A stretch of DNA of 64,000 nucleotides, from positions 714 through 64,713 of the forward strand of contig CANIJN010000002.1 in assembly GCA_947467625.1 (NCBI GenBank), written 5' to 3'. Below are positions 1 to 64,000 of the stretch, piece after piece (position 1 is the stretch's first letter; each line of letters starts with the position of its first letter). The stretch comes from Opitutia bacterium. GTDB taxonomy: Bacteria; Verrucomicrobiota; Verrucomicrobiia; Opitutales; Opitutaceae. Under the pieces are notes generated by a model. It worked only from the letters and a program-made list of their open reading frames with translations, had not been told where the DNA came from and searched no databases. The position numbers and the translations under genes were made by a program.

Positions 1-797
1 ACGAGGGTCGGATTACCCCAGAGAATTTCCCAGCCCATCAGTTTGTAGAAAAGATAAATTGCCATCAGCAAAAACGAGCCGCCGGCGATGGTGAAACCGA
101 ACATCGTGCTGAGCGTGAGGGCGTAGGTGGAGAAGCAAAAGATGCCGTTGAAGCCGATGCGCAGGGAGCCGAAGAAACGGTTGTAGTTGGTCTCGCCGGA
201 AAAACGCGCCGGACGGTCGAACGGAATAATGGCCTGTTTGAAACCGACGACGGCGACCATGCCGCGCAGGAAGCCGTGACTCTCTTTGAGCTTCACGACC
301 TCGGCGACGACGCGACGGGCCATGAGGCGGAAATCGCCGGTGTTGGGCGGGATTTTTACATCGGCGATTTTGTTGATCACCTTGTAGCCCGTGGCGGCGA
401 CGAGTTTTTTGATCCACGGTTCGCCGGTGCGGGCGCGGCGTTGCGGGAGGACGACGTCGTAGCCCTCGCGCCATTTAGCGAGCATTTCGTGAATGAGCTC
501 GGGCGGATCCTGGAGATCGACGTCCATGGCGACGACGGCGTCGCCGGAGGAGTATTCGAGGCCGGCGAGGGTGGCCATGGGTTGACCGAAGCGGCGGGAG
601 AAGCGGAGGAGTTTGATGCGCGGATCACTCGCGCGGTACTCCAAAATGACGTCTTCCGTGCGGTCGGGCGAAGGGTCGAGCGAGAAAATGATTTCGTAGT
701 CCTCCGTGACGGCGGAGAGAATCGGACGGAGGCGCCGGAGGAATTCCGGGATATTTTTTTCCTCCTTATAAACGGGGACGACGATGCTGAGGAGCAT
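1..797 (-). CDS. GT2 polyprenol-phosphate glycosyltransferase (ArnC/GtrB/DPM1-like); C-terminus runs off the window
   Basis: Absent from the ORF track because it is open-ended. My translation of the minus strand from ATG at 797..795 gives MLLSIVVPVYKEEKNIPEFLRRL...YEIIFSLDPSPDRTEDV...VAMDVDLQDPPELIHEML...GDFRLMARRVV..., then a hydrophobic tail (TMFGFTIAGGSFLLMAIYLFYKL). This is collinear with the ArnC/GtrB pattern (VIPVYNE ... DADLQNPPE ... C-terminal TM helices). Confidence 0.85.
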   Translation of the reverse strand, partial: MLLSIVVPVYKEEKNIPEFLRRLRPILSAVTEDYEIIFSLDPSPDRTEDVILEYRASDPRIKLLRFSRRFGQPMATLAGLEYSSGDAVVAMDVDLQDPPELIHEMLAKWREGYDVVLPQRRARTGEPWIKKLVAATGYKVINKIADVKIPPNTGDFRLMARRVVAEVVKLKESHGFLRGMVAVVGFKQAIIPFDRPARFSGETNYNRFFGSLRIGFNGIFCFSTYALTLSTMFGFTIAGGSFLLMAIYLFYKLMGWEILWGNPTL

Positions 798-909
798 GTT
801 TCGGAGAAGGGCGATCGAAGATGAGCGAAGAGAGAGGGGAGATGAGACTCCGGAGGAGGAACCACTAATGGACACTAATCAGCACTAAATTTTGGAGGGC
901 ATCGCCGAC

Positions 910-3774
910 CTACCAGCGGATGCCGAGGGCAAGGAGACGAGCAACGAGCGCGCCGCGGAAGCGGGTGCGGCGCGCGTAGGCATCAATCGTCGTCCAGTCG
1001 TCCTGGCGCGGGCCGTGGAAGCGCGTGCGAATCCGCGCCATCTCTTCGGCGCCGACGGTGTGGATGGCCTGGGAGGTTTTTTGCTCGGAGTGTACGCGGA
1101 AGGCACCGAGGAAATACGGGACACGCACCAGTTTGCAGCCGGCTTGTTGAAAGCGGGCGAGGAGATCCCAATCGAGGGCGAATTGGAAACTGGGGTCGAT
1201 GCCGCCGGCGAGATCCCAGGCGCGTTTGCGCCAGAAGAGGGTTTCTTGCGGGACGTAGTCGATCCACTCGAGGACGTGAGGATCGTGGCGCGGCATGATC
1301 CAGCGGCCGACGTCGCCGTCGTTTTCATCGATGATAATGCGGTGGCCGTAGATCACATCCACCTCGGGGTGAGCGGCGAAATATTCGGCGACGTAGCGGA
1401 GCACGCCGGGGCCGATGAGGTCGTCCGAGTTGAGCCAAGCCATGACATCATCAGGGCCGAGCTCGGGGGTGAGGCGGGCGAAACCGCGGCGGATGGCATC
1501 GGCTTGGCCGGCGTCGCGGGCAGATTCCCAAGCGTGCAAGCGGGCGGCTTGGCGGGCGATGATGGCGGGACTCTGGTCTTTTGAGCCACCGTCCTGCACG
1601 ACGTAAAGGAGGTGTGGATACTGTTGATCGAGGATGCTCAGCATCGTCCGCTCGAGATATTTTTCCTGTCCGTAGCTGGGCGTGACGAGGGCGATCTGGG
1701 GGAGCGATCGGGTCGGGAGGCCGGCGGCTGGGGACTGGGCTGCTAGGCGTGGGGCGGGAAGGCGGTCCCAGACGAGCGGTTTGGGCGCGTGGTGGCGCAG
1801 GATGCCGATCTGCATCCAGTATTTCTCGACGACGCGGGTGAAGAGCCAGGCCTCGCAGGGCCGCCACCACTGTGCGCGCGCGTGGGCGGTGGCGGCCAGC
1901 CAGAGCTTGCGCAGGAGGGCAGTGGAGTCGGTGGAGTCGGCGGCGAGTTGCTGGATGACGGTTTCGCGCTCGGCGCAAGCGCGGTTCAGCACTTGAAGAA
2001 CGGCTTCCTTTTCCGCGAGGAGACGGCCGAAGCGTTTGGCTTGTTCGAGTGAACCGTGGCCGGCGGCGTAATTTTCGAGCGACTGGTCGCGCTCGGCGAG
2101 CAGGGCCTTCAGGGCGACGATCTCGCGGTCGCGGAGAATGACGAGGGCCTCGATGTTGCGGATGTGGACGGCGCGGTCCGCGAGGGCCTGGGTGGCGAGC
2201 GCGATATCGGGGGGGAGGAGCGTCAGCGTGGCTTTGAACTGCGTCTGGTCAGCGAGGGCGGAGGCGTGGCGGGCGGTGAGGTCAGCGAGCGTGTGCTCGA
2301 GCTGTTTGCTGTGCGCGTGCTGTTGAAAAATGAGGCGCTCGCGTTCGTCGCAGACGGATTTGAGGGCGATGATTTCGGCGTCCTTCGCGTGAATTTCGCG
2401 TTCTTTGGAATCGATTTCGCGTTCTTTGGAATCGATCTCGCGCTCCTTCTCGGCGATCGAGAGTTCCTTTTCGAGAATGGCGACGTCCTTTTCGCGGTCG
2501 AAGGCGGTGAGCGCTTCGAGTTTGTGCTGGCGTGCGAGATGTTCGGTGCGAAGGGAACGGTAACGTGAGGACGACGCGGCGATGAGTTCGCGGGTGGAGG
2601 CCGGGAGGCGTTCGATCTGACGCACGGCGAAAGGCGCGTCGGGGTACGCGAGGGTGTCGTCGAGCGCGGTGATGGCATCCGCGATCGTGATACCGCTGAG
2701 GCAAGGCGCAGCGGCGTCGCCGAAGGCGCAATCCCAGCCGCAACCGAAGCACGGGAGCGGCTGCACCAAAACGAGGCCGCGGCGGGCGGTCGGCGTGAAG
2801 CGCGGCCAGGTGCCGCCGCCGAAAAAGGCGACGACGGGGATGTCGAGGGCGGCGGCGAGGTGCATGGCGCCGGTATCGTTGCCGAGGAAAAGCGCTGAGT
2901 CGGCGATGAGTGCGGCGAGGGTCGGGAGCGAGTCCTCACGGCCGAGCCAGAGAGCAGGTGCGACGAGTGCTGCGGTGGACGTGCAGCTCGTGGCGGCGAG
3001 GAACTCGAGGTGAGTGCGCTCGTGCTCGTGGCCGACGAGCAGCGTGGGGAGGCCGTGGCGTTCCTGCGCATGGCGGAGGGTGGCGGCGAACCGGTCGGCG
3101 GGCCACGTTTTCAGCGTGACGTTGGCGAAGCCGGCGGCGGCACAGAGGACATACCGACCGGGCGCGAGGCCCTGCGCGGACAGCAACGCGCGGGCGGTGG
3201 CCCGGGCGGCGCTGGGCAGCGTGAAGGTTGCGGGCACCGGGATCGCCGGGCGGCCCAGCAACGCGGAGGCGAGGCGAAGGTTGCGCTGCGCATCGGGCTC
3301 GTCGGTGGGGACGGCGACTTGCTCGGGGAACACCTGAGTGGCGTCGAGTTGCAGCTGGACGCGGAGCTGGGTGGAGAAAAATTCATCGTTGGCATCGGCC
3401 CCGAGGGCGACGTGCCGCGCGGCAGGGGCGACGGCGGCGAGGGCGACCTCGAGCCAGTTCCGACGCGAGGTGGCGGCGGCCACGAGGTCGGGGTGTAGAG
3501 ACTCCACGAGGCGGCGGAGCCGGGTGAGTTCGACGTCGTCGGCTGCGGGGCCTTGGGCGAAAGGGTCGAACGTGGTGGGAAAAAACTCGATCCCGGGAGC
3601 GAGCAACGCAGCGAGATCGACGTAAGGCCGGCGGATGAGGACACACAGACGCGTGGCCGGCCAAGCGGCCCGCAACGCTCCCAGCGCGGGCGCGAATAGG
3701 ACGAGGTCGCCGAGGGTGTCGAGCTTGAGGAGGAGGGCGACTGCGGGAGCGACGTGGGGGGCGGGCGCGGTCAT
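910..3774 (-). CDS. Three-module glycosyltransferase: N-terminal GT9 (heptosyltransferase-type), ~230-aa coiled coil, C-terminal GT2
   Basis: ORF track, 954 aa. The N-terminus (LLLKLDTLGDLVLFAPALGALRAAWP ... LGNDTGAMHLAAALDIPVVAFFGGG) matches the GT9 signature. Residues ~395-625 are heptad-rich in E/K/L/A, including EKEREIDSKEREIDSKEREIHAKDAEI. Residues ~690-954 (IALVTPSYGQEKYLERTMLSILDQQYP ... WLNSDDLI) match GT2. The start overlaps the upstream gene's stop (ATGA at 3771-3774). Confidence 0.8.
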   Translation of the reverse strand: MTAPAPHVAPAVALLLKLDTLGDLVLFAPALGALRAAWPATRLCVLIRRPYVDLAALLAPGIEFFPTTFDPFAQGPAADDVELTRLRRLVESLHPDLVAAATSRRNWLEVALAAVAPAARHVALGADANDEFFSTQLRVQLQLDATQVFPEQVAVPTDEPDAQRNLRLASALLGRPAIPVPATFTLPSAARATARALLSAQGLAPGRYVLCAAAGFANVTLKTWPADRFAATLRHAQERHGLPTLLVGHEHERTHLEFLAATSCTSTAALVAPALWLGREDSLPTLAALIADSALFLGNDTGAMHLAAALDIPVVAFFGGGTWPRFTPTARRGLVLVQPLPCFGCGWDCAFGDAAAPCLSGITIADAITALDDTLAYPDAPFAVRQIERLPASTRELIAASSSRYRSLRTEHLARQHKLEALTAFDREKDVAILEKELSIAEKEREIDSKEREIDSKEREIHAKDAEIIALKSVCDERERLIFQQHAHSKQLEHTLADLTARHASALADQTQFKATLTLLPPDIALATQALADRAVHIRNIEALVILRDREIVALKALLAERDQSLENYAAGHGSLEQAKRFGRLLAEKEAVLQVLNRACAERETVIQQLAADSTDSTALLRKLWLAATAHARAQWWRPCEAWLFTRVVEKYWMQIGILRHHAPKPLVWDRLPAPRLAAQSPAAGLPTRSLPQIALVTPSYGQEKYLERTMLSILDQQYPHLLYVVQDGGSKDQSPAIIARQAARLHAWESARDAGQADAIRRGFARLTPELGPDDVMAWLNSDDLIGPGVLRYVAEYFAAHPEVDVIYGHRIIIDENDGDVGRWIMPRHDPHVLEWIDYVPQETLFWRKRAWDLAGGIDPSFQFALDWDLLARFQQAGCKLVRVPYFLGAFRVHSEQKTSQAIHTVGAEEMARIRTRFHGPRQDDWTTIDAYARRTRFRGALVARLLALGIRW
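2387..2449 (-). repeat. Three imperfect in-frame copies of a 21-bp unit inside the coiled-coil region
   Basis: The plus strand reads (cgt)gaatttcgcgttctttg / gaatcgatttcgcgttctttg / gaatcgatctcgcgctccttc. On the coding strand this encodes KEREI(D/H)(S/A) heptads. Confidence 0.85.
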
Positions 3775-6700
3775 GGCACGGGCGCGAGATCGACCTGCAG
3801 CAGTCGCGCCGAGCGGCGGCGGGTGTCTGGGGCCGGCAGAGGGAAATCCGCCGGAGCGTCGAAGCGGAGCATCTGCGGTGTCACCGAAGCGGGGATACGG
3901 ATGATCACGGTGGCGTAGGCCCCCGCCGCGAGCGTGTGGCTCGTGAAGACGGGGACGGGGGCGACGGGCCCATCGGCGCTGGAGACGAGTTGCGAGCGCA
4001 GGACGGTGGTGGGCGCGCCCGACCAGTCGGGGATTTCGAACCGCAACGTGACGTCGTGGGCGAGCGTGTTGGCGGGGAGGTGAAGGGTGGCTTCGCGGGC
4101 CATCCAGCCGTCTTGGTCGATGCCTTGAGCGGCGAGTCGCAGGGCACCGGCGGTGGCGAAGTCGAAGGTGCGGCTGGGGAGGGTCGGGAGAATTTCGAGA
4201 AGCGCGAGTTTGGCGCCCACGGGTCGGTCATCCTCATCGGGGAGGGGGGCTGTCGCGGAGGGACGGAGGGAAATCCGCGTGGGGCCGGAGACGGTGGCAA
4301 CGGGCAGGAGCCAATCGAAGGTGCCGGTGGCGGCGGGGAGTTCGAAAGCGCGACCGTTGACGTTGACCTGCAGCGTGCCGCGGCCGAGGGGCTGGCCGGG
4401 GAGTTCGGGGACGTAGCCGCGCAAGCGGAGACTGGAACCGGCGGGCGCGGCGCCGAGAATGAATTCGCTCTGCGGGGAGAGCCAGCCGTCTTCGAAGATA
4501 CCGGAGAATTCGAGGCCGCGGGCGTGGACGAGGTCGGCGGGGAAATTTCTGAGCCGCGTGGGGCGCGCGAGCGCGGCGACTTCGGCGGGGGAGAGTGCGG
4601 AGATGTCGCGGCCGTAGGCGACGAGCAGACGCGAGTCGAGGGGGATGCGGGTGTTGTAGAGCGACTGGAGGCCGCGGCGTTTGTAGGGGAACTGGACGGG
4701 CGTCTCGGCGAGGTCGAGGGCGATGTAGGCGGCGCCGTCCTGCCAGATCGGGCGGAGCGGGCCGATGATGCGGTTGACGGCGCCGTGACCGACGAAACCG
4801 AGGGGGACGTCTTTTTGGGCGAGAATGCGCGGGCCCTCAGTGGCGGCGAGTACGCGTGAGCGCTCGGGCGTCCACGAAGTGTGTTTGCTGCCCATGAACG
4901 ATTTGGAGAGTGCGACGCGGAGGTAGATTTCCTCGCTGGGTTGTTCGACGCGGATCAGCAAAAAGCGCCCCAGTCCGGTGATGTCCTGTTGGCCGGTGTG
5001 GGGGTCCGCCTCTTGTTGATACATACCGATGCGGTGGCGGTCGCCGAGGTAGTAATGGTTGCCGCGCCCGGAGTGGACGAAGACGAGGTGGTTGGCCGCG
5101 GCGGGCGAGGCGGCGGGGACGGCCTTGAAGTAAACGGTGGGCTTGGCCGTGGGGTCGGGCAGGCGGAATTTATTAAAGAGACCGAGCTGCTCGCTGAGGA
5201 GAAGGTAAGCGTCGTGGGGGTCGCGCTTCGCGAAGTTCAGCGCGGGCGCGCGAAATTCGGTGTTAAAGAGCCTGGGCGTGAGCATCGAATCCGCGTCACG
5301 CTGCGCGAGGATAGCGCGGGTGCGGACGAGATCCTGGAACTGGGGATGCAGGCTGACGAGTTGGTCGCCGAGCCGCTCGAACTCGATCGGGGCGATCTGC
5401 TGGAAGTAATCGCGGGCCAGAAAACGCAGGTCGGTGCCGCGAAATTCGACGGCGGCGAGTTTGGCGGCGACGAGGTTGCTGATGTCGCTCAACAGCCGCG
5501 TCTGGGGCGCGACGGCAGGTGCCGACGCGCCGAGAATGGAGGCGAGTTTGGCCTCGGTGAAGCCGCCGCCTTTCTCGCCCTGCGAGACTTGGGTATAGTA
5601 AAGGGCGCTCGGTGCACACAGCACCGCGAGCAGGAGCACGGCGGCGGGCGCCGTCCAGCGGGCGCGGGGTAGAGCGAGACACGCGCAGGCCAGGGCGGCG
5701 GCGAGTGCGGGCTGCATGAACATCGCGGTCTTGTAGAGACCGAAGTCATTGCCGCCGGTGTAGAGTTTCACGCACATCGCGAGGAGTACGATGAGCAGCG
5801 CGGTCATCGGTGCCGGGGTGGCTCGGAGCAGCGTTTCGCGGCAGGAAACGACGATGGCGGTGACGAGACAGATGAACCCACCGAGAATGGCGAGGGAGGT
5901 AAACGGCTCGGCGAACGTGACGGCGAGCGGCATGAACCCAAAGAGGTTGGCCAGGCCGGTCGGAATGAGGAAATACGGAAACAGCGAGAGCGAGAGATCG
6001 ACGGTGCGGAAACCGGAGCCAAATTGATAGGAGATCGTGAAGAGATAGGAGAGGACGTTGTGGCGGAGGAGGACGAGGACGCCGACGATGCCATACATTA
6101 CGAGTCCGAGGCGCGCGGTGGGGAAAGCCCGCGTACGCACCCACTCGATGGCCCCGACCAGCAAGGTGGTTAAGACCGCAAAGGCGGTGACCTCGGGGTA
6201 AAAAACGGCGAAGGCGGCTCCGACGATCGAGAGGACCGCGATATGTGGGACCAGCCGGCGGCGGGTCGCGGGGAGGCGGGCCGTGAGCAGCGCGGTCGCG
6301 GTCAGCAGCAGGGCGACGCCACCGACCTGCGCGATGAGTTGGTAGAGCATGCCCAACATGAACAGCGGGCTGACGGCGAGGAGCGCGGCACCCAGCAAGG
6401 CGTGACGACGCCAGCGGCCGCGATGTAGCGTGAGGCCGGCGGCGGCAAACAGTTGCACGAGCCCAAAGCCCATGATCACGGGCATGAAGATACCCAGAGT
6501 CCTGATACCGGTCAGCGCGCTGATCCACGCGAGCACATGTTCGCTGCCGAAACGCATCAGGCCGGGCACGTGCATGAACCAATAATATTGCGACCAGTCG
6601 CGACCGGCTAGTTCCTCACTCGTCGGGACGCGCCAGAAGCCAAAATCTTTGAAGCGCTCGGCGGCGAAGCAGTAATTAACAAAGTCGTCGTTGACGTAGC

Positions 6701-7052
6701 TCAGCCAATTGAAACCGAAACGCAGTGCGGGCCAGCCGGTCCAGAGCAGCACAAACGCAGCCAGCGCGAAAAACGGCGCGAGGGCGCGGGCCGGGAAGAC
6801 GGGACGGCGCCACAGGAAAATGCCGAGGGAGCCCAGCGCGAGTCCCCACGTCATCGGCCCAGCGAAGGCGCGGACGGGGAGTCCGGCTTGGTTCAACACC
6901 ATAATAGTGAGCACGGCGGTCGCGAGGCCCGTGGCGGGCGCGAGGAGCCACGAACGCAAAATGCCGCCGCGCCAAGAGCACAGCGCCAGCGTCGCCCGAC
7001 CCAGCACGGTCAGGAAGAGGAAAAAACCGAAGGAAACTGCGAGAGCTGACAT
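3771..7052 (-). CDS. Large polytopic membrane protein with a ~590-aa C-terminal soluble domain; putative GT-C-fold glycosyltransferase
   Basis: ORF track, 1093 aa. The N-terminal ~500 aa has a dozen or more hydrophobic helices. The first extracytoplasmic loop carries SYVNDDFVNY, an acidic DD motif as in GT-C enzymes. The long C-terminal non-membrane domain recalls the EmbC/AftA layout. The CDS is confident; the function is inference. Confidence 0.65.
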   Translation of the reverse strand: MSALAVSFGFFLFLTVLGRATLALCSWRGGILRSWLLAPATGLATAVLTIMVLNQAGLPVRAFAGPMTWGLALGSLGIFLWRRPVFPARALAPFFALAAFVLLWTGWPALRFGFNWLSYVNDDFVNYCFAAERFKDFGFWRVPTSEELAGRDWSQYYWFMHVPGLMRFGSEHVLAWISALTGIRTLGIFMPVIMGFGLVQLFAAAGLTLHRGRWRRHALLGAALLAVSPLFMLGMLYQLIAQVGGVALLLTATALLTARLPATRRRLVPHIAVLSIVGAAFAVFYPEVTAFAVLTTLLVGAIEWVRTRAFPTARLGLVMYGIVGVLVLLRHNVLSYLFTISYQFGSGFRTVDLSLSLFPYFLIPTGLANLFGFMPLAVTFAEPFTSLAILGGFICLVTAIVVSCRETLLRATPAPMTALLIVLLAMCVKLYTGGNDFGLYKTAMFMQPALAAALACACLALPRARWTAPAAVLLLAVLCAPSALYYTQVSQGEKGGGFTEAKLASILGASAPAVAPQTRLLSDISNLVAAKLAAVEFRGTDLRFLARDYFQQIAPIEFERLGDQLVSLHPQFQDLVRTRAILAQRDADSMLTPRLFNTEFRAPALNFAKRDPHDAYLLLSEQLGLFNKFRLPDPTAKPTVYFKAVPAASPAAANHLVFVHSGRGNHYYLGDRHRIGMYQQEADPHTGQQDITGLGRFLLIRVEQPSEEIYLRVALSKSFMGSKHTSWTPERSRVLAATEGPRILAQKDVPLGFVGHGAVNRIIGPLRPIWQDGAAYIALDLAETPVQFPYKRRGLQSLYNTRIPLDSRLLVAYGRDISALSPAEVAALARPTRLRNFPADLVHARGLEFSGIFEDGWLSPQSEFILGAAPAGSSLRLRGYVPELPGQPLGRGTLQVNVNGRAFELPAATGTFDWLLPVATVSGPTRISLRPSATAPLPDEDDRPVGAKLALLEILPTLPSRTFDFATAGALRLAAQGIDQDGWMAREATLHLPANTLAHDVTLRFEIPDWSGAPTTVLRSQLVSSADGPVAPVPVFTSHTLAAGAYATVIIRIPASVTPQMLRFDAPADFPLPAPDTRRRSARLLQVDLAPVP

Positions 7053-7073
7053 GGAGAGGACGAGCTACGGAGT

Positions 7074-8186
7074 TCAGGGACCGGGTGCAACAGCGGATCG
7101 CGCGGCGGCGCGGACGAAGGCGGCGCAGGCGTCGAACGCACGATCGGCGGCGAGGTCGAGTGCCGCGCGGGATACGCCGGCCTGAGACGAGAGCGACTGG
7201 AGGCTGCGCGTCACGGTGGCGGCATCGGCGTCGGTGGCGAGCAGCGGGCAGGCGAGCTCGTGGGCGGCGGCGCGGAGTTTTTCGTTGGTGGCGAGGATCG
7301 CGATTTTCGAGCCCGCCCAAGCCCCCGCGAGCGCGGCGTGAAAACGTGCGGTCACGAGCCATGCGCCACTCGGCCAACGGGACAACGCCGTTGTGAGCGA
7401 CTCGGCCGTTGCGAGCGACTCGGCTGGGGAGGGCAAGCGATCGGGGATAGCCAGCGCCCAGCGGGCTCGGTCCGCGAGCGGGAGCGCATGGTGGAGGGCG
7501 CGCTCGGCACCGGGGAGCTCGCGGGATTCCTGGGCGAGCCAGACGCGCTCGGTGATGGCGAGGCCGGGCACCGAGGCTTGAGCTGCGGTGAGGAAGGCGG
7601 CTTGGCCGGGCCACGCGCCGTAGTCGAAGTTGGCCACGAGGGTCAGGCGCCCCGCGCTGGCGGCGGGCGGAGGGGTTTCGCGGAAAAACAGATGAGCGAG
7701 GTCGGCGGCGCTGGCGATGGGCGGAGGCGCGGGGAGTGCGGCGAGGCGGTCGGCCGAGGCGGCATCGCGCGTCCAGATGGCCGCGGCTTGGGCGCAGATG
7801 CGCTGCACATCGGGAGCGGCGAGCTCCGCGCTCGTCTGCACGCCGACGCCGAGGAAATACATCGGCTTGTGGGCGCGCGCGCAGAGGGCCGCTTCGGACA
7901 CGAGGTGGTCCACGAACCAGCGCGACAGCGCGCTCTGAAACGGTGAACCGCCGAGGCCCAGCCACGCAGCGCATTCGGCCACGCAACGTGCGCGGGTCGG
8001 CTCATCGCAAGGCAGCCACGTAATCGCCGGGAAGCGTCGACGCAGCGGATCGAGGGCGAACGGCACGCAGCACGTGAAGGTGGCCTGCGGCGCGAGCGTG
8101 CGCATCGCAGCGAGGAAACCCGCGAGCATGAAGTCGTCGCCCAGATTGCCCGCTCCGTAAAAATGGTGCCCGAGATGAATGCGCAC
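7074..8186 (-). CDS. Polysaccharide pyruvyl transferase family protein (CsaB/WcaK-like)
   Basis: GTG start. MRIHLGHHFYGAGNLGDDFMLAGFL carries the N-terminal G-x-G-N-x-GD motif, and TARFHAALAGAWAGSKIAIL lies near the C-terminus; both resemble PF04230 members. There are 21 nt to the next gene downstream and 25 nt from the tpsB stop. Confidence 0.7.
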   Translation of the reverse strand: MRIHLGHHFYGAGNLGDDFMLAGFLAAMRTLAPQATFTCCVPFALDPLRRRFPAITWLPCDEPTRARCVAECAAWLGLGGSPFQSALSRWFVDHLVSEAALCARAHKPMYFLGVGVQTSAELAAPDVQRICAQAAAIWTRDAASADRLAALPAPPPIASAADLAHLFFRETPPPAASAGRLTLVANFDYGAWPGQAAFLTAAQASVPGLAITERVWLAQESRELPGAERALHHALPLADRARWALAIPDRLPSPAESLATAESLTTALSRWPSGAWLVTARFHAALAGAWAGSKIAILATNEKLRAAAHELACPLLATDADAATVTRSLQSLSSQAGVSRAALDLAADRAFDACAAFVRAAARSAVAPGP

Positions 8187-8211
8187 GGGCAGGCGTGTGC
8201 CGACGGGGAAA

Positions 8212-9861
8212 CTAAAATGCGAGCACGACTTTCACGTGCCCGCGGGAATGCGTCGGCGAGGCGTAGGCGAGATGCGTGATTTGCCAGCCGTAGTCCGCAC
8301 TTACGTTCAGATTGACCGGTAGGCTCAGGCGCACGCCTACGCCGGTGCTCGCGAGCGGGGTGAAGATCATGTCATTGAGGTCGCGGTGCCGGTAAAAAAC
8401 CTGGGCGGCATCGTAAAAAAAGACGAAGCGGGTCTCGGTCGCCGCGCGGCCCTTAGGTAAAAACGGCAGGGTATGGCGTATCGTCGGCGTGGTGACATCG
8501 TTGCTGAAGACGAACCCTTGATCGCCCGAGTTGATGCGCTCGTCGAAGCCGCGCACGGTCGAAGAACCGCCGATGGAGAGTTGCTCGCTGCCCGGGACAT
8601 TGGCCGTGGAGAGTTTCGCGAAGGCACGGGAAAAGAACGTCCAGCCACGATCCAGATTGAGGAGCCTTTGGACGGACAGGGTGCCCGTCGCATAAGTCGC
8701 GCGCGTGTTGTACCGTGAGATGGAAAAAACCTTGTCGGTGTTGCGGGAGTTCACGTTACCGGGGCTGAGATCGAGGCCGAGACCGAACAGCCACGCGCCG
8801 CGTGAATCCCGGCGCACCATGGAAAATGAGTTCGTCAACTGAAACGTGTCAGTCGTGTTGCTGGTCAGGGTCGTGCCGCCGTAAGCAAGGTTATTGTTCC
8901 CCTGCTTAAAATCGATCCCCGTGGAGAATTCGATGGGGCTCTCGCCATCGCGGATGGGGAGATTGTAGCGCAGGTTGGCCAGCACGTTTTGCCCCTTCTG
9001 AGTGAAGACACCCCCGGCTCCGAAGGTCGGCTTCACCTTGAGGTAGCCGCCGCTAAATTGGAGATGATGGCGCCAAGGAAGCGGGATCCGATAATCCAGC
9101 GAGTGACTTTGAAAGACGGCCTGATGGTCGGTGGTAGTATATTGGTAAGTCCCTTGGTGATCTCGGCCCCACAGGTTTCCAAACTGCAGCGCTCCCGTAT
9201 AGTGTCGGGTGCCTAAAACCTGATTGCCCGAATCGTCGTAGGATGCCGTGAAGCGCACCGGAATCCGCTCGGCGACGCCCACGATGAGATCCGCCTTGCC
9301 GGGTTGATTCGGCAGATCGTTGATGAGCACCTGGACCTGCCGAAAGGGATTGGTGTTGGCCCATTTGACCGCGTCATCCAACGTCGAGAGCCGGACCTCG
9401 TCGCCGGTTTTGATGCCCAGTTTCTCCTGCAAGAGTTTACTGCTAAACCAACGATTACCCTTGAACTGAAACTCGTTGTAGCGTCCGACCACGACCGCCA
9501 AACGGAAAATCCCGGTCGAAATATCCTGATTGGGCGGGATGACCTTCACGATCAACCGATCATTCTCGCGCGCGTGTTGGGCAATCGTGTTGGCCAACGT
9601 ATTCAAGAGTTCGTTCGTAATCGGCTTACCGATAAACGCGGCCATTTTCCCCTGGAAAGCTGCCCCAGCCAGCACCGCCACATCCTGCACGAAGACCGCA
9701 CTGTCACCACCGCTGTCCGCCGGCAGCGCGGCCGCTTTCACATCGGTATCGGCGATGATGAGCTTCTTCAGCATGAAAACGAGGGGGGCACTCGGCTCGG
9801 CGGCAAACGAAAGGGCCGACGAGGCAAGGCAGACCAGCGCAAAAATGAAACGAGTCAGCAT
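8212..9861 (-). CDS. TpsB outer-membrane transporter (ShlB/FhaC/HecB family hemolysin secretion/activation protein)
   Basis: The ORF track gives 8212..10053. I prefer the start at M65 (ATG 9861), which yields a classical signal peptide, MLTRFIFALVCLASSALSFA|AEP. This is followed by a POTRA-like region (FQFKGNRWFSSKLLQEKLGIKTGDEVRLSTLDDAVKWANTNPF) and a beta-barrel ending in aromatic ...VKVVLAF. The gene is divergent from a TpsA gene. Confidence 0.85.
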   Translation of the reverse strand: MLTRFIFALVCLASSALSFAAEPSAPLVFMLKKLIIADTDVKAAALPADSGGDSAVFVQDVAVLAGAAFQGKMAAFIGKPITNELLNTLANTIAQHARENDRLIVKVIPPNQDISTGIFRLAVVVGRYNEFQFKGNRWFSSKLLQEKLGIKTGDEVRLSTLDDAVKWANTNPFRQVQVLINDLPNQPGKADLIVGVAERIPVRFTASYDDSGNQVLGTRHYTGALQFGNLWGRDHQGTYQYTTTDHQAVFQSHSLDYRIPLPWRHHLQFSGGYLKVKPTFGAGGVFTQKGQNVLANLRYNLPIRDGESPIEFSTGIDFKQGNNNLAYGGTTLTSNTTDTFQLTNSFSMVRRDSRGAWLFGLGLDLSPGNVNSRNTDKVFSISRYNTRATYATGTLSVQRLLNLDRGWTFFSRAFAKLSTANVPGSEQLSIGGSSTVRGFDERINSGDQGFVFSNDVTTPTIRHTLPFLPKGRAATETRFVFFYDAAQVFYRHRDLNDMIFTPLASTGVGVRLSLPVNLNVSADYGWQITHLAYASPTHSRGHVKVVLAF

Positions 9862-10256
9862 GATTGATAAAGGGTGGGGATGCCTGAGTTCCGGAAACTT
9901 GACAAGAGTTCCTCTCGGAAACCTGCATTGGGCTGTGCCATTGAACGTCATGTCAGAGGTTTGCTTTAGGCCCGGCAGGTGGTAGGGCATCAACCGGCCA
10001 CCGGTCGGTTCGACACCAAGAGCTGACTCAAGCAACCAAAGAGGGGTAGGCATCCGCTGACTTCATTATCACAAAGCCCGCGAGGGAGAGTCGCAGTGCG
10101 GCGACGGCCTATGCGCAACGTCACGCGAGGACTCTCCAGAACGCAGACCACCGCGGACTAAAAAATAAACCATGCGACCTTGCGTTCACGTGGCGCCAAA
10201 TGTAGATCCAACGAAAGGTTATCTCATAGAGGAGCCGTCTCGCGGGGGAGTTTCGA

Positions 10257-10335
10257 GGGAGCCCGACAGGCCGGCCGCCCTAAAAAAGGCAACGGGGGCG
10301 CTCGCGCAGCCCATCGCCCGCAAGCGGGCTCCCAC
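10257..10335 (+). repeat. Degenerate copy of the REP/MITE-like palindromic element (copy A)
   Basis: The right arm atcgcccgcaagcgggctcccac (10313-10335) matches aatcgcccgcaagcaggctcctac of copies B and C. The left arm gggagcccgacaggccggc (10257-10275) is a decayed inverted partner. Confidence 0.4.
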
Positions 10336-10631
10336 ATCCAAGCAGGTTAAGCGGATGTTCAAACTACCCAAAATCGGACAATCCCGCCCTCGAACCATCG
10401 ACGGTGGTTTTGTGGTCAAAATGGTCCAAAGTATCAACCACGCCCAAACCGCGCCTCACCCGGAATCGTTCGCCCGACTATCACGGCAACGACGAAAAAC
10501 CCTTCACTGGGGAAAAATCACCATTTCAAATCAGGCAATGTGCGGCATCGCGCAGCGCTCTTCAGTTTTAAATCATTATCAAAAACTCACAAAAGCATCC
10601 AGGATAATAGCCTAGGTCCGAATGAGCCATT

Positions 10632-10647
10632 TGGCACGCGCCCTGCA
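10632..10647 (+). promoter_or_regulatory. Candidate sigma-54 (-24/-12) promoter upstream of tpsA
   Basis: TGGCACGcgccCTGCA compared with the consensus TGGCACG-N4-TTGCW. GG is at 10633-34 and GC at 10645-46, which is the correct 12-nt register. It lies ~200 nt upstream of the tpsA ATG. rpoN is encoded in this window. It is the only good match I found among the TGGCAC occurrences. Confidence 0.4.
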
Positions 10648-10845
10648 ACTAACCAGCCAAGGTTTTCCTTTTTAAATTTTTGAGCACATCGCCCATTCCA
10701 TATCGAATTACGAGGCACCCACGGCCACTTCGGCCAATGGTTTCTCGCGCTGGAATTTGTGCTTGCAACACTTTTGGGGTCTACCATTGCTTAGCCCTGA
10801 ATGGCGCAGTCTAGCTTCCGTTAAAACAACATTAGTCTTCTATCC

Positions 10846-13800
10846 ATGAACAAAAAACTGAATCCCAACTTCTCTCTGAAGAAGTTACTATTGTCCGCCC
10901 TCGTTGCTGGACCGCTGGCTATTTTGCCCGCTCCACTCTGGGCGTTGCCAAGCACAGCTGCTACCAACCTCACCACCTCATCGACTTCGATCACGTATTC
11001 GGGCGTGCTTGATGGTGTCGCTGCGGGCGCGCTGAATATCACGGCTCCGGATAAATCCATCCTCACGTGGCAGTCTTTTAACATCAACCAAGCGGACACG
11101 ATCAATTACCTGCTCCCGTCCACCACCGCTTCGGTGCTGAACAATGTGGCAGGTGGTGCCGCTTCCACCATCGCTGGCGCGATCAATTCGAACGGTAACG
11201 TTTATGTGTTGAATCCGGCCGGTATCGTCATTTCTCAAACGGCTCAGATCATCACCGGCGGCTTTTACGCCAGCACGGTTGCTGAACCCAGCTCGTTCTT
11301 CACCACCACTGGAACCCTGAATTTCACGGGTAGCGCCACGACGGACGTCGTCGTTCAGTCCGACGGTCAGGTTACCGCGGGCCAGATCGCCTCCATCCAA
11401 GCACTCGGCACCGGTAACAAGATTACCCTCGCCGGTCGCAGCGTCCTCGTCGAAGGTGCGAATCTCTTCGGTAATGTGACGTTGCAGTCTGCTGCCACCG
11501 GTAAGGTCAATCTGGCTCAGACCAGCGACACGGTTGGCCGCCCTCAAGCGGGTGGAGCAGTTAATATCAGTCAGGCCGCCGGCTCTGGCGGCAATCTGAC
11601 GATTGTCAGCAACGGCGGGACGGTCTCCCTGACGGGTGCACCGGTCGCAGTCAGCAATAACTCAGATACTGCTGCTGGTCCGGCCGTCAGCGTCAATGCG
11701 ACGGGTGGACTTGTCGTCGGCGCGGGCGGTCTCGGTGGTAGCGGCTATGCCCCTAGCTCCAATATCGCTCTGTCGATCACGGCACCGCTGATCCGTCAAA
11801 GTCTCAACTCGACGACCACCGCTTCGACCTCGGTCGGAACCACGGCTGTTGGTTTCGCAACCACTAATGCGCAGGGACAAATCACGGGCTACTCGCTCAC
11901 CACCAATGGAGCTCCTTCGATCGGCAGTGGCTACATTTCCAACGTCACCAGCAGCGTGATTGGAAACAATGTCACGATCACGGTGCCTCAGGTCGGCTTC
12001 GCCACCAATGTGGCCGGCGCGCTCAGCGTTAATACCACCGGATCAACCTCCAATGGTCCTGTTACGCAAGGTGCTGGACTCTCGACCAGTCGTTTGACCG
12101 TTACCGGTGCAGCGACGATCACCACCGCGACCACCGCGACCACCGCCGCCGCCGCTGACGTGACCTTGGGCAACGCAGCTCTATCCACGCTCAATCTGCC
12201 TCTCGTCGGAACCGTCAACGTGATCGAAGCCGATGGCTTTGCCCTCGGCAACGCGAAGGTTCTCCCAAATGCGGCCAACGCTGTCACCCTGCGCGCACAA
12301 GCTGGAAATATTTCCATGAGCGGCACGTCCAAGGTTGAAATCGTTCCTTCTGTCCTTGTTCCTGCTCCGAATACCCTGCTCACCGCTAACACGGGTGGCG
12401 TCACCTATAGCAATATCGGAGATCTGAAGATCACGACCTTGAGCACCACGACGTCCTCATCTGGCGTCACGGCCCTTACCTCGACGGGAAATGTCACGAT
12501 TCCAGCCTTCTCGTCTCCCTCGCTCACCATCACCACGACCGGTGGTACGATCACCACGGGTAATCTGACGACGACCTCTGGGGCCGCCAATCAGGTGTCC
12601 GCGACGCTGACCGCCAATGGCAATATCTCGGTCGGTACCGTTAACACTTCGGGTAAAATCGTCATCAACTCCACCGGTGGCACGATCACCCTCGGTCAAG
12701 CTGCCAATGGTTTCATGACCACCGGCGCAGGTCTCGACCTTAAGGCTGTGGGCGACATCACCATGACCAATGCCACGGCTCTCGTTACCTCCGGCACAGA
12801 TGCGAAGATCGCGTCCACGACCGGTAACGTTACGCTCACGGGCGGCTTCGCTGGCGGCGGTGCGATCACTGCGGCTAATAACATCACCATCGGCGCCCCT
12901 GGCACCGGTAAACCAAGCGTGAATGCGAATACCGCTTTGGACACGTCCTCGATTCTCTCGAAGGTCACCGGCGGCACCACTAGCAATCCTGCTGGTCTTT
13001 ACGCTCCCAATAGCCAAGTCCCGATGGCGGTGACGACGACTGGTACTGCCCCGGGCACCACGGCCACCGGATATTTCACGACCAATGCGTCGGGTCAAAT
13101 TAGCGGCACGGTTATCACCGAGGTCGGAGCCGGATACACGTTTACTAACTCAGGAACCACTGTTACTAACCCGAATGTGACCTTCACCGCCAACGCAGCC
13201 CCCACCAACTCGGTGGTTGCGAATACGGCGCTCACCCTCACCGCCACCGCTGGTACCGTCGCTGTCGCGAGCCCGATCGTGGGAACCGGCGCGGTTACTA
13301 TCGTATCCGGAGGGGCCCTTACGGTTCCCTCTATCACGGCCCCGAACGTCTCCTTGGAATCCACGACAGGATCCATCGCGCAGACTGCCGCGACCGCAAT
13401 CACCGCTTCTGGGAACACGACGCTCAAAGCAGCCACGAGCGTCTCGTTGGATCTCGCCGGCAACGACTTCAATAATGTTGTCCTCACTTCGAGTCCGTCA
13501 GGCGTGACCCTCAAGGACGCCAATGCGCTCACCTTGGCCAATGGCACTAATGCGGCCGGCAATGTGACCATCACCTCTGGTGCTGGCCTGACCGGTTTTA
13601 CGAACCAGAACATCCCCGTTCCATCTCCGAATGTCGCCGTGACCTTCGGAGCTGCTAGCGTCTCCGCCGGCTCGGTTACTTCCGTGGCTCTGACTACGAC
13701 GGGCACCGGCTATGCGGCAAATGCGACGATCCCAGTGACCTTTTCGGCACCTCCAGCGCAATCGGCTGCAGGACTTGTGATCGCCAGCTCGGCGAGCACC

Positions 13801-16638
13801 GGTCAGAGCAACAATGGCTTTGTACTCGGCGCTGTCGGCTCCACTGCTGCTGGTCTTCAAGCTGTGATCTTGCCTACTCCGATCGGCAACGGTTTCGTGA
13901 GTGGATCTGAAGTCCCTCTGACCGTGACCATGGCGGGCGGATTTGCTGGCGTTGCGCCGACTGTCGTCGGTGTTGCTAACAGCAACGGCCAAATCGCTTC
14001 CGTAAAAGTCACCAGCCCCGGATCAGGGGTGACCACCGGCTCGCTGACGAACATCACCACCACCGCTATTGCGCCGATCGCGAGCGCCACAGCGACGGGT
14101 AATATCGTCACGAATGCTGCGGGACAGGTTACCGGGTTGACGGTGACCGACGGTGGCTCCGGCTACCTCGGCTCCTTTGTACCTCGGGTCACTCCCCCAG
14201 CTGCCCCCACCGCGGGAGCTGCTGCCATCATCACGCCTGTCCTCGCGGCCGGTGCTATTACGTCTGCCACGTCCACGGCTGGTGCAGGGTTTATTACGGC
14301 TCCGGTCATTGCCGCGACGGCGACCGCTCCAGCCTTCACGACCACGATCGTGAACGGTGCCATCGCGACCGTTACCCCGATCGCTACGGGTGGCGTAGCT
14401 CTGGGTTCTGCTTCGACCGACGTCATCAAGGTTGCGGGTAACCTTACGCTCAGTTCCGTTGGACCTGTGGGCACTGCTACCACGGCAGGCTCGACCGTCA
14501 CGGCAAACTACTCCGAACTCACCACGGTTGCTGCTAATGTTGCCGTTGTCGGTAACGTGAGCCTCAACACCTTGGGTGCTAACGCCACCTTCGGTGTTCC
14601 TACCGGTGGTTTCGGTGCGGCCCCAGCGGTCACTGCTGCTGCAGTCGGCGGCGCGATTGGTACCGGTACGTTCACGGTCACCCAGAATAACTCGGTCAAT
14701 CTCGGAGCCACGACGGCAGGCGTCCTGAAGGCTAAGAGCGCCGCTGGTGACATCACCAGCTCCGGCAAGCTCGCGATCGCGGGCGCCTCTGAGTTCACGG
14801 CGAACAGCCTGTTTGCTCCCGGTGTAATCACGCTGAATGATGCGACCAACGTCTTTGGTGGCACGGTTTCCATCATCAACGGTAAGAATGTCTCCGTGGT
14901 CGGCGCGACGACGGTGACGGTTGGTTCGGCTGCCCAGAACGGTGTGGTCTCCGGCTCCATTTCGGTGGAGAACTCCGGTGCGCTGACTCTCAACACTGCT
15001 GGCAACGGCAACCTGAGCGTCGTTAGCTTCAAGGCCGGCGGTGCCGTCGTCATCAATGATGGCACGAACACCGATGGTCTGACCCTCCAAAACATCAGCA
15101 ACACCGGTGCGGGAACGGTGGCAGTCACGGCGGCCGGCCCGATCACGTTGGGTTCTGGCATCCAATTGGCGAGCACGGGCACGACGACGATCACATCGAC
15201 CGGCGCCGCAGCTTCGATTAAGGATTCTGCGCCTGGCATCAGCATCATCAACGCGCTGACGCTCGCTTCGGACAACGATATCGCCATCACCAACACCGGT
15301 CACTCGGTCGGTCGCGTGACGATGACCTCGGGTCTCGGCGGAGCTTCCACCAATGCTAACATCACGTACCAAGAGGGTGGCTCGGCTAATCTGGGTGCCG
15401 TCACGATCACTGCAAATGCCACGAATCCTGGTTCCTTGTCCGTGACGAGCACGGGTGGCAGCATCTTCCAAGGTGCGGGCACGATCACGGTGCCAACCAT
15501 CGCAGGTGGCACCAACACGGTCTCGTTCAGCGCTCCTAATGGTAGCGTCACACTGGATCTCGCTGGTAATACCATTGCTCCAGCCGTCGCTCTGACGGCA
15601 TCGGGCAACTCGACGGTTCGCCAGTCTACAGCTCAGAACCTGACTTTGGGTAATGTAGCAGTCACTGCGGGGACCTTCCTCGCTACGGTGAATACCGCGG
15701 CCATTGAGCTCGCTCAAGCTGCTGGCACTTCGGTCCGCGTCTTTGGTGATACCACGCTGAACACCGGCGGTAAGATTACCCTCGATAACGTGGGTAACAA
15801 CTTCGGCGGATTGACGATCGCTTCGAACGTCGGATCGGCCGTCGGCGCCGCGGTGGTATTGCGCGAGGGTGGCACGATCAACCTCAAGGCAGTCGACACC
15901 GGCACGGGTGGTTTGACGTTTACCAGCACGCTGAAGTTAACCTCTGAGGGAGGATCAATCGTCTCGAGCCCAACGGCTCTGCAGGCCAAGATCATTAAGG
16001 TCGGTGGTTCAACGACTCTGGTCTCGGCGGCTGATGTCACTCTGAACACCACGGATGTTGCCAACAACTTCGGTGGCCAGAGCATCACGGTCACGGCCCC
16101 AGGCACTGTCTCGATCCAAGACAACAATGCTACTACGGTCATCGCCGGTGGTTCCACGATCGGTGGCACGCTGACGATCAAGAATGACAATGCGGCCGGC
16201 ACCATCAAGGACAGCCCCGGTGCGTTGACGGTAAACGGCAATGTCTTCCTCCAGACGAGCGCGACGGGTAGCATCAACATCGGGGCTTCGACGGCCACGT
16301 TGGGTGCGATTCAGTTCCGCTCCGGTGGCGTGAGCATCGCTGAGGCGACCACGTTGAATCTGGCTGCGGGCAGCACCAGCGCAGCGAACTCGGTGGTCCA
16401 ACTGAGCAGCAACGGTGACATCGTGACGAGTGGCTTGGGTGGCGGTAGCTTCGGTGGCACGCTCTCCTTGAACGCCAATGGTAGCATCACGGTTTCGAAC
16501 CCCATCTTTGTCGCGCAAGGTCTGACCTTCCGTGCCTTGGGTGCGGTCAACCTGAGCGCGCTGAGCCAGACCGGCAATTTGTCCGGTCTCGCCCCGACTA
16601 ACCTCGGAGCCGCCAGCTACGTTGCTCCTTCCCCGTAA
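10846..16638 (+). CDS. TpsA exoprotein: filamentous-hemagglutinin N-terminal (TPS) domain protein, giant beta-helical adhesin-like
   Basis: 1930 aa. Signal peptide: MNKKLNPNFSLKKLLLSALVAGPLAILPAPLWALPS. The TPS domain motif ILTWQSFNINQADTINYLLPSTTASVLNNVAGGAASTIAGAINSNGNVYVLNPAGIVIS corresponds to the LNRV...NPNGI pattern. The remainder is T/S/A/G/N/V-rich repeats typical of a beta-helix. By eye there are no Cys and one His. Confidence 0.9.
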   Translation: MNKKLNPNFSLKKLLLSALVAGPLAILPAPLWALPSTAATNLTTSSTSITYSGVLDGVAAGALNITAPDKSILTWQSFNINQADTINYLLPSTTASVLNNVAGGAASTIAGAINSNGNVYVLNPAGIVISQTAQIITGGFYASTVAEPSSFFTTTGTLNFTGSATTDVVVQSDGQVTAGQIASIQALGTGNKITLAGRSVLVEGANLFGNVTLQSAATGKVNLAQTSDTVGRPQAGGAVNISQAAGSGGNLTIVSNGGTVSLTGAPVAVSNNSDTAAGPAVSVNATGGLVVGAGGLGGSGYAPSSNIALSITAPLIRQSLNSTTTASTSVGTTAVGFATTNAQGQITGYSLTTNGAPSIGSGYISNVTSSVIGNNVTITVPQVGFATNVAGALSVNTTGSTSNGPVTQGAGLSTSRLTVTGAATITTATTATTAAAADVTLGNAALSTLNLPLVGTVNVIEADGFALGNAKVLPNAANAVTLRAQAGNISMSGTSKVEIVPSVLVPAPNTLLTANTGGVTYSNIGDLKITTLSTTTSSSGVTALTSTGNVTIPAFSSPSLTITTTGGTITTGNLTTTSGAANQVSATLTANGNISVGTVNTSGKIVINSTGGTITLGQAANGFMTTGAGLDLKAVGDITMTNATALVTSGTDAKIASTTGNVTLTGGFAGGGAITAANNITIGAPGTGKPSVNANTALDTSSILSKVTGGTTSNPAGLYAPNSQVPMAVTTTGTAPGTTATGYFTTNASGQISGTVITEVGAGYTFTNSGTTVTNPNVTFTANAAPTNSVVANTALTLTATAGTVAVASPIVGTGAVTIVSGGALTVPSITAPNVSLESTTGSIAQTAATAITASGNTTLKAATSVSLDLAGNDFNNVVLTSSPSGVTLKDANALTLANGTNAAGNVTITSGAGLTGFTNQNIPVPSPNVAVTFGAASVSAGSVTSVALTTTGTGYAANATIPVTFSAPPAQSAAGLVIASSASTGQSNNGFVLGAVGSTAAGLQAVILPTPIGNGFVSGSEVPLTVTMAGGFAGVAPTVVGVANSNGQIASVKVTSPGSGVTTGSLTNITTTAIAPIASATATGNIVTNAAGQVTGLTVTDGGSGYLGSFVPRVTPPAAPTAGAAAIITPVLAAGAITSATSTAGAGFITAPVIAATATAPAFTTTIVNGAIATVTPIATGGVALGSASTDVIKVAGNLTLSSVGPVGTATTAGSTVTANYSELTTVAANVAVVGNVSLNTLGANATFGVPTGGFGAAPAVTAAAVGGAIGTGTFTVTQNNSVNLGATTAGVLKAKSAAGDITSSGKLAIAGASEFTANSLFAPGVITLNDATNVFGGTVSIINGKNVSVVGATTVTVGSAAQNGVVSGSISVENSGALTLNTAGNGNLSVVSFKAGGAVVINDGTNTDGLTLQNISNTGAGTVAVTAAGPITLGSGIQLASTGTTTITSTGAAASIKDSAPGISIINALTLASDNDIAITNTGHSVGRVTMTSGLGGASTNANITYQEGGSANLGAVTITANATNPGSLSVTSTGGSIFQGAGTITVPTIAGGTNTVSFSAPNGSVTLDLAGNTIAPAVALTASGNSTVRQSTAQNLTLGNVAVTAGTFLATVNTAAIELAQAAGTSVRVFGDTTLNTGGKITLDNVGNNFGGLTIASNVGSAVGAAVVLREGGTINLKAVDTGTGGLTFTSTLKLTSEGGSIVSSPTALQAKIIKVGGSTTLVSAADVTLNTTDVANNFGGQSITVTAPGTVSIQDNNATTVIAGGSTIGGTLTIKNDNAAGTIKDSPGALTVNGNVFLQTSATGSINIGASTATLGAIQFRSGGVSIAEATTLNLAAGSTSAANSVVQLSSNGDIVTSGLGGGSFGGTLSLNANGSITVSNPIFVAQGLTFRALGAVNLSALSQTGNLSGLAPTNLGAASYVAPSP

Positions 16639-16662
16639 TTGAGGAGTGAGGTTTTAATTCAA

Positions 16663-16696
16663 GGGCGACCGATTCCAATCGGTCGCCCTTTTTTTG
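16663..16696 (+). terminator. Rho-independent terminator after tpsA
   Basis: gggcgaccgatt-cc-aatcggtcgccc forms a perfect 12-bp stem and is followed by ttttttt. Confidence 0.8.
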
Positions 16697-16780
16697 TGTT
16701 CATATTAGGACGTCCGAAACCCAACAAGCCGGATTTTTTGACCAGTTAATTCCCAGGTGCGTTCAAGATGAGACGAGCCC

Positions 16781-16894
16781 CGGTTTTTTGTAGGAGCCTG
16801 CTTGCGGGCGATTTTACAGGGCGATTTTACATTTCGTCGCCTGACCAGGTCCTGAATCCGGTCCTGAATCGCCCGCAAGCAGGCTCCTACCTCC
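16781..16894 (+). repeat. REP/MITE-like palindromic element, copy B (114 bp)
   Basis: cggttttttGTAGGAGCCTGCTTGCGGGCGATT ... AATCGCCCGCAAGCAGGCTCCTACctcc. The 24-bp inverted arms are perfect (16790-16813 and 16867-16890). The spacer contains two perfect tandem duplications: gggcgattttaca x2 (16806-16831) and ggtcctgaatc(c/g) x2 (16848-16871). Confidence 0.75.
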
Positions 16895-17010
16895 GGACAA
16901 ATGTGTCGCTGATTGGTCTATTCGCTTCGCGTCGCCAAATAGGGAATCTAAGTCTGCAGGAATGAGCAAAAAGTCGTGCGCTGTGTCCCTCTCCACCTAA
17001 AAAGAAGCCG

Positions 17011-19077
17011 ATGATTTTGAACAAAACGCTTGGTTCAAGCCTTGGCTATCGCGCGAGGCTGCTGCGCGCAGACGTGCTGATCCCCGCGTTATTGCTGATT
17101 TTGCCGGGGCTCGCCTACACGAATAGTTTTTCGGGCCCCTTTGTTTTTGATGATGTCCCGGCGATCATGGGGAATCCCAGCATCCGGGATTTATCGCGGC
17201 TCTTGGACGTGCTGAGTCCCCCGAACGATTCGGGCCTCACGGTGAATGGTCGGCCGTTGGTGAACCTGAGTCTGGCGATCAATTACGCACTCGGGGGCCA
17301 GGGAGTTTGGGGGTATCACCTGCAGAATCTATTGATTCATTGGGCGGCCACGTTGGCCCTCTACGGGACGGCTCGGCGTCTCTTGGCCGCGGCCCGCGGT
17401 GAGCAGACGCCGTCAGTGCGAGCGAATCTGGGCGGAGGGGCCGTGGCGGTCCTGTGGTCACTGCATCCGCTGCAAACGCAAGCGGTGACCTATGTGGTAC
17501 AACGGGCGGAATCTTTGGTGGGGCTTTTTTTTCTGCTGACGCTGTATGGTTTTTGTCGGGCGCAGGCCAGCTCCCGGCCCCGGGTTTGGCTGATCGCGTC
17601 GGTCGTGGCGTGCTTGCTGGGAGTCGTGAGCAAAGAAGTCATCGCCGCGGCGCCGCTGCTCGTGCTGCTGGGTGACCGAGCGTTTTTCAGTGGGACTTTT
17701 CGTGACGCGTGGCGGCGTAACCGAACCTACTACTGCTCGCTTTTTGCTACGTGGTTACCGCTGGCGGGATTGATTTTGGGCGCACAAGGACGCGGCGGAA
17801 CGGTGGGCTTCAACATTGAAGGCGTAACGTGGTGGAGCTACCTCCTGACTCAGGCGGATGCGATTACCCGCTACCTAGGTCTGGCTCTCTGGCCGTCGAA
17901 ACTGGTCTTTGATTATGGCGTTGGCTTGGCGGGCAGCCTTGCAGAGGTGTGGTGGCAAGGTGGGGTCATTGTACTCTTATTGGTCGCGAGCGTGGTTGCG
18001 CTGGTGCGCTGGCCGCGATTGGGCTTTTTGGGCGCGTGGTTTTTCCTGATTCTAGCCCCGAGCTCTAGTTTTGTGCCGATTGCGACCGAAACGATGGCGG
18101 AGCACCGGATGTATCTGCCGTTGGCCGCAGTGCTGGGTGTGGTCGTCGCCTGCGGCCTGCGGATGCCGGGGCGGTGGAGTGTGGCGTTGCTGGGTCTGAC
18201 GGTAGCGGCTTTGGGGTCACTGACGTGGCGTCGGAATCAGGATTACCAGACGGCCGAACGTCTCTGGCAGAGCAGCGTAAATCACTACCCCCAAAGCGCG
18301 CGGGCGCAGAATAATCTCGGCGAGATGTTTGCGAAGGATGGGCGTTTGAACGAGGCGTTGAAACGAATCCAGGAGGCGCTACGCATTCACCCCACCTACT
18401 TGGACGCCTTGTGCAATTTGAGCTCAGTGCTGAGCCAGATAAACCGAATCGACGAGGCGATGGTGGTGATGGAAGGATTGGTCGCAGGGCACCCCCGAAA
18501 CGCGAGCGTGCTGTCCACCTATGGCGGGGTGCTCTACCGGCTTGGGCGTAAGGCGGAGGCTGAGGTCCAGTTTAGGCGGACGCTCGCACTCGCTCCGCTT
18601 CATGTAGACGCGCACAACAACCTGGGCGTGTGTTTGCATGAAAAAAATCAATTCGAGGAGGCCGTTTCGCACTTTCTGGCGGTTCTCTCGGTTGATCCTC
18701 GGGATGGATCCGGGCTCTATAACCTGGCCAATGCGCTCGTTAAACTCGGTCGTCCGTCGGAAGCAGAGGAAAGACTCCGCCAGTGTCTGAACGCCGAACC
18801 TTGGCGATTTGAGGCGCACAATAATTTGGGGGCGCTCTATGCTCAACGCGGCCTGATTAACGATGCGATCGTACATTTTGGGAGAGCCGTCGAGCTCGCT
18901 CCGCAGTATGCCGATGGTTTGAACAATCTGGGCGTGATGTTGGCCGAAAAAGGGCAGACCGCTGAGGCGATCGCGCTCTTCGAGCGGGCGCTACGGGCGC
19001 GGCCTGATTATCCGGATGCGCAGGTAAACCTTCGCCGGAGCCGCGAGGCGCTGCTGCAAACGGGTCGGATACCGTGA
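17011..19077 (+). CDS. GT-C-type membrane domain fused to C-terminal TPR repeats (TMTC/PMT-like putative protein O-glycosyltransferase)
   Basis: 688 aa. The N-terminal ~400 aa is polytopic, with YTNSFSGPFVFDDVPAIMGNPSI in the first loop (a DD motif). The C-terminal ~280 aa carries about 7 TPR units (NNLGEMFAKDGRLNEALKRIQEALRIHP, HNNLGVCLHEKNQFEEAVSHFLAVLSVDP, and others). Confidence 0.75.
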   Translation: MILNKTLGSSLGYRARLLRADVLIPALLLILPGLAYTNSFSGPFVFDDVPAIMGNPSIRDLSRLLDVLSPPNDSGLTVNGRPLVNLSLAINYALGGQGVWGYHLQNLLIHWAATLALYGTARRLLAAARGEQTPSVRANLGGGAVAVLWSLHPLQTQAVTYVVQRAESLVGLFFLLTLYGFCRAQASSRPRVWLIASVVACLLGVVSKEVIAAAPLLVLLGDRAFFSGTFRDAWRRNRTYYCSLFATWLPLAGLILGAQGRGGTVGFNIEGVTWWSYLLTQADAITRYLGLALWPSKLVFDYGVGLAGSLAEVWWQGGVIVLLLVASVVALVRWPRLGFLGAWFFLILAPSSSFVPIATETMAEHRMYLPLAAVLGVVVACGLRMPGRWSVALLGLTVAALGSLTWRRNQDYQTAERLWQSSVNHYPQSARAQNNLGEMFAKDGRLNEALKRIQEALRIHPTYLDALCNLSSVLSQINRIDEAMVVMEGLVAGHPRNASVLSTYGGVLYRLGRKAEAEVQFRRTLALAPLHVDAHNNLGVCLHEKNQFEEAVSHFLAVLSVDPRDGSGLYNLANALVKLGRPSEAEERLRQCLNAEPWRFEAHNNLGALYAQRGLINDAIVHFGRAVELAPQYADGLNNLGVMLAEKGQTAEAIALFERALRARPDYPDAQVNLRRSREALLQTGRIP

Positions 19078-19126
19078 GCCACTGGGTTTCTTAGCCCCTT
19101 CGCTGCCGATATTAGATTCATTTTCT

Positions 19127-19215
19127 GGAGGTAGGAGCCTGCTTGCGGGGGATTGCGGACGTGGTGAGCCGGTGAAATGTAAAATCGCCCGCAAGCAGGC
19201 GGCTTCAAAAAACCG
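19127..19215 (-). repeat. REP/MITE-like palindromic element, copy C (89 bp), inverted relative to copy B
   Basis: The reverse complement reads cggttttttgaagccgcctgcttgcgggcgattttacatttcaccggctcaccacgtccgcaatcccccgcaagcaggctcctacctcc. It shares both termini (cggttttttg ... gcaagcaggctcctacctcc) and the gcgattttacatttc core with copy B. Confidence 0.75.
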
Positions 19216-19391
19216 ATATACCTGCGGCTCGGAAAGGCTTGTCGGCCGGACAGGAAGATTAAGAGAAAAAGGAAAGAGAAAGATTACTGGGCGCGCTCAG
19301 ACCGCTTAGACTTTGACGCCGTCACGCACGATGACGCGGGCAGCCCCCTTTTTTCTTGGTAATCCAGCGGCTTGCCGCTCTATCAAAGCGA

Positions 19392-20744
19392 ATGTCACAG
19401 GCGGCCGCACCCAATCCTTTGTCTCCCTCGTCGTCTGCCGTCCAGGCCGAGGCGACCATCTCAGCCGTCGGAATTGGGAAGATTTACCGGCGTGATGTTT
19501 CCCTCTGGCAGTGGCTCGCCCGTGGGCTGGGTGGAGGGGAGCGCGAGGAATCTTACGACGCAGCGAACAGTGTCGCTGCGGTCAGGGATGTCTCGTTTTC
19601 GGTGCAGAAGGGCGAGGCGTTTGGGATCATTGGTCGCAACGGGGCGGGGAAGAGCACGCTGTTGCAAATTCTGGCGGGCACCTTGCGCCCGAGCAAGGGC
19701 ACGTGCCACGTGCGGGGGCGCGTGACGGCGCTGCTGGAGCTCGGTTCGGGATTCAATCCGGAGTTTACCGGCCGGGAAAATGTCTATCTTGCGGGCTCGA
19801 TTCTCGGAATCACGCATACGGAGATGGATCGCAAGTTTCCTGAGATCGCGCGCTTTGCGGACATCGGAGAATTTATCGAGCAGCCGGCGAAAACCTATTC
19901 GACCGGGATGCTGATGCGCGTGGCCTTCGCGGTGGCGATTTCGGTCGAGCCGGATGTGCTGATCATCGACGAGGCCTTGAGCGTCGGAGACATCTTGTTT
20001 CAACAGAAATGCAGTCGGCGGATGAAGGAGTTGCTCGATCGCGGAATCACGCTGCTCGTCGTGACGCATGATACGTCCTTTGTGTTGAGCATGTGTCAGC
20101 GCGCGCTGTGGCTCGACCAAGGTCGGGTTCGGTATCTCGGCGACGCCGGCGCCTGTGTGCGGGAATACGTCGCGGCGATGGCGGCGATTTCGGGCAACGC
20201 AGCGGCCCCGACCGATGATTTTAAGGAGCTGTCGGTCGTGCCACTACCGGCGGCGCCCGGGCTGTCGCTGGAAGGAAAGGAACGGTTGGGCGACGGCGGC
20301 GTGGCTGTGGAGCGCGCCTGGCTGCTGCATGCGGATGGGAATGCCGGTTCCGCGTTTCGCGTGGGGGATTGGGCGGTGGCGGTGGTGATGATTCGGGCCA
20401 AGCGGCTCGCGCGGGACGTGAGCGCGGGCTGTGAACTGCGGAATCGCCACGGTCAGGTGATGTTCGCAACGGGCCTGCGGGTGGCTCGGCGCTTAATCGC
20501 GGAGATTCCGGCCGGGCAGATTTGCGTGGTGGCGATCCGCTTCCGCCTAGAATTGCAGCCGGGCCAATACACGATCGATCTGGGCTGCGGCGCGGCAGCC
20601 GACGCGGAGAATATCTGGGACCGAGTCCTGAACGTCGCGGTGCTGGAGGTGTCCCATTCCCCCGACCAAGAAGTCGTCCACGGCTTGGTGCGTTTGCCTC
20701 ATGAGATCAGCGTCTCCCGCGCGCCGGACGAGGCGGTCAGATAA
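19392..20744 (+). CDS. wzt: Polysaccharide/O-antigen ABC exporter ATP-binding protein (Wzt/TagH/KpsT-like) with a ~190-aa C-terminal extension
   Basis: Walker A GRNGAGKSTLLQILAG, signature YSTGMLMRVAFA, Walker B LIIDEALSVGD. The C-terminal domain (residues ~270-462 of the track ORF) is in the position of Wzt carbohydrate-binding domains. The track ORF begins at TTG 19356; the ATG at 19392 (MSQAAAP) is preferred, but the start is uncertain. Confidence 0.85.
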   Translation: MSQAAAPNPLSPSSSAVQAEATISAVGIGKIYRRDVSLWQWLARGLGGGEREESYDAANSVAAVRDVSFSVQKGEAFGIIGRNGAGKSTLLQILAGTLRPSKGTCHVRGRVTALLELGSGFNPEFTGRENVYLAGSILGITHTEMDRKFPEIARFADIGEFIEQPAKTYSTGMLMRVAFAVAISVEPDVLIIDEALSVGDILFQQKCSRRMKELLDRGITLLVVTHDTSFVLSMCQRALWLDQGRVRYLGDAGACVREYVAAMAAISGNAAAPTDDFKELSVVPLPAAPGLSLEGKERLGDGGVAVERAWLLHADGNAGSAFRVGDWAVAVVMIRAKRLARDVSAGCELRNRHGQVMFATGLRVARRLIAEIPAGQICVVAIRFRLELQPGQYTIDLGCGAAADAENIWDRVLNVAVLEVSHSPDQEVVHGLVRLPHEISVSRAPDEAVR

Positions 20745-21591
20745 CTTCGGCGAAGGAGCGCCGGAACACCGAGAAACAGAGGTGCCCCGCGAGCAGCACG
20801 GCCACCGCCGTCGCGTAGACGTAACCGAGTTTCACCCACGCCATCGGCTCGTGCCACAGGAGCACGTGGCGGGCGAGATCGATGAGCTGGAGCAAGGGAT
20901 TGTAGCGGAGAATTTCCCAGAGGATGGGCCACGGGCTGTCGATGATCTTGGCAGGCGAGTAGGGCACGGCGCTGGCGAACATCACGGCGCTGGAGACGAA
21001 GGCGGTGGCTTGCCCGATGTCGCGCAGAAACACGCCGATCGCCGTGAGCATCCAGGCGATGCCGAGCGCGAGCATCATTAGCGGAAACACCAGCACCGGC
21101 AGCCAGAGGACGTCCGCCGTCAGGCCGGTGGAACCAAATGCGCTGCCCAGCAGCACGAGAGTCAGGCTCACCACGAGATGGAAGGCGGTGTCCCCCAGCT
21201 TTGCGACCGGGAGAACCTCGAGTGGGAAGACCACCTTTTTGACGAAGTTCGGATTCGAGGCGATCAGCGACGGAGCCCAAGCGATGGTCTCGGAGAATAC
21301 GTGGTAGAGGCTCAGGCTGAGGAAGAGCGCCAAGGCGTAGTCGAGCTGGCTCTCGTTTTTCAGGACGCCGAATTTACTGCCGAAGATGGCCCCGAAAACA
21401 AACCAGTAGAGCGCCAACATCGACAGTGGATTGATCAGGGCCCAGATGATGCCGAGCTGGCTGCCCTTGTGGCGGATATGAATTTCCCGCAGGGTAAATT
21501 GCCAGACCAGTTCGCGATGCCGCCAGAGCGTGGCGCCGATGTGCCATGGACTCAGCATGGTCGCGAGAGATTTGATTACGGTGGCGGTCAC
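20737..21591 (-). CDS. wzm: ABC-2 type polysaccharide exporter permease (Wzm/KpsM/TagG-like)
   Basis: 284 aa. LWRHRELVWQFTLREIHIRHKGSQLGIIWALINPLSMLALYWFVFGAIFG is the typical ABC-2 N-terminal motif, and there are 6 hydrophobic helices. The 3' end overlaps the wzt 3' end by 8 nt (convergent). Confidence 0.85.
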   Translation of the reverse strand: MTATVIKSLATMLSPWHIGATLWRHRELVWQFTLREIHIRHKGSQLGIIWALINPLSMLALYWFVFGAIFGSKFGVLKNESQLDYALALFLSLSLYHVFSETIAWAPSLIASNPNFVKKVVFPLEVLPVAKLGDTAFHLVVSLTLVLLGSAFGSTGLTADVLWLPVLVFPLMMLALGIAWMLTAIGVFLRDIGQATAFVSSAVMFASAVPYSPAKIIDSPWPILWEILRYNPLLQLIDLARHVLLWHEPMAWVKLGYVYATAVAVLLAGHLCFSVFRRSFAEVI

Positions 21592-21716
21592 GCGCTGGTC
21601 TTAACGCCCCGATTGCTCGCTCTGTAAAGCGCAATCCCCGGCGCGAACTCGGGTGCGTGCGATTGGCCGGTTATTGTCTTGAGCGGGCAGGGTGGTTGGC
21701 CTTGCTGGCGATCACT

Positions 21717-22565
21717 ATGAGCGAGCAAGTGAAGAGCTATTCTAGCGTCATCGCGACCGGCGCGAACGCGTATCATTTTCCACACATCGCGATGCTCATC
21801 GCGTCGTGGAAAACGCACCACCCCACGGTCCTGCTCGTCGTGTGCGACTATGGTTTCACCGCGGAACAGATCGCGCTGTTGAAGGCCATCCCGGGTGTCC
21901 ACTACGCGGCGGGGCCGACGCCAAACTACGATCATCCGTGGGAAGGCAAGGCGCGGCTCGGAACGTATTTGGAAAGCGTTCACTCCTCGTGGGACGTGCT
22001 GGTGTGGATCGATGCTGACGCGCTGTTTCTCCGCCCGTATCCCGACCTCGGTGCACTGATTGCCGGCTATGACATGATCATCGACGCGCATATTCAGTCG
22101 GTGGGGGAGATCATGCACGAGTGCAACCGCGAGGTGTTGGCGGTGCGGCGCGACGACGCGTATTTCAGCGCGGGCTGCTGGATCGCGCGCCGTGGTGTGT
22201 TGTTGGAAAATTACGCGAAGCTGTGTGCGCAGGTGAAGGGCCGGGGTAATCTCTGGGAGGGTGACGCGTTTGTCGCGGCGATTTATCACGAGAAACTCCG
22301 CCTGCGCACCGTGAACGGCGGCGTGTGGCACGCTCGGGGGAAGACCTCCCTACACACGTGCGAGGTGTCGGGCTTGAACGCGTATCACGCTGGTCAACCG
22401 ATTTACGTGCTGCATGCGAACGACGGTTACACCGTGCGGGCGGACGGCCGCCGGATTTTTAAGCGCCCGGAGCTGGCGGCAATTCAGGACCACTACGAGC
22501 GGATCTTCTGGGCGGAGATTGCGCCGCCGCCGGCCGAGCAACCGGCCGGTGCGGCGACTCCTTGA
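21717..22565 (+). CDS. Putative nucleotide-diphospho-sugar transferase (GT8-like)
   Basis: Track ORF is 21657..22565; the ATG at 21717 (MSEQVKSY) is preferred. VLVWIDADALFLRP is a DxD-type motif, and YFSAGCWIA resembles the GT8 motif YFNSGV. The call is moderate at best. Confidence 0.5.
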   Translation: MSEQVKSYSSVIATGANAYHFPHIAMLIASWKTHHPTVLLVVCDYGFTAEQIALLKAIPGVHYAAGPTPNYDHPWEGKARLGTYLESVHSSWDVLVWIDADALFLRPYPDLGALIAGYDMIIDAHIQSVGEIMHECNREVLAVRRDDAYFSAGCWIARRGVLLENYAKLCAQVKGRGNLWEGDAFVAAIYHEKLRLRTVNGGVWHARGKTSLHTCEVSGLNAYHAGQPIYVLHANDGYTVRADGRRIFKRPELAAIQDHYERIFWAEIAPPPAEQPAGAATP

Positions 22566-22614
22566 AGGATTTCGCTGAGCGATTTCAGCGTTGCTGCCGC
22601 CCGCGAATACTTAA

Positions 22615-23946
<1,332 letters not shown>

Positions 23947-24175
23947 GTGAACGCGGCGGCGCCTGTTGCGTGGCCCTGCTCGTGAGAGCAGGGATTGGGC
24001 GCAGGGATTCGGCGCTGGCTCGCTTTTTTCAACTGCATAGCGCTGGCGTCCCGCCTCTCGCGCGTTGTCCCGCCTCTCACGAGGCGGGCTACGTTTGGAG
24101 CGCGCGCGAAAATCTCTGGCGGTCGTTGCGCGAGTGGCGGTCGCGGCCGGGAGAGGGCGGGTCGGAGACTCTGCC

Positions 24176-25291
24176 CTACGCGCGGAAAAAATCTTTGATC
24201 GTCGCGCAGACAAAATCGATCTGGGCCGCGGTGTGGTGCGGACCAATCGGGAGGCTGAGGACTTCGTCGGCGAACCGTTCGGCGAGAGGAAAATCGCCGC
24301 GCTTCCAGCCGGCGTCGCGGTAGGCGTGTGAGAGGTGGGGCGGGATCGGGTAGTGGATGCCGGTGCCGATGCCCTGGGCTCCGAGGTGGGCTTGGAGCGC
24401 GTCGCGGCGGGCGGTGCGGATCACAAAGAGGTGCCACACGGGTTCGGCCCACGCGGGGACGAAGGGTAGGGTGATCACGCCCGCTGCGGCCAAGGGTGCG
24501 AGTTGATCGAGATAACGAGCGGCGAGGGGAGTGCGGCGGGCATTCCACGCGGCGAGATGCGGGAGTTTTGCGCGGAGGAACGCGGCTTGGAGTTCGCTGA
24601 GGCGCGAGTTGAGGCCGAGGTAGTCGTTGTGATAACGCACCTTTGAGCCGTAGTTGCGGAGGTGGCGGAGTTGGTCGGCGAGCGTGGCATCGTTGGTCGT
24701 GATCGCGCCGGCGTCGGCGAGGGCACCGAGATTTTTGCTTGGATAAAAGCTGACGCCGGCGGCGTGGCCGAGGGCACCGGCTTGGGTGCCGTGGCTGCGG
24801 GCGCCGTGGGACTGCGCGGCGTCTTCGAGGACGAAGAGTCCGTGGCGTGCGGCGATGGCGTTGATCGCTTCCATGTCTGCGGTTTGTCCGTAGAGGTGGA
24901 TCGGGAGAATGGCCCTCGTGCGCGGCGTGATCAGCGCGGTGAGGCGCGCGGGGTCGAGGTTGTAGGTCAGCGGATCGGGCTCGCAGGGAATGGGGCGGGC
25001 GCCGACGTGGGTGACGGCGAGCCACGTGGCGATGTAGCCGTGCGAGGGGACGATCACTTCATCCCCGGGGCCGACGCCACGGGCCATGAGCACGAGCTGC
25101 ATGGCTTCGAGGCCGTTGGCGACGCCGATGCAGTGAGCGACGCCGACGCTGGCGGCGTATTCGGCTTCAAATGACTCGAGTTCTTTGCCGAGGAGGAGCC
25201 AGCCCGAGTCCATGACGCGGCGGTAGGCGGCATCGAGCTCGGTGCGGAGTTCGTCGTAGGCGGGCTTGAGATCGAGGATGGGGATTTTCAT
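24176..25291 (-). CDS. DegT/DnrJ/EryC1/StrS-family sugar aminotransferase (ArnB/WecE-like)
   Basis: MKIPILDLKPAYDELRTELDAAYRRVMDSGWLLLGKELESFEAEYA ... SFYPSKNLGALADAGAITTND (PLP-Lys motif). Confidence 0.9.
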   Translation of the reverse strand: MKIPILDLKPAYDELRTELDAAYRRVMDSGWLLLGKELESFEAEYAASVGVAHCIGVANGLEAMQLVLMARGVGPGDEVIVPSHGYIATWLAVTHVGARPIPCEPDPLTYNLDPARLTALITPRTRAILPIHLYGQTADMEAINAIAARHGLFVLEDAAQSHGARSHGTQAGALGHAAGVSFYPSKNLGALADAGAITTNDATLADQLRHLRNYGSKVRYHNDYLGLNSRLSELQAAFLRAKLPHLAAWNARRTPLAARYLDQLAPLAAAGVITLPFVPAWAEPVWHLFVIRTARRDALQAHLGAQGIGTGIHYPIPPHLSHAYRDAGWKRGDFPLAERFADEVLSLPIGPHHTAAQIDFVCATIKDFFRA

Positions 25292-25304
25292 GACGTGGCC
25301 AGGC

Positions 25305-26795
25305 TCAGACGAATTTCAGTTTTCGCGCGGCGAACAGCACCATGCGCAGGAGGAGCCAGCCGTGTTTCCAGCGCTGGATGTTGGTCGTGCCGTAGGTGCG
25401 TTCACGATAGCGGATGGGGACATCGGCGATCTTGAGGTTGAGTTTCGCGGCACCGAAGAGGAGGTCGAAGTCACCGAAGGGATCGAAGTCGCCGAAGTAG
25501 GCGCGGTTGGCGGCGATGGCTTCGTAGTGCGCGCGGCTCAGGACTTTGGTTCCGCAGAGGGTGTCTTTCACGGGTTGACCGAGGAGCCAGGTGAAGATTA
25601 GGCCAAAGGCTTTGTTGGCGCAGAGATTGAGGAACTGCATCGCCTTTTCGTCCATCGGGTAGACGAGGCGCACGCCGTTGGCGAATTCGGCGCGGCCGCT
25701 CGCGAGCACGTCGTAGAATTTGGGCAAGTCCTCGGGTGGCATCGTGAGATCGGCGTCGAGGATCATCAGGATATCACCCGTCGCGACGGCGAAACCGGCG
25801 CGCACGGCGTCGCCCTTGCCCTTGCCGGTCTGTCGGAGGATTTTGATCTTACGCTGTGGATTTGCGGCGGCGACTTTTTGGATTTGCGCCCACGTATCGT
25901 CGCGTGAGTGGCCTTCGACAAAGATGAGTTCGGTGCCGGCCCCCATGTCGGCGGTGCGGGTGACAGCGGCGGCAATGTTGCCGGCTTCATTGCGGGCGGG
26001 TATGACGACGGAGACGGTCAGCGCGCGGGCGGGGGGCGTGCGTGCGGGACGGGCGACGATGAAGATGGTCAGGGTTAACCACTGGAGCAGCGGGGCGAGC
26101 CAGCGGTTGACGAGTGGGCCGAGGCCGAGGGCAGAGAACGGCACGAGGATGCGGCCTTGGCGCGAGACGGCGCTCCAACCGGCGAGGTTGAGGAGATTGA
26201 AAATGTCGGATGAGGCGAGCCAACTGTTCTGCGGTTGGTCGGCTTTTAGACCGAGGCCCTGGGCGAGGGAGAGGAGCGGTCGCCAGAGGGAATTCTGGAA
26301 ATTGATCAGTAGGCGCGTGCCGGGGTGCGAGACGAGCTGGAGACGCTCGAGGAGGTGTTGGACGTCGGCAGCGAGGTTGAGCGTGTCCGAAATGATAATG
26401 ATATCGAAGCGGCGGTCGCCGAGGTCGATGCGTTCACCGGCCTGCACAAAAAACTCGGCGTGCGGAACCAGGCGGCGTGCGGCGGCGATCTGGGTGGCGG
26501 AGAGGTCGATGCCGGTTTTGCGAGTGGCGCGCAATTGGGCTAAGAGTTCGCCTGAACCGCAGCCGATCTCGAGCACGTGGGCGTTGGCTGGAATCAGGAG
26601 GTTGTAGTAGTGGGCCAGCAGCGACCGATAGGCCCGCGCGCCAGACTGCGGCACCGTGGGCGCGGCGTCATAAAACGTACGGACGCGGTCGAGGTGCCCA
26701 CGGGCGAGGGCGGAAAGTTCGGTGTGCATTTGGGCGGGTCGGCGCGGGCGGTCGGGAACGGTCTGACGTTGGCGGGGTCTCGGCGTCGGGCTCAA
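25305..26795 (-). CDS. Fusion protein: class I SAM-dependent methyltransferase, hydrophobic linker, GT2 glycosyltransferase
   Basis: 496 aa. VLEIGCGSGELLAQL is SAM motif I. The hydrophobic segment is LVNRWLAPLLQWLTLTIFIVARP. GT2 motifs are VSVVIPARNEAGNI ... ILMILDADLTMPPEDL ... C-terminal WKHGWLLLRMVLFAARKL. An alternative start is the ATG at 26729 (MHTELSAL). Confidence 0.8.
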   Translation of the reverse strand: MSPTPRPRQRQTVPDRPRRPAQMHTELSALARGHLDRVRTFYDAAPTVPQSGARAYRSLLAHYYNLLIPANAHVLEIGCGSGELLAQLRATRKTGIDLSATQIAAARRLVPHAEFFVQAGERIDLGDRRFDIIIISDTLNLAADVQHLLERLQLVSHPGTRLLINFQNSLWRPLLSLAQGLGLKADQPQNSWLASSDIFNLLNLAGWSAVSRQGRILVPFSALGLGPLVNRWLAPLLQWLTLTIFIVARPARTPPARALTVSVVIPARNEAGNIAAAVTRTADMGAGTELIFVEGHSRDDTWAQIQKVAAANPQRKIKILRQTGKGKGDAVRAGFAVATGDILMILDADLTMPPEDLPKFYDVLASGRAEFANGVRLVYPMDEKAMQFLNLCANKAFGLIFTWLLGQPVKDTLCGTKVLSRAHYEAIAANRAYFGDFDPFGDFDLLFGAAKLNLKIADVPIRYRERTYGTTNIQRWKHGWLLLRMVLFAARKLKFV

Positions 26796-26859
26796 GACTT
26801 ATGGGTTGCAATCGCCTTTAAATTCCCGCGGTCTGCCCCTTCAATTTTAGTCTGATTTC

Positions 26860-28266
26860 ATGTTGTCTTTGATTCTCATGTCACCGCGCGGGAAACGTCG
26901 CGCTTGGTCAGTTTTTGGGCTGCTTTTCGTGCTCGGGACGGCCCGTGCTGATATCACCGCGATCGCGGGCAGCCTCCCGGAGGATTACCTGCCGGAATTG
27001 AAGGTAATCATTGGGTCAGCGTTGCGGCAGTCGCCCCAGATCATCGCCAAGGAAATTGAAATTGAACAAGCCAAGGCCGGCCTGATGGGGGCCCTTTCGC
27101 GGCGGTTGCCCGGAGTCGGCGGCAATCTGAATCTGGCGAGCAATGCGACGGCGACGACCAGCAATCTGAGCACGCGCACCCGGGACAGCGGCTTATTTTA
27201 CAACCTCGCCGTGAGCCAACCGATCTTTTTTTGGGGAGCGCTCAAACATGAGGGCGATAAAGCTCGGCTCGGCGTGTTGCTTTCCGAGCGGGGCTACGCG
27301 GAAGCCTACCGCGTCCTCGCGGTGGCGTTGCGCGGGGCTTATCTGCAACTGATCGTGAGGAAGGCGACGCTCGTTCACGCGCGACTGGCGCGCGATCAGT
27401 TGGTCGCCGAGTTGGCGTTGGCGAAGGACAAGCTGGCGAGCGGTGCGTTCGCGCCTTCGGAGATTGCCGCGCGGCAGCTAAGTTTAGATGATACTGACCT
27501 CGCGATTGCGCGCATCGAGATCGAGTTTGCAGCGGGGTGGCGCACCTTTGTCCGGCTCTCCGGTATTGCCGATCTGCCCGAAGCTTCCCTCCCGAAGGAG
27601 TTGCCGAAGCCGACCTTCCCCAGCGCGGCGGCCTCTGCGCTGTTGGCAGCCTTTGTGCGGGACGGCGGGCGCCAGACCTTTGAGGCCCGAGTCAATGAGA
27701 TGAAGGTGCAGGAGGCCGACCTTAACTATCGCATCGCGAGGGTCGGTTTGCTGCCGAAGTTTAGCGCGAGCGCCGCCTATAGCCTCGAAAACTCCACCTT
27801 TGCTTCGGCGAACTCCATCACCCAGCAGGGGATCACCCGCCAGACGATCGCAGTCGGTGCGCAGTGGGCGATTTTTGACGGGTTTGCGACCCGCGGTGCA
27901 AAACTCGGAGCGCTCGCGACCAAACGCCTCGCCGAGCGCCAGCTAGAGATGACCGCAAGCGGGGCGCTGGAATCGGCCCAAACCTTGTATCAGCAAATTG
28001 AACTCGAGGTGCGCGCGATGGACATGAGTGACCTTCGGTATGGGCTCGCCGCCAGCCAGGTCGGTCGGTTGGAGCAAGAGTTCAAGCTGGGCAATGTCGC
28101 GCAGGCGGCGCTCGACAGCGCGCAGGTGGGCCTGAAGCAGAGTCACGCTCAGAGCATCAACGCCCGCGCCATTTTCCTTTCCCGCTGGAGCGAGTTCGTC
28201 TCGTTGGCCGGCGCTGATCCCGTGCTCACTCAACTCACTTCCCGTCATGACCGCGAAAAACGGTAA
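26860..28266 (+). CDS. TolC-family outer-membrane efflux protein
   Basis: 468 aa with a signal peptide (RRAWSVFGLLFVLGTARA). Two internally repeated alpha/beta halves carry typical OEP motifs (LSERGYAEAYRVLAVALRGAYLQL; LGALATKRLAERQLEMT). Confidence 0.8.
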   Translation: MLSLILMSPRGKRRAWSVFGLLFVLGTARADITAIAGSLPEDYLPELKVIIGSALRQSPQIIAKEIEIEQAKAGLMGALSRRLPGVGGNLNLASNATATTSNLSTRTRDSGLFYNLAVSQPIFFWGALKHEGDKARLGVLLSERGYAEAYRVLAVALRGAYLQLIVRKATLVHARLARDQLVAELALAKDKLASGAFAPSEIAARQLSLDDTDLAIARIEIEFAAGWRTFVRLSGIADLPEASLPKELPKPTFPSAAASALLAAFVRDGGRQTFEARVNEMKVQEADLNYRIARVGLLPKFSASAAYSLENSTFASANSITQQGITRQTIAVGAQWAIFDGFATRGAKLGALATKRLAERQLEMTASGALESAQTLYQQIELEVRAMDMSDLRYGLAASQVGRLEQEFKLGNVAQAALDSAQVGLKQSHAQSINARAIFLSRWSEFVSLAGADPVLTQLTSRHDREKR

Positions 28267-29389
28267 CATCAGTTTGATTCTCAAGTTCGTCCTCGCGGCG
28301 GCCGTCGTAGCCGGGGGCTTCGTCATCGCCTGGCAACGGCTCGGCGACACCGTGGTCGTCGCGCCGGTGACGCGCGGTAAGGCGGTCAGTGCGGTGTCGG
28401 GCAGCGTTTTGGTCTCGGCGGGCCAGGGTGGGGTCCGGGAGTTGAAGGCGGAAGCGCCCGGGCGCGTGGCGAACGCCGATGCGCTGAGTGAAGATCGGGC
28501 GTTTAAGAAGGGCGATGTCCTGCTCCAGCTCGATACGAAGGAACTGGAGCGCGACATCGAGCTCGCGAAGAGTTCGTTCGAGTCGCTTCAGGAACTCCGC
28601 AAGATTACGCTCAAAAGTAATATTGAGCGCGAGGTGGCAAAGGAGAATCTGGACAACGCTCAGCGGTTCTTCGAGCGCGGTGAGTACTCGGCTGAAGCGG
28701 TGAAGAACGTCCGCCGCGCGCTCGACGCCACGAATTCCAAGTTCGAGATTGAAGAATTTAACAACAATCGGGCGATTACCGATTTCAAAAACGCCCTCGA
28801 ATCGAAGCAGATCTTGCTTCAGAAAATGACGATCATCGCCCAGGAGGACGGCGTGGTGGCCACCGTTTTGGTGACGCGCGGCGCGCTCATCACTCCTGGC
28901 CAGGCCGTCGCGACGATCATCTCGAAGGAGCGCGTGGTAACGGCGCAAATCAGCGAGGAGAATTTCGGCTCAATCCGGCTGGGGCAAAAGGCGAAAGTGC
29001 GGCTTCTGATTTATGGTAACCAGCCCCCGTTCGATGCTACGGTGTCGAAATTTCTGCCGATCGCCAATGAAGCGACGCAGCGCTACACGGTCTTTCTGGA
29101 TGTCGCGGTGGACCCCGTCCGCCTCGTGCCGGGCAGCAATGGTCAGGTGAACATCACGGTTGAAGAGCGCGAGGACCGACCGCTGATCCCGCGCCGGGCA
29201 TTGTTTAACGGCACCAATGTCTTCGTCGTCCAAGAGGGCCGGGTGCAGTTGCGGGAAGTGAGCCTCGGTCTGGTGAGTTTGAGCACGGCCGAGATCACCA
29301 AGGGGCTCGCGCCGGGCGAACTCGTCATCGTCGAAAACCTCGACACGTTTCGGAACGGTCAACGGGTCCGCATTCCCGTGGCGCAGTGA
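28247..29389 (+). CDS. Periplasmic adaptor (HlyD/MacA-type membrane fusion protein)
   Basis: 380 aa. It has an N-terminal TM anchor (ILKFVLAAAVVAGGFVIAW), a coiled-coil hairpin and beta-barrel motifs (GDVLLQLD ... IIAQEDGVVATVLV ... ALFNGTNVFVVQEGRVQLREVSLG). It overlaps the tolC-like gene by 20 nt. Confidence 0.8.
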   Translation: MTAKNGNISLILKFVLAAAVVAGGFVIAWQRLGDTVVVAPVTRGKAVSAVSGSVLVSAGQGGVRELKAEAPGRVANADALSEDRAFKKGDVLLQLDTKELERDIELAKSSFESLQELRKITLKSNIEREVAKENLDNAQRFFERGEYSAEAVKNVRRALDATNSKFEIEEFNNNRAITDFKNALESKQILLQKMTIIAQEDGVVATVLVTRGALITPGQAVATIISKERVVTAQISEENFGSIRLGQKAKVRLLIYGNQPPFDATVSKFLPIANEATQRYTVFLDVAVDPVRLVPGSNGQVNITVEEREDRPLIPRRALFNGTNVFVVQEGRVQLREVSLGLVSLSTAEITKGLAPGELVIVENLDTFRNGQRVRIPVAQ

Positions 29390-29429
29390 CGCCTGCGTCG
29401 CCGCCTAACGAGACGATCGCGCCTTCCTG

Positions 29430-30674
29430 ATGTCGCCGAATTTCCGTATCGCTTTCCGTTTTCTCACGGCGAAAAAACGGGCCATGCTGATGAGCCTGTC
29501 CTGCACGGTGCTGGGGGTCGGCTTGTTTATCGTTACGCAGGCGACGACGAGCGGCTTCGAGGAATTTTTCGTGAAGACGCTCCTCGGCACCGATGGAGCG
29601 ATGCGCATCGAGGATCGCATCCAAGACACGCTGCGCAGCATGGAGGTGGCGGGTAGTCCCGATTTTCAGATCCGCCAGCGCGAAGGGGTGAAATATATCG
29701 AGGGCGTCGAGGAGCCGCAGGTCATTATGGATACGGTGCGCAGTTTCGCGAATGTGCGGGGTGTCTCCGCTGTGCTGCGGGGCAATGTGCAGGTCAGCAG
29801 TTCGTTTAAGACCGAGGATGCGCAGGTTTTCGGGATCAAGCTTGAGGACCACCGCTTCGTCTCCGAATTGGAGCGCAAGATCACCACGCCAGAAGGCTTG
29901 GGGAAGTTTCAGGAATCGGCGGGCAGCGCACTCGTGGGCCGGGTGTTGGCCGACCGTCTTCAGCTGACCGTCAATGAATCGATCGTGATTAACGTGCGCG
30001 GCGAATCACGCCGTTACGTCGTGGCTGCGATTTACGAGACCGGAGTGCGCGACATCGACAAGACGCGGATCTACATCGATCTGGCCGAAGCGCGATCACT
30101 CCTGCGCAAGCCGACCGGTGCGACGTTTCTGCAGATCAGTCTGCATGATCCGAAGCGCGCCCGCCAGGAAGCCGCGCACATGGAGGAGGTGCTCCGGCAC
30201 AGCGTCCGCCCGTGGCAGGAGCGCGAGAAAGAATGGCTCTCGGTCTTCCGCGCGTTGAGCGTGTCCTCGGCGATCACGGTCACGGTCTTCACGCTCATCG
30301 CGAGTCTCGCGATGTTCAATACGCTCGCGATGATCGTGCTCGAGAAAACCAAAGACATCGCGATCTTGCGTTCGATGGGCTATGAGCGGCGCGATATCAC
30401 GCGGATTTTCCTTTGGCAGGCGGCCATCGTGTTAGCGATTGGCGCGATCGTCGGCGGGATCTTCGGTGCGGCGGTATCGTGGGGCGTGAGTCTGGTACCG
30501 TTGCCGATCAATACCTTGTTCAAGACAGAGCACTTCATTGTCGCCTTATCGCCTTGGCATTTCGTCCAGGCGATCACGACGGCGGTCGTGATGGTAATGA
30601 TCGCTAGTCTCGTGCCCGCCAGGCGTGCGGCGCGACTCGAACCCGGCGACATTGTTCGCGGCACGGCCCAATGA
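29430..30674 (+). CDS. FtsX-family ABC transporter permease (MacB/LolC/DevC-like)
   Basis: 414 aa. The layout is MSPNFRIAFRFLTAKKRAMLMSLSCTVLGVGLFIV (TM1), a large periplasmic domain, and three C-terminal TMs containing KTKDIAILRSMGY. Confidence 0.85.
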   Translation: MSPNFRIAFRFLTAKKRAMLMSLSCTVLGVGLFIVTQATTSGFEEFFVKTLLGTDGAMRIEDRIQDTLRSMEVAGSPDFQIRQREGVKYIEGVEEPQVIMDTVRSFANVRGVSAVLRGNVQVSSSFKTEDAQVFGIKLEDHRFVSELERKITTPEGLGKFQESAGSALVGRVLADRLQLTVNESIVINVRGESRRYVVAAIYETGVRDIDKTRIYIDLAEARSLLRKPTGATFLQISLHDPKRARQEAAHMEEVLRHSVRPWQEREKEWLSVFRALSVSSAITVTVFTLIASLAMFNTLAMIVLEKTKDIAILRSMGYERRDITRIFLWQAAIVLAIGAIVGGIFGAAVSWGVSLVPLPINTLFKTEHFIVALSPWHFVQAITTAVVMVMIASLVPARRAARLEPGDIVRGTAQ

Positions 30675-31384
30675 GCACGTCCCTCCACGCGGTCTCCGCC
30701 GCTCCGGTCGGCGATTTCGCCCTGCGTTGCAGCGGCCTCCAACGTTACCTCGGCCAAGGGGACGGGCGGGTGCACGTGCTCAAAGGCGTGTCGTTTGAAG
30801 CGCGTCGCGGACAGGTCTACGCCATTGTGGGGCCGTCAGGCTGCGGCAAGTCCACGCTCCTCTATCTCCTAGGCCTTCTCGACCAACCGGATGGCGGTGA
30901 TATCGAGATCAACGGCCAGCGCATGTCGAACCGTGACGATTTCGCCCGGACGGCGGCGCGCGGTGCCCATATTGGCTTCGTGTTTCAGTTTCATTTTCTG
31001 ATGCTCGAATTCACGGCACTGGAAAATGTGATGATGCCGATGCGCAAACTCGGGCGATTGACCGCCCCTGAAATGGAGGCGCGCGCCCGGATGTTGCTCG
31101 ATGCGGTCGGTCTCGGAGCAAAAACCCACCGGCTCGGCACTCAGCTCTCGGGTGGCGAACAGCAGCGCGTGGCCGTGGCGCGCGCCTTGGCGAATCAGCC
31201 GTCGATCATTCTGGCAGACGAGCCGACGGGAAATCTCGACGTAAAAAATTCCACGTTGGTTTTCGATCTCCTCACCCGTTTGGCCAAGGACAATGGACAG
31301 GCGGTTATCTTGGTGACCCACAATCCGGAAATCGCGCAGCGCTGTGACGTTACGCGCCCCATGCGTGACGGTTTGTTCGTCTAA
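30671..31384 (+). CDS. ABC transporter ATP-binding protein (MacB/LolD/DevA-like)
   Basis: Walker A GPSGCGKSTLLYLLG, signature LSGGEQQRVAVARAL, Walker B IILADEPTGNLD. It overlaps the permease gene by 4 nt. Confidence 0.9.
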   Translation: MSTSLHAVSAAPVGDFALRCSGLQRYLGQGDGRVHVLKGVSFEARRGQVYAIVGPSGCGKSTLLYLLGLLDQPDGGDIEINGQRMSNRDDFARTAARGAHIGFVFQFHFLMLEFTALENVMMPMRKLGRLTAPEMEARARMLLDAVGLGAKTHRLGTQLSGGEQQRVAVARALANQPSIILADEPTGNLDVKNSTLVFDLLTRLAKDNGQAVILVTHNPEIAQRCDVTRPMRDGLFV

Positions 31385-31717
31385 ATGAGTTCGGGCGACG
31401 ATAAGCGACGGCTCACGATGGGACTACGCGGGCTAATTCTTCAGGGAAAAAAGCATCATTCGGAAAATTTGGTTTACAAGGCAAACGCCGCACCCTTCTT
31501 TGAAGACGATTCTAATTTTCCAACACGACCTGTGAGCAACGACCCTACGCGAAAACAATTCTTTGCCAAACTCCTCGGCGCAGCTGCGGCCGTGAGTGTT
31601 GCTCCTAAGCTGCTCGCATCGTCTGGACAGCCTCTCGCCCCCTCAGCCACCTCGGCACTGCCCGTGATTGTGCGTTCCGAAGTCCGCGCCGTTGCTCGCC
31701 GCGCTGGCGCGGTTTAA
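31385..31717 (+). CDS. Hypothetical small protein with a Tat-like motif (doubtful CDS; possibly starts at GTG 31532)
   Basis: Track ORF, 110 aa. The 5' half is noticeably AT-richer and looks intergenic. The 3' part encodes PTRKQFFAKLLGAAAAVSVAPKLLASS, an S/T-R-K-x-F-F-x-K motif plus a hydrophobic h-region. No family was recognised. Confidence 0.25.
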   Translation: MSSGDDKRRLTMGLRGLILQGKKHHSENLVYKANAAPFFEDDSNFPTRPVSNDPTRKQFFAKLLGAAAAVSVAPKLLASSGQPLAPSATSALPVIVRSEVRAVARRAGAV

Positions 31718-31749
31718 ACCGCCCCTCGGCCACCCGAAGAACATCCGCC

Positions 31750-32409
31750 ATGTCGAAACTTTTTCCAAAGTCGGCGAACAAGCTTCCGTTTCAGATCATC
31801 ATCTACCTCGGGGTACTCGTGTGCGTGGCGACCGCGGGAGTGACCTACTACATGACGCCGAAGTACACGCGCGTCGGCTACGCTCCGGTCCAGCCGGTGC
31901 CTTTCAGTCACGCGAAACACGTGCAGGAGGTCGGCCTCGATTGTCGGTACTGCCACTCGAATGTGGATAAGTCCGCCCACTCAAATGTCCCCACGTCGCA
32001 GACGTGCATGAACTGTCATAATCAGATCAAGACGACGAGTCCGCTCCTCGCCCCGATCCGTGAGAGTGCCGCCACCGGCAAGGCCGTTCCGTGGGTTTGG
32101 ATCCACAAAACTCCGGACTACGCTTATTTTAATCACTCCATCCACGTGAACCGCGGCATTTCTTGCGTCGAGTGCCACGGCAAGATTAACGAGATGGATG
32201 TCGTCACCCACATGCAGCCGCTCAGCATGGCTTTCTGCTTGGAATGCCACCGCCATCCCGAAGCCGCTCTTCGTGATCCGAAAGACGTCTTTAACCTCGA
32301 TTCGAAACGCCTCGCCGACCAAGGCGAAGCCGGTGTGAAACAGGCGAAGGCGCTCGTAGATAACTGGAAAGTGAAACCTCCCCAGAGCTGCTCCGGCTGC
32401 CATCGCTGA
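31750..32409 (+). CDS. actA: Alternative complex III subunit ActA (pentaheme cytochrome c)
   Basis: 219 aa with an N-terminal TM and five CxxCH motifs: CRYCH, CMNCH, CVECH, CLECH, CSGCH. Confidence 0.9.
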   Translation: MSKLFPKSANKLPFQIIIYLGVLVCVATAGVTYYMTPKYTRVGYAPVQPVPFSHAKHVQEVGLDCRYCHSNVDKSAHSNVPTSQTCMNCHNQIKTTSPLLAPIRESAATGKAVPWVWIHKTPDYAYFNHSIHVNRGISCVECHGKINEMDVVTHMQPLSMAFCLECHRHPEAALRDPKDVFNLDSKRLADQGEAGVKQAKALVDNWKVKPPQSCSGCHR

Positions 32410-35400
32410 TGAAACGCATATTTGAACATCCCGCTCCGTCGGAACGTGAGCTGAACGGCCCGAAATACTGGCGCAGCCTCGATGAGCTTGCAGCGACGCC
32501 TGGGTTCGTGGACCAGCTGAAACGCGAATTTCCTCAGGGAGCTGCGGAGTTGGACGGCGTCGATCGCCGTCACTTCATGAAGATCATGGCGGCTTCGTTT
32601 GCCCTCGGAGGCGTCGGCCTCGCGGGGTGCCGTCGTCCCGAGTTAAATATTCTGCCCTTTGGCAAATCTGTCGAAGGCATTATTCCCGGTCTGCCGCAGT
32701 ATTACGCGACCGCGATGCCGTTGCGCAAATCGGCGATCCCGTTGCTTGCTGAGACGCATCAGGGGCGCCCCACGAAGCTCGAAGGCAACCCCAGCTACTT
32801 GCCGCACGGCAGCGCCAGTTCACTGCTCGCTCAGGCTTCAATCCTCGATCTGTACGATCCTGATCGGGCCACGGCTCACACCAAGGGCGCCTCGGTACTG
32901 ACGTCTGCGGCCGTCAACGAGCTCCTGGCTAATGTTGGCAAGAATTACGCCGCGTCCCAAGGCGCTGGCCTTGCTTTCTTGGCCGACCAATCGTCGTCGC
33001 CGACTCGTGCGCGAATTCTCAAAAAACTTCGTCGGGCGTTGCCGAAGGCCATTTGGGCCGAATACGAGCCGGTCACTGACGAGCCTCCGCTCGCCGCTGC
33101 GCAGGCTGCTTTCGGAGCCGACGTGAAGCCGATTTATCGGTTCGCCCAAGCCAAACGCATTCTCTCGCTCGACGCTGATTTTTTCCACGCCGAGTCTGGT
33201 AGTTTGTACTACGCTCGCGAATTTGCGAAGGGTCGTCGGGTCACGAAAGCGACCGATCCGATGAATCGCCTGTATGTGGCGGAGAGTGCGTTTACCCTAA
33301 CGGGCAGCATGGCCGATCATCGTCTGCGCCTCGCGACGAGCCACATGCTTGCATTGGCCGCAGCGATCGGGGGCAAAGCCCTCGGCACCGACATTCTCAA
33401 GCCCTTCACCGAGGGGCTCGAAGCCTTCGTCAGTCAGAAGTGGGTCGATGAATGCGCTCAAGATCTTGTTGACCACAAGGGTGAATCTCTCGTGGTCGCC
33501 GGCGCGCATCTCCCGCCGCAGGTCCACGCCATCGCCTACGCGATCAACGCGCTCCTCGGTAATATCGGAAAGACGATTGATTTCGTGGCCGTCGAAGCAT
33601 CGTCTGCCGCTACCCTTTCCGACCTCGCGGGGGCGGTCAAAACCGGTGCGGTCAAGACGCTCGTTATTCTCGGTGGCAATCCGGTTTACAACGCTCCGGT
33701 CGATCTCGACTGGGCTAAGCTACAGGCTTCGGTTGCAGACGTGATTCGGCTCGGCTACGCGGCCGATGAAACGTCCGCACTCGCGGGGACGAACTTGGCC
33801 TCCGCCCATTATCTTGAGTCCTGGGGCGACGCTCGCACCGCGGACGGCACTGTGGTGCCGGTGCAGCCGATGATTTTGCCGCTCTTCGGCGGGATCACTC
33901 AGCTCGAGGTCCTCGCCCGGATCGCGGGTGAAGCCAATCCGGATGGTTACGCGCTCGTGAGCGAGACGATTGCGGCGCTAGCGGGCGGCGATGCCGAAAA
34001 GGCGATGCGCCGTTTCCTTCACGATGGACTCCTCGAAGGCTCGGCGTTCAAGAAAGTGCCCGTTTCCTTTGATCAGCGCGGTGCCCAGGTCTTGTTCCGC
34101 GATGAACCGAAGAAGGTCGAGGCGTTCTCGTTGAAGAACCTCGAAGTCCGTTTCGTGACCGACCACAAAATGGACGATGGTCGTTTCAATAACAACGGCT
34201 GGCTCCAAGAGTGCCCTGATCCGATTACGAAAATCTCGTGGGACAACGCTATTCTGGTGAGCCCGAAGCTCGGCAAGGAACTCGGGATCGCTCCTCAAGG
34301 CTCAGCACTCCAAATCGCTCGCGTTGAGGAAAACGACTTTTCGATCGGCAAGGAAAACGGGCGCGTCTACGAACTCACGGTAGGCGGTCGCAAGATCAAG
34401 GGCCCGCTGCACATCCAGCCAGGTCTCTCTAACTATACGGTGGTTGTGCCCTTGGGTTACGGCCGCGTCGCAACCGGCCACGTGGGAAAAGGTGCTGGTT
34501 TTAACGCCTATCCGATCCGCACGGTCGCGAATCAAGACGTTGCCACGGGTGGCACGCTCGTCGACACCGGCACGCGACTCCTCCTCGCCAATACTCAGGA
34601 ACATTGGTCGATGGAAGGCCGCGATATCGTGCGCGAAGCCAACTTCGACGAGTACCAGAAGAATCCCGGCTACGTTGACGATATCGGCACGGAGTCGCAC
34701 TCACCGGCGATTTACGGCGCACAAAATACCCCGACTAACGATAACAAGCTCTCTCGCGAGGATCGCGCCAAGCTGAACGCGACCCGTGCGAAGGACATCC
34801 CGCGCGGCGGCTCGATGTATTCGACGCCGAAGTTCGACGGACAGCACCAGTGGGGCATGTCAATCGATCTCAACACTTGCATCGGTTGCAACGCCTGCGT
34901 GGTGGCATGTCAGGCTGAGAATAATATTCCAATCGTGGGCAAGGACCAAGTGATGCGGGGACGTGAGATGCATTGGATTCGTCTCGACCGCTACTATTCC
35001 GACGGCAAGGCCGAAGGCGGTGCCTTCGGCGGCGAAGGCAATCGCGAGATCCCTGAGGATCCGCAAGTTTCCCTCCAACCCGTCGCTTGTGCTCAGTGTG
35101 AACTGGCCCCGTGCGAAGTTGTTTGCCCCGTCAATGCGACCGTGCACGACGAAGAAGGCCTCAATACGATGGCGTACAACCGTTGCATCGGCACGCGTTA
35201 CTGCGCGAACAATTGCCCTTATAAGGTCCGTCGCTTTAATTTCTTCGACTTCAACTTGCGCCAACTTGATAGCCTTTACCTCGGTCAACTCGGACCGAAG
35301 GGGATGCCGGAACTGGTTAAAATGGTGAAGAATCCCGAGGTCACCGTCCGCATGCGCGGTGTGATGGAAAAATGCACCTACTGCGTTCAACGCATCCAGA

Positions 35401-35831
35401 ATGGGAAGATCCAGCACAAGGTAGCCATGGCTCAGGCCGGCAGGCCGGGTGACGTCGTCGTCCCGGATGGCACGATCAAAACTGCGTGCCAACAGGTGTG
35501 CCCAGTCGAAGCCATCGAGTTCGGTAATATCGACGATCCCACCAGCAAGGTTTCGCGGGCAAAAGCCTTGGAGCAGGACTATTCGTTGCTCGGTTATCTC
35601 AATATTCGCCCCCGCACCACGTATCTCGGCAAGCTCCGCAATCCGAATCCGAAGATGCCCGATTATCAAGCGCTGCCGCTCAGTCGCGTCGAATATAACA
35701 GTAAGAATCACCCTCCGTCCGATCACGGTCACGGTGCACATGGCCACGACAGCCATGCGCCCGCCGCTCCAAAGACCGAGAAAAAACACAGCGTCATCGA
35801 CGCGGGTAAAACGTTCGGAGGACTTAGCTAA
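32409..35831 (+). CDS. actB: Alternative complex III subunit ActB (fused molybdopterin-oxidoreductase-like B1 and 4Fe-4S B2 domains)
   Basis: 1140 aa. Tat signal: [23 protein letters not shown]. The C-terminal ferredoxin-like Cys clusters are [44 protein letters not shown] and CTYCVQRI...CQQVCP. Its start overlaps the actA stop (TGATG). Confidence 0.9.
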
Positions 35832-37261
35832 TGGCCCACGCCCATCACGCCGACACTGCGACCCCTGCGATCTTGCAGGAAGTCAAACCTGCCTCGCTTC
35901 CCCGTGCGATCCTCGTTGCGAATAACCGGAGCTTTTCTTGGATTACGGAAAAAATCTGCGGTATCATCGAAGGTAAAACGCCCACGTGGTGGTGGGTGTG
36001 CTTCGCCCTCGCGTGTTTCGTCGCGTCGTTCACGGTCGCGGGAATCGCCTACCTGATCTCCACTGGTGTCGGCGTCTGGGGCCACGCCAATCCCGTCAAC
36101 TGGGCCTGGGACATCGTTAACTTCGTCTTCTGGATCGGTATCGGCCACGCGGGTACGTTAATTTCCGCCATCTTGTGCCTGCTGCGTCAGAAGTGGCGTA
36201 CTTCGATTAATCGCGCCGCCGAGGCCATGACGATCTTCGCTGTGGTGTGCGCTGCGATCTTCCCAGTCTTCCACGTCGGTCGCGTTTGGTATGCGTGGTA
36301 TCTTTTCCCGATTCCTAATTCGAACGCCATCTGGCAGAACTTCCGCTCGCCCCTTGAGTGGGACGTGTTCGCTGTCTCGACCTACGGCACGGTCTCGGTG
36401 TTGTTCTGGTACGTGGGACTTTTGCCCGACCTCGCCGTGCTTCGCGACCGCTTCTACTCCTCCGGCAACAAGCTTCGCTCCGCTCTTTATGGATTCTTTG
36501 CCCTCGGATGGCGCGGTTCGAACCGCCACTGGAGCAACTACGAAATGGCGTATTTGATCCTCGCCGGTATTTCGACTCCCCTCGTTTTGTCGGTGCACAC
36601 GATCGTCTCGTTCGACTTCGCGGTCTCGCTGCTCCCGGGTTGGCATACAACCATCTTCCCGCCGTATTTCGTCGCGGGAGCTATTTTCTCCGGTTTCGGG
36701 ATGGTGCTTACGCTGATGCTTCCACTCCGCGCCGTTTACAAGCTGGAGGACCTCATCACGCAGTATCACATCGACTGCATGTGCAAGATCACCTTGGCGA
36801 CTGGCACGATCGTCGGCTACGCCTACGCGATGGAGTTCTTTATCGCGTGGTATGGCGCGAATCCGTACGAGGGCTTCGCCTTCATCAACCGCGCCTTCGG
36901 CCACTACGCGTGGGCCTACTGGATCATGATTTCCTGCAATGTCATTACGCCCCAGTTCTTCTGGTTCAAGGCAGTGCGCGAAAACACCTCGTTCGTTTGG
37001 ATTCTCTCGATCTTTGTTAACGTCGGCATGTGGTTCGAGCGCTTCGTGATCATTGTTACCTCTCTCGCCCGTGACTTCCTGCCGTCGAGCTGGGGTTACT
37101 ATTCTCCGAGCATCGTGGAAATCTTTACCTTCTTCGGCACCTTCGGCGTATTCTCGGTGCTGTTCCTCCTCTTTATCCGCTTCCTCCCCATCATGCCGAT
37201 GGCAGAGCTCAAAGCGGTCACGCCGCAGGCCGATGTGCATGGCGGCGGCGCTCACCACTAA
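35831..37261 (+). CDS. actC: Alternative complex III subunit ActC (NrfD/PsrC-family quinol-interacting membrane subunit)
   Basis: 476 aa, polytopic. NrfD-type motifs: [31 protein letters not shown]. Its start overlaps the actB stop (TAATG). Confidence 0.9.
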
Positions 37262-37272
37262 GTTTCACGCCC

Positions 37273-37806
37273 ATGGCTGCACCATCCTACGGCTTGATTG
37301 CCACCTTCGATACCACGCCTGATCTCTATCATGCGGCCGCAAAAGTGCGCGATGCCGGTTACCGTAACTGGGACTGCATTACGCCGTTCCCCGTGCATGG
37401 ACTCGACAAGGCGATGGGCGTCCCACGCTCGATCGTTCCGCGGATTTCGCTCGCGGGCGGTATCATCGGTTTTTGTACCGGTATGTCGATGATCTGGTGG
37501 ACTGGGGCGGTGGACTATCAGCTCATCGTCGGCGGGAAACCTCTTTTCAGTCCCATGTTTGCTTTTCCCGTGAGCTATGAGCTCACCATTCTCTTCACCG
37601 CGTTTGCGACCATTGGCGGCATGTTGTTCCTCAACGGCCTGCCTATGCACTATCACGCGGTGCTGAAATACGAGCACATCCGCCGCGGCATGGATGATCA
37701 GTTTTTTATCGTCATTGAGACGCGCGATCCGCGCTTCAATCTCGCCAACACCAAGGCCCTGCTTGAAAAAGCCGGCGGGAAAAACATCTCGGAACTCGAG
37801 GCCTGA
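37273..37806 (+). CDS. actD: Alternative complex III subunit ActD (DUF3341-type)
   Basis: 177 aa. YGLIATFDTTPDLYHAAAKVRDAGYRNWDCITPFPVHGL is followed by two TM helices. The position and pattern match ActD. Confidence 0.8.
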   Translation: MAAPSYGLIATFDTTPDLYHAAAKVRDAGYRNWDCITPFPVHGLDKAMGVPRSIVPRISLAGGIIGFCTGMSMIWWTGAVDYQLIVGGKPLFSPMFAFPVSYELTILFTAFATIGGMLFLNGLPMHYHAVLKYEHIRRGMDDQFFIVIETRDPRFNLANTKALLEKAGGKNISELEA

Positions 37807-37809
37807 GCC

Positions 37810-38460
37810 ATGCGCAACGTCTACCTCGTCACCGCATTCGTCGGCGTGCTGATTGTTTCCATTTTTGGATTCCGTGGCACGAAGTTCACTTCGCCCCCGA
37901 TCGAAGTGTTTCCTGAATGGGCCTTTCCGGGCATGAAGAATCAGCCCAAACCTCGTGCCCAGGGTTCTTCTGACTTTTTCGCCGATGGACGCGCCGATCG
38001 TCCTCCAGTCGAGCGCGCGGTTATGCGCGGGATGCTGCGGGAAGACGAGCACCTCAATCGGGGTAAAGACGCGACTGGTGCCTTTGCCCGCGGATTCCCC
38101 GCCGCACTTTCAGTCGAGGTTGACCTTAAGTTCCTCCAACGAGGTAGGGATCGTTTCGAGATTTATTGTGCGCCTTGCCATAGTGCAGTGGGTGATGGTG
38201 GCGGCATCACGAAACAATATGGGATGGGTGCAACGCCCACCTTCCATGACGATCGGCTCCGGAAGATGCCCGAAGGTGAAATTTATAACACGATCACCGT
38301 TGGTTCACCCAATAAAAACATGCAGTCCTACGCCGACAAACTGGCCCCGGAGGATCGCTGGGCGGTCGTCGCCTACGTCCGTGCTCTGCAACGCGCGCAG
38401 CAGGGTGTCGTCGCCGACGTCACCGACGCCGCCGGTAAACAAACCCTCGGTCTCAAATGA
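37810..38460 (+). CDS. actE: Alternative complex III subunit ActE (monoheme cytochrome c)
   Basis: 216 aa with an N-terminal TM, a single CAPCH motif and a downstream Met region (KNMQSY). Confidence 0.8.
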   Translation: MRNVYLVTAFVGVLIVSIFGFRGTKFTSPPIEVFPEWAFPGMKNQPKPRAQGSSDFFADGRADRPPVERAVMRGMLREDEHLNRGKDATGAFARGFPAALSVEVDLKFLQRGRDRFEIYCAPCHSAVGDGGGITKQYGMGATPTFHDDRLRKMPEGEIYNTITVGSPNKNMQSYADKLAPEDRWAVVAYVRALQRAQQGVVADVTDAAGKQTLGLK

Positions 38461-39734
38461 GCAGCACGCACGCAGCCACCGCCTCCTCGGCCCTTCCGTC
38501 TGACACCTCGACCGCCGCCACAGCGACAAAGGCCCTCACGGTCGGTCTCGTCGGTCTTGCGGTCACCGCTCTCGGTGTTGCCGTCATGCCCGATCGGCAC
38601 GGCCCGGTGATGTCGTACTTGGTCGGCATCACGTTCTGCACCTCGATTCTCATCGGCATGCTCATGCTGATTTTGATTCATCACATCGTGGACGCTTCCT
38701 GGTCGGTTGTGATTCGTCGGCAGTTTGAACACGCCCTCACCTCGTTCAAGTGGCTCTTCTTGCTCTTTCTCCCGTTATTGGCCCTTGCGTGGGTAAAACC
38801 TGGATTCGTCTGGCCGTGGATGGACCTCACTCACGAGCTGCATGGTCATGGTACGGTCGGGACAGATATTCTGTATCAAAAGAAGTCTGGCTTCCTGAAT
38901 TTGCACATGTTCACCGGCATGACGCTCGCGTTCTTCGCCAGCTGGGTTTGGCTATCCGCTCGCCTCCGCAAAGCTTCGTTTACGCAAGACTCCGACGGTG
39001 ACATTAAGTGGACTTTCATGAATCGGAAGACGGCGGCGATCGGTCTGCCCATCGGTGCTCTGACGCTCAGTTTTGCGGCGATCTACTGGGTCAAGTCCCT
39101 CGAGTACCATTGGTTCTCGACGATGTATGGCGTATGGTTTTTTGCGAATTGCATCCGTGGTGCCTTGGCCATCGGAGTAATTATCATGATCTGGCTTTGG
39201 AATCGTGGGGATTACAAGGGCGTGCTGAACACCAACCATTTTTACTCGATTGGTATGCTCGCTTTTGCCTTCACCGTGTTTTGGGCCTACATCACGTTCT
39301 CTCAATATTTCCTGATCTGGAATGCGAACGTCCCTGAGGAAACCTTTTGGTATAACCTCCGTGAGGTGAACCACGATGGCTCCACGAACCAATGGTGGTA
39401 TGTCGGACTCGTGCTGCTGTTCGGGCACTTTTTCATCCCGTTCCTCTACCTTCTCTCCTACAAACACAAGGTCGTCCATTCGAAGATCAAACCCATCATG
39501 TGGTGGATCTTGGCCGTCATCCTTGTCGACATGTGTTACAATATTTTACCGGCCCTGAAGGATGGGCACGGTGATTCACTTCCGTTCCTCTCGCTCAATC
39601 TTCTCTGGGTCCTGACGTCAGTGGTCGGTATTGGCGGTGTCTGCGTGTGGTCCTATCTGAAGAGTTTCCCGACAGCCAAGCTCATTCCCATCCGCGATCC
39701 TCGCATCACCGAGAGCCTTACGCACCATGAGTGA
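38457..39734 (+). CDS. actF: Alternative complex III subunit ActF (ActC-related membrane subunit)
   Basis: 425 aa, polytopic. Operon position after actE with a 4-nt overlap. Assigned mainly from its position and membrane topology. Confidence 0.75.
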   Translation: MSSTHAATASSALPSDTSTAATATKALTVGLVGLAVTALGVAVMPDRHGPVMSYLVGITFCTSILIGMLMLILIHHIVDASWSVVIRRQFEHALTSFKWLFLLFLPLLALAWVKPGFVWPWMDLTHELHGHGTVGTDILYQKKSGFLNLHMFTGMTLAFFASWVWLSARLRKASFTQDSDGDIKWTFMNRKTAAIGLPIGALTLSFAAIYWVKSLEYHWFSTMYGVWFFANCIRGALAIGVIIMIWLWNRGDYKGVLNTNHFYSIGMLAFAFTVFWAYITFSQYFLIWNANVPEETFWYNLREVNHDGSTNQWWYVGLVLLFGHFFIPFLYLLSYKHKVVHSKIKPIMWWILAVILVDMCYNILPALKDGHGDSLPFLSLNLLWVLTSVVGIGGVCVWSYLKSFPTAKLIPIRDPRITESLTHHE

Positions 39735-40059
39735 TTCATCTGCCCATTCTCCGCGGCCCGTGGCGCTGATTACCACGCTGTTTATCTTCGCCGTTGTGGC
39801 CACTGGCTGGGTCCTCGTTTCCCGCCTTTATGACCCGACGTCCACGTCGCCACAAAACGCGGTCGCCGAAAATCTCCCCAAGGAATTGGCTTGGAAGGCG
39901 ACCCCAGCAACGCGCAAGCAAGCGCTCGGTGAGCTTCGCGAGAAGCACGCCCAGCAGGCAATCGCTTATGCGTGGATCGACAAGAATACGGGCGTCGTGC
40001 AACTCCCCATTGAACGCGCGATGCAACTGACGGCCGCCCAATACGGGTCCAAGAAGTAA
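39727..40059 (+). CDS. Hypothetical single-pass membrane protein linking the act and cco-like genes
   Basis: 110 aa with one TM (VALITTLFIFAVVATGWVLV). It overlaps actF by 8 nt and ends 13 nt before the next gene. No family was recognised. Confidence 0.5.
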   Translation: MSDSSAHSPRPVALITTLFIFAVVATGWVLVSRLYDPTSTSPQNAVAENLPKELAWKATPATRKQALGELREKHAQQAIAYAWIDKNTGVVQLPIERAMQLTAAQYGSKK

Positions 40060-40072
40060 TTTAATTTTCTCG

Positions 40073-41494
40073 ATGTCTTCGACCTCCACCCACGCTGAAG
40101 TCACTGCCGCCGATACGGCTGGACGCTGGCCGGTGCTCCTCCTGCTCGCCTCTGGGCTCGGGTGGCTCGTGATCAGCGGCATTTTTGCACTCATTGCTTC
40201 CATCCAGTTGCATAGCCCGACTTTTATGTCGGCCTGTGAGTGGTTCACGCACGGTCGGGTCGGAGCCCTCGCCGAGACGTCCTTTGTCTATGGTTGGGCC
40301 GCGAACGCCGGACTCGGGATTGCACTCTGGGTCCTTGGGCGCCTTGGCGGCGCGACGCTGCGTGCCCAAAACTGGGCGATGACCGGCACTCTTTTCTGGA
40401 ATCTGGGTATCACGCTCGGTCTCGGCGGTATTGCCACGGGAGAGGCCACCTCGTTCGCATTCTTGGAATTGCCCCGTTACGTGCAGCCACTGCTCGTCGT
40501 TGCGTATATCGCCATCGGAATTTCCGGCATCCTCGCTTGGTCTGGGCGTCGGACCGAAGGGACCTATGCTTCTCATTGGTATGCCGTCGCCGCGTTGTTT
40601 CTCTTCCCTTGGCTGCTGATCGCTGCGCAGACGATGCTGCTATGGAGTCCGGTCCGCGGTGTGCTCCAGCCGATTATCGATGGCTGGTATGTGCAATCGG
40701 TATTTTCCCTGTGGCTCGCCCCGTTGGCTTTGGCCGGTGCTTATTACGTGGTACCCAAGATTACCGGACAGGCGCTTCCGAGCTACGAATTCGCGCCGCT
40801 CGCCTTTTGGACGCTCCTTTTTGTCGGTACGATGACTGGTGGACGGCATTTAATCGGGGGTCCTGTCCCGGCTTGGATTCCTACGCTAGCCAACGCTGCG
40901 TGTTGGATGGTTCTTTTTCATTTTATAGTGGTGGCGCTCAACCTCCGGGGCGCTCTGACCGGCGGTGGCACTTCCCTTACGTTCATTTCCTTCGGCCTGC
41001 TCGCTTACTTCGCTGGTGCTGTGCTGGATGCCGTCACCTCGTTCCGTGGTGTGGCTTTGGTTACCCAGTTCACGTATTTCACGACGGCTCAACAGCAACT
41101 CGCGCTCTATGGCGGAATTTCGATGCTGCTCCTCGGTTCGATTTATTTCGCGGTGCCCCGTCTAACTGGCCGTCCTTGGAACTCAGGGTCTTTCGTCCGC
41201 GGACATAGGGTGCTCGCGATGGTCGGCATTTTCCTCCTAGTCGGTTCCCTCGCGGTCGCTGGATGGATTCAGGGCACTGAGTTGAGCAACGCTAAGACCA
41301 CGTTTGGTGAAATCGCTGGTCGCACTCGTCCGTGGTTGCTGGCGGTTACGGTTGCGCAGGGCTTTTTGTTGGTCGGCAATATCCTTATTTTGGTGAATTT
41401 CCTGCGCAGCGTGAGCGATGTGTGGTGCGCTGGAGCGGTTTCCCAGGTGGGGGCCTTCCGGCAGCCAACGACGATGGAGGTTCATGCGTCATGA
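40073..41494 (+). CDS. ccoN: cbb3-type cytochrome c oxidase subunit I (CcoN) homologue, apparently lacking most metal-ligand histidines
   Basis: 473 aa, 12 or more TM. Gapless similarity to canonical CcoN helices VI-VII: IIDGWYVQSVFSLWLAPLALAGAYYVVPKITGQALPSYEFAPLAFWTLLFVGTMTGGRHLIGGPVPAW versus [68 protein letters not shown] (reference recalled from memory). See the findings for the ligand substitutions. Confidence 0.8.
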   Translation: MSSTSTHAEVTAADTAGRWPVLLLLASGLGWLVISGIFALIASIQLHSPTFMSACEWFTHGRVGALAETSFVYGWAANAGLGIALWVLGRLGGATLRAQNWAMTGTLFWNLGITLGLGGIATGEATSFAFLELPRYVQPLLVVAYIAIGISGILAWSGRRTEGTYASHWYAVAALFLFPWLLIAAQTMLLWSPVRGVLQPIIDGWYVQSVFSLWLAPLALAGAYYVVPKITGQALPSYEFAPLAFWTLLFVGTMTGGRHLIGGPVPAWIPTLANAACWMVLFHFIVVALNLRGALTGGGTSLTFISFGLLAYFAGAVLDAVTSFRGVALVTQFTYFTTAQQQLALYGGISMLLLGSIYFAVPRLTGRPWNSGSFVRGHRVLAMVGIFLLVGSLAVAGWIQGTELSNAKTTFGEIAGRTRPWLLAVTVAQGFLLVGNILILVNFLRSVSDVWCAGAVSQVGAFRQPTTMEVHAS

Positions 41495-42147
41495 TGAAAA
41501 ACGGCTTTTTCTTCTTCATCGGCCTGCTCGCCGCGTTTCTTTTGGGATGGGGTGGTATACCCCTTTTGGCCCACAAACAAATTGGTGCGCTTGCCCCATT
41601 CTACGATGACGGCGAGAGTTCATCGTTTCCGACGCGCCCTCCCGGGGTCGCGGCCCGAGGCCAACTCGTCTATGCGGATTTGGGCTGTGTGGCCTGCCAC
41701 ACGCAGCAAGTTCGTCGGCCCGATTTCGGCTCCGATAAGGCTCGTGGTTGGGGTGATCGCCAGAGCGTGGCCCGCGACTACATTTTTCAAGGTCGCCCCC
41801 AGCTTGGTGATGCGCGCATTGGGCCTGATCTTGCGAACTGGGGTGTGCGTAAACCCCCGCTCGATGCGGGTGGTATTGCGCAGTTCCTCTACAGCGGTGT
41901 GGTGAGCGGGGCCAAGGCCGTGACCCATCCCCCGTTTCCTTTTCTGTTCGACGATCGTCCGATTGTCGGTGAGGCGGCGCCCGACGCACTCGTCGGTCTA
42001 GTTGATAAAACACCCCGTCGACAGATTGTGCCGACCGAGCGTGCGCGGACGCTGATCGCGTATCTGCAGAGCTTGAATAACGCCTACGAATATCCCGAAG
42101 CACGTCATGTGGTACCCGTAGTTGCCAAGGAGGGCGCACACAAATGA
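41491..42147 (+). CDS. ccoO: cbb3-type oxidase subunit II (CcoO)-like monoheme cytochrome c
   Basis: Starts at ATG 41491 (ATGA overlap with the previous gene); the longer track ORF from 41332 is rejected. MMKNGFFFFIGLLAAFLLGW is a TM helix. GQLVYADLGCVACHTQQVRR ... SVARDY ... LGDARIGPDLANWGVR matches the CcoO pattern (GR.lY...GC..CH.Q..R ... R.GPDL...G.R). Confidence 0.8.
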   Translation: MMKNGFFFFIGLLAAFLLGWGGIPLLAHKQIGALAPFYDDGESSSFPTRPPGVAARGQLVYADLGCVACHTQQVRRPDFGSDKARGWGDRQSVARDYIFQGRPQLGDARIGPDLANWGVRKPPLDAGGIAQFLYSGVVSGAKAVTHPPFPFLFDDRPIVGEAAPDALVGLVDKTPRRQIVPTERARTLIAYLQSLNNAYEYPEARHVVPVVAKEGAHK

Positions 42148-42809
42148 GCACGCCGTTGCACCAAGATCCACGCCTCGATCAAGCCGCCTCCACAGATGAG
42201 AGCTTGCTTGCGGCGCACGATAAGCTCCTAGGTAAGCAGCCAGACGAGAAGGGCAGTTACAAACTTCCTCCGCTCCATCTCCTCTTTTTTTTCAGCGGTT
42301 TGATCTTCTTTGCGGGCACGTATCTTAATCGTTATTCCGGCATGTTTGATCCCCGCGTTTACAACGAAAATACGCTCCCTCCCAGAGGCGAAATCGTTGT
42401 CGCGAAACTTGATCCGCTCGTGCTGGGAAAGAAACAATACGAGGCGATTTGCATCACGTGTCACCAAGCCAATGGCCTAGGTTTGCCGGGCGCTTTCCCT
42501 CCGCTGGCTGGGTCTGAATGGGTGGCGGGTTCGGATGACCGTCTGATTCGCCTTGTGGTTTACGGGATGACCGGCCCCATGACTGTCAAGGGAGTGCTCT
42601 ACAACGGCGCCCAGATGCCTACGATCGGCAAGGTGGCCAATTCCCAATACAATCTTAGCGACGACAAGGTGGCCGCCGTCTTGACCTATATCCGTCACGA
42701 ATGGGGTAACACGGGTGCGCCTATCACGACCGACCAAGTCGCTGCCGTTCGCAGCAAAGAGGGCGATCGTAAGCCCTACATCGAGGCGGAGCTGCTCAAG
42801 CTCAACTAA
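42144..42809 (+). CDS. Membrane-anchored class I monoheme cytochrome c
   Basis: 221 aa with a TM helix (LHLLFFFSGLIFFAGTYL). CITCHQANGLGLPGAFPPLAGSEWV ... YNGAQMPTIG ... LSDDKVAAVLTYIRHEWGN. ATGA overlap with the ccoO-like gene. Confidence 0.8.
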   Translation: MSTPLHQDPRLDQAASTDESLLAAHDKLLGKQPDEKGSYKLPPLHLLFFFSGLIFFAGTYLNRYSGMFDPRVYNENTLPPRGEIVVAKLDPLVLGKKQYEAICITCHQANGLGLPGAFPPLAGSEWVAGSDDRLIRLVVYGMTGPMTVKGVLYNGAQMPTIGKVANSQYNLSDDKVAAVLTYIRHEWGNTGAPITTDQVAAVRSKEGDRKPYIEAELLKLN

Positions 42810-42835
42810 TTCTTGCTGGTATTTGTTAGCTCGAA

Positions 42836-42861
42836 GGCCGCGAGGAACTCGCGGTCTTTTT
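42836..42861 (+). terminator. Rho-independent terminator after the act-cco-like operon
   Basis: ggccgcgag-gaa-ctcgcggtc (8 of 9 bp stem) followed by ttttt. It lies between convergent genes. Confidence 0.6.
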
Positions 42862-42907
42862 GTGTCGGGTCAGCGGCTGCGTGCAGTTCCCTTCGGGGCT
42901 GAGCAGG

Positions 42908-43906
42908 TCACTCTCCGAGTTTTTTGCCCGGCACGAGGTGGTTTTGGACGTAATCCCGGACGCTGGCGGCCAACGGCGTCATTGCTCTGGCGTAACCGGT
43001 CGCCCGCAGCTTCGCGGTGTCGGCCTGGGTGAAGTACTGATATTTGCCGCGCAAGGCTTCCGGCATGTCGACAAAGTCGATGGCGGGCTCGCGTCCCAGC
43101 GCTGAGAAAATCGCGCGCGTCAACGTGAGCCAGGTATTCGCCTGACCGCTACCGAGATTGTAGAGTCCGCCGGCTGACGTCGCCTGTTCGGCAAAATGGA
43201 GGGTCATCTCGACCGCATCCTGCACATACAAGAAATCGCGCTTTTGCTCGCCGTCTTTAAACTCCGGTTTGTGACTCTTGAAGAGTTGAACGCGGCCGGT
43301 TGCGAGAATTTGCTGATAGGCCTTGTTAACCAGCGAACGCATATCCCCTTTGTGATCCTCATTGGGTCCGAAGACGTTGAAATACTTCACGCCAACGATT
43401 CGTCTCAACCAACCCTCCCGTTGCGCGTGTAGGTCGAAGAGATGCTTCGAGTAGCCATACATGTTTAACGGACGCAGCCGCGACAAATCGTCACTCGTAT
43501 CATCCATGCCCTGCGCGCCGTCGCCATAGGTGGCCGCCGACGACGCATAGATGAAGCGGGCGTCGTGCTCCAGCGACCAGGCCGCGAGCTCTTTGGTCAC
43601 GTTGTAATTATTGTCGATGAGGTAGGCGGCGTTTTTCTCCGTCGTGGCTGAGCAGGCGCCGAGATGGAATACGGTGGAGAATTTCCCGAACGCCGCCGGT
43701 GAGTGCCGGAGCTGTTCGCGAAAGGAATTGGCCTCGACGTAGTCGGCGAATTTCAGCGGCACCAAATTCTTCCACTTTTCATCGCAGTCGAGGAGATCAG
43801 TGATGACGATGTTGGTGTGGCCGCGCTCGTTGAGCGCCCAGACGAGTGCGCTGCCGATGAAGCCGGCGCCGCCGGTTACGAGGATACGACCGTCGAGTGT
43901 GCTCAT
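42908..43906 (-). CDS. hldD: ADP-L-glycero-D-manno-heptose 6-epimerase
   Basis: ILVTGGAGFIGSALVWALNERG ... FHLGACSATTEKNAAYLIDNNYNVTKELAAWSL ... FIYASSAATYGDG is collinear with E. coli HldD/RfaD. Confidence 0.9.
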   Translation of the reverse strand: MSTLDGRILVTGGAGFIGSALVWALNERGHTNIVITDLLDCDEKWKNLVPLKFADYVEANSFREQLRHSPAAFGKFSTVFHLGACSATTEKNAAYLIDNNYNVTKELAAWSLEHDARFIYASSAATYGDGAQGMDDTSDDLSRLRPLNMYGYSKHLFDLHAQREGWLRRIVGVKYFNVFGPNEDHKGDMRSLVNKAYQQILATGRVQLFKSHKPEFKDGEQKRDFLYVQDAVEMTLHFAEQATSAGGLYNLGSGQANTWLTLTRAIFSALGREPAIDFVDMPEALRGKYQYFTQADTAKLRATGYARAMTPLAASVRDYVQNHLVPGKKLGE

Positions 43907-43913
43907 GGTGATT

Positions 43914-44720
43914 TCAACTGTCCTTGGATAATTCCTCCGCGCGTGCCTTCGCGGCTAGTACCGTTTCCCTGACCAAGCCGCGGAAGTCCCGCGCAGCCAT
44001 CCGTTGAAGGCCAGCAAACGTCGTGCCGTTGGGCGAGGTCACTTGATCCCGCAGTGTTTCTGGTTCGATGTTTTTTTGTGCCAGCAGACGTGCGGCCCCG
44101 AGTAGCGTCTCGACGGCGAGTGTTTGGGCGGTTTCCGGCGCGAGTCCCGCGGCCACACCGGCGTCGCGCAGTGCGGCGGCGAATTCAAAAACGTAGGCCG
44201 GCCCGCTGCCGCTCACCCCCGTGACGGCGTCCATTTGCGGTTCGGCGACTTCCACGGACTTCCCGAGCGCACCAAGGATGGTTTCGACGGTGGCGCGATC
44301 GGTGGCGCTAAGTGGGGTAGTGACGCACCAGCCGGTGATCCCTGCGCCGATTTGGCCGGGCGTGTTGGGCATCGTTCGTACGATATTGCGCGCCCTAGGG
44401 AAAACGCGACGCAGGCTAGAGATTTTTTTCCCGGCGAGAACCGAGAGCACGAGTTTCCCCTCTGTCAGACTGGCGAGTGCCGGGTCAGCCGTCGCGAGGT
44501 GCTGGGGTTTGAACGCTACGACCAAGGTGTCGGCGCCGGCCAAGAGCTCGTCCAAAGAGCGCGCTTGGAGAATGCCGGTCTTTTCGGCGAGGACGGCGGC
44601 AGATTTGCCACTGGCGCTAAAACACAGGAGGTCGGATTGGGTTGCCGCGTTTTTTGCCAGCAAACCTTCGGCAAAGGCGGTGGCCATGTTGCCAGAACCG
44701 AGGAAGGCGATCATACTCAT
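43914..44720 (-). CDS. proC: Pyrroline-5-carboxylate reductase
   Basis: MSMIAFLGSGNMATAFAEGLL ... RTMPNTPGQIGAG ... SGSGPAYVFEFAAAL ... VTSPNGTTFAGL. Confidence 0.9.
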   Translation of the reverse strand: MSMIAFLGSGNMATAFAEGLLAKNAATQSDLLCFSASGKSAAVLAEKTGILQARSLDELLAGADTLVVAFKPQHLATADPALASLTEGKLVLSVLAGKKISSLRRVFPRARNIVRTMPNTPGQIGAGITGWCVTTPLSATDRATVETILGALGKSVEVAEPQMDAVTGVSGSGPAYVFEFAAALRDAGVAAGLAPETAQTLAVETLLGAARLLAQKNIEPETLRDQVTSPNGTTFAGLQRMAARDFRGLVRETVLAAKARAEELSKDS

Positions 44721-44742
44721 AGAAGTTTGTGCAGACCTTTTT

Positions 44743-44961
44743 TTAAACCGGATGAGTGTCGTCGACCGCCCCCGCGCTGAGAACCTCCCGTTTGCTTTCC
44801 TGGTCCTTGCGTGCCGTGACTAAGATCACCGGAATGTTGCGGATACTCTCGCGCTGAAATGTTCGTCCCAAGAATGGGACGTTACTGGATGGGGCATCGA
44901 CGACGTGAATCGAGGGGGCGGCCATAGAGAGAAAATGAGAACTGGCGGGTGCCCAGCGCAA
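44743..44961 (-). pseudogene. Possible relic of a response-regulator receiver domain (72-aa ORF)
   Basis: SIHVVDAPSSNVPFLGRTFQRESIRNIPVILVTARKDQESKREVLSAGAVDDTHPV resembles the receiver beta3-to-beta5 region (DLILLD..MPGMDG......IPVIMLTA.......GLEAGADDFLTKP). It lacks the N-terminal ~50 aa with the acidic pocket and ends prematurely. Confidence 0.35.
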
Positions 44962-44962
44962 G

Positions 44963-45844
44963 CTAGTGCGTTGAGCGGAGGTGAAACGCTTTGATCGTAT
45001 TCTTCATCAACATCGCGACCGTCATCGGGCCGACGCCGCCGGGGACCGGAGTGATCTTCGCGCACAGCGGCGCGACGCTCGGGAAGTGCACGTCGCCCGT
45101 GAGCCGGTAGCCCGTTTTCTTGCTGGAGTCCGGCACCCGGTTAATGCCGACGTCGATGACGACGACTCCGGGTTTCACCATGTCGGCAGTGACGAACTCG
45201 GCCCGACCGATGGCGGCGATGAGCACGTCGGCCTGGCGCGTGAGCGTCGGGAGGTTCGCGGTTCCGGAGTGGCAAATGGTGACAGTGCCGTTTGCGCCCG
45301 CACGTTTCTGGAGCGCGAGGAGCGCGATGGGCTTCCCGACGATGAGCGACCGACCCAACACGACGACGTGTTTCCCTTTGAGGTCGGTGCCGCTGCGCGC
45401 GAGGAGTTCCATGATACCGGCCGGCGTGCAGGAGACAAATCCGGTGTCATCCTCTTGAGCAATCTTGCCGAGGTTGATCGTGTTGAAGCCGTCCACATCC
45501 TTGTCGGGAGAGACGCGCCTAAAGACCGCGACCTCGTCGATGTGTTTCGGCAACGGAGACTGTACGAGAATGCCGTCTACGGTGGCGTCAGCGTTGAGGC
45601 TGTCGATCAGGGCGAACAGTTCCTCCTGCGTGATGGTGACGGGCGGAAGAATGATTCGGCTGGTGACGCCAATTTCCGCAGCGGTCTTTTCCTTTTTTTT
45701 CACATAGGAGACCGACGCGGGGTCCTCGCCTACGCGCACTAAGGCGAGGCATGGTTTGCGGCCCGTGAACGTGGCGACTTCGGCCTTGAGTTCGGCGATG
45801 AGGGCGGTGGCGGCTTGATTTCCGTCGATCAATTCCATGAGCAA
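44963..45844 (-). CDS. folD: Bifunctional methylenetetrahydrofolate dehydrogenase/methenyl-THF cyclohydrolase
   Basis: [20 protein letters not shown] ... [17 protein letters not shown] ... [16 protein letters not shown] ... [19 protein letters not shown]. Confidence 0.92.
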
Positions 45845-45896
45845 AAGAGTTTCCGAACCGTCGGAGGGTGGCCTCCGGGCTTTCGGGCGAGCAGCA

Positions 45897-46730
45897 TTAT
45901 TTCAACTGAAGGGTTTCAACGTGGATGACGATTTCCTTGGAGTCGGGAGCGTTTTTGGCCGCACCGAAAACGACCACGGAATGGTTGGCGTAATTTTCAA
46001 TTTGGTCGGTTTGGAGGAGCTTGGAGACGTCCAAGTAAGCGTAACGTTTGCCCGCATCGTCGGTGAGTGCCCAATCGTAAGGGCGGCGCGGGGCGAACGG
46101 ACGACGCGTGGAGACAAACTTGCCTGCGAATTGGCGCGGGAGTGTGCTCGCGCCGCCGTCGCCAAGATTGAGTGTGGGGGCGGCGTGTCCGGGCGTTGCC
46201 ACACCATAAACTCCGGGCGAGACGGGGGGGGCTGACATCGGCGCACCGCCCGGTGGAGTTGGAGCCGTCGAGGCGCTGGCTGGCGTGCTCGGAAACGAGG
46301 GGATAGGCTCCGCCGAGCCCCCGACGAAGATATAGGCGGTGAGTTTTCGGTCGAGACGGATTTGCGTCCATTTCCCGTGCAGCCCCGTGAGTGTGCTCTG
46401 GTCGTCTTTCTGCGCAACGGTCAGCACCCCGCCATCGAGTTTGGGCGCCAAGTAGAGGTTGCTCCCTGGTTTTAAATCGAGGCCCTTCGTGAGGTCTTTG
46501 TTCTGCACATAGGCCTCAAAGGGCCCCGGCAGCTCGATGGCTAGCCAGCCAGCGGGTGTGCTGGCGACCGGATCGGCCGTTGCGGCGGGTTCCGTGCCCG
46601 CCTTCAGAAACGTGAAGGCAGGGGAGGACTGGTCCGGCTGGGTGTGGACGGCCGTGGTCTTGGTTAGTGGCGCGGCGAACGCTGCGGCAGTCGCGATCGA
46701 GGCGGCGAGCAGGAGCAGTTTAGTCTTCAT
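45897..46730 (-). CDS. Exported hypothetical protein
   Basis: 277 aa. It has a signal peptide ([19 protein letters not shown]|AP) and a Pro/Ser/Ala-rich linker ([30 protein letters not shown]) between two domains. No family was recognised. Confidence 0.6.
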
Positions 46731-47535
46731 GAATGAGAGGAGTATCGCTGGGTTCGATGGTCGTAGCTTCGAGGGTGGCCCGCGGTGTACGTGGATTTTG
46801 AAACAGCAGTTCGATTTCCTTCGCGGAAAGTTTTTTCATCGCTCGGGTAGGGATTCCTTTCAAGGGAAACGCGCCAATCTGATAGCGGCGGAGGCGTTTT
46901 ACATCGTAGCCGAGCGTGGTGAAGAGGAGGCGGATTTCACGTTTCTTGCCGTGATGCATGTGTACGTCGAGATTCGTGGCCTCATTGCCCGCACCGGGAT
47001 GGATCAGCGCGGCCCGTTCGACTTTTAGCCGCTCGCCGTCAAACGTGATCCCCTTGATCAGCAGCGGGAGACGTTTCGATGGAAAGGGATTTTTCAGGAT
47101 GACGTGATAGCGTTTCGTGACGAGGTTCGAGGGATGGGTCAGGCGTTGGGCGAGATCACCGTCGGTGGTGAGAATGACGAGTCCTTCGCTATCCTTGTCG
47201 AGGCGACCGGCGCAAAAAAAACGATACTTGGCGAATTCCCGCGGCAGCACGGTGAAAACCGTATCGGGATTGTGTGGGTCGTCGTTGGTGCAAGCGAGGC
47301 CCCGGGGCTTGTTCATCGCTAGCGTCAAACGCGGCTGCACGGTGGAGCGAACATTTTTTCCGCTCGCGGTGATACGGTCGACGCCTGGCGTTACCTTTTG
47401 GCCGAGGGTGGCAACCACGCTGTTCACCCACACCTCTCCCTGCGCGATCAGAGCTTCGGCGGCTCGTCTCGAACAGAGGCCGGAATCGGCGAGGTATTTT
47501 TGCAGGCGGATAGGCTCGGTGGATGACATGGACAA
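46720..47535 (-). CDS. RluB/RsuA-family pseudouridine synthase
   Basis: S4 domain: IRLQKYLADSGLCSRRAAEALIAQGEVWVNS. Catalytic motif: GRLDKDSEGLVILTTDG. Confidence 0.85.
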   Translation of the reverse strand: MSMSSTEPIRLQKYLADSGLCSRRAAEALIAQGEVWVNSVVATLGQKVTPGVDRITASGKNVRSTVQPRLTLAMNKPRGLACTNDDPHNPDTVFTVLPREFAKYRFFCAGRLDKDSEGLVILTTDGDLAQRLTHPSNLVTKRYHVILKNPFPSKRLPLLIKGITFDGERLKVERAALIHPGAGNEATNLDVHMHHGKKREIRLLFTTLGYDVKRLRRYQIGAFPLKGIPTRAMKKLSAKEIELLFQNPRTPRATLEATTIEPSDTPLIHED

Positions 47536-47635
47536 AACGCAGTGGGCGGGAAATCAGTTCCGTCTGCAAGCCTGCGCACCGATTGAAAGTGGCTTGCGTG
47601 CCGGATCATCGCGGAGCTTCATCCGCGTCTCCTTT

Positions 47636-48805
47636 ATGTCCGCCACTGCCGACGCACCGACTTACTCCAAGGATCAACCGTTCTCGGCGAAAATCACCGA
47701 GAACCGGCTTCTCAATAAGCCCGGCTCCGCCAAGGAGACACGACATTTTGTTGTGAGTCTGACGGGGAGCGGCCTCCACTACACAGCAGGCGACTCGCTC
47801 GGCGTCTTCCCGACCAACCGGCAGAGCGAGGTAACGGAGATCTTGCAACGCCTCGGTGCGACCGGCGAGGAACTCGTCTCGCCCGCGATGCTCAAACTTT
47901 CGGCGCCCATTTCATTGCGCGAGGCGCTGTCGTCTCGCTTGGCCTTGGGTAATTTATCTCCCCGGATCATTGGCACCTTGGCGACGAAGGCGACCGACGC
48001 AGGTGAGCGCGCCGCGCTCGCGGGTCTGCTCGCGCCCGAGTCGAAGGAGGTGCTGGCTTCGTTCCTTGATGGCCGTGAATACGTCGACCTGTTGGCGGAG
48101 TTTCCGAGTGCCCAGCTCACCCCGCAAGAGTTTGTGGACCATTTGCGGAGGTTGATGCCGAGGCTCTACTCGATCGCCTCGTCGCCGAGAGTTCATCCCT
48201 CGGATGTCCACCTCACGGTCGCCGTGGTCCGCTACGAAACGAACCATCGTGAGCGGGTGGGCGTGTGTTCGACATTCCTGGCAGACCGGGTGCAACTAGG
48301 GACAACCCCGACGCCGGTGTTTGTGTCGCACTCTCATTTTTCGCCGCCAGAGGATGGCGCGAGGGATTGCATTATGGTCGGACCGGGCACCGGAATCGCG
48401 CCGTTTAGGGCGTTTGTGCAGGACCGCGTGGCGAGCGGTGCGACCGGGCGCAACTGGGTCTTCTTCGGCGACCAAAAGAGTGCGACCGACTACCTTTACG
48501 GAGAGGAATGGGATGCCTATGTAGCCCAAGGGCACGTGGCGCGTCTCGATCTGGCTTGGTCGCGCGACCAACTGCAGAAGGTCTATGTGCAGGATAAGAT
48601 CCGGGCCAACGCGGCCGAGCTGTGGACGTGGATCCAGGGTGGCGCACATTTTTACGTTTGCGGTGATGCGAAGCGCATGGCGAAGGATGTCGACGCCGCC
48701 TTACTCGAAACGATCGCGGAGCAAGGAAGCATGACGCCCGCGCTCGCGACCGACTACGTCAAGCAGTTGAAAAAGGATAAGCGCTATCAACGGGACGTGT
48801 ATTGA
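47636..48805 (+). CDS. CysJ/CPR-type FAD- and NADPH-binding reductase module (no flavodoxin domain)
   Basis: The track ORF 47117..48805 is trimmed to ATG 47636 because the upstream part overlaps the pseudouridine synthase gene on the other strand. Motifs: RLYSIASSP (FAD), MVGPGTGIAPFRAF (NADPH), C-terminal KRYQRDVY. Confidence 0.8.
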   Translation: MSATADAPTYSKDQPFSAKITENRLLNKPGSAKETRHFVVSLTGSGLHYTAGDSLGVFPTNRQSEVTEILQRLGATGEELVSPAMLKLSAPISLREALSSRLALGNLSPRIIGTLATKATDAGERAALAGLLAPESKEVLASFLDGREYVDLLAEFPSAQLTPQEFVDHLRRLMPRLYSIASSPRVHPSDVHLTVAVVRYETNHRERVGVCSTFLADRVQLGTTPTPVFVSHSHFSPPEDGARDCIMVGPGTGIAPFRAFVQDRVASGATGRNWVFFGDQKSATDYLYGEEWDAYVAQGHVARLDLAWSRDQLQKVYVQDKIRANAAELWTWIQGGAHFYVCGDAKRMAKDVDAALLETIAEQGSMTPALATDYVKQLKKDKRYQRDVY

Positions 48806-48875
48806 TCGAAGTTGACGATTGGCGGTTGCCGATTGGATTTTCCTTCGTTCCCTTCACTCGCGAATTAGAAAAAAT

Positions 48876-49625
48876 ATGCTCACCTTTAACAATCGCACTG
48901 CCCTGATTACGGGCGCCGGCCGAGGCATCGGCAAAGCCATCGCTGAAACGCTCGCCAAGCAAGGCGTGACCGTTATCTGCGTCTCGAAGTCAGCCGAATC
49001 CTGCGGTGCGACCGCCGCCGCGATCATTGCGGCGGGTGGCAAGGCGAAGGCTCTGGCCGTGGATGTGGCCGATGGCGCAGCCATCGCCAAGGCGTCGGAG
49101 GAGTTGCTGAAAGAGTTTCCCGCCATCGACATTCTCGTGAACAACGCCGGCATTACGCGTGATGGCTTGTTGTTTAGGATGAGTGAGTCTGATTGGAGCG
49201 ATGTCATTGGGACGAATCTCACGAGCTGTTTCCATTGGACGAAATTGATCGGTCGCCCGATGACGCGGGCCCGCTGGGGACGGATCGTCAATATCGCGTC
49301 CGTCAGCGGTATTATGGGCAACGCCGGCCAAGCCAACTATTCGGCCGCCAAAGCCGGGATGATTGGGTTGACCAAGACCCTCGCTCGCGAATTCGCTGGC
49401 CGCAGTGTGACGGTCAATGCAGTCGCTCCCGGATTCATCAAGACCGACATGACCACGGAGTTTGTGAACAACCCTGAAGTGTCGGCGAAAATCCTCGAAG
49501 CCGTGCCGCTCAAACGCTTCGGCGAAGCGGCGGACGTCGCGAATATCACGGCCTATCTTTGCTCCGAGGAAGCCGGCTATATTACCGGTCAGGTTTTTTC
49601 CATTGACGGCGGCATGGCGATGTGA
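48876..49625 (+). CDS. fabG: 3-oxoacyl-ACP reductase
   Basis: ALITGAGRGIGKAIAETLAKQG ... NNAGITRD ... YSAAKAG ... ITGQVFSIDGGMAM. The start is taken at ATG 48876 (MLTFNNRT). Confidence 0.9.
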   Translation: MLTFNNRTALITGAGRGIGKAIAETLAKQGVTVICVSKSAESCGATAAAIIAAGGKAKALAVDVADGAAIAKASEELLKEFPAIDILVNNAGITRDGLLFRMSESDWSDVIGTNLTSCFHWTKLIGRPMTRARWGRIVNIASVSGIMGNAGQANYSAAKAGMIGLTKTLAREFAGRSVTVNAVAPGFIKTDMTTEFVNNPEVSAKILEAVPLKRFGEAADVANITAYLCSEEAGYITGQVFSIDGGMAM

Positions 49626-49665
49626 ACCCTCCGCACATTAGCTTCTCCCTCTAAAATTTCCGAAA

Positions 49666-49929
49666 ATGGCTGACCAAAAAACCATCGAACAACGCGTCAA
49701 AGAGATCATTGTGAACCAGCTCAACGTTAACGAAGAGCAGATCACTCCGACCGCATCTTTCCTCGACGATCTCGGCGCTGACTCACTCGACACCGTCGAG
49801 TTGATTATGGCCTTTGAAGAAGAGTTTAAGGATGAAATTAAGGGAGAAATCCCCGAGGCCGATGCCGAGAAACTGCAGAATGTCGGACAAGTCATCGATT
49901 ACATCAAAGCCAAAGCTGGCGCTGCCTAA
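49666..49929 (+). CDS. acpP: Acyl carrier protein
   Basis: 87 aa. [20 protein letters not shown] contains the phosphopantetheine-attachment Ser. Confidence 0.95.
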
Positions 49930-49952
49930 TAGTTGACGTCTTCATTATCATT

Positions 49953-50004
49953 GGCGTTCTGCCCATTTCCGATTTGGAAATATCTGGCAGGACGCCTTTT
50001 TTTT
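49953..50004 (+). terminator. Hairpin plus T-run between acpP and fabF (terminator or attenuator)
   Basis: ggcgttctgcc ... ggcaggacgcc (10 of 11 bp) encloses an inner atttcc/ggaaat hairpin and is followed by tttttttt. Confidence 0.6.
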
Positions 50005-50032
50005 CTGAACCACCGAGTTTTCTTCGCTGAGT

Positions 50033-51292
50033 ATGGAAATGCGTTCGTCTTCACGCCGCGTCGTTGTCACGGGGCTCGGGGTAGTTGCCTCAATTGGTCA
50101 CACCGTGGAGGCTTTTTGGGAAAGCTTAGTGGCAGGCCGAGGGGGTATTCACCGGATATCGCTGTTTGATCCGAAGGACTTCGCCAGTCAGATTGGGGCG
50201 GAAGTGCGCGATTGGGATCCAGCCGACCACATGGATGCGAAGGAGGCGCGGCGTAACGACCGTTACACTCACTTCGGCTTCGTTGCCGCAAAACAGGCCG
50301 TGACCGACTCCGGTCTCGATATGACGCAAGAAGACGGGGACCGAGTGGGCGTGATTGTAGGGTCTGGTATTGGTGGTATGTATACGTACGAGTCACAGCT
50401 CAAAGTGCTCGCGGAACGTGGTCCCCGTAAAGTTTCGCCGTTCACGATACCCTCGCTCATTGGCAACATGTGCTCGGGGTTGGTCGCCATCGAGTATGGT
50501 GCGCGCGGTCCGAATTTCGGCGTCGTCTCTGCGTGTGCGACTGGGACCCACGCGCTGGGAGAGGCGGCTCACACGATTCGGCGCGGAGATGCCGATGTGA
50601 TGATCGCCGGGGGGAGCGAGGCAGCCATCACGCCGTTTGCCTACGCGAGTTTTTGCTCGATGAAGGCGATGAGCACGCGCAACGACACACCGGAGACGGC
50701 TTGCCGCCCGTTTGACCGAGGTCGGGACGGTTTCATCATGGGCGAGGGGGCCGGCGTGTTGGTACTCGAGTCGCTGGAGCACGCCCAAGCTCGGGGGGCC
50801 CGGATCTACTGTGAACTCGCAGGCTACGCCGCGACCTGTGATGCTTTCCATATCACCCAGCCCGATCCGGAGGGCAAGGGCTTGTCGATGGCGATGAAGC
50901 GAGCGCTCGCCAGCGCTGCGGTCACGCCTGAGCAGATTGATTACATCAACGCCCATGGGACGAGCACGCCCTACAACGATAAATTTGAGACGCTCGCCAT
51001 TAAGAAAGTATTCGGCGACCACGCGCGCAAGGTGCCCATCAGCTCGACCAAGTCGATGACGGGGCACCTCCTTGGTGCTGCCGGTGGAATCGAGTCCGTC
51101 ATTTGCGTGAAAACGATTCAGTCGCAACTCATCGCGCCGACGATCAATCTCGCGAATCCCGATCCAGACTGCGATCTCGATTACGTGCCGAATGTCGCCC
51201 GCGCCGCCAGAGTGCAAACGGTGTTGAGCAACAATCTCGGCTTCGGCGGGCAAAACGCCTCGGTGGTATTCCGAGCGCTCGAGGTGGGCTAG
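50033..51292 (+). CDS. fabF: Beta-ketoacyl-ACP synthase II
   Basis: RRVVVTGLGVVASIG ... VSACATGTHALGEA (active-site Cys) ... NAHGTSTPYND ... KSMTGHLLGAAGG ... SNNLGFGGQNASVVF. Confidence 0.92.
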   Translation: MEMRSSSRRVVVTGLGVVASIGHTVEAFWESLVAGRGGIHRISLFDPKDFASQIGAEVRDWDPADHMDAKEARRNDRYTHFGFVAAKQAVTDSGLDMTQEDGDRVGVIVGSGIGGMYTYESQLKVLAERGPRKVSPFTIPSLIGNMCSGLVAIEYGARGPNFGVVSACATGTHALGEAAHTIRRGDADVMIAGGSEAAITPFAYASFCSMKAMSTRNDTPETACRPFDRGRDGFIMGEGAGVLVLESLEHAQARGARIYCELAGYAATCDAFHITQPDPEGKGLSMAMKRALASAAVTPEQIDYINAHGTSTPYNDKFETLAIKKVFGDHARKVPISSTKSMTGHLLGAAGGIESVICVKTIQSQLIAPTINLANPDPDCDLDYVPNVARAARVQTVLSNNLGFGGQNASVVFRALEVG

Positions 51293-51325
51293 CAAGCGCT
51301 CCGGACGCTCGGTCCAAGTCGTGCG

Positions 51326-51356
51326 AAAAAAAGCCCGCAATCAGGTGATCGCGGGC
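51326..51356 (-). terminator. Rho-independent terminator after rpmB
   Basis: The minus strand reads gcccgcgatc-acct-gattgcgggc followed by ttttttt. Confidence 0.7.
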
Positions 51357-51377
51357 AACAGAGGAGGCCTACGAGGG

Positions 51378-51608
51378 CTAGGCTTTTTCGACGAGGCCCG
51401 CTTTAATGGCCTTAACGGATACCCAGACGCGCTTGGTACCGCCGTTGGCCGTCTTGATGCGAATGCGCTGAAGGTTGGGGCGGAACTTGCGCTTCGTGAT
51501 GCTCGTCACGTGCGTGCCGATGCCGCCGCTCTTTTTAGACTGACCCTTGCGGTTGATGATCGAGCCCTTGACGGGACGGCGACCGGTGATTGCACAGATT
51601 CTGGCCAT
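51378..51608 (-). CDS. rpmB: 50S ribosomal protein L28
   Basis: MARICAITGRRPVKGSIINRKGQSKKSGGIGTHVTSITKRKFRPNLQRIRI... Confidence 0.95.
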   Translation of the reverse strand: MARICAITGRRPVKGSIINRKGQSKKSGGIGTHVTSITKRKFRPNLQRIRIKTANGGTKRVWVSVKAIKAGLVEKA

Positions 51609-51678
51609 GATGGTTTCTAGTTGGTTAAAGGTTCAGAGATAAAAGTCGGGCAGTAGGCGAAGCAAGGGGAATTTTGGG

Positions 51679-52677
51679 TTATCGTAGCGCGTGGAGGACT
51701 TGGAACTTGTGGCCAAGGTGTGCCGGATGCAGGAGTTGAAGCAAGGAGAGCTTGCGCCGGCTAAGCCGTGCGGCGTCGGCGGTAGTCGTGGCGGCGATAT
51801 AATCGGCGGCATGGCGGATGAGAAACGTCTCCTGCGAGTCCAGCGTGGTTACGGGGAAGCCGTTAGCCTTTAGCGCCGCCGCTAGCCAGTCCCAGCAAAT
51901 GTGGCAGGTGAGATCTTGTTCGCCGGGGCGTCCCAAGAGGTCGTTTGACTGAGCGTGACGGTAGTAGGCCCGCAGCGTCCCAGCCGGGAAATTTTCCAAT
52001 AGATCGATTAAACTCTTGCCGTAGTCGAACGCCACGAAAAGCCCGGTCCAAGGTTGCTGGGCAATTTTCTCGGCCAGTGCGGTTGCGCCATGGGGTTGGT
52101 CGAATCGGTAGTGCTCGTTGCCAGCTGCGGGAGCGTTGGCATCGACCCCGTGTGGGGGAGGCAGCTCAACTTCGATAAAGTGGTCTGCCTCTAGGGCGAC
52201 ACCGACTTCCCGCCACACGCCATTGTGAAAGATGCTTCGCGTGCAGGGTTGAGCGTCGAAGAGTTCATTAGAGAACACGATGCACTCTCCGGTCAGGATG
52301 AGCGGTTCGCCGACCCGGAGCGTGCGCACTGCGGCAAAGGGGTGGGCTACGCCCGACAGAATGCAGTGATTGGGTTCCGCCCCGATTTCGACAAAGGTAT
52401 GGGTGCCCGGGTCGCGGCGGTCGAGGAGGTGTACGCACGCTGCGGCGACAAGTTCACCGAAAATCTGCCCGCTCGTGCTCGCGGTAAAAAAGTCTGTGCC
52501 GGCCGCGTAGCCGACCCGTGCTTGGTCTCGGCGGTAATAGCCGACCGTCGGGTGGTAGAGCGCGAGCTCCATGAAACGCGCGAAACTCATCGTGCCTGTC
52601 GTCCCTGCTTGGGCGCGAAAGCAGCTAATGAACTCGGGCGATGCGGGCGACGATGGTGGTGTGACTGACGAACCCAT
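51679..52677 (-). CDS. MidA/NDUFAF7-family SAM-dependent methyltransferase (DUF185)
   Basis: MSFARFMELALYHPTVGYYRR ... GTDFFTASTSGQIFGELVA ... FVEIGAEP. Confidence 0.8.
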   Translation of the reverse strand: MGSSVTPPSSPASPEFISCFRAQAGTTGTMSFARFMELALYHPTVGYYRRDQARVGYAAGTDFFTASTSGQIFGELVAAACVHLLDRRDPGTHTFVEIGAEPNHCILSGVAHPFAAVRTLRVGEPLILTGECIVFSNELFDAQPCTRSIFHNGVWREVGVALEADHFIEVELPPPHGVDANAPAAGNEHYRFDQPHGATALAEKIAQQPWTGLFVAFDYGKSLIDLLENFPAGTLRAYYRHAQSNDLLGRPGEQDLTCHICWDWLAAALKANGFPVTTLDSQETFLIRHAADYIAATTTADAARLSRRKLSLLQLLHPAHLGHKFQVLHALR

Positions 52678-52693
52678 TTACAAACTGAATCCG

Positions 52694-53998
52694 ATGCACA
52701 CACTCGGACTGATGTTCAAACGGATTCTCACGCTGACCGCTGGAGCGGTGTTCGGGGTCGCGCTCACGGTCGCCGGTGCGCGCGTCGCGACCGCGTGGAA
52801 TCTTTTCCCCAACCGCGACCTGAGTCGCTCGGCGAACTACGTGCGCGAAGTGATGCAGCTCGTGAGTGAACACTACGTTGATGCGAAGGCGGCGGCCTAC
52901 GACCAACTCGCCAAGTCGGCCCTGCATGGGATGGTCGAGTCGCTCGACCCGCATTCAGAGTTTCTTGATGTGAAGGAAAACCAAGAGTTCGAGGAGGACT
53001 TGGTGGGTGAGTTTGGTGGTATCGGGATTCAGGTGGAGACGCGTCAGGGTAAAGCCGTCGTCATTGCTCCGCTCGCGGGCACCCCGGGAGAGCGTGCGGG
53101 GATCCAACGTGGCGATGTTATTATCAGCATCGATGGAAAGACGGTGGAGATGAACTCAACGATGGATGGAGTTGTGAGTCGGCTGCGCGGAAAGCCGCAG
53201 ACGCGGGTATTGGTCGGTGTTTTCCGTCCCTCCACGAAGGCGACGATGGACCTGAACCTCGTGCGTGAGATCATCAAGATAGAGAGCGTGCGCGATGTGC
53301 ACGTCATCGGCGACGGAGTGGGCTACGTGCAATTGACGGAATTTTCCGAGCACACCGGCGAGCAGTTTGCCAAGGCGCTGGACCAATTGCTCAGAGCAGG
53401 CGCGACCAGTCTGGTGATTGACATGCGCAACAACCCCGGCGGCTTGCTGGACGCGGCGGTCGAAGTGGCCGAGCCGTTTTTCAAGAAAGGCGAGTTGATC
53501 GTCTCGACTCAGGGCCGAAAGGCGACCGACCGAGAGGACTACAAGGCCGAGCGGGAAGGCGACCCGTTGTCCGTGCCACTTGCGCTGCTGGTCAACGCCG
53601 GGAGCGCCAGCGCAGCCGAGGTGGTGACGGGTGCCCTGAAGGATACCGGACGGGCGGTGGTGGTGGGCGAGCGGTCGTTTGGCAAAGGATCGGTGCAGTC
53701 GGTCTTCAAGCTCAAGCACGGCGAAGGCCTGCGGCTCACCACCGCGCGATACTATACGCCCAGTGGCGTGAGCATTCACGAAAAAGGGATCGCGCCGCAC
53801 GTGGAGGTCGTGATGACGCCCGAAGAAGATCGAAAGCTGGGCCGTCAACGCGCGCGGCCTGATATTACCGACCCGCAGGAATTTAAGGAGTGCTTTGGAT
53901 TCGAACGGATCGAAGACCGTCAGTTACAGGCTGCACTCGATGTGCTCAAGGGGGTGCAATTGATCGAGATGCGTGCGCCGAGGGCTCGGGCATTATGA
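52694..53998 (+). CDS. Carboxy-terminal processing peptidase, family S41
   Basis: Start preferred at ATG 52694 (MHTLGLMFKRILTLTAGAVFGVAL, a TM/signal segment). PDZ domain: GGIGIQVETRQGKAVVIAPLAGTPGERAGIQRGDVIISIDG. Catalytic motifs: DMRNNPGGLL, LVNAGSASAAE and GKGSVQ. Confidence 0.85.
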   Translation: MHTLGLMFKRILTLTAGAVFGVALTVAGARVATAWNLFPNRDLSRSANYVREVMQLVSEHYVDAKAAAYDQLAKSALHGMVESLDPHSEFLDVKENQEFEEDLVGEFGGIGIQVETRQGKAVVIAPLAGTPGERAGIQRGDVIISIDGKTVEMNSTMDGVVSRLRGKPQTRVLVGVFRPSTKATMDLNLVREIIKIESVRDVHVIGDGVGYVQLTEFSEHTGEQFAKALDQLLRAGATSLVIDMRNNPGGLLDAAVEVAEPFFKKGELIVSTQGRKATDREDYKAEREGDPLSVPLALLVNAGSASAAEVVTGALKDTGRAVVVGERSFGKGSVQSVFKLKHGEGLRLTTARYYTPSGVSIHEKGIAPHVEVVMTPEEDRKLGRQRARPDITDPQEFKECFGFERIEDRQLQAALDVLKGVQLIEMRAPRARAL

Positions 53999-54060
53999 AC
54001 ACTCACGCTCGCGGCGCTGCCGGGCGATTTCTCCATGCGTCAATTATTACCTGAAAAAAA

Positions 54061-55125
54061 ATGCCGCCTGCCAACGGGGCGCAGCAAGTGATTCTCGCGC
54101 TGGAAAGCTCGTGTGACGAAACCGCCGTGGCGATCTTCGATCCGGCTAGCGGTTTGCTTGGAGAGTGGGTGCATAGTCAGATTGCACTGCACGAGAAACA
54201 CGGCGGCGTCGTGCCCGATCTCGCCACTCGAGAACATCTGCGGCATTTTGGGCCGCTGCTCGAACACGCACAGTGTGAGGTAGGATTTAGCGGCGTCGAT
54301 TTGGTCGCGGTGACGAATGGACCCGGACTGGCGGCCTGTTTGGCGATCGGTGTCGCGGCGGCCAAGTCATTGGCTCTGGCGAGACGTGTTCCGGTTGTAG
54401 GGGTAAATCACCTACGCGGGCACGTGTGGTCACCTTTCATTGGGTTACATGCAGAGGCTCCGGCTGATTTTGAGGCCCGCATGCAGTCATTGTTACCGCA
54501 TCTCGGACTCATTGTTTCGGGTGGCAATACGATGCTCTTCACGCTCGACGCCAAACGGGAGGTAAAAGTTCTTTCCTCCACGCGGGACGATGCGGCGGGC
54601 GAGGCGCTCGATAAAGGGGCCAAGTTGCTGGGACTCGGCTATCCGGGTGGACCCCTGATTGAAAAAATCGCCGAAGGTGGGAAAATTGACGCGTTTGATT
54701 TTCCACGGGGGATTGGGCGGCGCGATGAGTTGGATTTTAGTTTCTCCGGTTTGAAGACCAGCCTGCGCTATCTGCTCGAGAAAATGCCGCGGGCCGATGT
54801 ACAGGAACGTTTGCCCGACTTATGTGCGAGCTACCAGCAGGCGGTGGTGGATGCACTTGTGCGTAAGACTCGGGCAGCCTTGCGGCTGGACGCAGGCAAG
54901 TTTCGGAGCCTCGGATTGTCGGGCGGCGTCGCCAACAACCGCACGCTCCGAGCGGCGCTGACGTTTGAGGCCGCCCGGGTCGCGATTCCCTGCCTAGCGG
55001 CACAACCACGGCACACCGGAGATAACGCCGGGATGATCGCGTTCGCGGCGTGGGCGGACACCACGGGCATCGATCTTAACTCGAAGCTTGCGCTGGGTAT
55101 CGAGCCGAGCGCGGGATTGGCTTAA
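54061..55125 (+). CDS. tsaD: tRNA N6-adenosine threonylcarbamoyltransferase
   Basis: ILALESSCDETAVAIFD ... HEKHGGVVPDLATREH ... VNHLRGHV ... SGGNTMLF ... GLSGGVANN. Confidence 0.92.
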   Translation: MPPANGAQQVILALESSCDETAVAIFDPASGLLGEWVHSQIALHEKHGGVVPDLATREHLRHFGPLLEHAQCEVGFSGVDLVAVTNGPGLAACLAIGVAAAKSLALARRVPVVGVNHLRGHVWSPFIGLHAEAPADFEARMQSLLPHLGLIVSGGNTMLFTLDAKREVKVLSSTRDDAAGEALDKGAKLLGLGYPGGPLIEKIAEGGKIDAFDFPRGIGRRDELDFSFSGLKTSLRYLLEKMPRADVQERLPDLCASYQQAVVDALVRKTRAALRLDAGKFRSLGLSGGVANNRTLRAALTFEAARVAIPCLAAQPRHTGDNAGMIAFAAWADTTGIDLNSKLALGIEPSAGLA

Positions 55126-55129
55126 GGCA

Positions 55130-56653
55130 CTACTTGTAATCCCGGCGCAAGTTGCTCGGGAGGAGACCGAGCTCTTCTCGGTATTTGGCTACCGTGCGGC
55201 GGGCGATTTTGATGCCTTTTTCCTGCAGCCTCGCCACGATTTCTTGATCGCTGAGCGGGGTCCCTTTGTCTTCAGCGGCGACGAGATCGGCGATCATTTC
55301 CTTTACGCTGGTATTCGAGACCGAGGCACCGCTGTCGGCTTGGTAGCCCGGGGTGAAGAAATATTTGAAATCGAAAATTCCGTGCGGGGTCTTGATGTAT
55401 TTATTGGCGAGGGCGCGGCTGACCGTGGTCTCGTGGACGCCGACGACATCGGCGATTTGAGTCATGGTGAGTGGCTTGAGGTGCGAAACCCCGGTCTCAA
55501 AGAATGGGGTCTGCTCCTTAATGATCTCGCGCGTGATACGTTCGATGGTGCGCTGCCGCTGCTCGATCGAATCGATGAGGAACTTTCCTGATCGCATTTT
55601 CTCACGCAAATAGTCGCGCTCTTCTTTCGAGAGCGTGCCCTTGGCAATCAGATCGCGATAGGTGCTCGAGAGGCGCAAGCGGGGGATGTAGTCGTTGTTG
55701 AGGTGGATCTTCCATTCGTCGCCGTCTTGCTCTACGGTCACATCGGCAATGACAACCCGGTTGTGGTCTTCGGCGAAGCGGCGGCCGGGGGCGGGGTCGA
55801 GTTTGCCGATTTCCTCGATCGCGGATTGCACCTCGTCGGTATCGGCAGAAAGCTTACGTGCGAGTTCCGGGATGCGTCGTCGAGTGAGCAGGTCGAAGTA
55901 ATCTCGGATCATGCGCAGCGCCAGCGAATCGCGACGGCCCTTAGCGGAGAGTTGCAGGAGGAGGCACTCGGCGAGATTTTTGGCTCCAATGCCGGGAGGA
56001 TCAAAGGTTTTGAGGACCTTCAGTGCCTCTTGTACAGTTTCCAACCCAAGGCCCGTTTGCAGCGCGACGTCGGCTGGCGTTTGGGTCAGGAAACCGCGGT
56101 CGTCGAGGCCGCCGACCAGCTGTCGCATCGCCTCCAGTGCCGAGGGCGAGAGATCCGTCATCTCCGCTTGCTGCATGAGATGCTCCTGCAGTGAGGTCTC
56201 GCTAACGAGGGAGTCAAAAAAATGTTGTCGCTTCTCCGCATCTTCTGAGGTGTAGGGCTGCGCTCCGCCGGCACTGGCCATATGGTCGCGCCAGTCTTCG
56301 TCGAGCTTTCCAAGGATCTCGAATTCTTTGTCCTTGGAGAAATCCATTTCATCACGCTTTACCTCCGACGTGTCGGACGGAGCGGTGGCGTCGGATGTGT
56401 CGGAGCCGACTTTCCCGGCGGAATCGGAATCGCGGTCGGTGGCGTGATCCTCGGGGGCCGGATGGTCGAGGCTGACGCCTTCCATCGGGAGTTCTTCGAG
56501 GGTCGGATTGCTCTGCAATTCTTCTTGGATGACCGAACGCAGATCAAGCGCGGCGACCTGAAGGATTTTCAGAGAGTGCCTAAGTTGCGGAGCGAGGACC
56601 AGCGATTGGGTCTGACGCTGGCGCAGTTCGTGGCTAAATCCTTGCCCGCTCAT
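55130..56653 (-). CDS. rpoN: RNA polymerase sigma-54 factor
   Basis: Region I: QRQTQSLVLAPQLRHSLKILQVAALDLRSVIQEELQSNPTLEE. HTH: LTMTQIADVVGVHETTVSRA. RpoN box: ARRTVAKYREELG. Confidence 0.92.
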   Translation of the reverse strand: MSGQGFSHELRQRQTQSLVLAPQLRHSLKILQVAALDLRSVIQEELQSNPTLEELPMEGVSLDHPAPEDHATDRDSDSAGKVGSDTSDATAPSDTSEVKRDEMDFSKDKEFEILGKLDEDWRDHMASAGGAQPYTSEDAEKRQHFFDSLVSETSLQEHLMQQAEMTDLSPSALEAMRQLVGGLDDRGFLTQTPADVALQTGLGLETVQEALKVLKTFDPPGIGAKNLAECLLLQLSAKGRRDSLALRMIRDYFDLLTRRRIPELARKLSADTDEVQSAIEEIGKLDPAPGRRFAEDHNRVVIADVTVEQDGDEWKIHLNNDYIPRLRLSSTYRDLIAKGTLSKEERDYLREKMRSGKFLIDSIEQRQRTIERITREIIKEQTPFFETGVSHLKPLTMTQIADVVGVHETTVSRALANKYIKTPHGIFDFKYFFTPGYQADSGASVSNTSVKEMIADLVAAEDKGTPLSDQEIVARLQEKGIKIARRTVAKYREELGLLPSNLRRDYK

Positions 56654-56682
56654 ATCCTAGATGAATAATCGAGAGGTTCATC

Positions 56683-57654
56683 TCAGCTAGCGGGGCGGGA
56701 AAGCAGGGGGATGATGGGGGCTTTGATGCCGAAGAGGTCCATGAGGTAGACGCCGAGCTTTTCGTTAGTGGGGCCGTAGCCGTCGCTATACAAATAGAGT
56801 TCGAGGGCCGTCAGCATCTCGTAGCCTGATTGGTAACGTTGTTCGCGGTCTCGTTCGAGGGACCGCTGAATAATGGCCTCAAGTTTGGGGTCGATATCGC
56901 CGCGCAGGGTCGAGAACTGGGGAATAGGCATCGCCAAAATGTTGCGGCGAGTCTGCGCCCGGTCGCGGGAGCGAAAGATATTCTTACCGAGGAGGAGCTC
57001 CGTGAGGACGATGCCGAGAGGGAAGAGGTCGGCGCGTGCGTCGGTGATGGCGTAGTTAGCCTGCTCGGGGGAAAGATACTCGTCCTTGCCGGCAATAACT
57101 TTCCCTTCCTCGTTATACATGAGGTCGAGCGCCTTCGCGATGCCGAAGTCCGTGAGCTTCACGTCGCCTTCCTGGGCGATGAGGACATTTTTGGGTCCGA
57201 TGTCGCGATGGACGATGTTCAGGTGACGGCCCTCGCGGTCGCATTTGGTGTGCGCGTAGGTGAGGCCGCGGGCGATCCGTGAGACGATAAACGCAGCCAG
57301 ATCGATGGGGATGTGTTTACCCAGCTGGCGATGGCGCTCAATAAATTGCTCCAAGTTCACGCCTTTGACGAATTCCATCACCATGAAATATTGGCCTCCG
57401 ACCTGACCGAGGTGATAGGTCTGGACAATGTTGGTATGGATCAGATCTGCAACGAGTCGTGCCTCACCGATGAAGTTGCTTTGGAACTCTGCGATCGCCG
57501 AATATTCCTCCCTAATAACTTTTATCGCGACGACTTTCCGGAAATTGCCGGCCCCGAGCTGCACAGCCTCGTAGACTAGGCCCATACCGCCTTCCGCGAT
57601 CTTGCGAGTCATCTCGTAGTGGAGTTCGTTGAAAATGTGCTTAAGTTCGGCCAC
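56683..57654 (-). CDS. Hanks-type Ser/Thr protein kinase, catalytic domain only
   Basis: 323 aa. Motifs: [12 protein letters not shown] (G-loop), VVAIKVI (Lys), [11 protein letters not shown] (catalytic loop, atypical), DFGIAK, YLSPEQ. It ends 29 nt upstream of rpoN on the same strand. Confidence 0.85.
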
Positions 57655-57768
57655 GGAACTTGCAGAAAGGAGGGCGTGACGACTACTGGCAAGAGCGCAT
57701 ATCGTGTTCGGCGCGGAATTTGCTGTAAGCCGATTTGACAGCGTGAGGCGCGACCTTATTTTGAGGAG

Positions 57769-58086
57769 GTGATCTCTCTAACTCCACGGGCCGCGAGCCA
57801 AGTTCGTACCATGCACGCCGAACTCAATGCGCCCGCGAAGCGACTTCGCGTGTTTGTCGAATCGGGCGGTTGCTCGGGCTTCCAATACGGAATGTCGTTC
57901 GATGAGAAAAAAGAAGCTGACACGGAATTGGAAAGCGAGGGCGTGCCCATTTTGATGGACCCGGCGAGTCTGGCCTATCTCGACGGTTCTTCGGTCGATT
58001 TTGACGACGGCCTCCACGGGAAGGGATTTGAAATTAAGAATCCCAACGCACAAAGCACCTGCGGCTGCGGGAAGTCGTTTAGCTGA
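57769..58086 (+). CDS. erpA: Iron-sulfur cluster insertion/assembly protein (HesB/IscA/ErpA family)
   Basis: [11 protein letters not shown] ... [21 protein letters not shown] ... [13 protein letters not shown] start. Confidence 0.85.
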
Positions 58087-58116
58087 TAGCTTGACGAAAA
58101 AGGAGGGGCCTTAGGA

Positions 58117-58842
58117 TCAAAGAACCCGCGGGCGCGCTGAGGGCTTAGTGCACTCGTGGATCGCAACCGTACTGAAGGTCATCGTCTGAGCCGAGACTGA
58201 CGTAAAACCGGCGGCCCGGATCTCGTTGGCGAGAGCAGCCGCATTGGGAAACTGCTCGATGGTTTCGTTCAGGTAAACATAGGCTGAGCGATCGCCCGTA
58301 ACGGCGCCTGCGACCAGCGGGAGGATTTTCCTCAAATAGAAGAAATAAAACGGACGAAACCACGCCGATGGCTGCGAGAATTCCAACACCCAGAGTCGTC
58401 CACCCGGGCGCAGCACACGGTAAATTTCGCGGAGGCCGCGATCGCGGTCGGAGAGATTCCGGAGGCCAAACGAAATCGTAACTGCGTCGCAGAATGAGTC
58501 GGGTAACGGGAGTGCAAGGCCGTCACCTTGGCGGAAAGAGACGTTCGCGTAGGAGCCGACACCGTCGGCTCTTTTCTTGATTTCGGCCGCGTCGAGCATG
58601 GGTTGGCAAAAGTCCATGCCGAGGATCTGCGTCGTCGAGGGGAGTCGGTGGGAGAGGGCGAAGGCCACATCACCACTCCCGGTGGCGAGGTCCAGCACCG
58701 CTGTGGGCGTCCTGCGGGAAACCGCGGCGACAAGTTGGCGCCGCCACCACAAGTCAAGTCCGCCACTCAGGAGTCGGTTGGCGACGTCGTACCGAGCGGC
58801 GATGCGCGCGAACATGGAATTGACCGCGACGGGATCGGGCAT
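58117..58842 (-). CDS. ubiE: Demethylmenaquinone/ubiquinone C-methyltransferase
   Basis: MFARIAARYDVANRLLSGGLDLWWRR ... VLDLATGSGDVA ... ISFGLRNL ... VLRPGGRLWVLEFS. The track ORF extends to 58926; the ATG at 58842 (MPDPVAVNSMF) fits the family N-terminus better, so the start is uncertain. Confidence 0.85.
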   Translation of the reverse strand: MPDPVAVNSMFARIAARYDVANRLLSGGLDLWWRRQLVAAVSRRTPTAVLDLATGSGDVAFALSHRLPSTTQILGMDFCQPMLDAAEIKKRADGVGSYANVSFRQGDGLALPLPDSFCDAVTISFGLRNLSDRDRGLREIYRVLRPGGRLWVLEFSQPSAWFRPFYFFYLRKILPLVAGAVTGDRSAYVYLNETIEQFPNAAALANEIRAAGFTSVSAQTMTFSTVAIHECTKPSARPRVL

Positions 58843-58973
58843 GGTCAGGGAAGTCAGAGAAAACTCCGGAAAATCATCAGCGGACAGGTTGTCATAATCG
58901 TTGACCCAGTTCAACAGTGTAAACAAGTTCAGAGCAGCTTATTTAACTAAGTTTCAGTAAAATGATTCCTACC

Positions 58974-59291
58974 ATGTCTAATTTGACCAAACGAGAAATT
59001 GTCCTCCAGATTTACCGGAAGTCCGGATTTCCGCAGAAACAGATCGTCGATACCGTGCAGCAGACACTCGATATCGTGCAAAAGGCGCTCGCCAGCGGGC
59101 GTAACGTTGAGTTGCGCAATTTTGGGGTCTTGGAAGTGCAGGTGCGCAAGCAGCGAATCGGCCGCAATCCCAACAAGCCGGCGGCTGAGGTCATTATCCC
59201 TCAGCGAGCGGTCGTGAAATTCAAATCCGGCAAGATTCTCAAACAGCAGTTGAAGAAGATCGACCTCGCGAAGTTGCAGGCGGGGAACTAA
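58974..59291 (+). CDS. HU/IHF-family DNA-binding protein
   Basis: MSNLTKREIVLQIYRKSGFPQKQIVDTVQQTLDIVQKALASGRNVELRNFGVLEVQVRKQRIGRNPNKPAAEVIIPQRAVVKFKSGK. Confidence 0.85.
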   Translation: MSNLTKREIVLQIYRKSGFPQKQIVDTVQQTLDIVQKALASGRNVELRNFGVLEVQVRKQRIGRNPNKPAAEVIIPQRAVVKFKSGKILKQQLKKIDLAKLQAGN

Positions 59292-60405
59292 GCTGACCAG
59301 AGCATCTGCCGGGTGCGCGGTGCCGTGAGGTCCGGTCTGTCTTGCCCTCGGTGGGAGGTGATCCGAAGGGCAGTGTAAAAATCATCGGATGTGAGGTTTG
59401 GCGCTTGTGAGCCGCGGACGGGAGGTAACTTGACGGGAGCACGGGGAGGGGGACCCAGCCAAGGATGCGCTGAGCACGCGCGGAGTGATTTTGGCTCGGT
59501 GCGGCGCACGTGGACAATGCGCCGCCACGACCGGCGCGTGTCACCTGCTGGTGCGTTTCACGTTGGCGACGACGGAGCGGGCTTTTGGCAGGGGATTCGA
59601 GGCAGTGAGGCAGTGAACCACAGCATCACGCTTGTACTGCGCTTGCGCGCCCAGCGCAGGAAGTCAGGTAAGTGATAATCCTGCGGCCGGGGGCAGGGTG
59701 CGCACCCAAAGCTGTTTAGGGTGCGTGAGGTCGACGTAGACGTCGCGGTGGTCGCGGGCGAAGCCGCCGGTCGGCCCGAGGACGAACCAGCCGGCGGCCT
59801 TATATCAGCTTCCTTCATCCGGCGCGGGATCGAAGAGGCTCTCGGGCACGAGCACCGAGTGACTGTGAGCGGCCGGCCGGGCAATCGGTGGGTGCAGCGG
59901 ACTTTCAGGTGGCTGGTGAGGTTGGGGTATTGGCCGCTCTCGGCCAGTACGAGAAAGCGGCTGCTCTGCGCGACGAGGCACAGCCGCGCGGCGCGCTAGG
60001 GCCTGGACCAACCGAGCTAGCTGTCGCGTGGACGACGGTGCTGCGAGGGACTGGCCCAGCCGAGCAGGGCGAGCTAGCGGCCGTCGTGCGGGACCTCGAC
60101 CTAGCGCAGCGTTTTGCCGACGAGCGTAGCAATGTGCAGGTCGGTGCACAGCTCTTGATCAAAGCGGGCGCGCTCTGTCTGGCAGGATCAGGCGCCGCTG
60201 GTAGGGGGCGCGCCGGGCAAGCTTGGCCGTAAGCCTGGATCCGCTTCGAAGCGGAGCAGGGAGAGGAATGATGCGTCAGAAAAATCGCTCATCCCTTTAC
60301 GCAACAAACCGCGGGTACGATCGCCGATAAGATCCTGCGGTGAACCCTCTTGGTACCCACTTTTTATTCGCCCTAGGCCGAACCCGTTCGCAACGTGTCG
60401 GGTCC

Positions 60406-61722
60406 ATGGCCACATTCCAGTCTCTGCCCGGATTCCGTGAGTTCTATCCCGAGGATTTTGCGCGTCGGAACCATATCTTTCGCCTTTGGCGGCAGACGGC
60501 GAGCACCTTTGGGTTCGCCGAATACGATGCGCCGGTGCTTGAACCCCTCGAGCTTTACAAGGCGAAGTCAGGCGATGAAATCGAAGCGCAGTTATTCAGT
60601 TTCACGGACAAGGGCGGGCGAGAAGTGGCGTTGCGTCCGGAAATGACACCGACGGTGTGTCGGCTCGTTGGGGCTAAGGCCAGCGCATTGAAACGCCCGA
60701 TCAAGTGGTTTAGTATAGCGGAGTTTTATCGATACGAGCGGATGCAAAAAGGGCGCGGACGTTGTTTCTCCCAGTTCAACGCGGATATTTTTGGTGAACC
60801 CGGCCCAGAGGCAGAAACGGAACTGATTGCGATGCTGGTGCAGTGTCTCGCGTCGTTTGGCCTGACCGAGCAGGATTTTTATGTGAGGTTGAGCGATCGG
60901 AATCTATGGTTCTACTATTTGGAAGCGCTCGGGCTCGATGAGCCGCGTATCCGTGGAGTGCTGGGTGCAGTGGATCGATTTGAAAAATACGGAGAGGAGG
61001 CCTTTAAGGGTTACACGGAGCAGTTTGGACCGCTCGACGACGGCGTGAAGCTCAGGGTGCTCGCCTTCTTGCAGATCAAATCACTCGCGGCGCTCGAGCA
61101 CACCCTCGGCTCAATCGGCGGCGAGAAACTCACCGCGCGCCTTGCGGACTGGAAAAAACTCTTGGGTAACCTCGACGCGATGGGCTTGGCGCGGTTTGTC
61201 GAAGTTGACCTCGGGGTTGTGCGCGGCCTCGCCTATTACACGGGTTTCGTCTTCGAGGCTTTTGATCGCAAGGGGGAGTTGCGCGCACTCGCGGGTGGCG
61301 GGCGTTACGACGATTTGGTGCAAAAACTCGGCGGTCCGGCGCTGCCGGCAGTGGGCTTCGCGATCGGCGATATGACGTTTGCGCTGCTCCTCGAACAACG
61401 CGGCTTGATGCCGACGTTGGTGCAGGTGCCGGACGTGTATTGTGTGCTGGGCGGTGCTGCCGAGCGGCACGCGGCGTTCCGAGATATCCATGCGCTGCGC
61501 GCGGCCGGCTATCGGGTCGACTATCCGATGAAAGATATTGCGTTCGGAAAACAGTTTAAGACGGCGGCGGAGTCGGGGGCCAAGATCGCCCTCCTCTATG
61601 GCGGCGAGGAAATTGCGAAGGGGGTCGTGAAACTCCGCGATCTCACGGACCGCAGTGAGCGTGAGGTGCCGCGGGCAGATGTCGTCGCCGCGGTGCGGGA
61701 TTTTTTCACGGTGGGGGGATGA
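60406..61722 (+). CDS. hisS: Histidine--tRNA ligase
   Basis: Start at ATG 60406 (MATFQSLPGFREFYPED). Further motifs: FSFTDKGGREVALRPEMTPTVCR ... RYERMQKGRGRCFSQFN ... ALAGGGRYDDLV. Confidence 0.92.
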   Translation: MATFQSLPGFREFYPEDFARRNHIFRLWRQTASTFGFAEYDAPVLEPLELYKAKSGDEIEAQLFSFTDKGGREVALRPEMTPTVCRLVGAKASALKRPIKWFSIAEFYRYERMQKGRGRCFSQFNADIFGEPGPEAETELIAMLVQCLASFGLTEQDFYVRLSDRNLWFYYLEALGLDEPRIRGVLGAVDRFEKYGEEAFKGYTEQFGPLDDGVKLRVLAFLQIKSLAALEHTLGSIGGEKLTARLADWKKLLGNLDAMGLARFVEVDLGVVRGLAYYTGFVFEAFDRKGELRALAGGGRYDDLVQKLGGPALPAVGFAIGDMTFALLLEQRGLMPTLVQVPDVYCVLGGAAERHAAFRDIHALRAAGYRVDYPMKDIAFGKQFKTAAESGAKIALLYGGEEIAKGVVKLRDLTDRSEREVPRADVVAAVRDFFTVGG

Positions 61723-61983
61723 GATCCTGGCGGATTTTTTTTGGGGCGGGTTAGCTGGGGTGCTGGAGGCCGGATTTACGCTGCTCGTGGCTATGTCGGC
61801 GAACCGGCGAACCTGCTGATCTTCCAGCTGCGACGGGCGTCGTATACCGAAGGCCTTTTCGGCTTACACGGGGTGTCCGCTGCGGAGGGCACGCAACTCA
61901 CAATGATATCTTCGAAGTGGCGGGTGCCAAATCCGGAGCGAGCTGCTCAGTTTCGAAAAACGCCTGCCCGGCGAGCCAAGGCG

Positions 61984-62388
61984 CTAGAGCAAGTTCCGCG
62001 GTCCGAAGGCGTCGGGCAGCAGCGTGTCGAGCGTGGTGTCGAGACGTGCGGGAGAATCGCATACGGAGATTACCCGAGCGTGGGGGCCGAATTCGTTGAT
62101 AACTTGGCGACATGACCCACAGGGGGCCGTGGGGGTTTTTGTTGGGGTGTAAACCATGACGGCAGTGAGTTTTCGTGCTCCCGCCGCCACGGCGGAAAAA
62201 ATCGCGGTTCGCTCGGCGCAGTTGCACAGGCCGTAGGCAGCGTTCTCCACATTGCAGCCAGTGAAAATTTTCCCGGAAGCCACGAGGACGGCTGCTCCCA
62301 CGGGGAACTCGGAATAAGGACAATACGCATCGCGCGCTGCGCTGCGGGCGGCTTTTTCCAAACGGCGGAGGGTGGAGGCGGAGATCAT
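61984..62388 (-). CDS. cdd: Cytidine deaminase
   Basis: AYCPYSEFPVGAAV ... GCNVENAAYGLCNCAERTAIF ... PCGSCRQVINEF. The start is taken at ATG 62388; the longer track ORF would translate the REP-like repeat. Confidence 0.88.
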   Translation of the reverse strand: MISASTLRRLEKAARSAARDAYCPYSEFPVGAAVLVASGKIFTGCNVENAAYGLCNCAERTAIFSAVAAGARKLTAVMVYTPTKTPTAPCGSCRQVINEFGPHARVISVCDSPARLDTTLDTLLPDAFGPRNLL

Positions 62389-62407
62389 TGTTGGGTTATG
62401 CGGTGAG

Positions 62408-62433
62408 GTGAAATCGTCCGCAAGCAGGCTTCG
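62408..62433 (-). repeat. Solo half-copy of the REP/MITE-like element (copy D)
   Basis: ggtgaaatcgtccgcaagcaggcttc, compared with copy C ggtgaaatgtaaaatcgcccgcaagcaggcggcttc. Confidence 0.4.
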
Positions 62434-62592
62434 CACCGCGACCGTAACTGGGCGCTGGCGAGCGCGGGGAGACGAGCTTTCGTATCCACGATAACGTGAC
62501 GTTGAGTGCGGGTTAACTTACCGTTGTAGCGAAGGCACGGTGGTAAGGAATCAGGATTGGCCAGAGGTTTGGGCCGACCGCGGTGCCGACGG

Positions 62593-62676
62593 CGCGGTTC
62601 GCACGGCGCGGTTCGCACGGCGCGGTTCGCACGGGGCGGTTCGCACGGCGCGGTTCGCACGGGGCGGTTCGCCGAG
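62593..62676. repeat. Tandem repeat of a 14-bp unit, about 6 copies
   Basis: Units in order: cgcggttcgcacgg x3, ggcggttcgcacgg, cgcggttcgcacgg, ggcggttcgccgag. The unit length is not a multiple of 3. It lies in the cdd/dgt divergent intergenic region. Confidence 0.9.
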
Positions 62677-62754
62677 CGGAGTAGGGAAGGTCCGATGAGA
62701 TATATCCGAGGTTGCGTCGTGGTCAACGGGGCGTTCGTGTCGAAACGAAAGCCG

Positions 62755-64000
62755 ATGATCAATCGTTTCTACACTGCGTTCGACAGCGAGTCGATGGGTG
62801 AAGCCCGCAAGGGCGACTACCGTACGCCATTTCAGGTGGACCGCGACCGGATCATTCATGCGCATGCGTTCCGCAAGCTGCAGTCCAAGACTCAGGTATT
62901 TCTTTCTGGAGAGTATGATTTCTATCGTACGCGACTGACGCACTCCATGGAGGTCGCGCAGATCGGGCGCTCCATCTGTGTTTTCCTCCGCTCGCGGGGC
63001 GCGCCGTTGGGGGATGATTTCCACATCGACAGCGACCTTGTCGAAGGGGTGTGTCTGGCGCACGATCTGGGGCATCCGCCGTTTGGACATTCGGGTGAGC
63101 GCACGCTACAGGAACTTATGCTCAGATGGGGTGGTTTCGAGGGTAACGCGCAGACACTCCACCTGCTCACGGAGACGATGTATCAGAACGAGAGCGGAGT
63201 GAGGGGCATGGTGCCCACGCGGGCGCTCCTCGATGGCGTGCTCAAATACAAGAAGCTCATCGGCGAGTTTCCGTCGCTACCGACCAAGCACTTTCTCTAC
63301 GACCGGCAGGAGCGGCACCGTGACTTTGTTTTTGGCGACGCCACGATTCCGGCGGCATTGCATGGTGGAGAAAAGCTTAACGCGTTCAAAAGTGTGGAGT
63401 GCCAGATTATGGATTGGGCGGACGATGCGGCGTATTCGCTGAACGATATCGTCGACGGGGTGAAGGCGGGTTTTCTTACGATCGAGCGTATCGAGGCTTG
63501 GGCGGCGGGTGAGCTGATTGATGCGGAGCGGCAGCGTTGGCTCGACCAGTTGTGCGTAGCGATTCGGGGTGATCGATTGGAGAACGTATTTGCGCAAAAG
63601 GTCGGTGGATTTATTACCGCGTGTCGGCTGCGGGAGCGGACGAATTTTATGTCGGCCAAGACGAACCGCTACCGGTTCGAACTCGTGATCTCCCCAGGCG
63701 CGGAGCGCGAGGCGGCATTTTATAAGAAAATGGCCAACGATGTCATCTTCGAGAGCCCGCAGCTCCAGCAGATGGAGCACAATGCGCGGCGGGTGCTTTT
63801 TCAGCTGTGGGAATCGTGCTGGCGCAACTATGTCGAGAAGGGCGACCGCGTGATCACGATCTTGCCGCCGCGCGTGGGGCGGTTGCTCGACTTGGAGGCG
63901 ACGCCGGCCGGCAAGGCTCGGCAGATCTGCGACTGGCTAGCCGGGCTCACGGATGGGATGATCGTGCGCACCTACCAAAGGTTGTTCGATCCCCAGTTTG
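62755..64000 (+). CDS. dgt: dGTPase-family HD-domain triphosphohydrolase; 3' end runs off the window
   Basis: Open-ended, so absent from the ORF track. My translation: MINRFYTAFDSESMGEARKGDYRTPFQVDRDRIIHAHAFRKLQSKTQVFLSGEYDFYRTRLTHSMEVAQIGR ... CLAHDLGHPPFGHSGE ... MDWADDAAYSLNDIVDG. An in-frame alternative ATG lies at 62695. Confidence 0.88.
   Translation, partial: MINRFYTAFDSESMGEARKGDYRTPFQVDRDRIIHAHAFRKLQSKTQVFLSGEYDFYRTRLTHSMEVAQIGRSICVFLRSRGAPLGDDFHIDSDLVEGVCLAHDLGHPPFGHSGERTLQELMLRWGGFEGNAQTLHLLTETMYQNESGVRGMVPTRALLDGVLKYKKLIGEFPSLPTKHFLYDRQERHRDFVFGDATIPAALHGGEKLNAFKSVECQIMDWADDAAYSLNDIVDGVKAGFLTIERIEAWAAGELIDAERQRWLDQLCVAIRGDRLENVFAQKVGGFITACRLRERTNFMSAKTNRYRFELVISPGAEREAAFYKKMANDVIFESPQLQQMEHNARRVLFQLWESCWRNYVEKGDRVITILPPRVGRLLDLEATPAGKARQICDWLAGLTDGMIVRTYQRLFDPQF

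What the first reader, a model, noticed from the sequence alone, without database searches (positions are those of the whole stretch)
1..16638. TPS secretion pair whose tpsB gene heads a glycosyltransferase gene string: candidate dedicated glycosylation system for a giant exoprotein
What the sequence shows:
- tpsB (8212-9861, minus strand) is followed on the same strand by four glycan genes with short junctions. These are a pyruvyl-transferase-like gene (25-nt gap), a 1093-aa GT-C-like membrane protein (21-nt gap), a GT9-coiled-coil-GT2 fusion (ATGA overlap), and an ArnC/DPM1-like polyprenol-P GT2 (112-nt gap).
- The whole string diverges from tpsA.
- TpsA is 1930 aa with no Cys. It is dominated by T/S/A/G/N/V and carries roughly forty N-x-S/T sequons by eye (NLT, NIT, NFT, NVT, NIS, NAT, and others).

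Established precedents:
- The TpsA adhesin HMW1A is glycosylated by HMW1C.
- The autotransporters AIDA-I and TibA are heptosylated by the GT9-related enzymes Aah and TibC.
- hldD, which makes ADP-heptose, is present in this window.

Inference: I know of no described TPS locus with GT9, GT-C and pyruvyl-transferase genes apparently operonic with the TpsB transporter. The string also contains both a lipid-linked sugar donor synthase (GT2) and GT-C candidates that could use that donor outside the cytoplasm.
Basis: partly seen in the sequence, partly recalled or inferred. Interest (0 to 1): 0.8.

Follow-up and report, generated by a model that had tools for sequence, protein, structure and literature searches.

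The report
Secreted fibre genes inside a surface-sugar gene cluster
In freshwater and soil Opitutaceae bacteria, the genes for a giant secreted fibre protein and its outer-membrane exporter sit inside a gene cluster that looks built to make a length-controlled surface polysaccharide, which suggests fibre and sugar coat work together, though nothing yet shows the sugar is attached to the protein.

Summary
Gene coordinates, junctions (25 nt, 21 nt, ATGA overlap, 112 nt) and domain calls are all confirmed, and TpsA/TpsB is a true two-partner secretion pair. The linkage is conserved: 35 of 40 informative related loci keep tpsB directly upstream of the pyruvyltransferase-like gene, with a 7-29 nt junction in 32 of 36 loci measured, down to 33% TpsB identity.

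- The GT9-coiled-coil-GT2 protein, plus a nearby Wzm/Wzt transporter with a Wzt_C glycan-binding module, is the published hallmark of ABC-transporter-dependent, chain-terminated polysaccharide assembly.
- The GT9 domain resembles WaaC/WaaF, not TibC.
- The 1093-aa protein has a GT-C fold with carbohydrate-binding-module-like periplasmic domains.
- The core trio (GT9-CC-GT2, GT-C, GtrB/PgfS-like GT2) also occurs in 15 of 15 informative distant loci without any TPS pair, often directly after wzm-wzt.
- Sequons (48) are not enriched over composition (38.9 ± 5.2).

Best reading: a surface-polysaccharide assembly and periplasmic modification operon into which a TPS pair and a pyruvyltransferase were recruited. 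Covalent TpsA glycosylation remains possible (about 0.3). Two cultured isolates carry the locus and could test it.

The parts
1..797 (-). N-terminal 265 aa of a 310-aa GtrB/ArnC/PgfS-type polyprenol-phosphate glycosyltransferase (GT2 domain plus two C-terminal TM helices). Cut by the window start.
   Evidence: PF00535, 105.9 bits. Full-length copy in L002: NCBIfam PgfS 250 bits and ArnC 148 bits, both below the equivalog cut-offs. TM helices at 229-247 and 265-283. 79-98% identical across 80 loci.
910..3774 (-). GT9 (GT-B) - long helical/coiled-coil spacer - GT2 (GT-A) fusion, 954 aa. Candidate polymerase/terminator with a molecular ruler.
   Evidence: Pfam GT9 at 152-332 and GT2 at 697-827. 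AF2 model: helices 392-650 and C-terminal helices 901-949. Foldseek: GT9 part matches 3tov, WaaF and WaaC; GT2 part matches WrtF and K4CP. Spacer length varies 213-329 aa among 44 orthologues.
3771..7052 (-). 1093-aa GT-C-fold membrane glycosyltransferase (about 490-aa polytopic domain) with a roughly 600-aa periplasmic beta-sandwich, CBM-like region.
   Evidence: AF2 pLDDT 91.4. Foldseek: AftA, PglB, ArnT and STT3 at probability 1.0 for the membrane part; CBM22, malectin-like, BcsB and GH101 for the C-terminal part. D122 and D123 are invariant in 68 homologues. The family has 1395 50%-cluster representatives.
7074..8186 (-). Pyruvyltransferase-like (CsaB/PS_pyruv_trans superfamily) soluble protein, 370 aa, GTG start.
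   Evidence: PF04230 at 23.8 bits against a 25.3 cut-off. TIGR03609 CsaB at E 2e-11, covering 9-320 of the protein and 7-298 of the 301-position model. Found in 43 of the 56 class I loci and in none of the 24 class II loci.
8212..9861 (-). tpsB: Omp85/FhaC-type transporter, 549 aa.
   Evidence: PF03865 94.8 bits, POTRA_2 25.4 bits. Gene callers on identical contigs aa.
8219..8243 (-). Terminator-like hairpin with an interrupted T-run inside the last codons of tpsB. Probably not a functional full terminator.
   Evidence: Scan hit: 9 pairs, tail ATTTTAGTTT. The T-run is kept only in the closest relatives (L008, L010, L012) and is absent in most class I loci, while the short junction is kept.
10632..10647 (+). 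Sigma-54-type -24/-12 promoter candidate (TGGCACGCGCCCTGCA) facing tpsA.
   Evidence: One mismatch to the consensus; only two such hits in 64 kb. The TGGCA and TGCA elements are invariant in 6 relatives.
10846..16638 (+). tpsA: 1930-aa secreted beta-helical exoprotein with an N-terminal TPS domain and DUF5649 repeats. No Cys, 26% S+T.
   Evidence: DUF5649 at 68.5 bits.
16661..16690 (+). Strong intrinsic terminator after tpsA, so tpsA is monocistronic here.
   Evidence: 13-bp stem with 8 GC pairs, followed by TTTTTTGTGTT.
17011..19077 (+). Polytopic membrane protein with a weak PMT_2 (GT-C) match and a C-terminal TPR array, 688 aa. Adjacent to tpsA only in close relatives.
   Evidence: PMT_2 at 19.3 bits, below the 26.1 cut-off; strong TPR hits. 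The TPRs resemble OGT/SPINDLY TPRs. Synteny.
19356..20744 (+). Wzt: ABC-transporter ATPase with a C-terminal glycan-binding Wzt_C module.
   Evidence: PF00005 83.9 bits and PF14524 71.4 bits. The same position next to tpsA is seen in Opitutus sp. ER46.
20737..21591 (-). Wzm: ABC-2 permease.
   Evidence: PF01061 56.7 bits.
24176..26795 (-). Neighbouring glycan genes: a DegT-family aminotransferase and a methyltransferase-GT2 fusion.
   Evidence: PF01041 366.9 bits; Methyltransf plus PF00535.

Best explanation
The minus-strand string is best read as a surface-polysaccharide assembly and modification operon of the ABC-transporter-dependent kind. One Opitutaceae clade has recruited a two-partner secretion pair and a pyruvyltransferase-like gene into it.

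Inferred mechanism:
1. On the cytoplasmic face, the GT9-coiled-coil-GT2 protein polymerises a lipid-linked glycan (GT2 module) and caps it (GT9 module). The helical spacer sets the chain length. The PvT-like enzyme adds a further modification.
2. Wzm/Wzt export the chain, and Wzt's Wzt_C module recognises the cap.
3. In the periplasm, the GtrB/PgfS-like GT2 supplies a polyprenol-phosphate monosaccharide. The 1093-aa GT-C enzyme uses this donor, with its CBM-like periplasmic domains holding a glycan.
4. tpsB is translated from the same transcript and exports TpsA, which is itself driven by a conserved sigma-54-type promoter. Fibre and glycan therefore appear together as one surface structure.

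Shown here: gene content, protein folds and conserved synteny. Inferred: co-transcription, enzyme order, sugar identities, and the final acceptor. Whether the glycan is covalently attached to TpsA is left open.
For: Architecture:
- GT-B domain (1-390), helices 392-650, GT-A domain (690-895).
- The spacer varies 213-329 aa among orthologues, while the GT2 part varies only 274-310 aa.
- Nearest structures are glycan enzymes: WaaF, WaaC, WrtF and K4CP.
- Wzt carries Wzt_C and Wzm is adjacent.
- PMC11231755 states that an extended coiled-coil protein, with the terminator at the distal end and polymerase GT modules on the other, together with a Wzt CBM, is the characteristic marker of this assembly strategy.

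Synteny:
- Class II loci have wzm-wzt-GT9CCGT2-GT-C-GT2 co-directional.
- In Opitutus sp. ER46 (45% GT-C identity) and in the window, the TPS pair sits between wzm/wzt and the string.
- tpsB-PvT coupling: 35 of 40 informative class I loci. The junction is 7-29 nt in 32 of 36 loci measured, at 33-87% TpsB identity. It is also present in the cultured isolates Horticoccus and ER46.

GT-C protein: GT-C fold plus CBM-like domains.
Against: - No initiating phosphoglycosyltransferase, no WaaL/Wzy_C ligase and no outer-membrane polysaccharide exporter was seen in the parts of the window scanned. The fate of the glycan is therefore unknown.
- The coiled coil was modelled as a monomer with modest confidence (pLDDT 45-83 in the spacer).
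- Tight, ancient operonic linkage with tpsB is unusual for a plain O-antigen cluster and argues that TpsA is more than a bystander.
- All enzyme activities are inferred from family or fold.
Confidence: 0.5

Rival explanations
1. Dedicated protein glycosylation. The glycan and/or single sugars from polyprenol-phosphate donors are transferred in the periplasm by the GT-C enzyme(s) onto Ser/Thr (or Asn) of TpsA while it crosses unfolded towards TpsB. This is analogous to S-layer slg clusters or the streptococcal Pgf/GtrB-GT-C systems.
For: - Conserved tpsB-PvT-GT-C operon.
- The PvT-like gene occurs only in class I loci, 36 of the 43 that carry it with tpsB beside it in the fetched flank, and in no class II locus.
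- TpsA is 26% S+T, has no Cys, and is monocistronic next to the cluster. S-layer genes sit next to slg clusters in the same way (PMC2943079).
- The GT2's best family match is PgfS of the S. mutans adhesin-glycosylation operon. PgfS or GtrB plus GT-C enzymes O-glycosylate S/T-rich extracytoplasmic regions (PMC12041528).
- GT-C fold similarity includes PglB and STT3.
Against: - The core trio exists without TPS in class II and in some class I loci.
- The GT-C periplasmic region is CBM-like, and no WWDxG motif is seen in the sequence.
- No Wzy_C-type O-oligosaccharyltransferase was found.
- Sequons are not enriched, and there is only one D/E-x-N-x-S/T.
- The PgfS match is below the equivalog cut-off, and ArnC also matches.
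Confidence: 0.3
2. Adjacency without functional coupling. A TPS+PvT cassette was inserted into an O-antigen-type cluster in an ancestor and has simply been inherited.
For: - The trio functions without TPS elsewhere.
- TPS genes have lower GC (0.56-0.60) than the GT string (0.62-0.69).
- Arrangements vary: class Ib has an extra 870-885-aa TPR protein gene, and PMT-TPR is adjacent only in close relatives.
Against: - A 7-29 nt tpsB-PvT junction is retained while TpsB diverges to 33% identity, which argues for selection on co-expression.
- The same sandwich (wzm/wzt - tpsA - tpsB - string) is seen in the window and in ER46 at 45% GT-C identity.
- The GC difference is explained by amino-acid composition.
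Confidence: 0.15
3. Cytoplasmic heptosylation of TpsA by the GT9 domain before Sec export, as Aah and TibC do for AIDA-I and TibA.
For: - GT9 family hit.
- A Cys cluster, C342-x2-C345-x3-C349...C358, is invariant in 44 orthologues.
- hldD is present in the genome.
Against: - TibC is not detected by sequence at E <= 10 and is not in the Foldseek top 50. WaaF, WaaC and 3tov are the best matches.
- The domain is fused through a long coiled coil to a GT2, as in polysaccharide terminators.
- The same fusion occurs in TPS-less loci.
Confidence: 0.03

Closest known systems
ABC-transporter-dependent, chain-terminated O-polysaccharide assembly (E. coli O9a WbdA/WbdD; Klebsiella O12 WbbB, O4, O7; Wzm/Wzt-CBM)
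   Same: - A multi-module protein with a catalytic domain at the far end of a long coiled coil and a GT module at the other end.
- Wzt with a C-terminal glycan-binding module, and Wzm adjacent.
- wzm-wzt lies directly upstream of the coiled-coil GT in class II loci.
   Different: - The distal module here is a GT9 (heptosyltransferase-like), not a kinase/methyltransferase, GT99 or GT137.
- There is only one polymerase-type GT module.
- No WaaL or initiating enzyme is seen nearby.
- A TPS pair sits inside the cluster, and tpsB heads the operon.
S-layer glycosylation (slg) clusters of Geobacillus/Paenibacillus (WsaE/WsaF, Wzm/Wzt, O-oligosaccharyltransferase WsaB)
   Same: - An O-antigen-like, Wzm/Wzt-exported glycan encoded beside a monocistronic gene for an abundant secreted surface protein (PMC2943079).
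   Different: - slg systems use a Wzy_C-family oligosaccharyltransferase, and none was found here.
- The organism here is diderm, and the protein leaves by type Vb secretion.
- Attachment to the protein is not shown.
GtrB/PgfS + GT-C periplasmic glycosylation (Shigella Gtr, Klebsiella Gml, S. mutans Pgf, streptococcal GtrB/PgtC2, ArnC/ArnT)
   Same: - A GT2 with two C-terminal TM helices whose best match is PgfS or ArnC.
- It is encoded next to GT-C-fold membrane enzymes with an invariant acidic motif in an extracytoplasmic loop.
   Different: - The GT-C here belongs to an uncharacterised, Pfam-less family with a roughly 600-aa CBM-like domain.
- No GtrA-type flippase was seen.
- The acceptor is unknown.
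HMW1ABC / EtpBAC: TPS systems with a third, glycosylating partner (HMW1C-like GT41)
   Same: - A TPS locus with glycosyltransferase gene(s) attached.
- The TpsA TPS domain is most similar to EtpA and HMW1 among solved structures.
   Different: - HMW1C is a cytoplasmic GT41 N-glycosyltransferase that adds hexoses to sequons. No GT41 is present here and sequons are not enriched.
- The enzymes here are of the lipid-linked and periplasmic type.

Membership tests
Two-partner secretion (type Vb) | TpsA with an N-terminal TPS (NPNL/NPNGI-type) secretion domain | tested here: met
   TIGR01901 scores 63.1 bits against a 29.1 cut-off. PDB hits: EtpA 1e-12, HMW1 5e-12, HxuA 1e-11. The ER46 orthologue hits PF05860.
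Two-partner secretion (type Vb) | Cognate Omp85-family TpsB with POTRA domains and a ShlB/FhaC barrel, encoded adjacently | tested here: met
   PF03865 94.8 bits and PF08479 25.4 bits. The genes are divergent with a 984-nt spacer. The pair is conserved in 29 or more loci.
HMW1C-like TPS glycosylation | GT41 HMW1C-type cytoplasmic N-glycosyltransferase in the locus, and a sequon-rich substrate | tested here: not met
   No such domain was found in any locus protein. Sequons: 48 against 38.9 ± 5.2 expected.
Autotransporter heptosyltransferases (Aah/TibC, BAHT) | Specific similarity of the GT9-like domain to TibC/Aah rather than to LPS heptosyltransferases | tested here: not met
   phmmer against the PDB at E <= 10 finds WaaF and 3tov only. 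The Foldseek top 50 contains 3tov, WaaF and WaaC but no TibC.
ABC-transporter-dependent terminated glycan assembly (WbdD/WbbB type) | Extended coiled-coil protein separating a distal catalytic module from GT module(s) | tested here: met
   AF2 model: helices 392-650 between the GT-B and GT-A domains. Spacer length is variable. SMC and coiled-coil family hits. The criterion is taken from PMC11231755.
ABC-transporter-dependent terminated glycan assembly (WbdD/WbbB type) | Wzm/Wzt transporter with a CBM on Wzt, encoded in the cluster | tested here: met
   PF14524 Wzt_C 71.4 bits. Wzm PF01061. wzm-wzt is adjacent in class II loci and in ER46.
ABC-transporter-dependent terminated glycan assembly (WbdD/WbbB type) | Chain-terminating activity of the distal module, and ligation of the product to lipid A-core | not testable with these tools
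   This needs biochemistry. No WaaL/Wzy_C was found among the window genes scanned.
GT-C glycosyltransferases | GT-C membrane fold with a conserved acidic motif in an extracytoplasmic loop | tested here: met
   Foldseek matches AftA, PglB, ArnT and STT3 at probability 1.0, TM-score (target) 0.39-0.48. D122 and D123 are invariant.
STT3/PglB oligosaccharyltransferases | WWDxG motif in the periplasmic domain; Pfam STT3 | tested here: not met
   No Pfam hit. No WWD is present in the translated sequence. The periplasmic part matches CBM-like folds.
Polyprenol-phosphate glycosyltransferases (GtrB/ArnC/DPM1/PgfS) | GT2 catalytic domain followed by two C-terminal TM helices | tested here: met
   PF00535 105.9 bits. 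PgfS 250 bits and ArnC 148 bits over the full length, both below the equivalog cut-offs, so only family-level membership is established. TM helices confirmed.
Polysaccharide pyruvyltransferases (PF04230/CsaB) | Score above the family threshold | tested here: inconclusive
   23.8 bits against 25.3. CsaB at 43.7 bits against 213. No PDB sequence hit. The ER46 orthologue has a weak PF04230 hit.
S-layer-type slg protein glycosylation | Wzy_C-family O-oligosaccharyltransferase in the cluster | tested here: not met
   No PF04932 hit in any protein scanned.

The most novel reading that the evidence does not exclude
TpsA is covalently glycosylated in the periplasm, while in transit to TpsB, by Pfam-less GT-C enzymes using lipid-linked donors. 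The glycan would include a ruler-measured, Wzm/Wzt-exported, pyruvylated polymer. This would be the first lipid-linked, GT-C-dependent glycosylation route dedicated to a type Vb substrate, and a Gram-negative counterpart of S-layer slg glycosylation that uses a new kind of oligosaccharyltransferase.
Probability: 0.3. Interest if true: 0.8.

Novelty: new variant of a known kind. Interest (0 to 1): 0.55.

Why it matters
The only TPS glycosylation found in the literature searched here is cytoplasmic, by HMW1C-like enzymes. In this locus the TpsB transporter gene is joined by a conserved short junction to genes of a lipid-linked, periplasm-facing glycan pathway, across a whole verrucomicrobial family.

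Possible outcomes:
- If the glycan is attached to TpsA, this reveals a new way to decorate type V secreted proteins and a new class of GT-C oligosaccharyltransferase.
- If the glycan is not attached, the locus still shows a fibre-plus-polysaccharide surface module and a GT9-coiled-coil-GT2 variant of the molecular-ruler polymerases outside Proteobacteria.
- It also gives a first functional context for a family of about 1400 uncharacterised GT-C proteins (counted as 50%-identity cluster representatives).

Tried and rejected
- Terminator between tpsB and PvT. A hairpin plus T-run is predicted at 8243-8219, but it lies in the last tpsB codons. Its T-run is kept only in the closest relatives, while the short junction is kept widely. 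I rejected it as an operon boundary; partial attenuation in this clade cannot be excluded.
- Sequon enrichment: not above composition.
- Aah/TibC analogy: no specific similarity.
- Sequence searches of the 1093-aa and PvT proteins against the PDB: nothing useful.
- The D740 membrane protein downstream of the window compared with the GT-C family profile: no homology. Pfam and NCBIfam are empty for it, so I do not call it GT-C.
- Rfam on the whole window: no hits.
- Conserved RNA structure in the tpsA leader: weak (-6.7 kcal/mol).
- The 147-aa ORF in the tpsB-tpsA spacer: no family hit, and the region is poorly conserved.
- Whether class I and class II co-occur in one genome. However, only the top hits are visible, and a third subfamily of about 940 aa exists in Lacunisphaera. 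Orthology versus paralogy is unresolved.
- The 885-aa TPR protein of class Ib loci is not a homologue of the window's PMT-TPR protein beyond the TPRs.

Full report
**What is there**

The window comes from an Opitutaceae (Verrucomicrobiota) bacterium. Metagenome contigs carrying a PvT-like protein identical to the window's, with the rest of the string 99-100% identical, were found, and all homologues carry Opitutaceae or Opitutus labels.

- GT2 start at 797 (-)
- 954-aa gene at 910-3774 (-)
- 1093-aa gene at 3771-7052 (-)
- 370-aa gene at 7074-8186 (-, GTG start)
- tpsB at 8212-9861 (-)
- tpsA at 10846-16638 (+)

On identical contigs the string continues past the window start. After the full 310-aa GT2 come two further polytopic membrane proteins of 740 and 725 aa. 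These have no family hits.

To the right of tpsA lie:
- a strong terminator at 16661-16690
- a membrane protein with a TPR array and a weak PMT_2 match at 17011-19077
- Wzt with a Wzt_C module at 19356-20744
- Wzm at 20737-21591 (-)
- a DegT aminotransferase and a methyltransferase-GT2 fusion

From about 26.9 kb the genes are an efflux system, then respiratory and other housekeeping genes. hldD is real (375 bits) but lies at 42.9 kb among these.

**Identity of the parts**

TpsB is a ShlB/FhaC protein.

TpsA escaped Pfam's TPS model, but it passes NCBIfam TIGR01901 and matches the TPS domains of EtpA, HMW1 and HxuA.

The small GT2 is a GtrB/ArnC/PgfS-type polyprenol-phosphate glycosyltransferase with two C-terminal TM helices. 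It is 79-98% identical in all 80 related loci, while its neighbours fall to 33-60%.

The PvT-like protein aligns to CsaB over nearly its whole length, but below every curated threshold.

The 1093-aa protein has no sequence-level family. Its model (pLDDT 91.4) shows two parts:
- a GT-C membrane domain matching AftA, PglB, ArnT and STT3
- a roughly 600-aa periplasmic stack of beta-sandwiches matching CBM22, malectin-like domains, BcsB and GH101 accessory domains

An N-D-D-x-x-N-Y motif is conserved in this protein, with D122, D123, N126 and Y127 invariant in 68 homologues. The family is large, with 1395 50%-identity cluster representatives.

The 954-aa protein has four regions:
- a GT9 GT-B domain whose best structural matches are 3tov, WaaF and WaaC
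- about 260 residues of long helices
- a GT2 GT-A domain whose best matches are the WrtF fucosyltransferase and chondroitin polymerase
- C-terminal helices

The helical spacer ranges from 213 to 329 residues among 44 orthologues, whereas the GT2 part varies only from 274 to 310.

**Is the tpsB-GT linkage conserved?**

A scan of 185,579 species-representative genomes with the GT-C family profile gave 80 loci. I mapped all locus proteins onto them by tblastn.

Class I loci have GT-C identity of at least 43%. Forty of them have enough upstream sequence to judge:
- 35 have tpsB-PvT immediately upstream of the GT-C gene. In 29 of these a TpsA N-terminus is also visible in the flank.
- 2 have PvT without tpsB.
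- 3 have neither. One of these sits next to clpP and HDOD genes.

The tpsB stop to PvT start distance is 7-29 nt in 32 of 36 loci measured, at TpsB identities of 33-87%. PvT almost always starts with GTG. The terminator-like hairpin at the end of the window's tpsB is not conserved beyond the closest relatives, so it is not an operon boundary.

Two cultured isolates carry the arrangement:
- Opitutus sp. ER46: wzm, wzt(Wzt_C), tpsA, then tpsB-PvT-GT-C-GT9/GT2-GT2
- Horticoccus sp. 23ND18S-11

In a sub-group (class Ib), a gene for an 870-885-aa protein with a TPR tail precedes tpsB.

**The counter-evidence**

Class II loci have GT-C identity of 33-36%. These proteins are about 1207 aa and form a large, well-conserved family. 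The loci carry GT9-CC-GT2, the GT-C homologue and the same GT2, in the order wzm-wzt-GT9CCGT2-GT-C-GT2. None of the 15 informative class II loci has TpsB, TpsA or PvT.

It shows that the core trio works without a TPS substrate. No assembly appears in both classes among the 80 loci, so they look like lineage alternatives. Visibility is limited, though, and a third subfamily of about 940 aa exists.

**Reinterpretation**

[quoted passage not shown] The protein carries a terminating module at the distal end and polymerase GT modules at the other, and it works together with a CBM on Wzt that recognises the chain cap (PMC11231755). The 954-aa protein plus Wzt/Wzm fit this pattern, and class II gene order makes the connection direct.

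The GtrB-like GT2 plus GT-C pair is the standard periplasmic glycosylation module. The CBM-like periplasmic domains of the GT-C protein suggest a glycan acceptor.

The Aah/TibC analogy fails. TibC is not retrieved by sequence or by fold, while WaaF and WaaC are.

The sequon argument also fails. There are 48 sequons against 38.9 ± 5.2 expected from composition, the reversed motif gives 49, and there is only one D/E-x-N-x-S/T.

**What the TPS pair is doing there**

The conserved short junction between tpsB and PvT, and the conserved position of the TPS pair between wzm/wzt and the string in both the window and ER46, argue for real functional coupling.

Two forms of coupling are possible.
- Covalent. 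The glycan or single sugars are transferred to TpsA in the periplasm. Precedents:
  - S-layer slg clusters, where a Wzm/Wzt-exported glycan is put on a protein whose monocistronic gene is adjacent (PMC2943079).
  - Pgf or GtrB plus GT-C O-glycosylation of S/T-rich regions (PMC12041528).
  - EmaA, whose modification is proposed to depend on O-polysaccharide synthesis and WaaL (abstracts listed).
- Non-covalent. Fibre and pyruvylated glycan are produced together and interact at the surface.

I cannot separate these computationally. No Wzy_C or STT3-type transferase is present, but the Pfam-less GT-C proteins could fill that role.

My probabilities:
- 0.5 for a polysaccharide operon functionally coupled to TPS, with attachment left open
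- 0.3 for dedicated covalent TpsA glycosylation
- 0.15 for inherited adjacency without function
- 0.03 for Aah-like cytoplasmic heptosylation

**Novelty and score**

No paper in the searched library links Opitutaceae with TPS. All TPS-glycosylation papers retrieved by the search on TPS glycosylation concern HMW1C-like enzymes.

Every component belongs to a known kind. The combination is new: tpsB heading an ABC-transporter-type and GT-C glycan operon, with a GT9-coiled-coil-GT2 ruler protein. I rate it a new variant of a known kind, with interest 0.55. It stays above average because the coupling is robust and unexplained, and because two cultured strains make it directly testable.

Noticed in passing
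window 10632-10647 (+); leader 10731-10845: A sigma-54-type promoter (TGGCACGCGCCCTGCA) lies 198 nt upstream of the tpsA ATG. Its -24 TGGCA and -12 TGCA elements are invariant in six relatives whose TpsA is only about 50-85% identical. The proximal 115 nt or so of the leader is strongly conserved in sequence but shows no convincing conserved RNA fold. rpoN itself is at 55130-56653 (-).
   Followed up: partly
window 1-797 (-) and all loci L007-L086: The GtrB/PgfS-like GT2 is 79-98% identical across all 80 loci, while adjacent genes diverge to 33-60%. This is unusually strong purifying selection for a gene in a glycan cluster.
   Followed up: no
L020 4165-6822; L046 4442-7048; L087 4404-7010: In a sub-group of related loci, a gene for an 870-885-aa protein with a C-terminal TPR tail and no other family hit lies upstream of tpsB on the same strand. 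In those genomes tpsB does not head the string.
   Followed up: partly
window 3771-7052 (-) family: The Pfam-less GT-C/CBM family is large: 1395 50%-identity cluster representatives. It includes a roughly 940-aa subfamily lacking the last 130 residues or so (one member is from Lacunisphaera), and a roughly 1207-aa subfamily in TPS-less loci.
   Followed up: partly
window 10846-16638 (+), TpsA residues about 344-1150: Five or six copies of a short motif, with the full form N-x-x-G-Q-(I/V)-(T/S/A)-(G/S)...G-x-G-(Y/F), interrupt the beta-helix-like sequence. They may be small inserted modules.
   Followed up: no
window 910-3774 (-), residues 342-358: A Cys cluster, C342-x2-C345-x3-C349...C358, at the end of the GT9 domain is invariant in 44 orthologues. 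It may be a metal site.
   Followed up: no
window 19356-21591: wzt (+) and wzm (-) are convergent and overlap by 8 nt at their 3' ends, rather than forming the usual wzm-wzt operon. The same convergent layout is seen in Opitutus sp. ER46 (L088).
   Followed up: no
window 8219-8243 (-): A hairpin plus an interrupted T-run lies inside the last codons of tpsB. It is kept in the closest relatives (L008, L010, L012) and could act as a partial attenuator that sets the ratio of TpsB to GT proteins.
   Followed up: partly

What the first reader, a model, noticed from the sequence alone, without database searches (positions are those of the whole stretch)
910..3774. GT9 and GT2 catalytic modules separated by a ~230-residue coiled coil: possible chain-length ruler enzyme
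Seen: one 954-aa ORF contains a heptosyltransferase-type GT9 domain, a long heptad-rich segment (residues ~395-625, E/K/L/A/R rich) and a GT2 domain with WLNSDD.

Established: in ABC-transporter-dependent O-antigen systems, WbdD (E. coli O9a) and WbbB (Klebsiella O12 / Raoultella) use a coiled coil to space a chain-terminating activity from the polymerase, which sets glycan length. The cognate Wzt proteins carry a C-terminal domain that recognises the capped terminus.

Inference: this window also encodes wzm and a wzt with a ~190-aa C-terminal extension (19392-21591), so a ruler-type mechanism is plausible. I do not recall a GT9 domain described as one of the two ruler-separated modules.
Basis: partly seen in the sequence, partly recalled or inferred. 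Interest (0 to 1): 0.65.

Follow-up and report, generated by a model that had tools for sequence, protein, structure and literature searches.

The report
GT9–helical stalk–GT2 glycan ruler enzyme
A conserved Opitutaceae enzyme holds two sugar-adding domains apart on a helical stalk whose length changes in exact seven-residue steps between near-identical strains, so it most likely works as a naturally adjustable ruler for surface-glycan length.

Summary
ORF 910..3774 (-) encodes 954 aa: a GT9 domain (1-380), an all-helical region (392-650) and a GT2 domain (691-954, WLNSDD at 780-785). It is not a fusion artefact, because more than 117 full-length orthologs and at least 586 genome hits, all Opitutales among those inspected, share the architecture.

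The ruler reading gains independent support but is not proven.
- In a sister clade, wzm and wzt (with Wzt_C) lie directly upstream. In the window's clade they lie 12-16 kb away in a conserved supercluster.
- The C-terminal helices+GT2 module occurs elsewhere behind methyltransferases.
- The GT9+stalk module occurs alone or fused to pyruvyl- or sulfotransferases, the modular logic of WbdD and WbbB.

New here: all length variation sits in one heptad tract encoded by 21-bp repeats. Its length is 13+7n residues in 117 of 117 orthologs, and it differs by whole heptads between alleles at least 90% identical.

Caveats:
- The stalk has conserved breaks (P521-P522, G572) and may partly fold back.
- No enzyme activity was tested.
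- There is no sequence homology to WbdD or WbbB.

Verdict: a new variant of a known kind. Interest 0.62.

The parts
910..3774 (-). Whole gene: GT9 - helical stalk - GT2 protein, 954 aa
   Evidence: ORF list; Pfam; 117 aligned full-length orthologs
2635..3774 (-). GT9 (GT-B fold) domain, residues 1-380. Conserved D19/G22/D23, K222-T-W224 and N299-D-T-G...H305, plus a Cys cluster C342/C345/C349/C358
   Evidence: Pfam PF01075; invariant columns; alignment to WaaF and 3tov; Foldseek to 1psw, 3tov and WaaC, TM-score on the target 0.75-0.81
1939..2601 (-). Helical stalk, residues 392-612: helices 392-454, 464-519, 522-569, 574-612, with 3.5-residue periodicity of conserved hydrophobic positions
   Evidence: AF2 secondary structure; periodicity against shuffles; weak SMC hit in NCBIfam
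2377..2481 (-). Variable heptad tract, residues 432-466 (KEREIDS repeats). The 21-bp tandem repeat is at 2393..2442. This tract holds all family length variation
   Evidence: TRF 21-bp period, 2.4 copies, 96% matches; DNA; lengths 13+7n in 117/117 orthologs; whole-heptad differences within clusters at least 90% identical
2209..2214 (-). Conserved P521-P522 helix break, a possible hairpin turn. A second break is at G572
   Evidence: P521 and D523 nearly invariant; AF2 break; length co-variation of the flanking helices; antidiagonal MI enrichment
1705..1926 (-). Trp-rich, basic junction, residues 617-690 (helix 617-650 plus linker). Highly conserved; candidate membrane-interface or GT2-docking element
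   Evidence: Invariant W643, M654, G657, W669, D670; the most interface-prone exposed segment on the Wimley-White scale; it travels with the GT2 module in other architectures
913..1704 (-). GT2 (GT-A fold) domain, residues 691-954, with D728 and N782-S-D-D785
   Evidence: Pfam PF00535; Foldseek to K4CP, WrtF, 6p61 and SpsA; profile against PDB
3771..7052 (-). Translationally coupled 1093-aa membrane protein: GT-C-like transmembrane domain plus C-terminal CBM-like beta-sandwich domains. No Pfam family. Always next to the GT9-stalk-GT2 gene
   Evidence: No Pfam or NCBIfam hit; AF2 pLDDT 91, pTM 0.88; Foldseek to AftA 8if8, DPY19, ALG9, CBM22 and malectin-like domains; synteny in both locus types
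7074..8186 (-). Polysaccharide pyruvyl-transferase-like protein (CsaB-like), same operon
   Evidence: PF04230 E 4.8e-5, below cut-off; NCBIfam CsaB 2e-11, below cut-off; 40% identical over its full length to the N-terminal domain of a PyrT-GT9-stalk fusion, P0456, E 8e-63
1..797 (-). GtrB/ArnC-type polyprenyl-phosphate glycosyltransferase, cut by the window edge, immediately downstream
   Evidence: Translation; PF00535; the Opitutus sp. ER46 ortholog matches Synechocystis GtrB 5ekp at E 2e-82 and ArnC at E 4e-46
8212..10053 (-). ShlB/FhaC-type TpsB transporter, first gene of the same-strand block in type A loci
   Evidence: Pfam ShlB and POTRA_2; synteny
10846..16638 (+). 1930-aa TpsA-like repeat protein (DUF5649), embedded between the GT operon and wzt
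   Evidence: Pfam; orthologs carry the TPS domain PF05860
19392..20744 (+). Wzt ABC ATPase with C-terminal Wzt_C carbohydrate-binding domain
   Evidence: Pfam ABC_tran and Wzt_C, 1e-19; orthologs 69-99% identical lie on the same contigs as the GT9-stalk-GT2 gene
20737..21591 (-). Wzm ABC-2 permease, convergent with wzt
   Evidence: Pfam ABC2_membrane; ORFs
24176..26795 (-). DegT-family aminotransferase (24176..25291) and methyltransferase-GT2 protein (25305..26795), part of the conserved wzm-side block
   Evidence: Pfam; same order in Opitutus sp. ER46

Best explanation
The protein is a single-polypeptide terminator-ruler-polymerase for an ABC-transporter-dependent surface glycan of Opitutaceae. 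It is analogous to WbbB and WbdD, not homologous to them.

Proposed mechanism, all steps inferred:
1. The C-terminal module (Trp-rich junction plus GT2) sits at the membrane and extends an undecaprenyl-diphosphate-linked chain, alone or with other glycosyltransferases of the cluster.
2. The N-terminal GT9 domain is held away from it on a helical stalk. It can add a chain-ending sugar only to chains long enough to reach it. The sugar is probably heptose from ADP-heptose, possibly then pyruvylated by the co-operonic CsaB-like enzyme.
3. The capped chain is recognised by the Wzt C-terminal domain and exported by Wzm/Wzt.
4. In the periplasm, the coupled GT-C-like enzyme decorates it with a sugar supplied by the GtrB-like synthase.

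Stalk length, and with it the predicted modal chain length, is set largely by a 21-bp-repeat-encoded heptad tract that expands and contracts by whole heptads, about 1 nm each.

Shown: the architecture, its conservation, the helical and heptad character, repeat polymorphism, synteny and module shuffling. Inferred: the division of labour, the donor sugar, the oligomeric state and the effect on chain length.
For: Architecture and fold:
- Domains and fold are established.
- GT9 catalytic and donor-binding motifs are invariant.
- The stalk is helical with significant heptad periodicity.

Link to the ABC transporter:
- In about 20 type B loci the order is wzm - wzt(Wzt_C) - methyltransferase - this gene - GT-C-like - GtrB-like, all on one strand.
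- Type A loci, including the window, share a conserved supercluster with wzt and wzm 12-16 kb away.
- Wzt orthologs occur on the same 18-24 kb contigs as this gene.

Module shuffling (exhaustive HMMER search):
- The last helices plus the Trp-rich junction plus GT2 occur at 50-59% identity behind FkbM-type or class I methyltransferases.
- GT9 plus stalk occurs alone at 500-714 aa, or behind a sulfotransferase or a pyruvyl transferase.
- This mirrors the variable module distribution described for K. pneumoniae O3, O4, O7 and O12 terminators, where the coiled coil is called a hallmark and the terminator sits at its distal end (PMC11231755; PMC11127046).
- The window's pyruvyl-transferase-like gene is 40% identical to the domain fused to GT9 in P0456.
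- Terminal pyruvate is a known chain terminator in K. pneumoniae O1b (PMC10629545).

Stalk length variation:
- It is confined to one tract, in steps of 7 residues, in 117 of 117 orthologs.
- It also differs among alleles at least 90% identical, and 21-bp DNA arrays underlie it.
- Insertions on one side of the stalk with no compensation elsewhere fit an in-register parallel oligomer or a free helix. Either way they must move GT9 relative to the rest of the protein.
- In WbdD, engineered coil insertions and deletions shift the modal chain length (PMC5082667).
Against: - No activity, glycan structure or oligomeric state is known.
- There is no sequence similarity to WbdD or WbbB.
- Only one glycosyltransferase sits on each side of the stalk, so a heteropolymer would need further enzymes.
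- In the window's clade the ABC transporter is not adjacent. A two-partner-secretion pair lies between them.
- The stalk has conserved breaks. H1b and H2 change length together (54/51, 61/55, 34/29, 34/12), and there is weak antidiagonal coevolution around residues 521 and 614. Part of the stalk may therefore be a folded helical bundle, and in the commonest orthologs (tract of 13-20 residues) the free spacer could be only 5-6 nm.
- The variable tract has one hydrophobic residue per heptad, is 57% charged and has low pLDDT.
- Repeat-unit slippage alone would give multiples of 7 without any selection.
- Copy numbers in short-read assemblies can be wrong for long arrays.
- No clear membrane anchor was found.
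- Other candidate capping enzymes (methyltransferases) sit in the same clusters.
Confidence: 0.55

Rival explanations
1. Scaffold or dual-transferase enzyme. GT9 and GT2 each add ordinary residues of the same glycan (adaptor, repeat unit or core). The helical region only oligomerises or tethers the enzyme in a multi-enzyme complex, and heptad-number variation is neutral slippage with no effect on chain length.
For: - Multi-glycosyltransferase polymerases are common, and relatives of the GT2 module are also fused to extra GT4 or GT2 modules.
- There are hints that much of the helical region folds back as hairpins.
- The variable tract is weakly hydrophobic with low pLDDT.
- Multiples of 7 follow automatically from a 21-bp repeat unit.
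- Separate methyltransferases in the clusters could be the true terminators.
Against: - Alternating catalysis by two sites held 5-25 nm apart on a stalk of variable length is hard to reconcile with polymerisation.
- GT9+stalk proteins lacking any second glycosyltransferase are common, and they are fused to capping-type enzymes (pyruvyl- and sulfotransferases).
- The GT2 module is found behind methyltransferases, the classical terminator layout.
- All 117 orthologs keep the heptad phase even where the repeats have diverged in sequence.
Confidence: 0.25
2. Protein glycosyltransferase for the neighbouring two-partner-secretion exoprotein. GT9 (with GT2) glycosylates the 1930-aa TpsA-like repeat protein in the cytoplasm, as TibC/AAH heptosylate autotransporters and HMW1C glycosylates HMW1.
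For: - In type A loci the gene lies in a same-strand block headed by a ShlB-type TpsB, with a TPS/DUF5649 exoprotein divergent upstream. This layout is conserved from 45% to 99% identity.
- GT9-related enzymes do heptosylate adhesins (own knowledge of TibC/AAH).
Against: - Neither the single sequence nor the family profile hits TibC, and TibC is not among the top 50 Foldseek matches. The best matches are the LPS enzymes WaaF and WaaC and the family-9 transferase 3tov.
- Type B loci have no TPS genes within 10 kb and have wzm-wzt instead.
- The constant partners are a GT-C-like enzyme and a GtrB-like synthase, which points to lipid-linked glycan chemistry.
- This rival gives no role to a stalk of variable length.
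Confidence: 0.08
3. En-bloc glycoprotein pathway. The ruler enzyme builds a capped lipid-linked glycan as in the main model, but the exported chain is transferred to the TpsA exoprotein rather than to lipid A-core, as in the ABC-transporter-dependent S-layer glycan pathways of Gram-positive bacteria.
For: - The TPS pair is embedded between the GT operon and wzt in every type A locus examined, and tpsA is followed about 100 bp later by wzt on the same strand in ER46 and in a JGI contig.
- A transmembrane+TPR protein (17011..19077) and a GT-C-like protein are present.
Against: - It rests on synteny alone.
- Type B loci lack the TPS genes.
- No oligosaccharyltransferase has been identified.
- This changes the acceptor, not the role of the ORF.
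Confidence: 0.1

Closest known systems
WbbB (Klebsiella pneumoniae O12 / Raoultella terrigena)
   Same: One polypeptide with an N-terminal terminating glycosyltransferase, a central coiled coil and C-terminal polymerising glycosyltransferase module(s). It works with Wzm/Wzt whose Wzt carries a terminus-binding C-terminal domain (PMC11231755).
   Different: WbbB's terminator is a GT99 beta-Kdo transferase and its polymerase has two glycosyltransferase modules. Here the distal module is GT9 and there is a single GT2. No sequence similarity was detected. Here the stalk carries a polymorphic heptad repeat tract and conserved kinks.
K. pneumoniae O7 ORF6 and WbdD (E. coli O9a / K. pneumoniae O3, O5)
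   Same: A terminator sits at the distal end of a coiled coil, with the polymerase fused (O7) or recruited (WbdD) at the membrane-proximal end. Coil length sets modal chain length (PMC11231755; PMC5082667). Relatives of the GT2 module described here sit behind methyltransferases in the same layout.
   Different: Their terminators are methyltransferase or kinase modules, not glycosyltransferases. WbdD's coil is C-terminal and forms a parallel trimer with a membrane-binding helix. Oligomer state and anchor are unknown here.
K. pneumoniae O4 ORF7 (GT137 Kdo transferase with C-terminal coiled coil)
   Same: A terminating glycosyltransferase followed by a coiled coil, with polymerase modules on separate proteins. 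This matches the stand-alone GT9+stalk proteins found here.
   Different: It belongs to a different glycosyltransferase family and uses a different donor (CMP-Kdo). In the window the stalk is fused to a GT2.
WbbZ / WbmX / CsaB pyruvyltransferases
   Same: WbbZ adds a terminal pyruvate ketal at a glycan's non-reducing end, and in K. pneumoniae O1b this terminates polymerisation (PMC10629545). A CsaB-like gene is co-operonic here and is fused to GT9 in relatives.
   Different: The O1 system has no coiled-coil ruler. The window's enzyme scores below the curated cut-offs and its substrate is unknown.
LPS heptosyltransferases WaaC and WaaF (GT9)
   Same: Same fold and the same conserved Asp, Lys and D-T-G-x-x-H motifs.
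   Different: WaaC and WaaF are about 320-350 aa single-domain core-assembly enzymes. All equivalog scores here fall far below cut-off (59 bits against 185), and this protein adds a stalk and a GT2.
TibC / AAH autotransporter heptosyltransferases
   Same: GT9-related enzymes encoded next to a secreted adhesin gene.
   Different: No detectable sequence or top-ranked structural match. The neighbour here is a TPS exoprotein, and it is absent from type B loci.

Membership tests
Coiled-coil ruler/terminator proteins of ABC-transporter-dependent glycan assembly (WbdD/WbbB type; a functional class) | Extended coiled-coil region in the protein | tested here: met
   AF2 helices 392-650; heptad periodicity of conserved hydrophobic positions; indels in units of 7. 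Continuity and extension remain unresolved because of breaks at 521-522 and 572.
Coiled-coil ruler/terminator proteins of ABC-transporter-dependent glycan assembly (WbdD/WbbB type; a functional class) | Genetic linkage to wzm/wzt, with Wzt carrying a C-terminal carbohydrate-binding domain | tested here: met
   Directly upstream in about 20 type B loci. Within 12-16 kb in a conserved supercluster in type A loci, including the window.
Coiled-coil ruler/terminator proteins of ABC-transporter-dependent glycan assembly (WbdD/WbbB type; a functional class) | Chain-terminating activity at the end of the coil distal from the polymerase | not testable with these tools
   Only architecture is available. 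GT9 occupies the position held by methyltransferases in relatives and is fused to pyruvyl- or sulfotransferases.
Coiled-coil ruler/terminator proteins of ABC-transporter-dependent glycan assembly (WbdD/WbbB type; a functional class) | Polymerase glycosyltransferase fused or recruited at the membrane-proximal end, with a membrane-binding element | tested here: inconclusive
   A GT2 is present at the C-terminus. There is no transmembrane segment and no strong amphipathic helix. The Trp-rich basic segment 619-670 is the most interface-prone stretch.
Coiled-coil ruler/terminator proteins of ABC-transporter-dependent glycan assembly (WbdD/WbbB type; a functional class) | Coil length determines modal chain length | not testable with these tools
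   Natural whole-heptad variation provides the material for the test.
WbdD / WbbB protein families (homology) | Detectable sequence similarity to WbdD or WbbB | tested here: not met
   The single sequence and the 117-sequence profile, searched against all PDB chains, hit only GT9 and GT2 enzymes at E <= 1.
CAZy GT9 (heptosyltransferase family) | Pfam PF01075 above gathering score; GT-B fold; conserved N-terminal Asp, Lys-x-W-P and D-T-G-x-x-H donor-binding motifs | tested here: met
   73.3 bits against a cut-off of 22; Foldseek to 1psw, 3tov and WaaC; D23, K222 and D300-T-G...H305 invariant or nearly so.
CAZy GT9 (heptosyltransferase family) | Use of ADP-heptose as donor | not testable with these tools
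   No specific ADP-heptose pathway gene was identified in the loci. The cluster epimerases are generic extended SDRs, with HldD scoring 60 bits against a cut-off of 275.
CAZy GT2 | PF00535 above gathering score; GT-A fold; DXD-type motif | tested here: met
   54.8 bits against a cut-off of 23.3; Foldseek to K4CP, WrtF and SpsA; D784-D785 invariant.
BAHT protein heptosyltransferases (TibC/AAH) | Sequence or structural similarity to TibC, and an adjacent autotransporter substrate | tested here: not met
   No TibC hit at E <= 10 or E <= 1 with the profile, and none among the top 50 Foldseek matches. The neighbour is a TPS exoprotein, and only in type A loci.

The most novel reading that the evidence does not exclude
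The stalk is a repeat-encoded, rapidly evolving molecular ruler. Slippage or recombination in a 21-bp coding repeat adds or removes whole heptads, about 1 nm each. It thereby retunes the length of a capped surface glycan between closely related cells, acting as a contingency-type locus for glycan length. GT9, possibly with a pyruvyl transferase, would be a previously undescribed class of chain terminator, and the glycan may be functionally tied to a two-partner-secretion adhesin embedded in the same cluster.
Probability: 0.3. Interest if true: 0.8.

Novelty: new variant of a known kind. Interest (0 to 1): 0.62.

Why it matters
Chain-length control by coiled-coil rulers is established for a handful of enterobacterial O antigens, using engineered insertions and deletions.

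This family would extend the principle in three ways:
- to a new terminator chemistry (GT9, perhaps with pyruvylation);
- to an environmental phylum (Verrucomicrobiota);
- to a case where nature has already run the heptad insertion/deletion experiment. Stalks differ by 0-19 heptads between species and by 1-7 heptads between alleles at least 90% identical.

That makes a direct test possible: does glycan modal length track heptad number across strains? It also raises the question of whether glycan length is under diversifying selection, for example from phage or grazers.

The analysis also defines an uncharacterised but conserved partner set: a GT-C-like enzyme with CBM-like domains and no Pfam family, a GtrB-like synthase and a CsaB-like enzyme. 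Finally, it shows an unexplained embedding of a two-partner-secretion system inside a glycan cluster.

Tried and rejected
- **Assembly or frameshift fusion: rejected.** All 120 listed homologs carry both domains, and there are at least 586 genome hits.
- **TibC/AAH-type protein heptosyltransferase: rejected.** There is no sequence or top-ranked structural match.
- **Homology to WbdD or WbbB: none found**.
- **Antiparallel homodimer that would make stalk length irrelevant: judged unlikely.** One-sided heptad insertions would shift every pairing and misalign the conserved P521-P522 and G572 breaks. This is an inference and was not tested.
- **Stalk topology:**
  - The tools do not return AF2 coordinates, so the packing of the helices could not be read from the model.
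  - Mutual information with APC correction on 180 sequences gave only weak, uncalibrated antidiagonal enrichment around residues 521 and 614, which is inconclusive.
  - The contiguous deletions in L032, L058 and L038 fit both a hairpin and a straight coil.
- **Membrane anchor:** no transmembrane segment and no standout amphipathic helix on the Eisenberg moment. A Wimley-White scan gives only a suggestive Trp-rich stretch.
- **ADP-heptose pathway genes in the clusters:** the epimerases are generic SDRs, not HldD equivalogs.
- **Coiled-coil predictors:** DeepCoil and MARCOIL are not installed, so an alignment-based periodicity test was used instead.
- **Literature:** Hagelueken et al. 2015 (PMC4650267) is not held, so the review PMC5082667 was cited instead. 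Searches for a GT9 terminator or for Opitutaceae glycans found nothing relevant.
- **ORF between wzm and 22627:** neither candidate ORF matches the 327-aa gene at that position in ER46. Left unresolved.

Full report
**1. Observation**

The ORF at 910..3774 (minus strand) is real and encodes 954 aa. Its ATG overlaps the stop codon of the upstream gene by 4 bp.
- Pfam gives Glyco_transf_9 at residues 152-332 (E 2.6e-20) and Glycos_transf_2 at 697-827 (E 1.4e-14).
- NCBIfam gives only sub-threshold heptosyltransferase hits and a weak SMC coiled-coil hit over residues 392-623.
- An AlphaFold2 model built on 117 orthologs (mean pLDDT 84.6, pTM 0.53) has a GT-B domain (1-380), helices 392-454, 464-519, 522-569, 574-612 and 617-650, and a GT-A domain (691-954).
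- Foldseek matches the ends to WaaF, WaaC and the family-9 transferase 3tov, and to chondroitin polymerase, WrtF and SpsA.
- Conserved hydrophobic positions in 432-612 show a 3.5-residue period that few shuffles reach: between 2 and 31 of 2000, depending on the helix.

The centre is therefore helical and heptad-patterned, not globular or disordered. It is interrupted by nearly invariant P521-P522 and G572.

**2. Not an artefact; a large family**

All 120 listed homologs (868-1033 aa) carry both Pfam domains. A scan of one genome per species gave at least 586 confirmed hits. The best 80 are almost all labelled Opitutaceae, Opitutales or Verrucomicrobiota, apart from one bin labelled Actinomycetes. 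They include cultured Opitutus sp. ER46 and GAS368, Horticoccus sp. and Nibricoccus sp.. The window is 93% identical to an Opitutaceae MAG (L004).

**3. The unexpected feature: a quantised, polymorphic stalk**

Across 117 orthologs every segment has nearly constant length except residues 412-466.
- That segment takes only the values 13, 20, 27, 34, 41, 48, 55, 62, 69, 76, 104 and 146, which is 13+7n in 117 of 117 sequences.
- The tract consists of tandem heptads (KEREIDS, EKEASIA). In the window it is encoded by a 21-bp repeat at 2393..2442. Orthologs carry arrays of 4.9 and 9.2 copies.
- Within clusters at least 90% identical, full-length members measure 947/954/961, 947/961/968 and 962/990/997/1011 aa.
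- Alignment shows the length outside the tract is constant in each cluster (903, 896 and 897 aa), so all the difference is whole heptads.
- The tract is 57% charged, has one Ile per heptad and many i/i+3,4 ion pairs, and has low pLDDT. It may be a weak coiled coil or a stable single helix.
- Stand-alone GT9+stalk relatives in other lineages carry 21-residue tandem repeats at the same position.

Two caveats apply. A 21-bp unit gives multiples of 7 by itself, and long arrays can be mis-assembled from short reads.

**4. Genomic context**

Two conserved layouts exist.

*Type A* (at least 53% identity, including the window):
- The same-strand block is TpsB(ShlB) - CsaB-like pyruvyl transferase - 1070-1093-aa membrane protein - this gene - GtrB-like GT2.
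- In the window, in ER46 and in a JGI contig, this block is followed on the other side by TpsA -> Wzt -> and <- Wzm <- (one gene) <- DegT <- methyltransferase-GT2.
- wzm and wzt are therefore 12-16 kb away in a conserved supercluster.
- Wzt orthologs (69-99% identity) share contigs of 18-24 kb with the GT9-stalk-GT2 gene.

*Type B* (44-50% identity, about 20 loci):
- The order on one strand is wzm - wzt(Wzt_C) - methyltransferase - this gene - membrane protein - GtrB-like.
- These proteins have much longer first helices, 169-208 residues against 67.

*The constant partners:*
- The membrane protein has no Pfam family but models confidently (pLDDT 91, pTM 0.88). It matches the GT-C enzymes AftA, DPY19 and ALG9, plus CBM22 and malectin-like beta-sandwiches.
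- The downstream GT2 is a close homolog of GtrB and ArnC.

This pair fits periplasmic post-export glycosylation as described for other ABC-transporter-dependent glycans (PMC11127046).

**5. Module shuffling places GT9 in the terminator position**

An exhaustive HMMER search gave 1926 hits at E <= 1e-30.
- The C-terminal module (last stalk helices, Trp-rich junction and GT2; 50-59% identity) also occurs behind FkbM-type or class I methyltransferases, or behind extra GT4/GT2 modules.
- The GT9+stalk module occurs alone (500-714 aa), or behind a sulfotransferase or a polysaccharide pyruvyl transferase.
- The window's separate pyruvyl-transferase-like gene is 40% identical over its full length (E 8e-63) to the domain fused to GT9 in P0456. 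Its best curated match is CsaB.

This is the modular logic reported for K. pneumoniae O3, O4, O7 and O12. There the coiled coil is called a hallmark, the terminator sits at its distal end, and polymerase modules are variably fused or separate (PMC11231755). Terminal pyruvate terminates the K. pneumoniae O1b chain (PMC10629545).

**6. Mechanism proposed (inferred)**

- The GT2 end works at the membrane on the growing lipid-linked chain.
- GT9, at the far end of the stalk, caps chains long enough to reach it. The cap is probably heptose, possibly then pyruvylated.
- Wzt's C-terminal domain recognises the cap, and Wzm/Wzt export the chain.
- The GT-C-like enzyme decorates it using the GtrB product.

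One-sided heptad insertions are not compensated anywhere else in the protein. Whatever the fold of the constant part, they must displace GT9 by about 1 nm per heptad. They are easiest to tolerate in an in-register parallel oligomer or a free helix. In WbdD, engineered changes in coil length shift the modal chain length (PMC5082667).

**7. What weakens the model**

- No activity or glycan structure is known.
- There is no homology to WbdD or WbbB.
- H1b and H2 change length together (54/51, 61/55, 34/29, 34/12).
- Weak, uncalibrated coevolution lies on antidiagonals centred at residues 521 and 614. The constant helices may therefore form hairpins or a bundle, leaving mainly the variable tract as spacer. 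That would be about 5-6 nm in the commonest orthologs and up to about 25 nm in P0015.
- No clear membrane anchor was found. Only the Trp-rich basic stretch 619-670 stands out.
- Methyltransferases in the clusters are alternative capping enzymes.
- In type A loci a two-partner-secretion pair is embedded in the cluster. This is unexplained and sustains two rivals: direct TpsA glycosylation, disfavoured because there is no TibC-like signal and no TPS genes in type B loci, and en-bloc transfer of the exported glycan to TpsA.

**8. Comparison and novelty**

Functionally the closest systems are WbbB and K. pneumoniae O7 ORF6 (terminator - coil - polymerase in one chain), with O4 ORF7 and WbdD matching the split versions. 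Membership of those protein families fails on homology. Membership of GT9 and GT2 is met on score, fold and motifs.

The searched literature describes no GT9 terminator and no naturally repeat-variable ruler. That is an absence in that library, not proof.

I rate this a new variant of a known kind, interest 0.62, with 0.55 confidence in the ruler-terminator model.

Noticed in passing
window 8212..16638: A two-partner-secretion pair is embedded between the glycosyltransferase operon and wzt: a ShlB-type TpsB on the minus strand and a 1930-aa DUF5649 TpsA-like protein on the plus strand. The layout is conserved in ER46 and in a JGI contig, where tpsA is followed about 100 bp later by wzt. Why a TPS system sits inside a glycan cluster is unexplained.
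   Followed up: partly
window 3771..7052: A 1093-aa membrane protein with no Pfam or NCBIfam family, annotated 'hypothetical' in every source. It models confidently (pLDDT 91) as a GT-C-like transmembrane domain plus tandem CBM-like beta-sandwiches, with AftA, DPY19 and ALG9 as the best fold matches. It is a candidate for a new GT-C family.
   Followed up: partly
window 19356..21591: wzt (plus strand) and wzm (minus strand) converge and overlap by 8 bp (20737..20744) instead of forming the usual wzm-wzt operon. The same convergent layout is found in ER46. Type B loci have the usual co-directional wzm-wzt.
   Followed up: partly
window 17011..19077: A 688-aa protein with about 400 residues of transmembrane helices and then TPR repeats lies between tpsA and wzt. 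ER46 lacks it at that position, while Horticoccus has a 47% identical copy upstream of its TpsB gene. It may be a PMT/TMTC-like glycosyltransferase; this was not tested.
   Followed up: no
P0450 residues ~440-560; P0456 residues ~760-860: Stand-alone GT9+stalk proteins from other lineages carry near-perfect 21-residue (three-heptad) tandem repeats (SEADRSARQVQVKELTALLQE) right after the GT9 domain. Repeat-built stalks therefore recur independently.
   Followed up: partly
window 1..8000 compared with the rest: G+C is 0.62-0.69 across the GT operon (peak 0.689 at 2001-4000) against 0.56-0.61 over most of the remaining window. This could reflect codon or amino-acid usage, or horizontal origin.
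   Followed up: no
L001 13842..22847; L002 12706..22709: Downstream of the GtrB-like gene, ER46 and Horticoccus encode several large proteins (718, 499, 559, 801 and 952 aa) with no Pfam hit, plus an extended-SDR epimerase, a short-chain dehydrogenase and a GtrA-family protein. This region lies beyond the window's edge.
   Followed up: no
L050 2540..4663: The type B cluster includes E1 alpha and beta subunits of a 2-oxoacid dehydrogenase/transketolase-like enzyme and three separate methyltransferases among the glycan genes. This suggests an unusual sugar substituent.
   Followed up: no
window 21588..22565: Overlapping ORFs lie on both strands between wzm and the Cys/Met PLP enzyme gene: plus-strand 302 aa with a DxD-like IDADALF motif, and minus-strand 247 aa. 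Neither has a Pfam hit and neither matches the 327-aa gene at this position in ER46.
   Followed up: partly
window 31750..39734: A cluster of a multihaem cytochrome c7-like protein, a 1140-aa Fe-S protein, an NrfD-like membrane subunit and cytochrome c proteins. It looks like an alternative-complex-III-type respiratory module and is unrelated to the finding.
   Followed up: no

Follow-up and report, generated by a model that had tools for sequence, protein, structure and literature searches.

The window analysed here is the whole 64,000-nucleotide stretch of an Opitutaceae assembly (GCA_947467625.1, contig CANIJN010000002.1, positions 714 to 64,713, forward strand); the source belongs to the soil and freshwater Verrucomicrobiota. 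It carries an ACIII operon whose distal part encodes a homologue of CcoN (subunit I of cbb3-type oxidases), a CcoO-like cytochrome just downstream and a further cytochrome c (Table 1). The assignment to ACIII was based on the ActA-F gene order, the ActD family, the NrfD-type ActC, the pentaheme ActA, the monoheme ActE and the Fe-S protein ActB, which matches the NCBIfam "molybdopterin-binding-like" QrcB model. ActF and the small gene that follows it overlap by 8 nt, 13 nt separate the small gene from the ccoN homologue, and the last two junctions (CcoN homologue/CcoO-like and CcoO-like/cytochrome c) are ATGA overlaps.

Table 1. Operon genes and diagnostic residues in the window (positions of the whole stretch; His and Tyr columns in P. 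stutzeri CcoN numbering)
Feature	Position (nt)	Strand	Basis
ActA, pentaheme cytochrome c of ACIII	31750..32409	+	cytochrome c7/c3 Pfam; NCBIfam QrcA-like; five CxxCH
ActB, fused molybdopterin-like (cofactor-less type) and 4Fe-4S subunit	32409..35831	+	Fer4 Pfam; NCBIfam QrcC, QrcB and TAT-variant MoCo signal
ActC, NrfD-type quinol-interacting membrane subunit	35831..37261	+	PF03916 NrfD, 86.7 bits
ActD	37273..37806	+	PF11821 ActD, 210.9 bits
ActE, monoheme cytochrome c	37810..38460	+	PF13442, PF00034; one CxxCH at residue 120
Membrane subunit in ActF position	38457..39734	+	no Pfam match; ActF slot in every related locus; dN/dS 0.00-0.07
Small single-helix protein (110 aa) before the CcoN homologue	39727..40059	+	hydrophobic helix, residues 12-30
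CcoN (cbb3 subunit I) homologue, five of six His ligands and cross-link Tyr gone	40073..41494	+	PF00115; TIGR00780; ligand columns; AF2/Foldseek; dN/dS
H60 to A67 (heme b ligand column)	40271-40273	+	alignment to P. stutzeri CcoN
H207 to Q208 (CuB column)	40694..40696	+	alignment; Gln in 121/121 close homologues
Y251 to G252 (cross-linked Tyr column)	40826-40828	+	alignment; Gly in 120/121 close homologues
H257 to R258 (CuB column)	40844-40846	+	alignment; Arg in 121/121 close homologues
H258 kept as H259 (CuB column)	40847-40849	+	alignment; His in 116/121 close homologues
H345 to Q340 (heme b3 column)	41090-41092	+	alignment
H347 to Q342 (heme b column)	41096-41098	+	alignment
Q340-Q341-Q342 triplet over the heme b3/heme b His columns	41090..41098	+	alignment
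CcoO-like monoheme cytochrome c, N-terminal membrane helix	41491..42147	+	PF02433 FixO, 31.6 bits (cut-off 29.6)
CcoO-like heme c motif CVACH, residues 66-70	41686-41700	+	sequence
CcoO-like axial-Met column, His146	41926-41928	+	alignment
Membrane-anchored monoheme cytochrome c (c552/NirK C-terminal-domain type), CcoP position	42144..42809	+	PF00034, PF13442

The small protein matched no Pfam or NCBIfam family. It showed weak homology (E 2e-4) to a 153-aa Telmatocola protein in the same position, and was found in nearly all related loci where the contig extended upstream of the CcoN gene. The last gene of the operon matched PDB 2zoo (E 1e-20) and Thermus c552 (E 2.5e-16), carries CITCH at residues 103-107 and encodes a protein 38% identical to the third gene product of the Telmatocola ACIII-cbb3 operon; canonical cbb3 oxidases have a diheme CcoP as third subunit instead of such a monoheme c552-type protein. 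No ccoS, ccoI or ccoQ was found near the CcoN homologue in the window, and no Pfam match to another heme-copper or bd oxidase was obtained among the 40 largest window ORFs. Scanning of the operon for promoters and terminators yielded no boundary signal (4 promoter-like and 19 terminator-like matches, against 3.9 and 13.7 expected from shuffled sequence).

The CcoN homologue is encoded by an intact ORF of 473 aa with an ATG start and a single stop at its end. It matched Pfam COX1 (PF00115) with 119.3 bits over residues 21-428, and scored 86.5 bits against the NCBIfam ccoN equivalog TIGR00780, far below the cut-off of 583.15. An AF2 model (pLDDT 84.6, pTM 0.88) was compared with known structures using Foldseek: P. 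stutzeri CcoN (3mk7_A) was matched with a TM-score of 0.86-0.88 at 20% identity, and NOR structures were matched more weakly (TM 0.75-0.77). The model thus predicts that the 12-helix CcoN/COX1 fold is kept, as in P. stutzeri CcoN (PDB 3MK7/5DJQ), and the motifs W..Y, YY.VPK, FW and P.W are common to both proteins. The partner is also of the same type, since the P. stutzeri cbb3 oxidase includes a CcoO-type monoheme cytochrome c with a membrane helix.

For the ligand columns, the protein was aligned to 3mk7_A with phmmer (E 4.8e-10 against PDB); the alignment is gap-free from about residue 177 to 288, spanning helices VI-VII. P. stutzeri numbering was rebuilt from this alignment and yielded H60, H207, Y251, H257, H258, H345 and H347. 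The P. stutzeri residues His60, His207, His257, His345, His347 and Tyr251 are all replaced. In three independent alignments and one structural match, five of the six ligand His and Tyr251 were absent, leaving H259 as the sole ligand His; the other histidines of the protein lie at residues 7, 47, 60, 168, 283, 378 and 471. The preliminary description had reported a full-length protein without internal stops, the same His inventory and an ungapped alignment over helices VI-VII, and all of these were reproduced. Its assignments at His60, His207, Tyr251, His257 and His258 also stood. For His345 and His347 its aligned strings were right, and only the positions (A339 and Q341, nt 41087-95) were one codon off. 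It had named a shifted by-eye alignment as a possible error: the alignments and the structural comparison placed no His at the five columns. Because liganded relatives (32-40% identical where measured) align without gaps around the ligand columns, and because the CcoN structural match is close, the ligand loss is not an alignment shift.

The loss of the heme b, heme b3 and CuB ligands together with the redox-active Tyr means that the protein most likely no longer reduces O2. The earlier suggestion that it probably binds neither heme b nor the heme b3-CuB centre agrees with the ligand residues that are missing. Nor can the protein be filed as a NOR, because five of six His, including all three heme ligands, are lost: measured against the heme ligands and three-His/Glu site of NOR, all heme ligands and two of the three metal His are missing. 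The gNOR and other newer NOR families are described as HCO subunit-I homologues with altered metal ligands and no active-site Tyr (PMC11214002). In gNOR, however, a single His is changed (to Asp), and the same source calls gNOR the sole family in which an active-site His is replaced.

The replacements are not peculiar to this assembly. Among 120 homologues (59-96% identical), Q208, G252, R258 and H259 are near-invariant (the counts in Table 1 refer to this close set together with the window protein, 121 sequences). In a 50%-identity protein library, 289 clusters were recovered at E<=1e-30; the ligand set was incomplete in 126 of the 130 full-length best representatives, so that the ligand-less clade comprises at least 126 protein clusters at the 50% identity level. 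All members with names are Verrucomicrobiota. A scan of genome contigs with the single window protein retrieved only three near-identical loci from Opitutus/Opitutaceae MAGs; a pattern search with a 12-sequence alignment gathered 80 metagenome loci. The order ActABCDEF, small protein, CcoN homologue, CcoO-like protein, cytochrome c was found in 80/80 of these, and the CcoN homologue was the eighth gene, wherever the contig reached.

Selection was assessed against three orthologues. The dN/dS of the CcoN homologue was 0.077-0.109, which resembles the values for ActA-F (0.00-0.09), and that of the small ORF was 0.05-0.13; the CcoN homologue is under purifying selection and selectively retained. 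The ligand loss itself, and nothing else, would speak for a recently inactivated, decaying pseudogene or for an alignment or sequencing artefact. Such a reading is scarcely credible: the ORF is intact with dN/dS of about 0.1, the same substitutions recur in hundreds of independent assemblies, and both the liganded close relatives and the structural match back the ungapped alignment. A pseudogene in particular was refuted by the near-invariance of the substitutions, the dN/dS values and the recurrence across loci, with no frameshifts or stops and a distribution that is not sporadic. The preliminary description, which had held the gene to be maintained and not dying, was borne out by these dN/dS values (0.08-0.11), the conserved substitutions and the width of the ligand-less clade; its proposed comparison with orthologues beside ACIII recovered both the same substitutions and purifying selection.

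In the operon, fully liganded CcoN relatives stand where the window protein does, and in other Opitutaceae their chromosomal surroundings are the same as well. ACIII-cbb3 superoperons with an intact CcoN (Telmatocola sphagniphila; Opitutaceae Nibricoccus, Actomonas and TAV1) correspond gene for gene to the window operon. The Opitutaceae operons, among them the liganded locus L089, have the P5C-reductase and FolD genes downstream in common with the window, and the Telmatocola operon has a P-type ATPase gene downstream as well. The intact operons have the HHYHHHH ligand set and ccoS directly upstream of the ccoN gene, whereas the window operon has neither. The gene ccoS, which is needed for cofactor insertion into CcoN, was present at this position in 7/7 liganded loci versus 0/66 ligand-less loci (Fisher p 6e-10). 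Judging from the missing ccoS as well as the missing ligands, the CcoN homologue probably contains neither heme b nor Cu. A superoperon of the ACIII-cbb3 kind is also known for Methylacidiphilum (PMC6688271).

The window protein derives from the catalytic CcoN subunit of a cbb3-type oxidase linked to ACIII. It is 32% identical to Telmatocola CcoN, against 52% for a liganded Opitutaceae CcoN, and in the same two comparisons ActC is 62% (window) and 61% (liganded Opitutaceae) identical. Between the window and a liganded Opitutaceae operon, CcoN identity is 36%, while that of ActC is 91%. On the question of a single or a repeated loss of the ligands, the neighbour-joining trees of CcoN and of ACIII do not agree with each other.

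In the ligand-less representatives the residues that replaced the ligands are highly variable, and many representatives have a two-residue deletion at H257/H258. There is no His, Met, Cys, Lys or Tyr whose conservation is particular to these representatives; nearly all positions conserved at >=85% are mainly G, P, W and R and are common to most or all liganded relatives. In the window's subfamily, Q208, R258, H259, Q332, Q342 and the subfamily-specific H283 at the old active site are strongly conserved, and these polar residues may have a role beyond scaffolding. H283, about 98% conserved in the close subfamily, is a derived residue that only subfamily A has.

Two rival readings draw on this conservation. 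The protein could bind heme or a metal through unconventional ligands (H259 and the subfamily-specific H283 in the window's subfamily) and keep some redox chemistry. H259 occurs in 116/121 close homologues, H283 is nearly as constant and confined to subfamily A, and partly cofactored forms do exist, because the Opitutales relative P0127 keeps both heme ligand sets without the Tyr and two CuB His. We nevertheless consider this reading very unlikely: heme b has lost its two axial ligands (H60, H347) and heme b3 its proximal one (H345), the ligand-less clade as a whole conserves no candidate ligand, none of the 66 ligand-less loci has ccoS, and the CcoN equivalog score is far below the cut-off. 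Alternatively, the protein could have kept or gained a part in gating or in the conduction of ions or protons, coupled to ACIII turnover and thus going beyond passive scaffolding; a remnant of the K-type proton path or a polar cavity where the binuclear site used to be are examples. The near-invariance of Q208, R258, H259, Q332 and Q342 in the window's subfamily fits this role, as does purifying selection on the whole protein. Y224 (P. stutzeri Y223), N290 (N289) and Y312 (Y317), which we take to line the C-family proton channel, are also kept in that subfamily. Across the wider ligand-less clade, however, these columns are free to vary, with Y225 and N290 alone staying at about 90%; the channel residues S240 and H243 are replaced by Ala, Y317 is Phe in subfamily B, and no new polar motif is shared clade-wide. 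We consider conduction or gating unlikely.

The cytochrome partner was examined in the same loci. CxxCH is present in every complete CcoO-like partner examined. The CcoO of intact ACIII-cbb3 operons has the motif WHHRHLY, which is absent from the three aligned ligand-less partners (window, L005 and L008). The coupling of the CcoN homologue to ACIII and to an intact heme c CcoO-like subunit had been proposed before this analysis; the junctions and the CVACH motif supported it, with the qualification that the axial-Met column of the CcoO-like protein is occupied by His146. Most lineages, liganded and ligand-less, retain the axial Met, and His occurs in the window's subclade (His in 10 and Met in 57 across the 80 metagenome loci). 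The Met-to-His change was therefore rejected as a general feature and, being limited to the window's subclade, does not belong to any mechanism common to the group.

A structural precedent for the arrangement is the Flavobacterium johnsoniae ACIII-caa3 supercomplex, determined by cryo-EM (cited in PMC8552683 and PMC8361435). There, as in the window, oxidase subunit I is encoded right after ACIII, and it is physically bound to it. In F. johnsoniae the partner belongs to the A family, is active and has its full set of cofactors, whereas the window protein is of the C family and lacks the cofactor ligands. Docking on ACIII was assumed with this precedent in mind; the operon structure suggests a physical association. 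No structure of an ACIII-cbb3 assembly was present among the PDB matches to the CcoN homologue.

Loss of a cofactor with retention of the module has a parallel within ACIII. ActB1 of ACIII and QrcB of Qrc are molybdopterin-family domains without molybdopterin that are used structurally. There, as proposed for the window protein, a former catalytic module is retained for architecture after cofactor loss; ActB1 and QrcB belong to a different protein family, and for the CcoN homologue the structural role is only proposed.

Among the candidate roles put forward in the preliminary description (scaffold, proton or quinone channel, electron-exit module for ACIII), the data favour, without proving it, a scaffold or electron-exit role. 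In the reading that we prefer, at a probability of roughly 60%, the protein is a CcoN with neither cofactors nor catalytic activity that persists as a membrane scaffold for two c-type cytochromes at the exit of ACIII. As a cofactor-free platform in the membrane, it would hold the heme c subunit of CcoO type and the c552-type cytochrome with its membrane anchor docked beside ACIII. Electrons from quinol, passed through the ActA/ActE hemes, would then reach a separate terminal enzyme by way of these c hemes and not enter the CcoN homologue. The CcoO-like heme of the window's lineage probably has His/His ligation and hence a lower potential, which would fit a relay better than a donor to a high-potential oxidase site. 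The strict operon linkage and purifying selection would fit any role on which ACIII depends, among them that of a mere assembly or stability factor (chaperone-like or regulatory) for ACIII or the two cytochromes, outside the stoichiometric electron-transfer subunits. This is quite unlikely, given that CcoN and CcoO form a stable core complex in every solved cbb3 oxidase, the group that gave the best structural and sequence matches to the window protein, and that the CcoO-like partner has retained its membrane helix and co-evolves with the CcoN homologue.

The scaffold reading can tentatively be extended to the clade. The whole group of HCO subunit-I proteins would then be a cofactor-free "pseudo-oxidase", obligatory in an ACIII electron-exit supercomplex of Verrucomicrobiota; electrons would pass via the CcoO- and c552-type hemes to other acceptors, possibly with residual ion or proton conduction, and the module of CcoN homologue, CcoO-like protein and cytochrome c would have a single origin, and recombination would exchange it for the intact module of the oxidase at their common chromosomal locus. 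In this full form the proposal is speculative, and we hold it with little confidence.

A full-text literature search returned no description of a ligand-less CcoN or "pseudo-oxidase", in agreement with the earlier impression that such a protein was undescribed. One HCO survey states that sequences without the six His were discarded (PMC3084760), and a 2024 survey describes the active-site His as completely conserved outside gNOR (PMC11214002). In every source that names the ligand-less proteins, the label given is "cbb3-type cytochrome c oxidase subunit I".

The existence of a large ligand-less clade under purifying selection shows that the HCO fold can persist for a non-catalytic purpose, and we know of no earlier report of such retention. 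Genes for cbb3 oxidases are common markers of high-affinity, microaerobic respiration, and Verrucomicrobiota are abundant in soil and freshwater. With ligand-less CcoN proteins labelled as working oxidases, part of the cbb3 signal for microaerobic respiration in this phylum would be false. The scaffold reading also supplies a concrete, testable hypothesis for how ACIII hands off electrons where it has no coupled oxidase of its own. Finally, the liganded and ligand-less versions found at one locus within one bacterial family constitute a natural experiment, in which a respiratory complex can be studied after the loss of its active site.

The CcoN homologue is the eighth gene of a tightly packed operon that begins with the genes of alternative complex III (ACIII, ActABCDEF) and ends with two cytochrome c genes. 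An ABC transporter lies upstream of the operon; epimerase, P5C reductase (P5CR) and FolD genes follow downstream on the opposite strand. In a metagenome scan, 80 loci (CcoN-type protein 36-96% identical) had the same gene order wherever the contig extended, and linkage to ACIII and two c-type cytochromes was found in every locus sampled. A two-partner-secretion transporter gene and the adjoining divergent ORF elsewhere in the window form a probable TpsB/TpsA pair with no relation to the CcoN homologue.

Features of the window and of related loci (window coordinates unless a locus is named)
Feature	Position	Strand	Remarks
ShlB/FhaC-type two-partner-secretion transporter	8212-10053	-	
1,930-aa ORF	10846-16638	+	DUF5649 repeats; divergent from the adjoining transporter gene
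110-aa ORF	31385-31717	+	no family match; between ABC-transporter genes and ActA
Operon	31750-42809		ten genes
Genes 1-6			ActA (five CxxCH), ActB, ActC, ActD, ActE (one CxxCH), ActF
Gene 7			110-aa single-helix protein (small ORF)
Gene 8, CcoN homologue	40073-41494	+	473 aa, ATG start, intact ORF
R258/H259 of gene 8	40844-40849		
H283 of gene 8	40919-40921		
Gene 9, CcoO-like monoheme c	41491 (true start)		ATGA overlap with gene 8 stop
His146 of gene 9	41926-41928		axial-Met column
Gene 10			membrane-anchored monoheme cytochrome c
Telmatocola sphagniphila (L004), ActC-ActD	5088-7091		fused, one 667-aa protein
Opitutales MAG GCA_040903965.1 (L006), P0127	5791-7251		CcoN, pattern HHAQYHH
Opitutaceae loci L089/L090, CcoN	10001-11485		fully liganded, with ccoS

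The protein matched Pfam COX1 (119 bits, residues 21-428), stayed far below the cut-off of 583 for the NCBIfam ccoN equivalog model (86.5 bits) and, in a phmmer search of the PDB, matched cbb3 CcoN chains only (3mk7_A, E 4.8e-10). In the phmmer alignment, which is free of gaps over helices VI-VII, P. stutzeri His60, His207, Tyr251, His257, His345 and His347 are replaced by A67, Q208, G252, R258, Q340 and Q342, respectively, and His258 is kept as H259. Five of the six ligand residues and the Tyr are absent, as the preliminary description had claimed, although its numbering of the last two columns (A339/Q341) was one residue off. Its full-length reading frame, its complete list of His residues (an exact match) and the rest of its observation on this protein stand. 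AlphaFold2, given 66 family members, produced a model with a mean pLDDT of 84.6 and a pTM of 0.88. Its best structural matches were CcoN chains (TM 0.86-0.88 at 20-21% identity), with NorB and A/B-family subunits ranking below. Confidence was lowest (60-77) at residues 190-270, helices VI-VII that formed the binuclear site, and reached 85-98 in most other helices. We infer that the protein is devoid of heme b, heme b3 and Cu and would not reduce O2.

The substitutions are common to the 120 closest homologues (59-96% identity; Verrucomicrobia, Opitutus or Opitutaceae where named): among 121 sequences, Q208, R258 and Q332 were invariant, G252 was present in 120 and H259 in 116. dN/dS, calculated by the Nei-Gojobori method between the window and three orthologous loci, was 0.077-0.109 for the CcoN homologue, 0.00-0.09 for ActA-F, 0.05-0.13 for the small ORF and 0.07-0.14 for the CcoO-like gene. 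The homologue is under purifying selection and selectively maintained; with its intact ORF and the common substitutions, this effectively refutes a pseudogene or artefact and bears out the earlier judgement that the gene is not decaying.

A search through all 1.84 billion cluster representatives returned 1,321 matches at E<=1e-3 (289 at E<=1e-30). Among the best 150, 130 were full-length (28-57% identical to the query), and only four of these kept the full set HHYHHHH (His60, His207, Tyr251, His257, His258, His345, His347). The others kept at most two ligand His (three or four in rare cases); the replacements varied widely, and many sequences had a two-residue deletion at H257/H258. Positions conserved in at least 85% of the ligand-less representatives were mainly Gly, Pro, Trp and Arg, and nearly all also occurred in most or all liganded relatives; fold and ancestral structural positions have thus been retained. 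H283 is a derived residue found specifically in the window's subfamily (A, below), at about 98% conservation; with invariant R258/H259, Q208 and Q332, it would form a conserved polar set in the former active site. Unconventional cofactor binding via H259/H283 is one rival reading; the ligand-less full-length representatives showed no His, Met, Cys, Lys or Tyr peculiar to their clade, and hence no hint that another cofactor site had replaced the lost one.

Fully liganded relatives occupy the same operon slot. The order in Telmatocola sphagniphila (Planctomycetota) is ActA, ActB, ActCD, ActE, ActF, a 153-aa protein, FixS, CcoN, FixO, cytochrome c and P-type ATPase; the Verrucomicrobial loci examined lack this terminal CcoI-like ATPase. 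The liganded type is also found in many Opitutaceae (Nibricoccus, Actomonas, TAV1 and EW11 among them), and one such locus, L089, shares downstream P5CR and FolD with the window. CcoS is required for cofactor insertion into CcoN. Its gene (ccoS, FixS) lay directly upstream of the CcoN gene in 7/7 liganded loci with upstream sequence versus 0/66 ligand-less loci (Fisher p 6e-10); ccoS was lost alongside the ligands, which independently supports cofactor loss. A fully liganded CcoN from Comamonadaceae, about 550 aa long (P0229 and its cluster; Ottowia, Alicycliphilus, Diaphorobacter; Burkholderiales), scored >190 bits against the window's protein (Pseudomonas CcoN, ~45 bits), placing the ACIII-type CcoN lineage also outside the PVC group.

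Identities for window-L089, window-Telmatocola and L089-Telmatocola were 91%, 62% and 61% for ActC, 69%, 45% and 43% for ActB, and 36%, 32% and 52% for CcoN (FolD, window-L089, 81%). The marked rate asymmetry on the ligand-less branch is consistent with a period in which constraint was relaxed or changed, ahead of the purifying selection seen today. The loci show two ligand-less subfamilies: A (xQGRHQQ), which includes the window, keeps H258, and B (AHTSRRW) keeps H207. In neighbour-joining trees, used throughout, CcoN sequences of A and B grouped with 100% bootstrap and those of liganded L089 and L078 with 96%, whereas ACIII trees gave the A+B grouping 0% and placed L089 beside or inside A. 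The conflict points to either long-branch attraction or an exchange of modules at a conserved locus. Compared with the liganded set, A and B have seven derived residues in common (e.g. H337 to Q, S240 to A); another four columns changed in different ways in the two, and 14 in one only. Given the grouping and the common derived residues, a single origin of the ligand-less CcoN, then exchange of the CcoN-CcoO-cytochrome c module or of the ACIII genes, is favoured over independent ligand losses with long-branch attraction. P0127 is an intermediate: it keeps all three heme ligands (two for heme b, one for heme b3) and H207, with Tyr251 replaced by Ala and H257/H258 by Gln/Tyr, and may be a heme-only, copper-less CcoN. 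Upstream, its locus lacks ccoS; the partner CcoO retains the axial Met and WHHRHLY.

No complete CcoO-like partner lacked CxxCH; both c-type cytochromes are thus intact despite the ligand loss in CcoN. The cytochrome c of gene 10 is similar to Thermus c552 and to the C-terminal cytochrome domain of Cu-nitrite reductases (E 1e-16 to 1e-20), a typical electron-donor domain. The Met of solved CcoO (KMPAY), which we take to be the sixth heme c ligand, was located by transitivity through Telmatocola IMPPF. This column is His in the window's protein, which has also lost the WHHRHLY motif, and in 108/121 close homologues. Over the 80 metagenome loci it was Met in 57, His in 10 and Lys in one; liganded operons and most other ligand-less lineages have Met, with Cys or Lys in single cases. 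Heme c of CcoO in the window's subclade is probably bis-His and lower-potential.

CcoN-CcoO is the stable core of all solved cbb3 structures, the only PDB matches, and on this ground the ligand-less protein would persist as a platform needed by CcoO-type subunits. The CcoN homologue, CcoO-like protein and cytochrome c would together serve ACIII as its electron exit, through which electrons leave the ActA/ActE hemes for a separate terminal enzyme. There is a precedent within ACIII, where ActB matches the model of QrcB ('molybdopterin-binding-like'); domains of this kind carry no molybdopterin. Speculatively, the conserved Arg that now sits at the former CuB site (R258 in the window; in subfamily B, columns 258 and 345 both have Arg) could compensate for the loss of the metal's charge. 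Rivals to the platform reading are an assembly-only role and a residual channel function, the latter judged by residues assigned to the cbb3 proton channel.

Co-location of ACIII and cbb3 is known in Verrucomicrobia, e.g. Methylacidiphilum, where it was read as a high-affinity oxidase (PMC6688271). A classifier of heme-copper oxidases excluded sequences lacking the six His (PMC3084760), and a 2024 survey considered the active-site His completely conserved except in gNOR (PMC11214002). No description of ligand-less versions of ACIII-linked CcoN was found in the literature searched, and every naming source labels such proteins cbb3 subunit I. They would instead form a clade of C-family subunit I that has lost its cofactors but is kept by selection, with a putative function as a platform.
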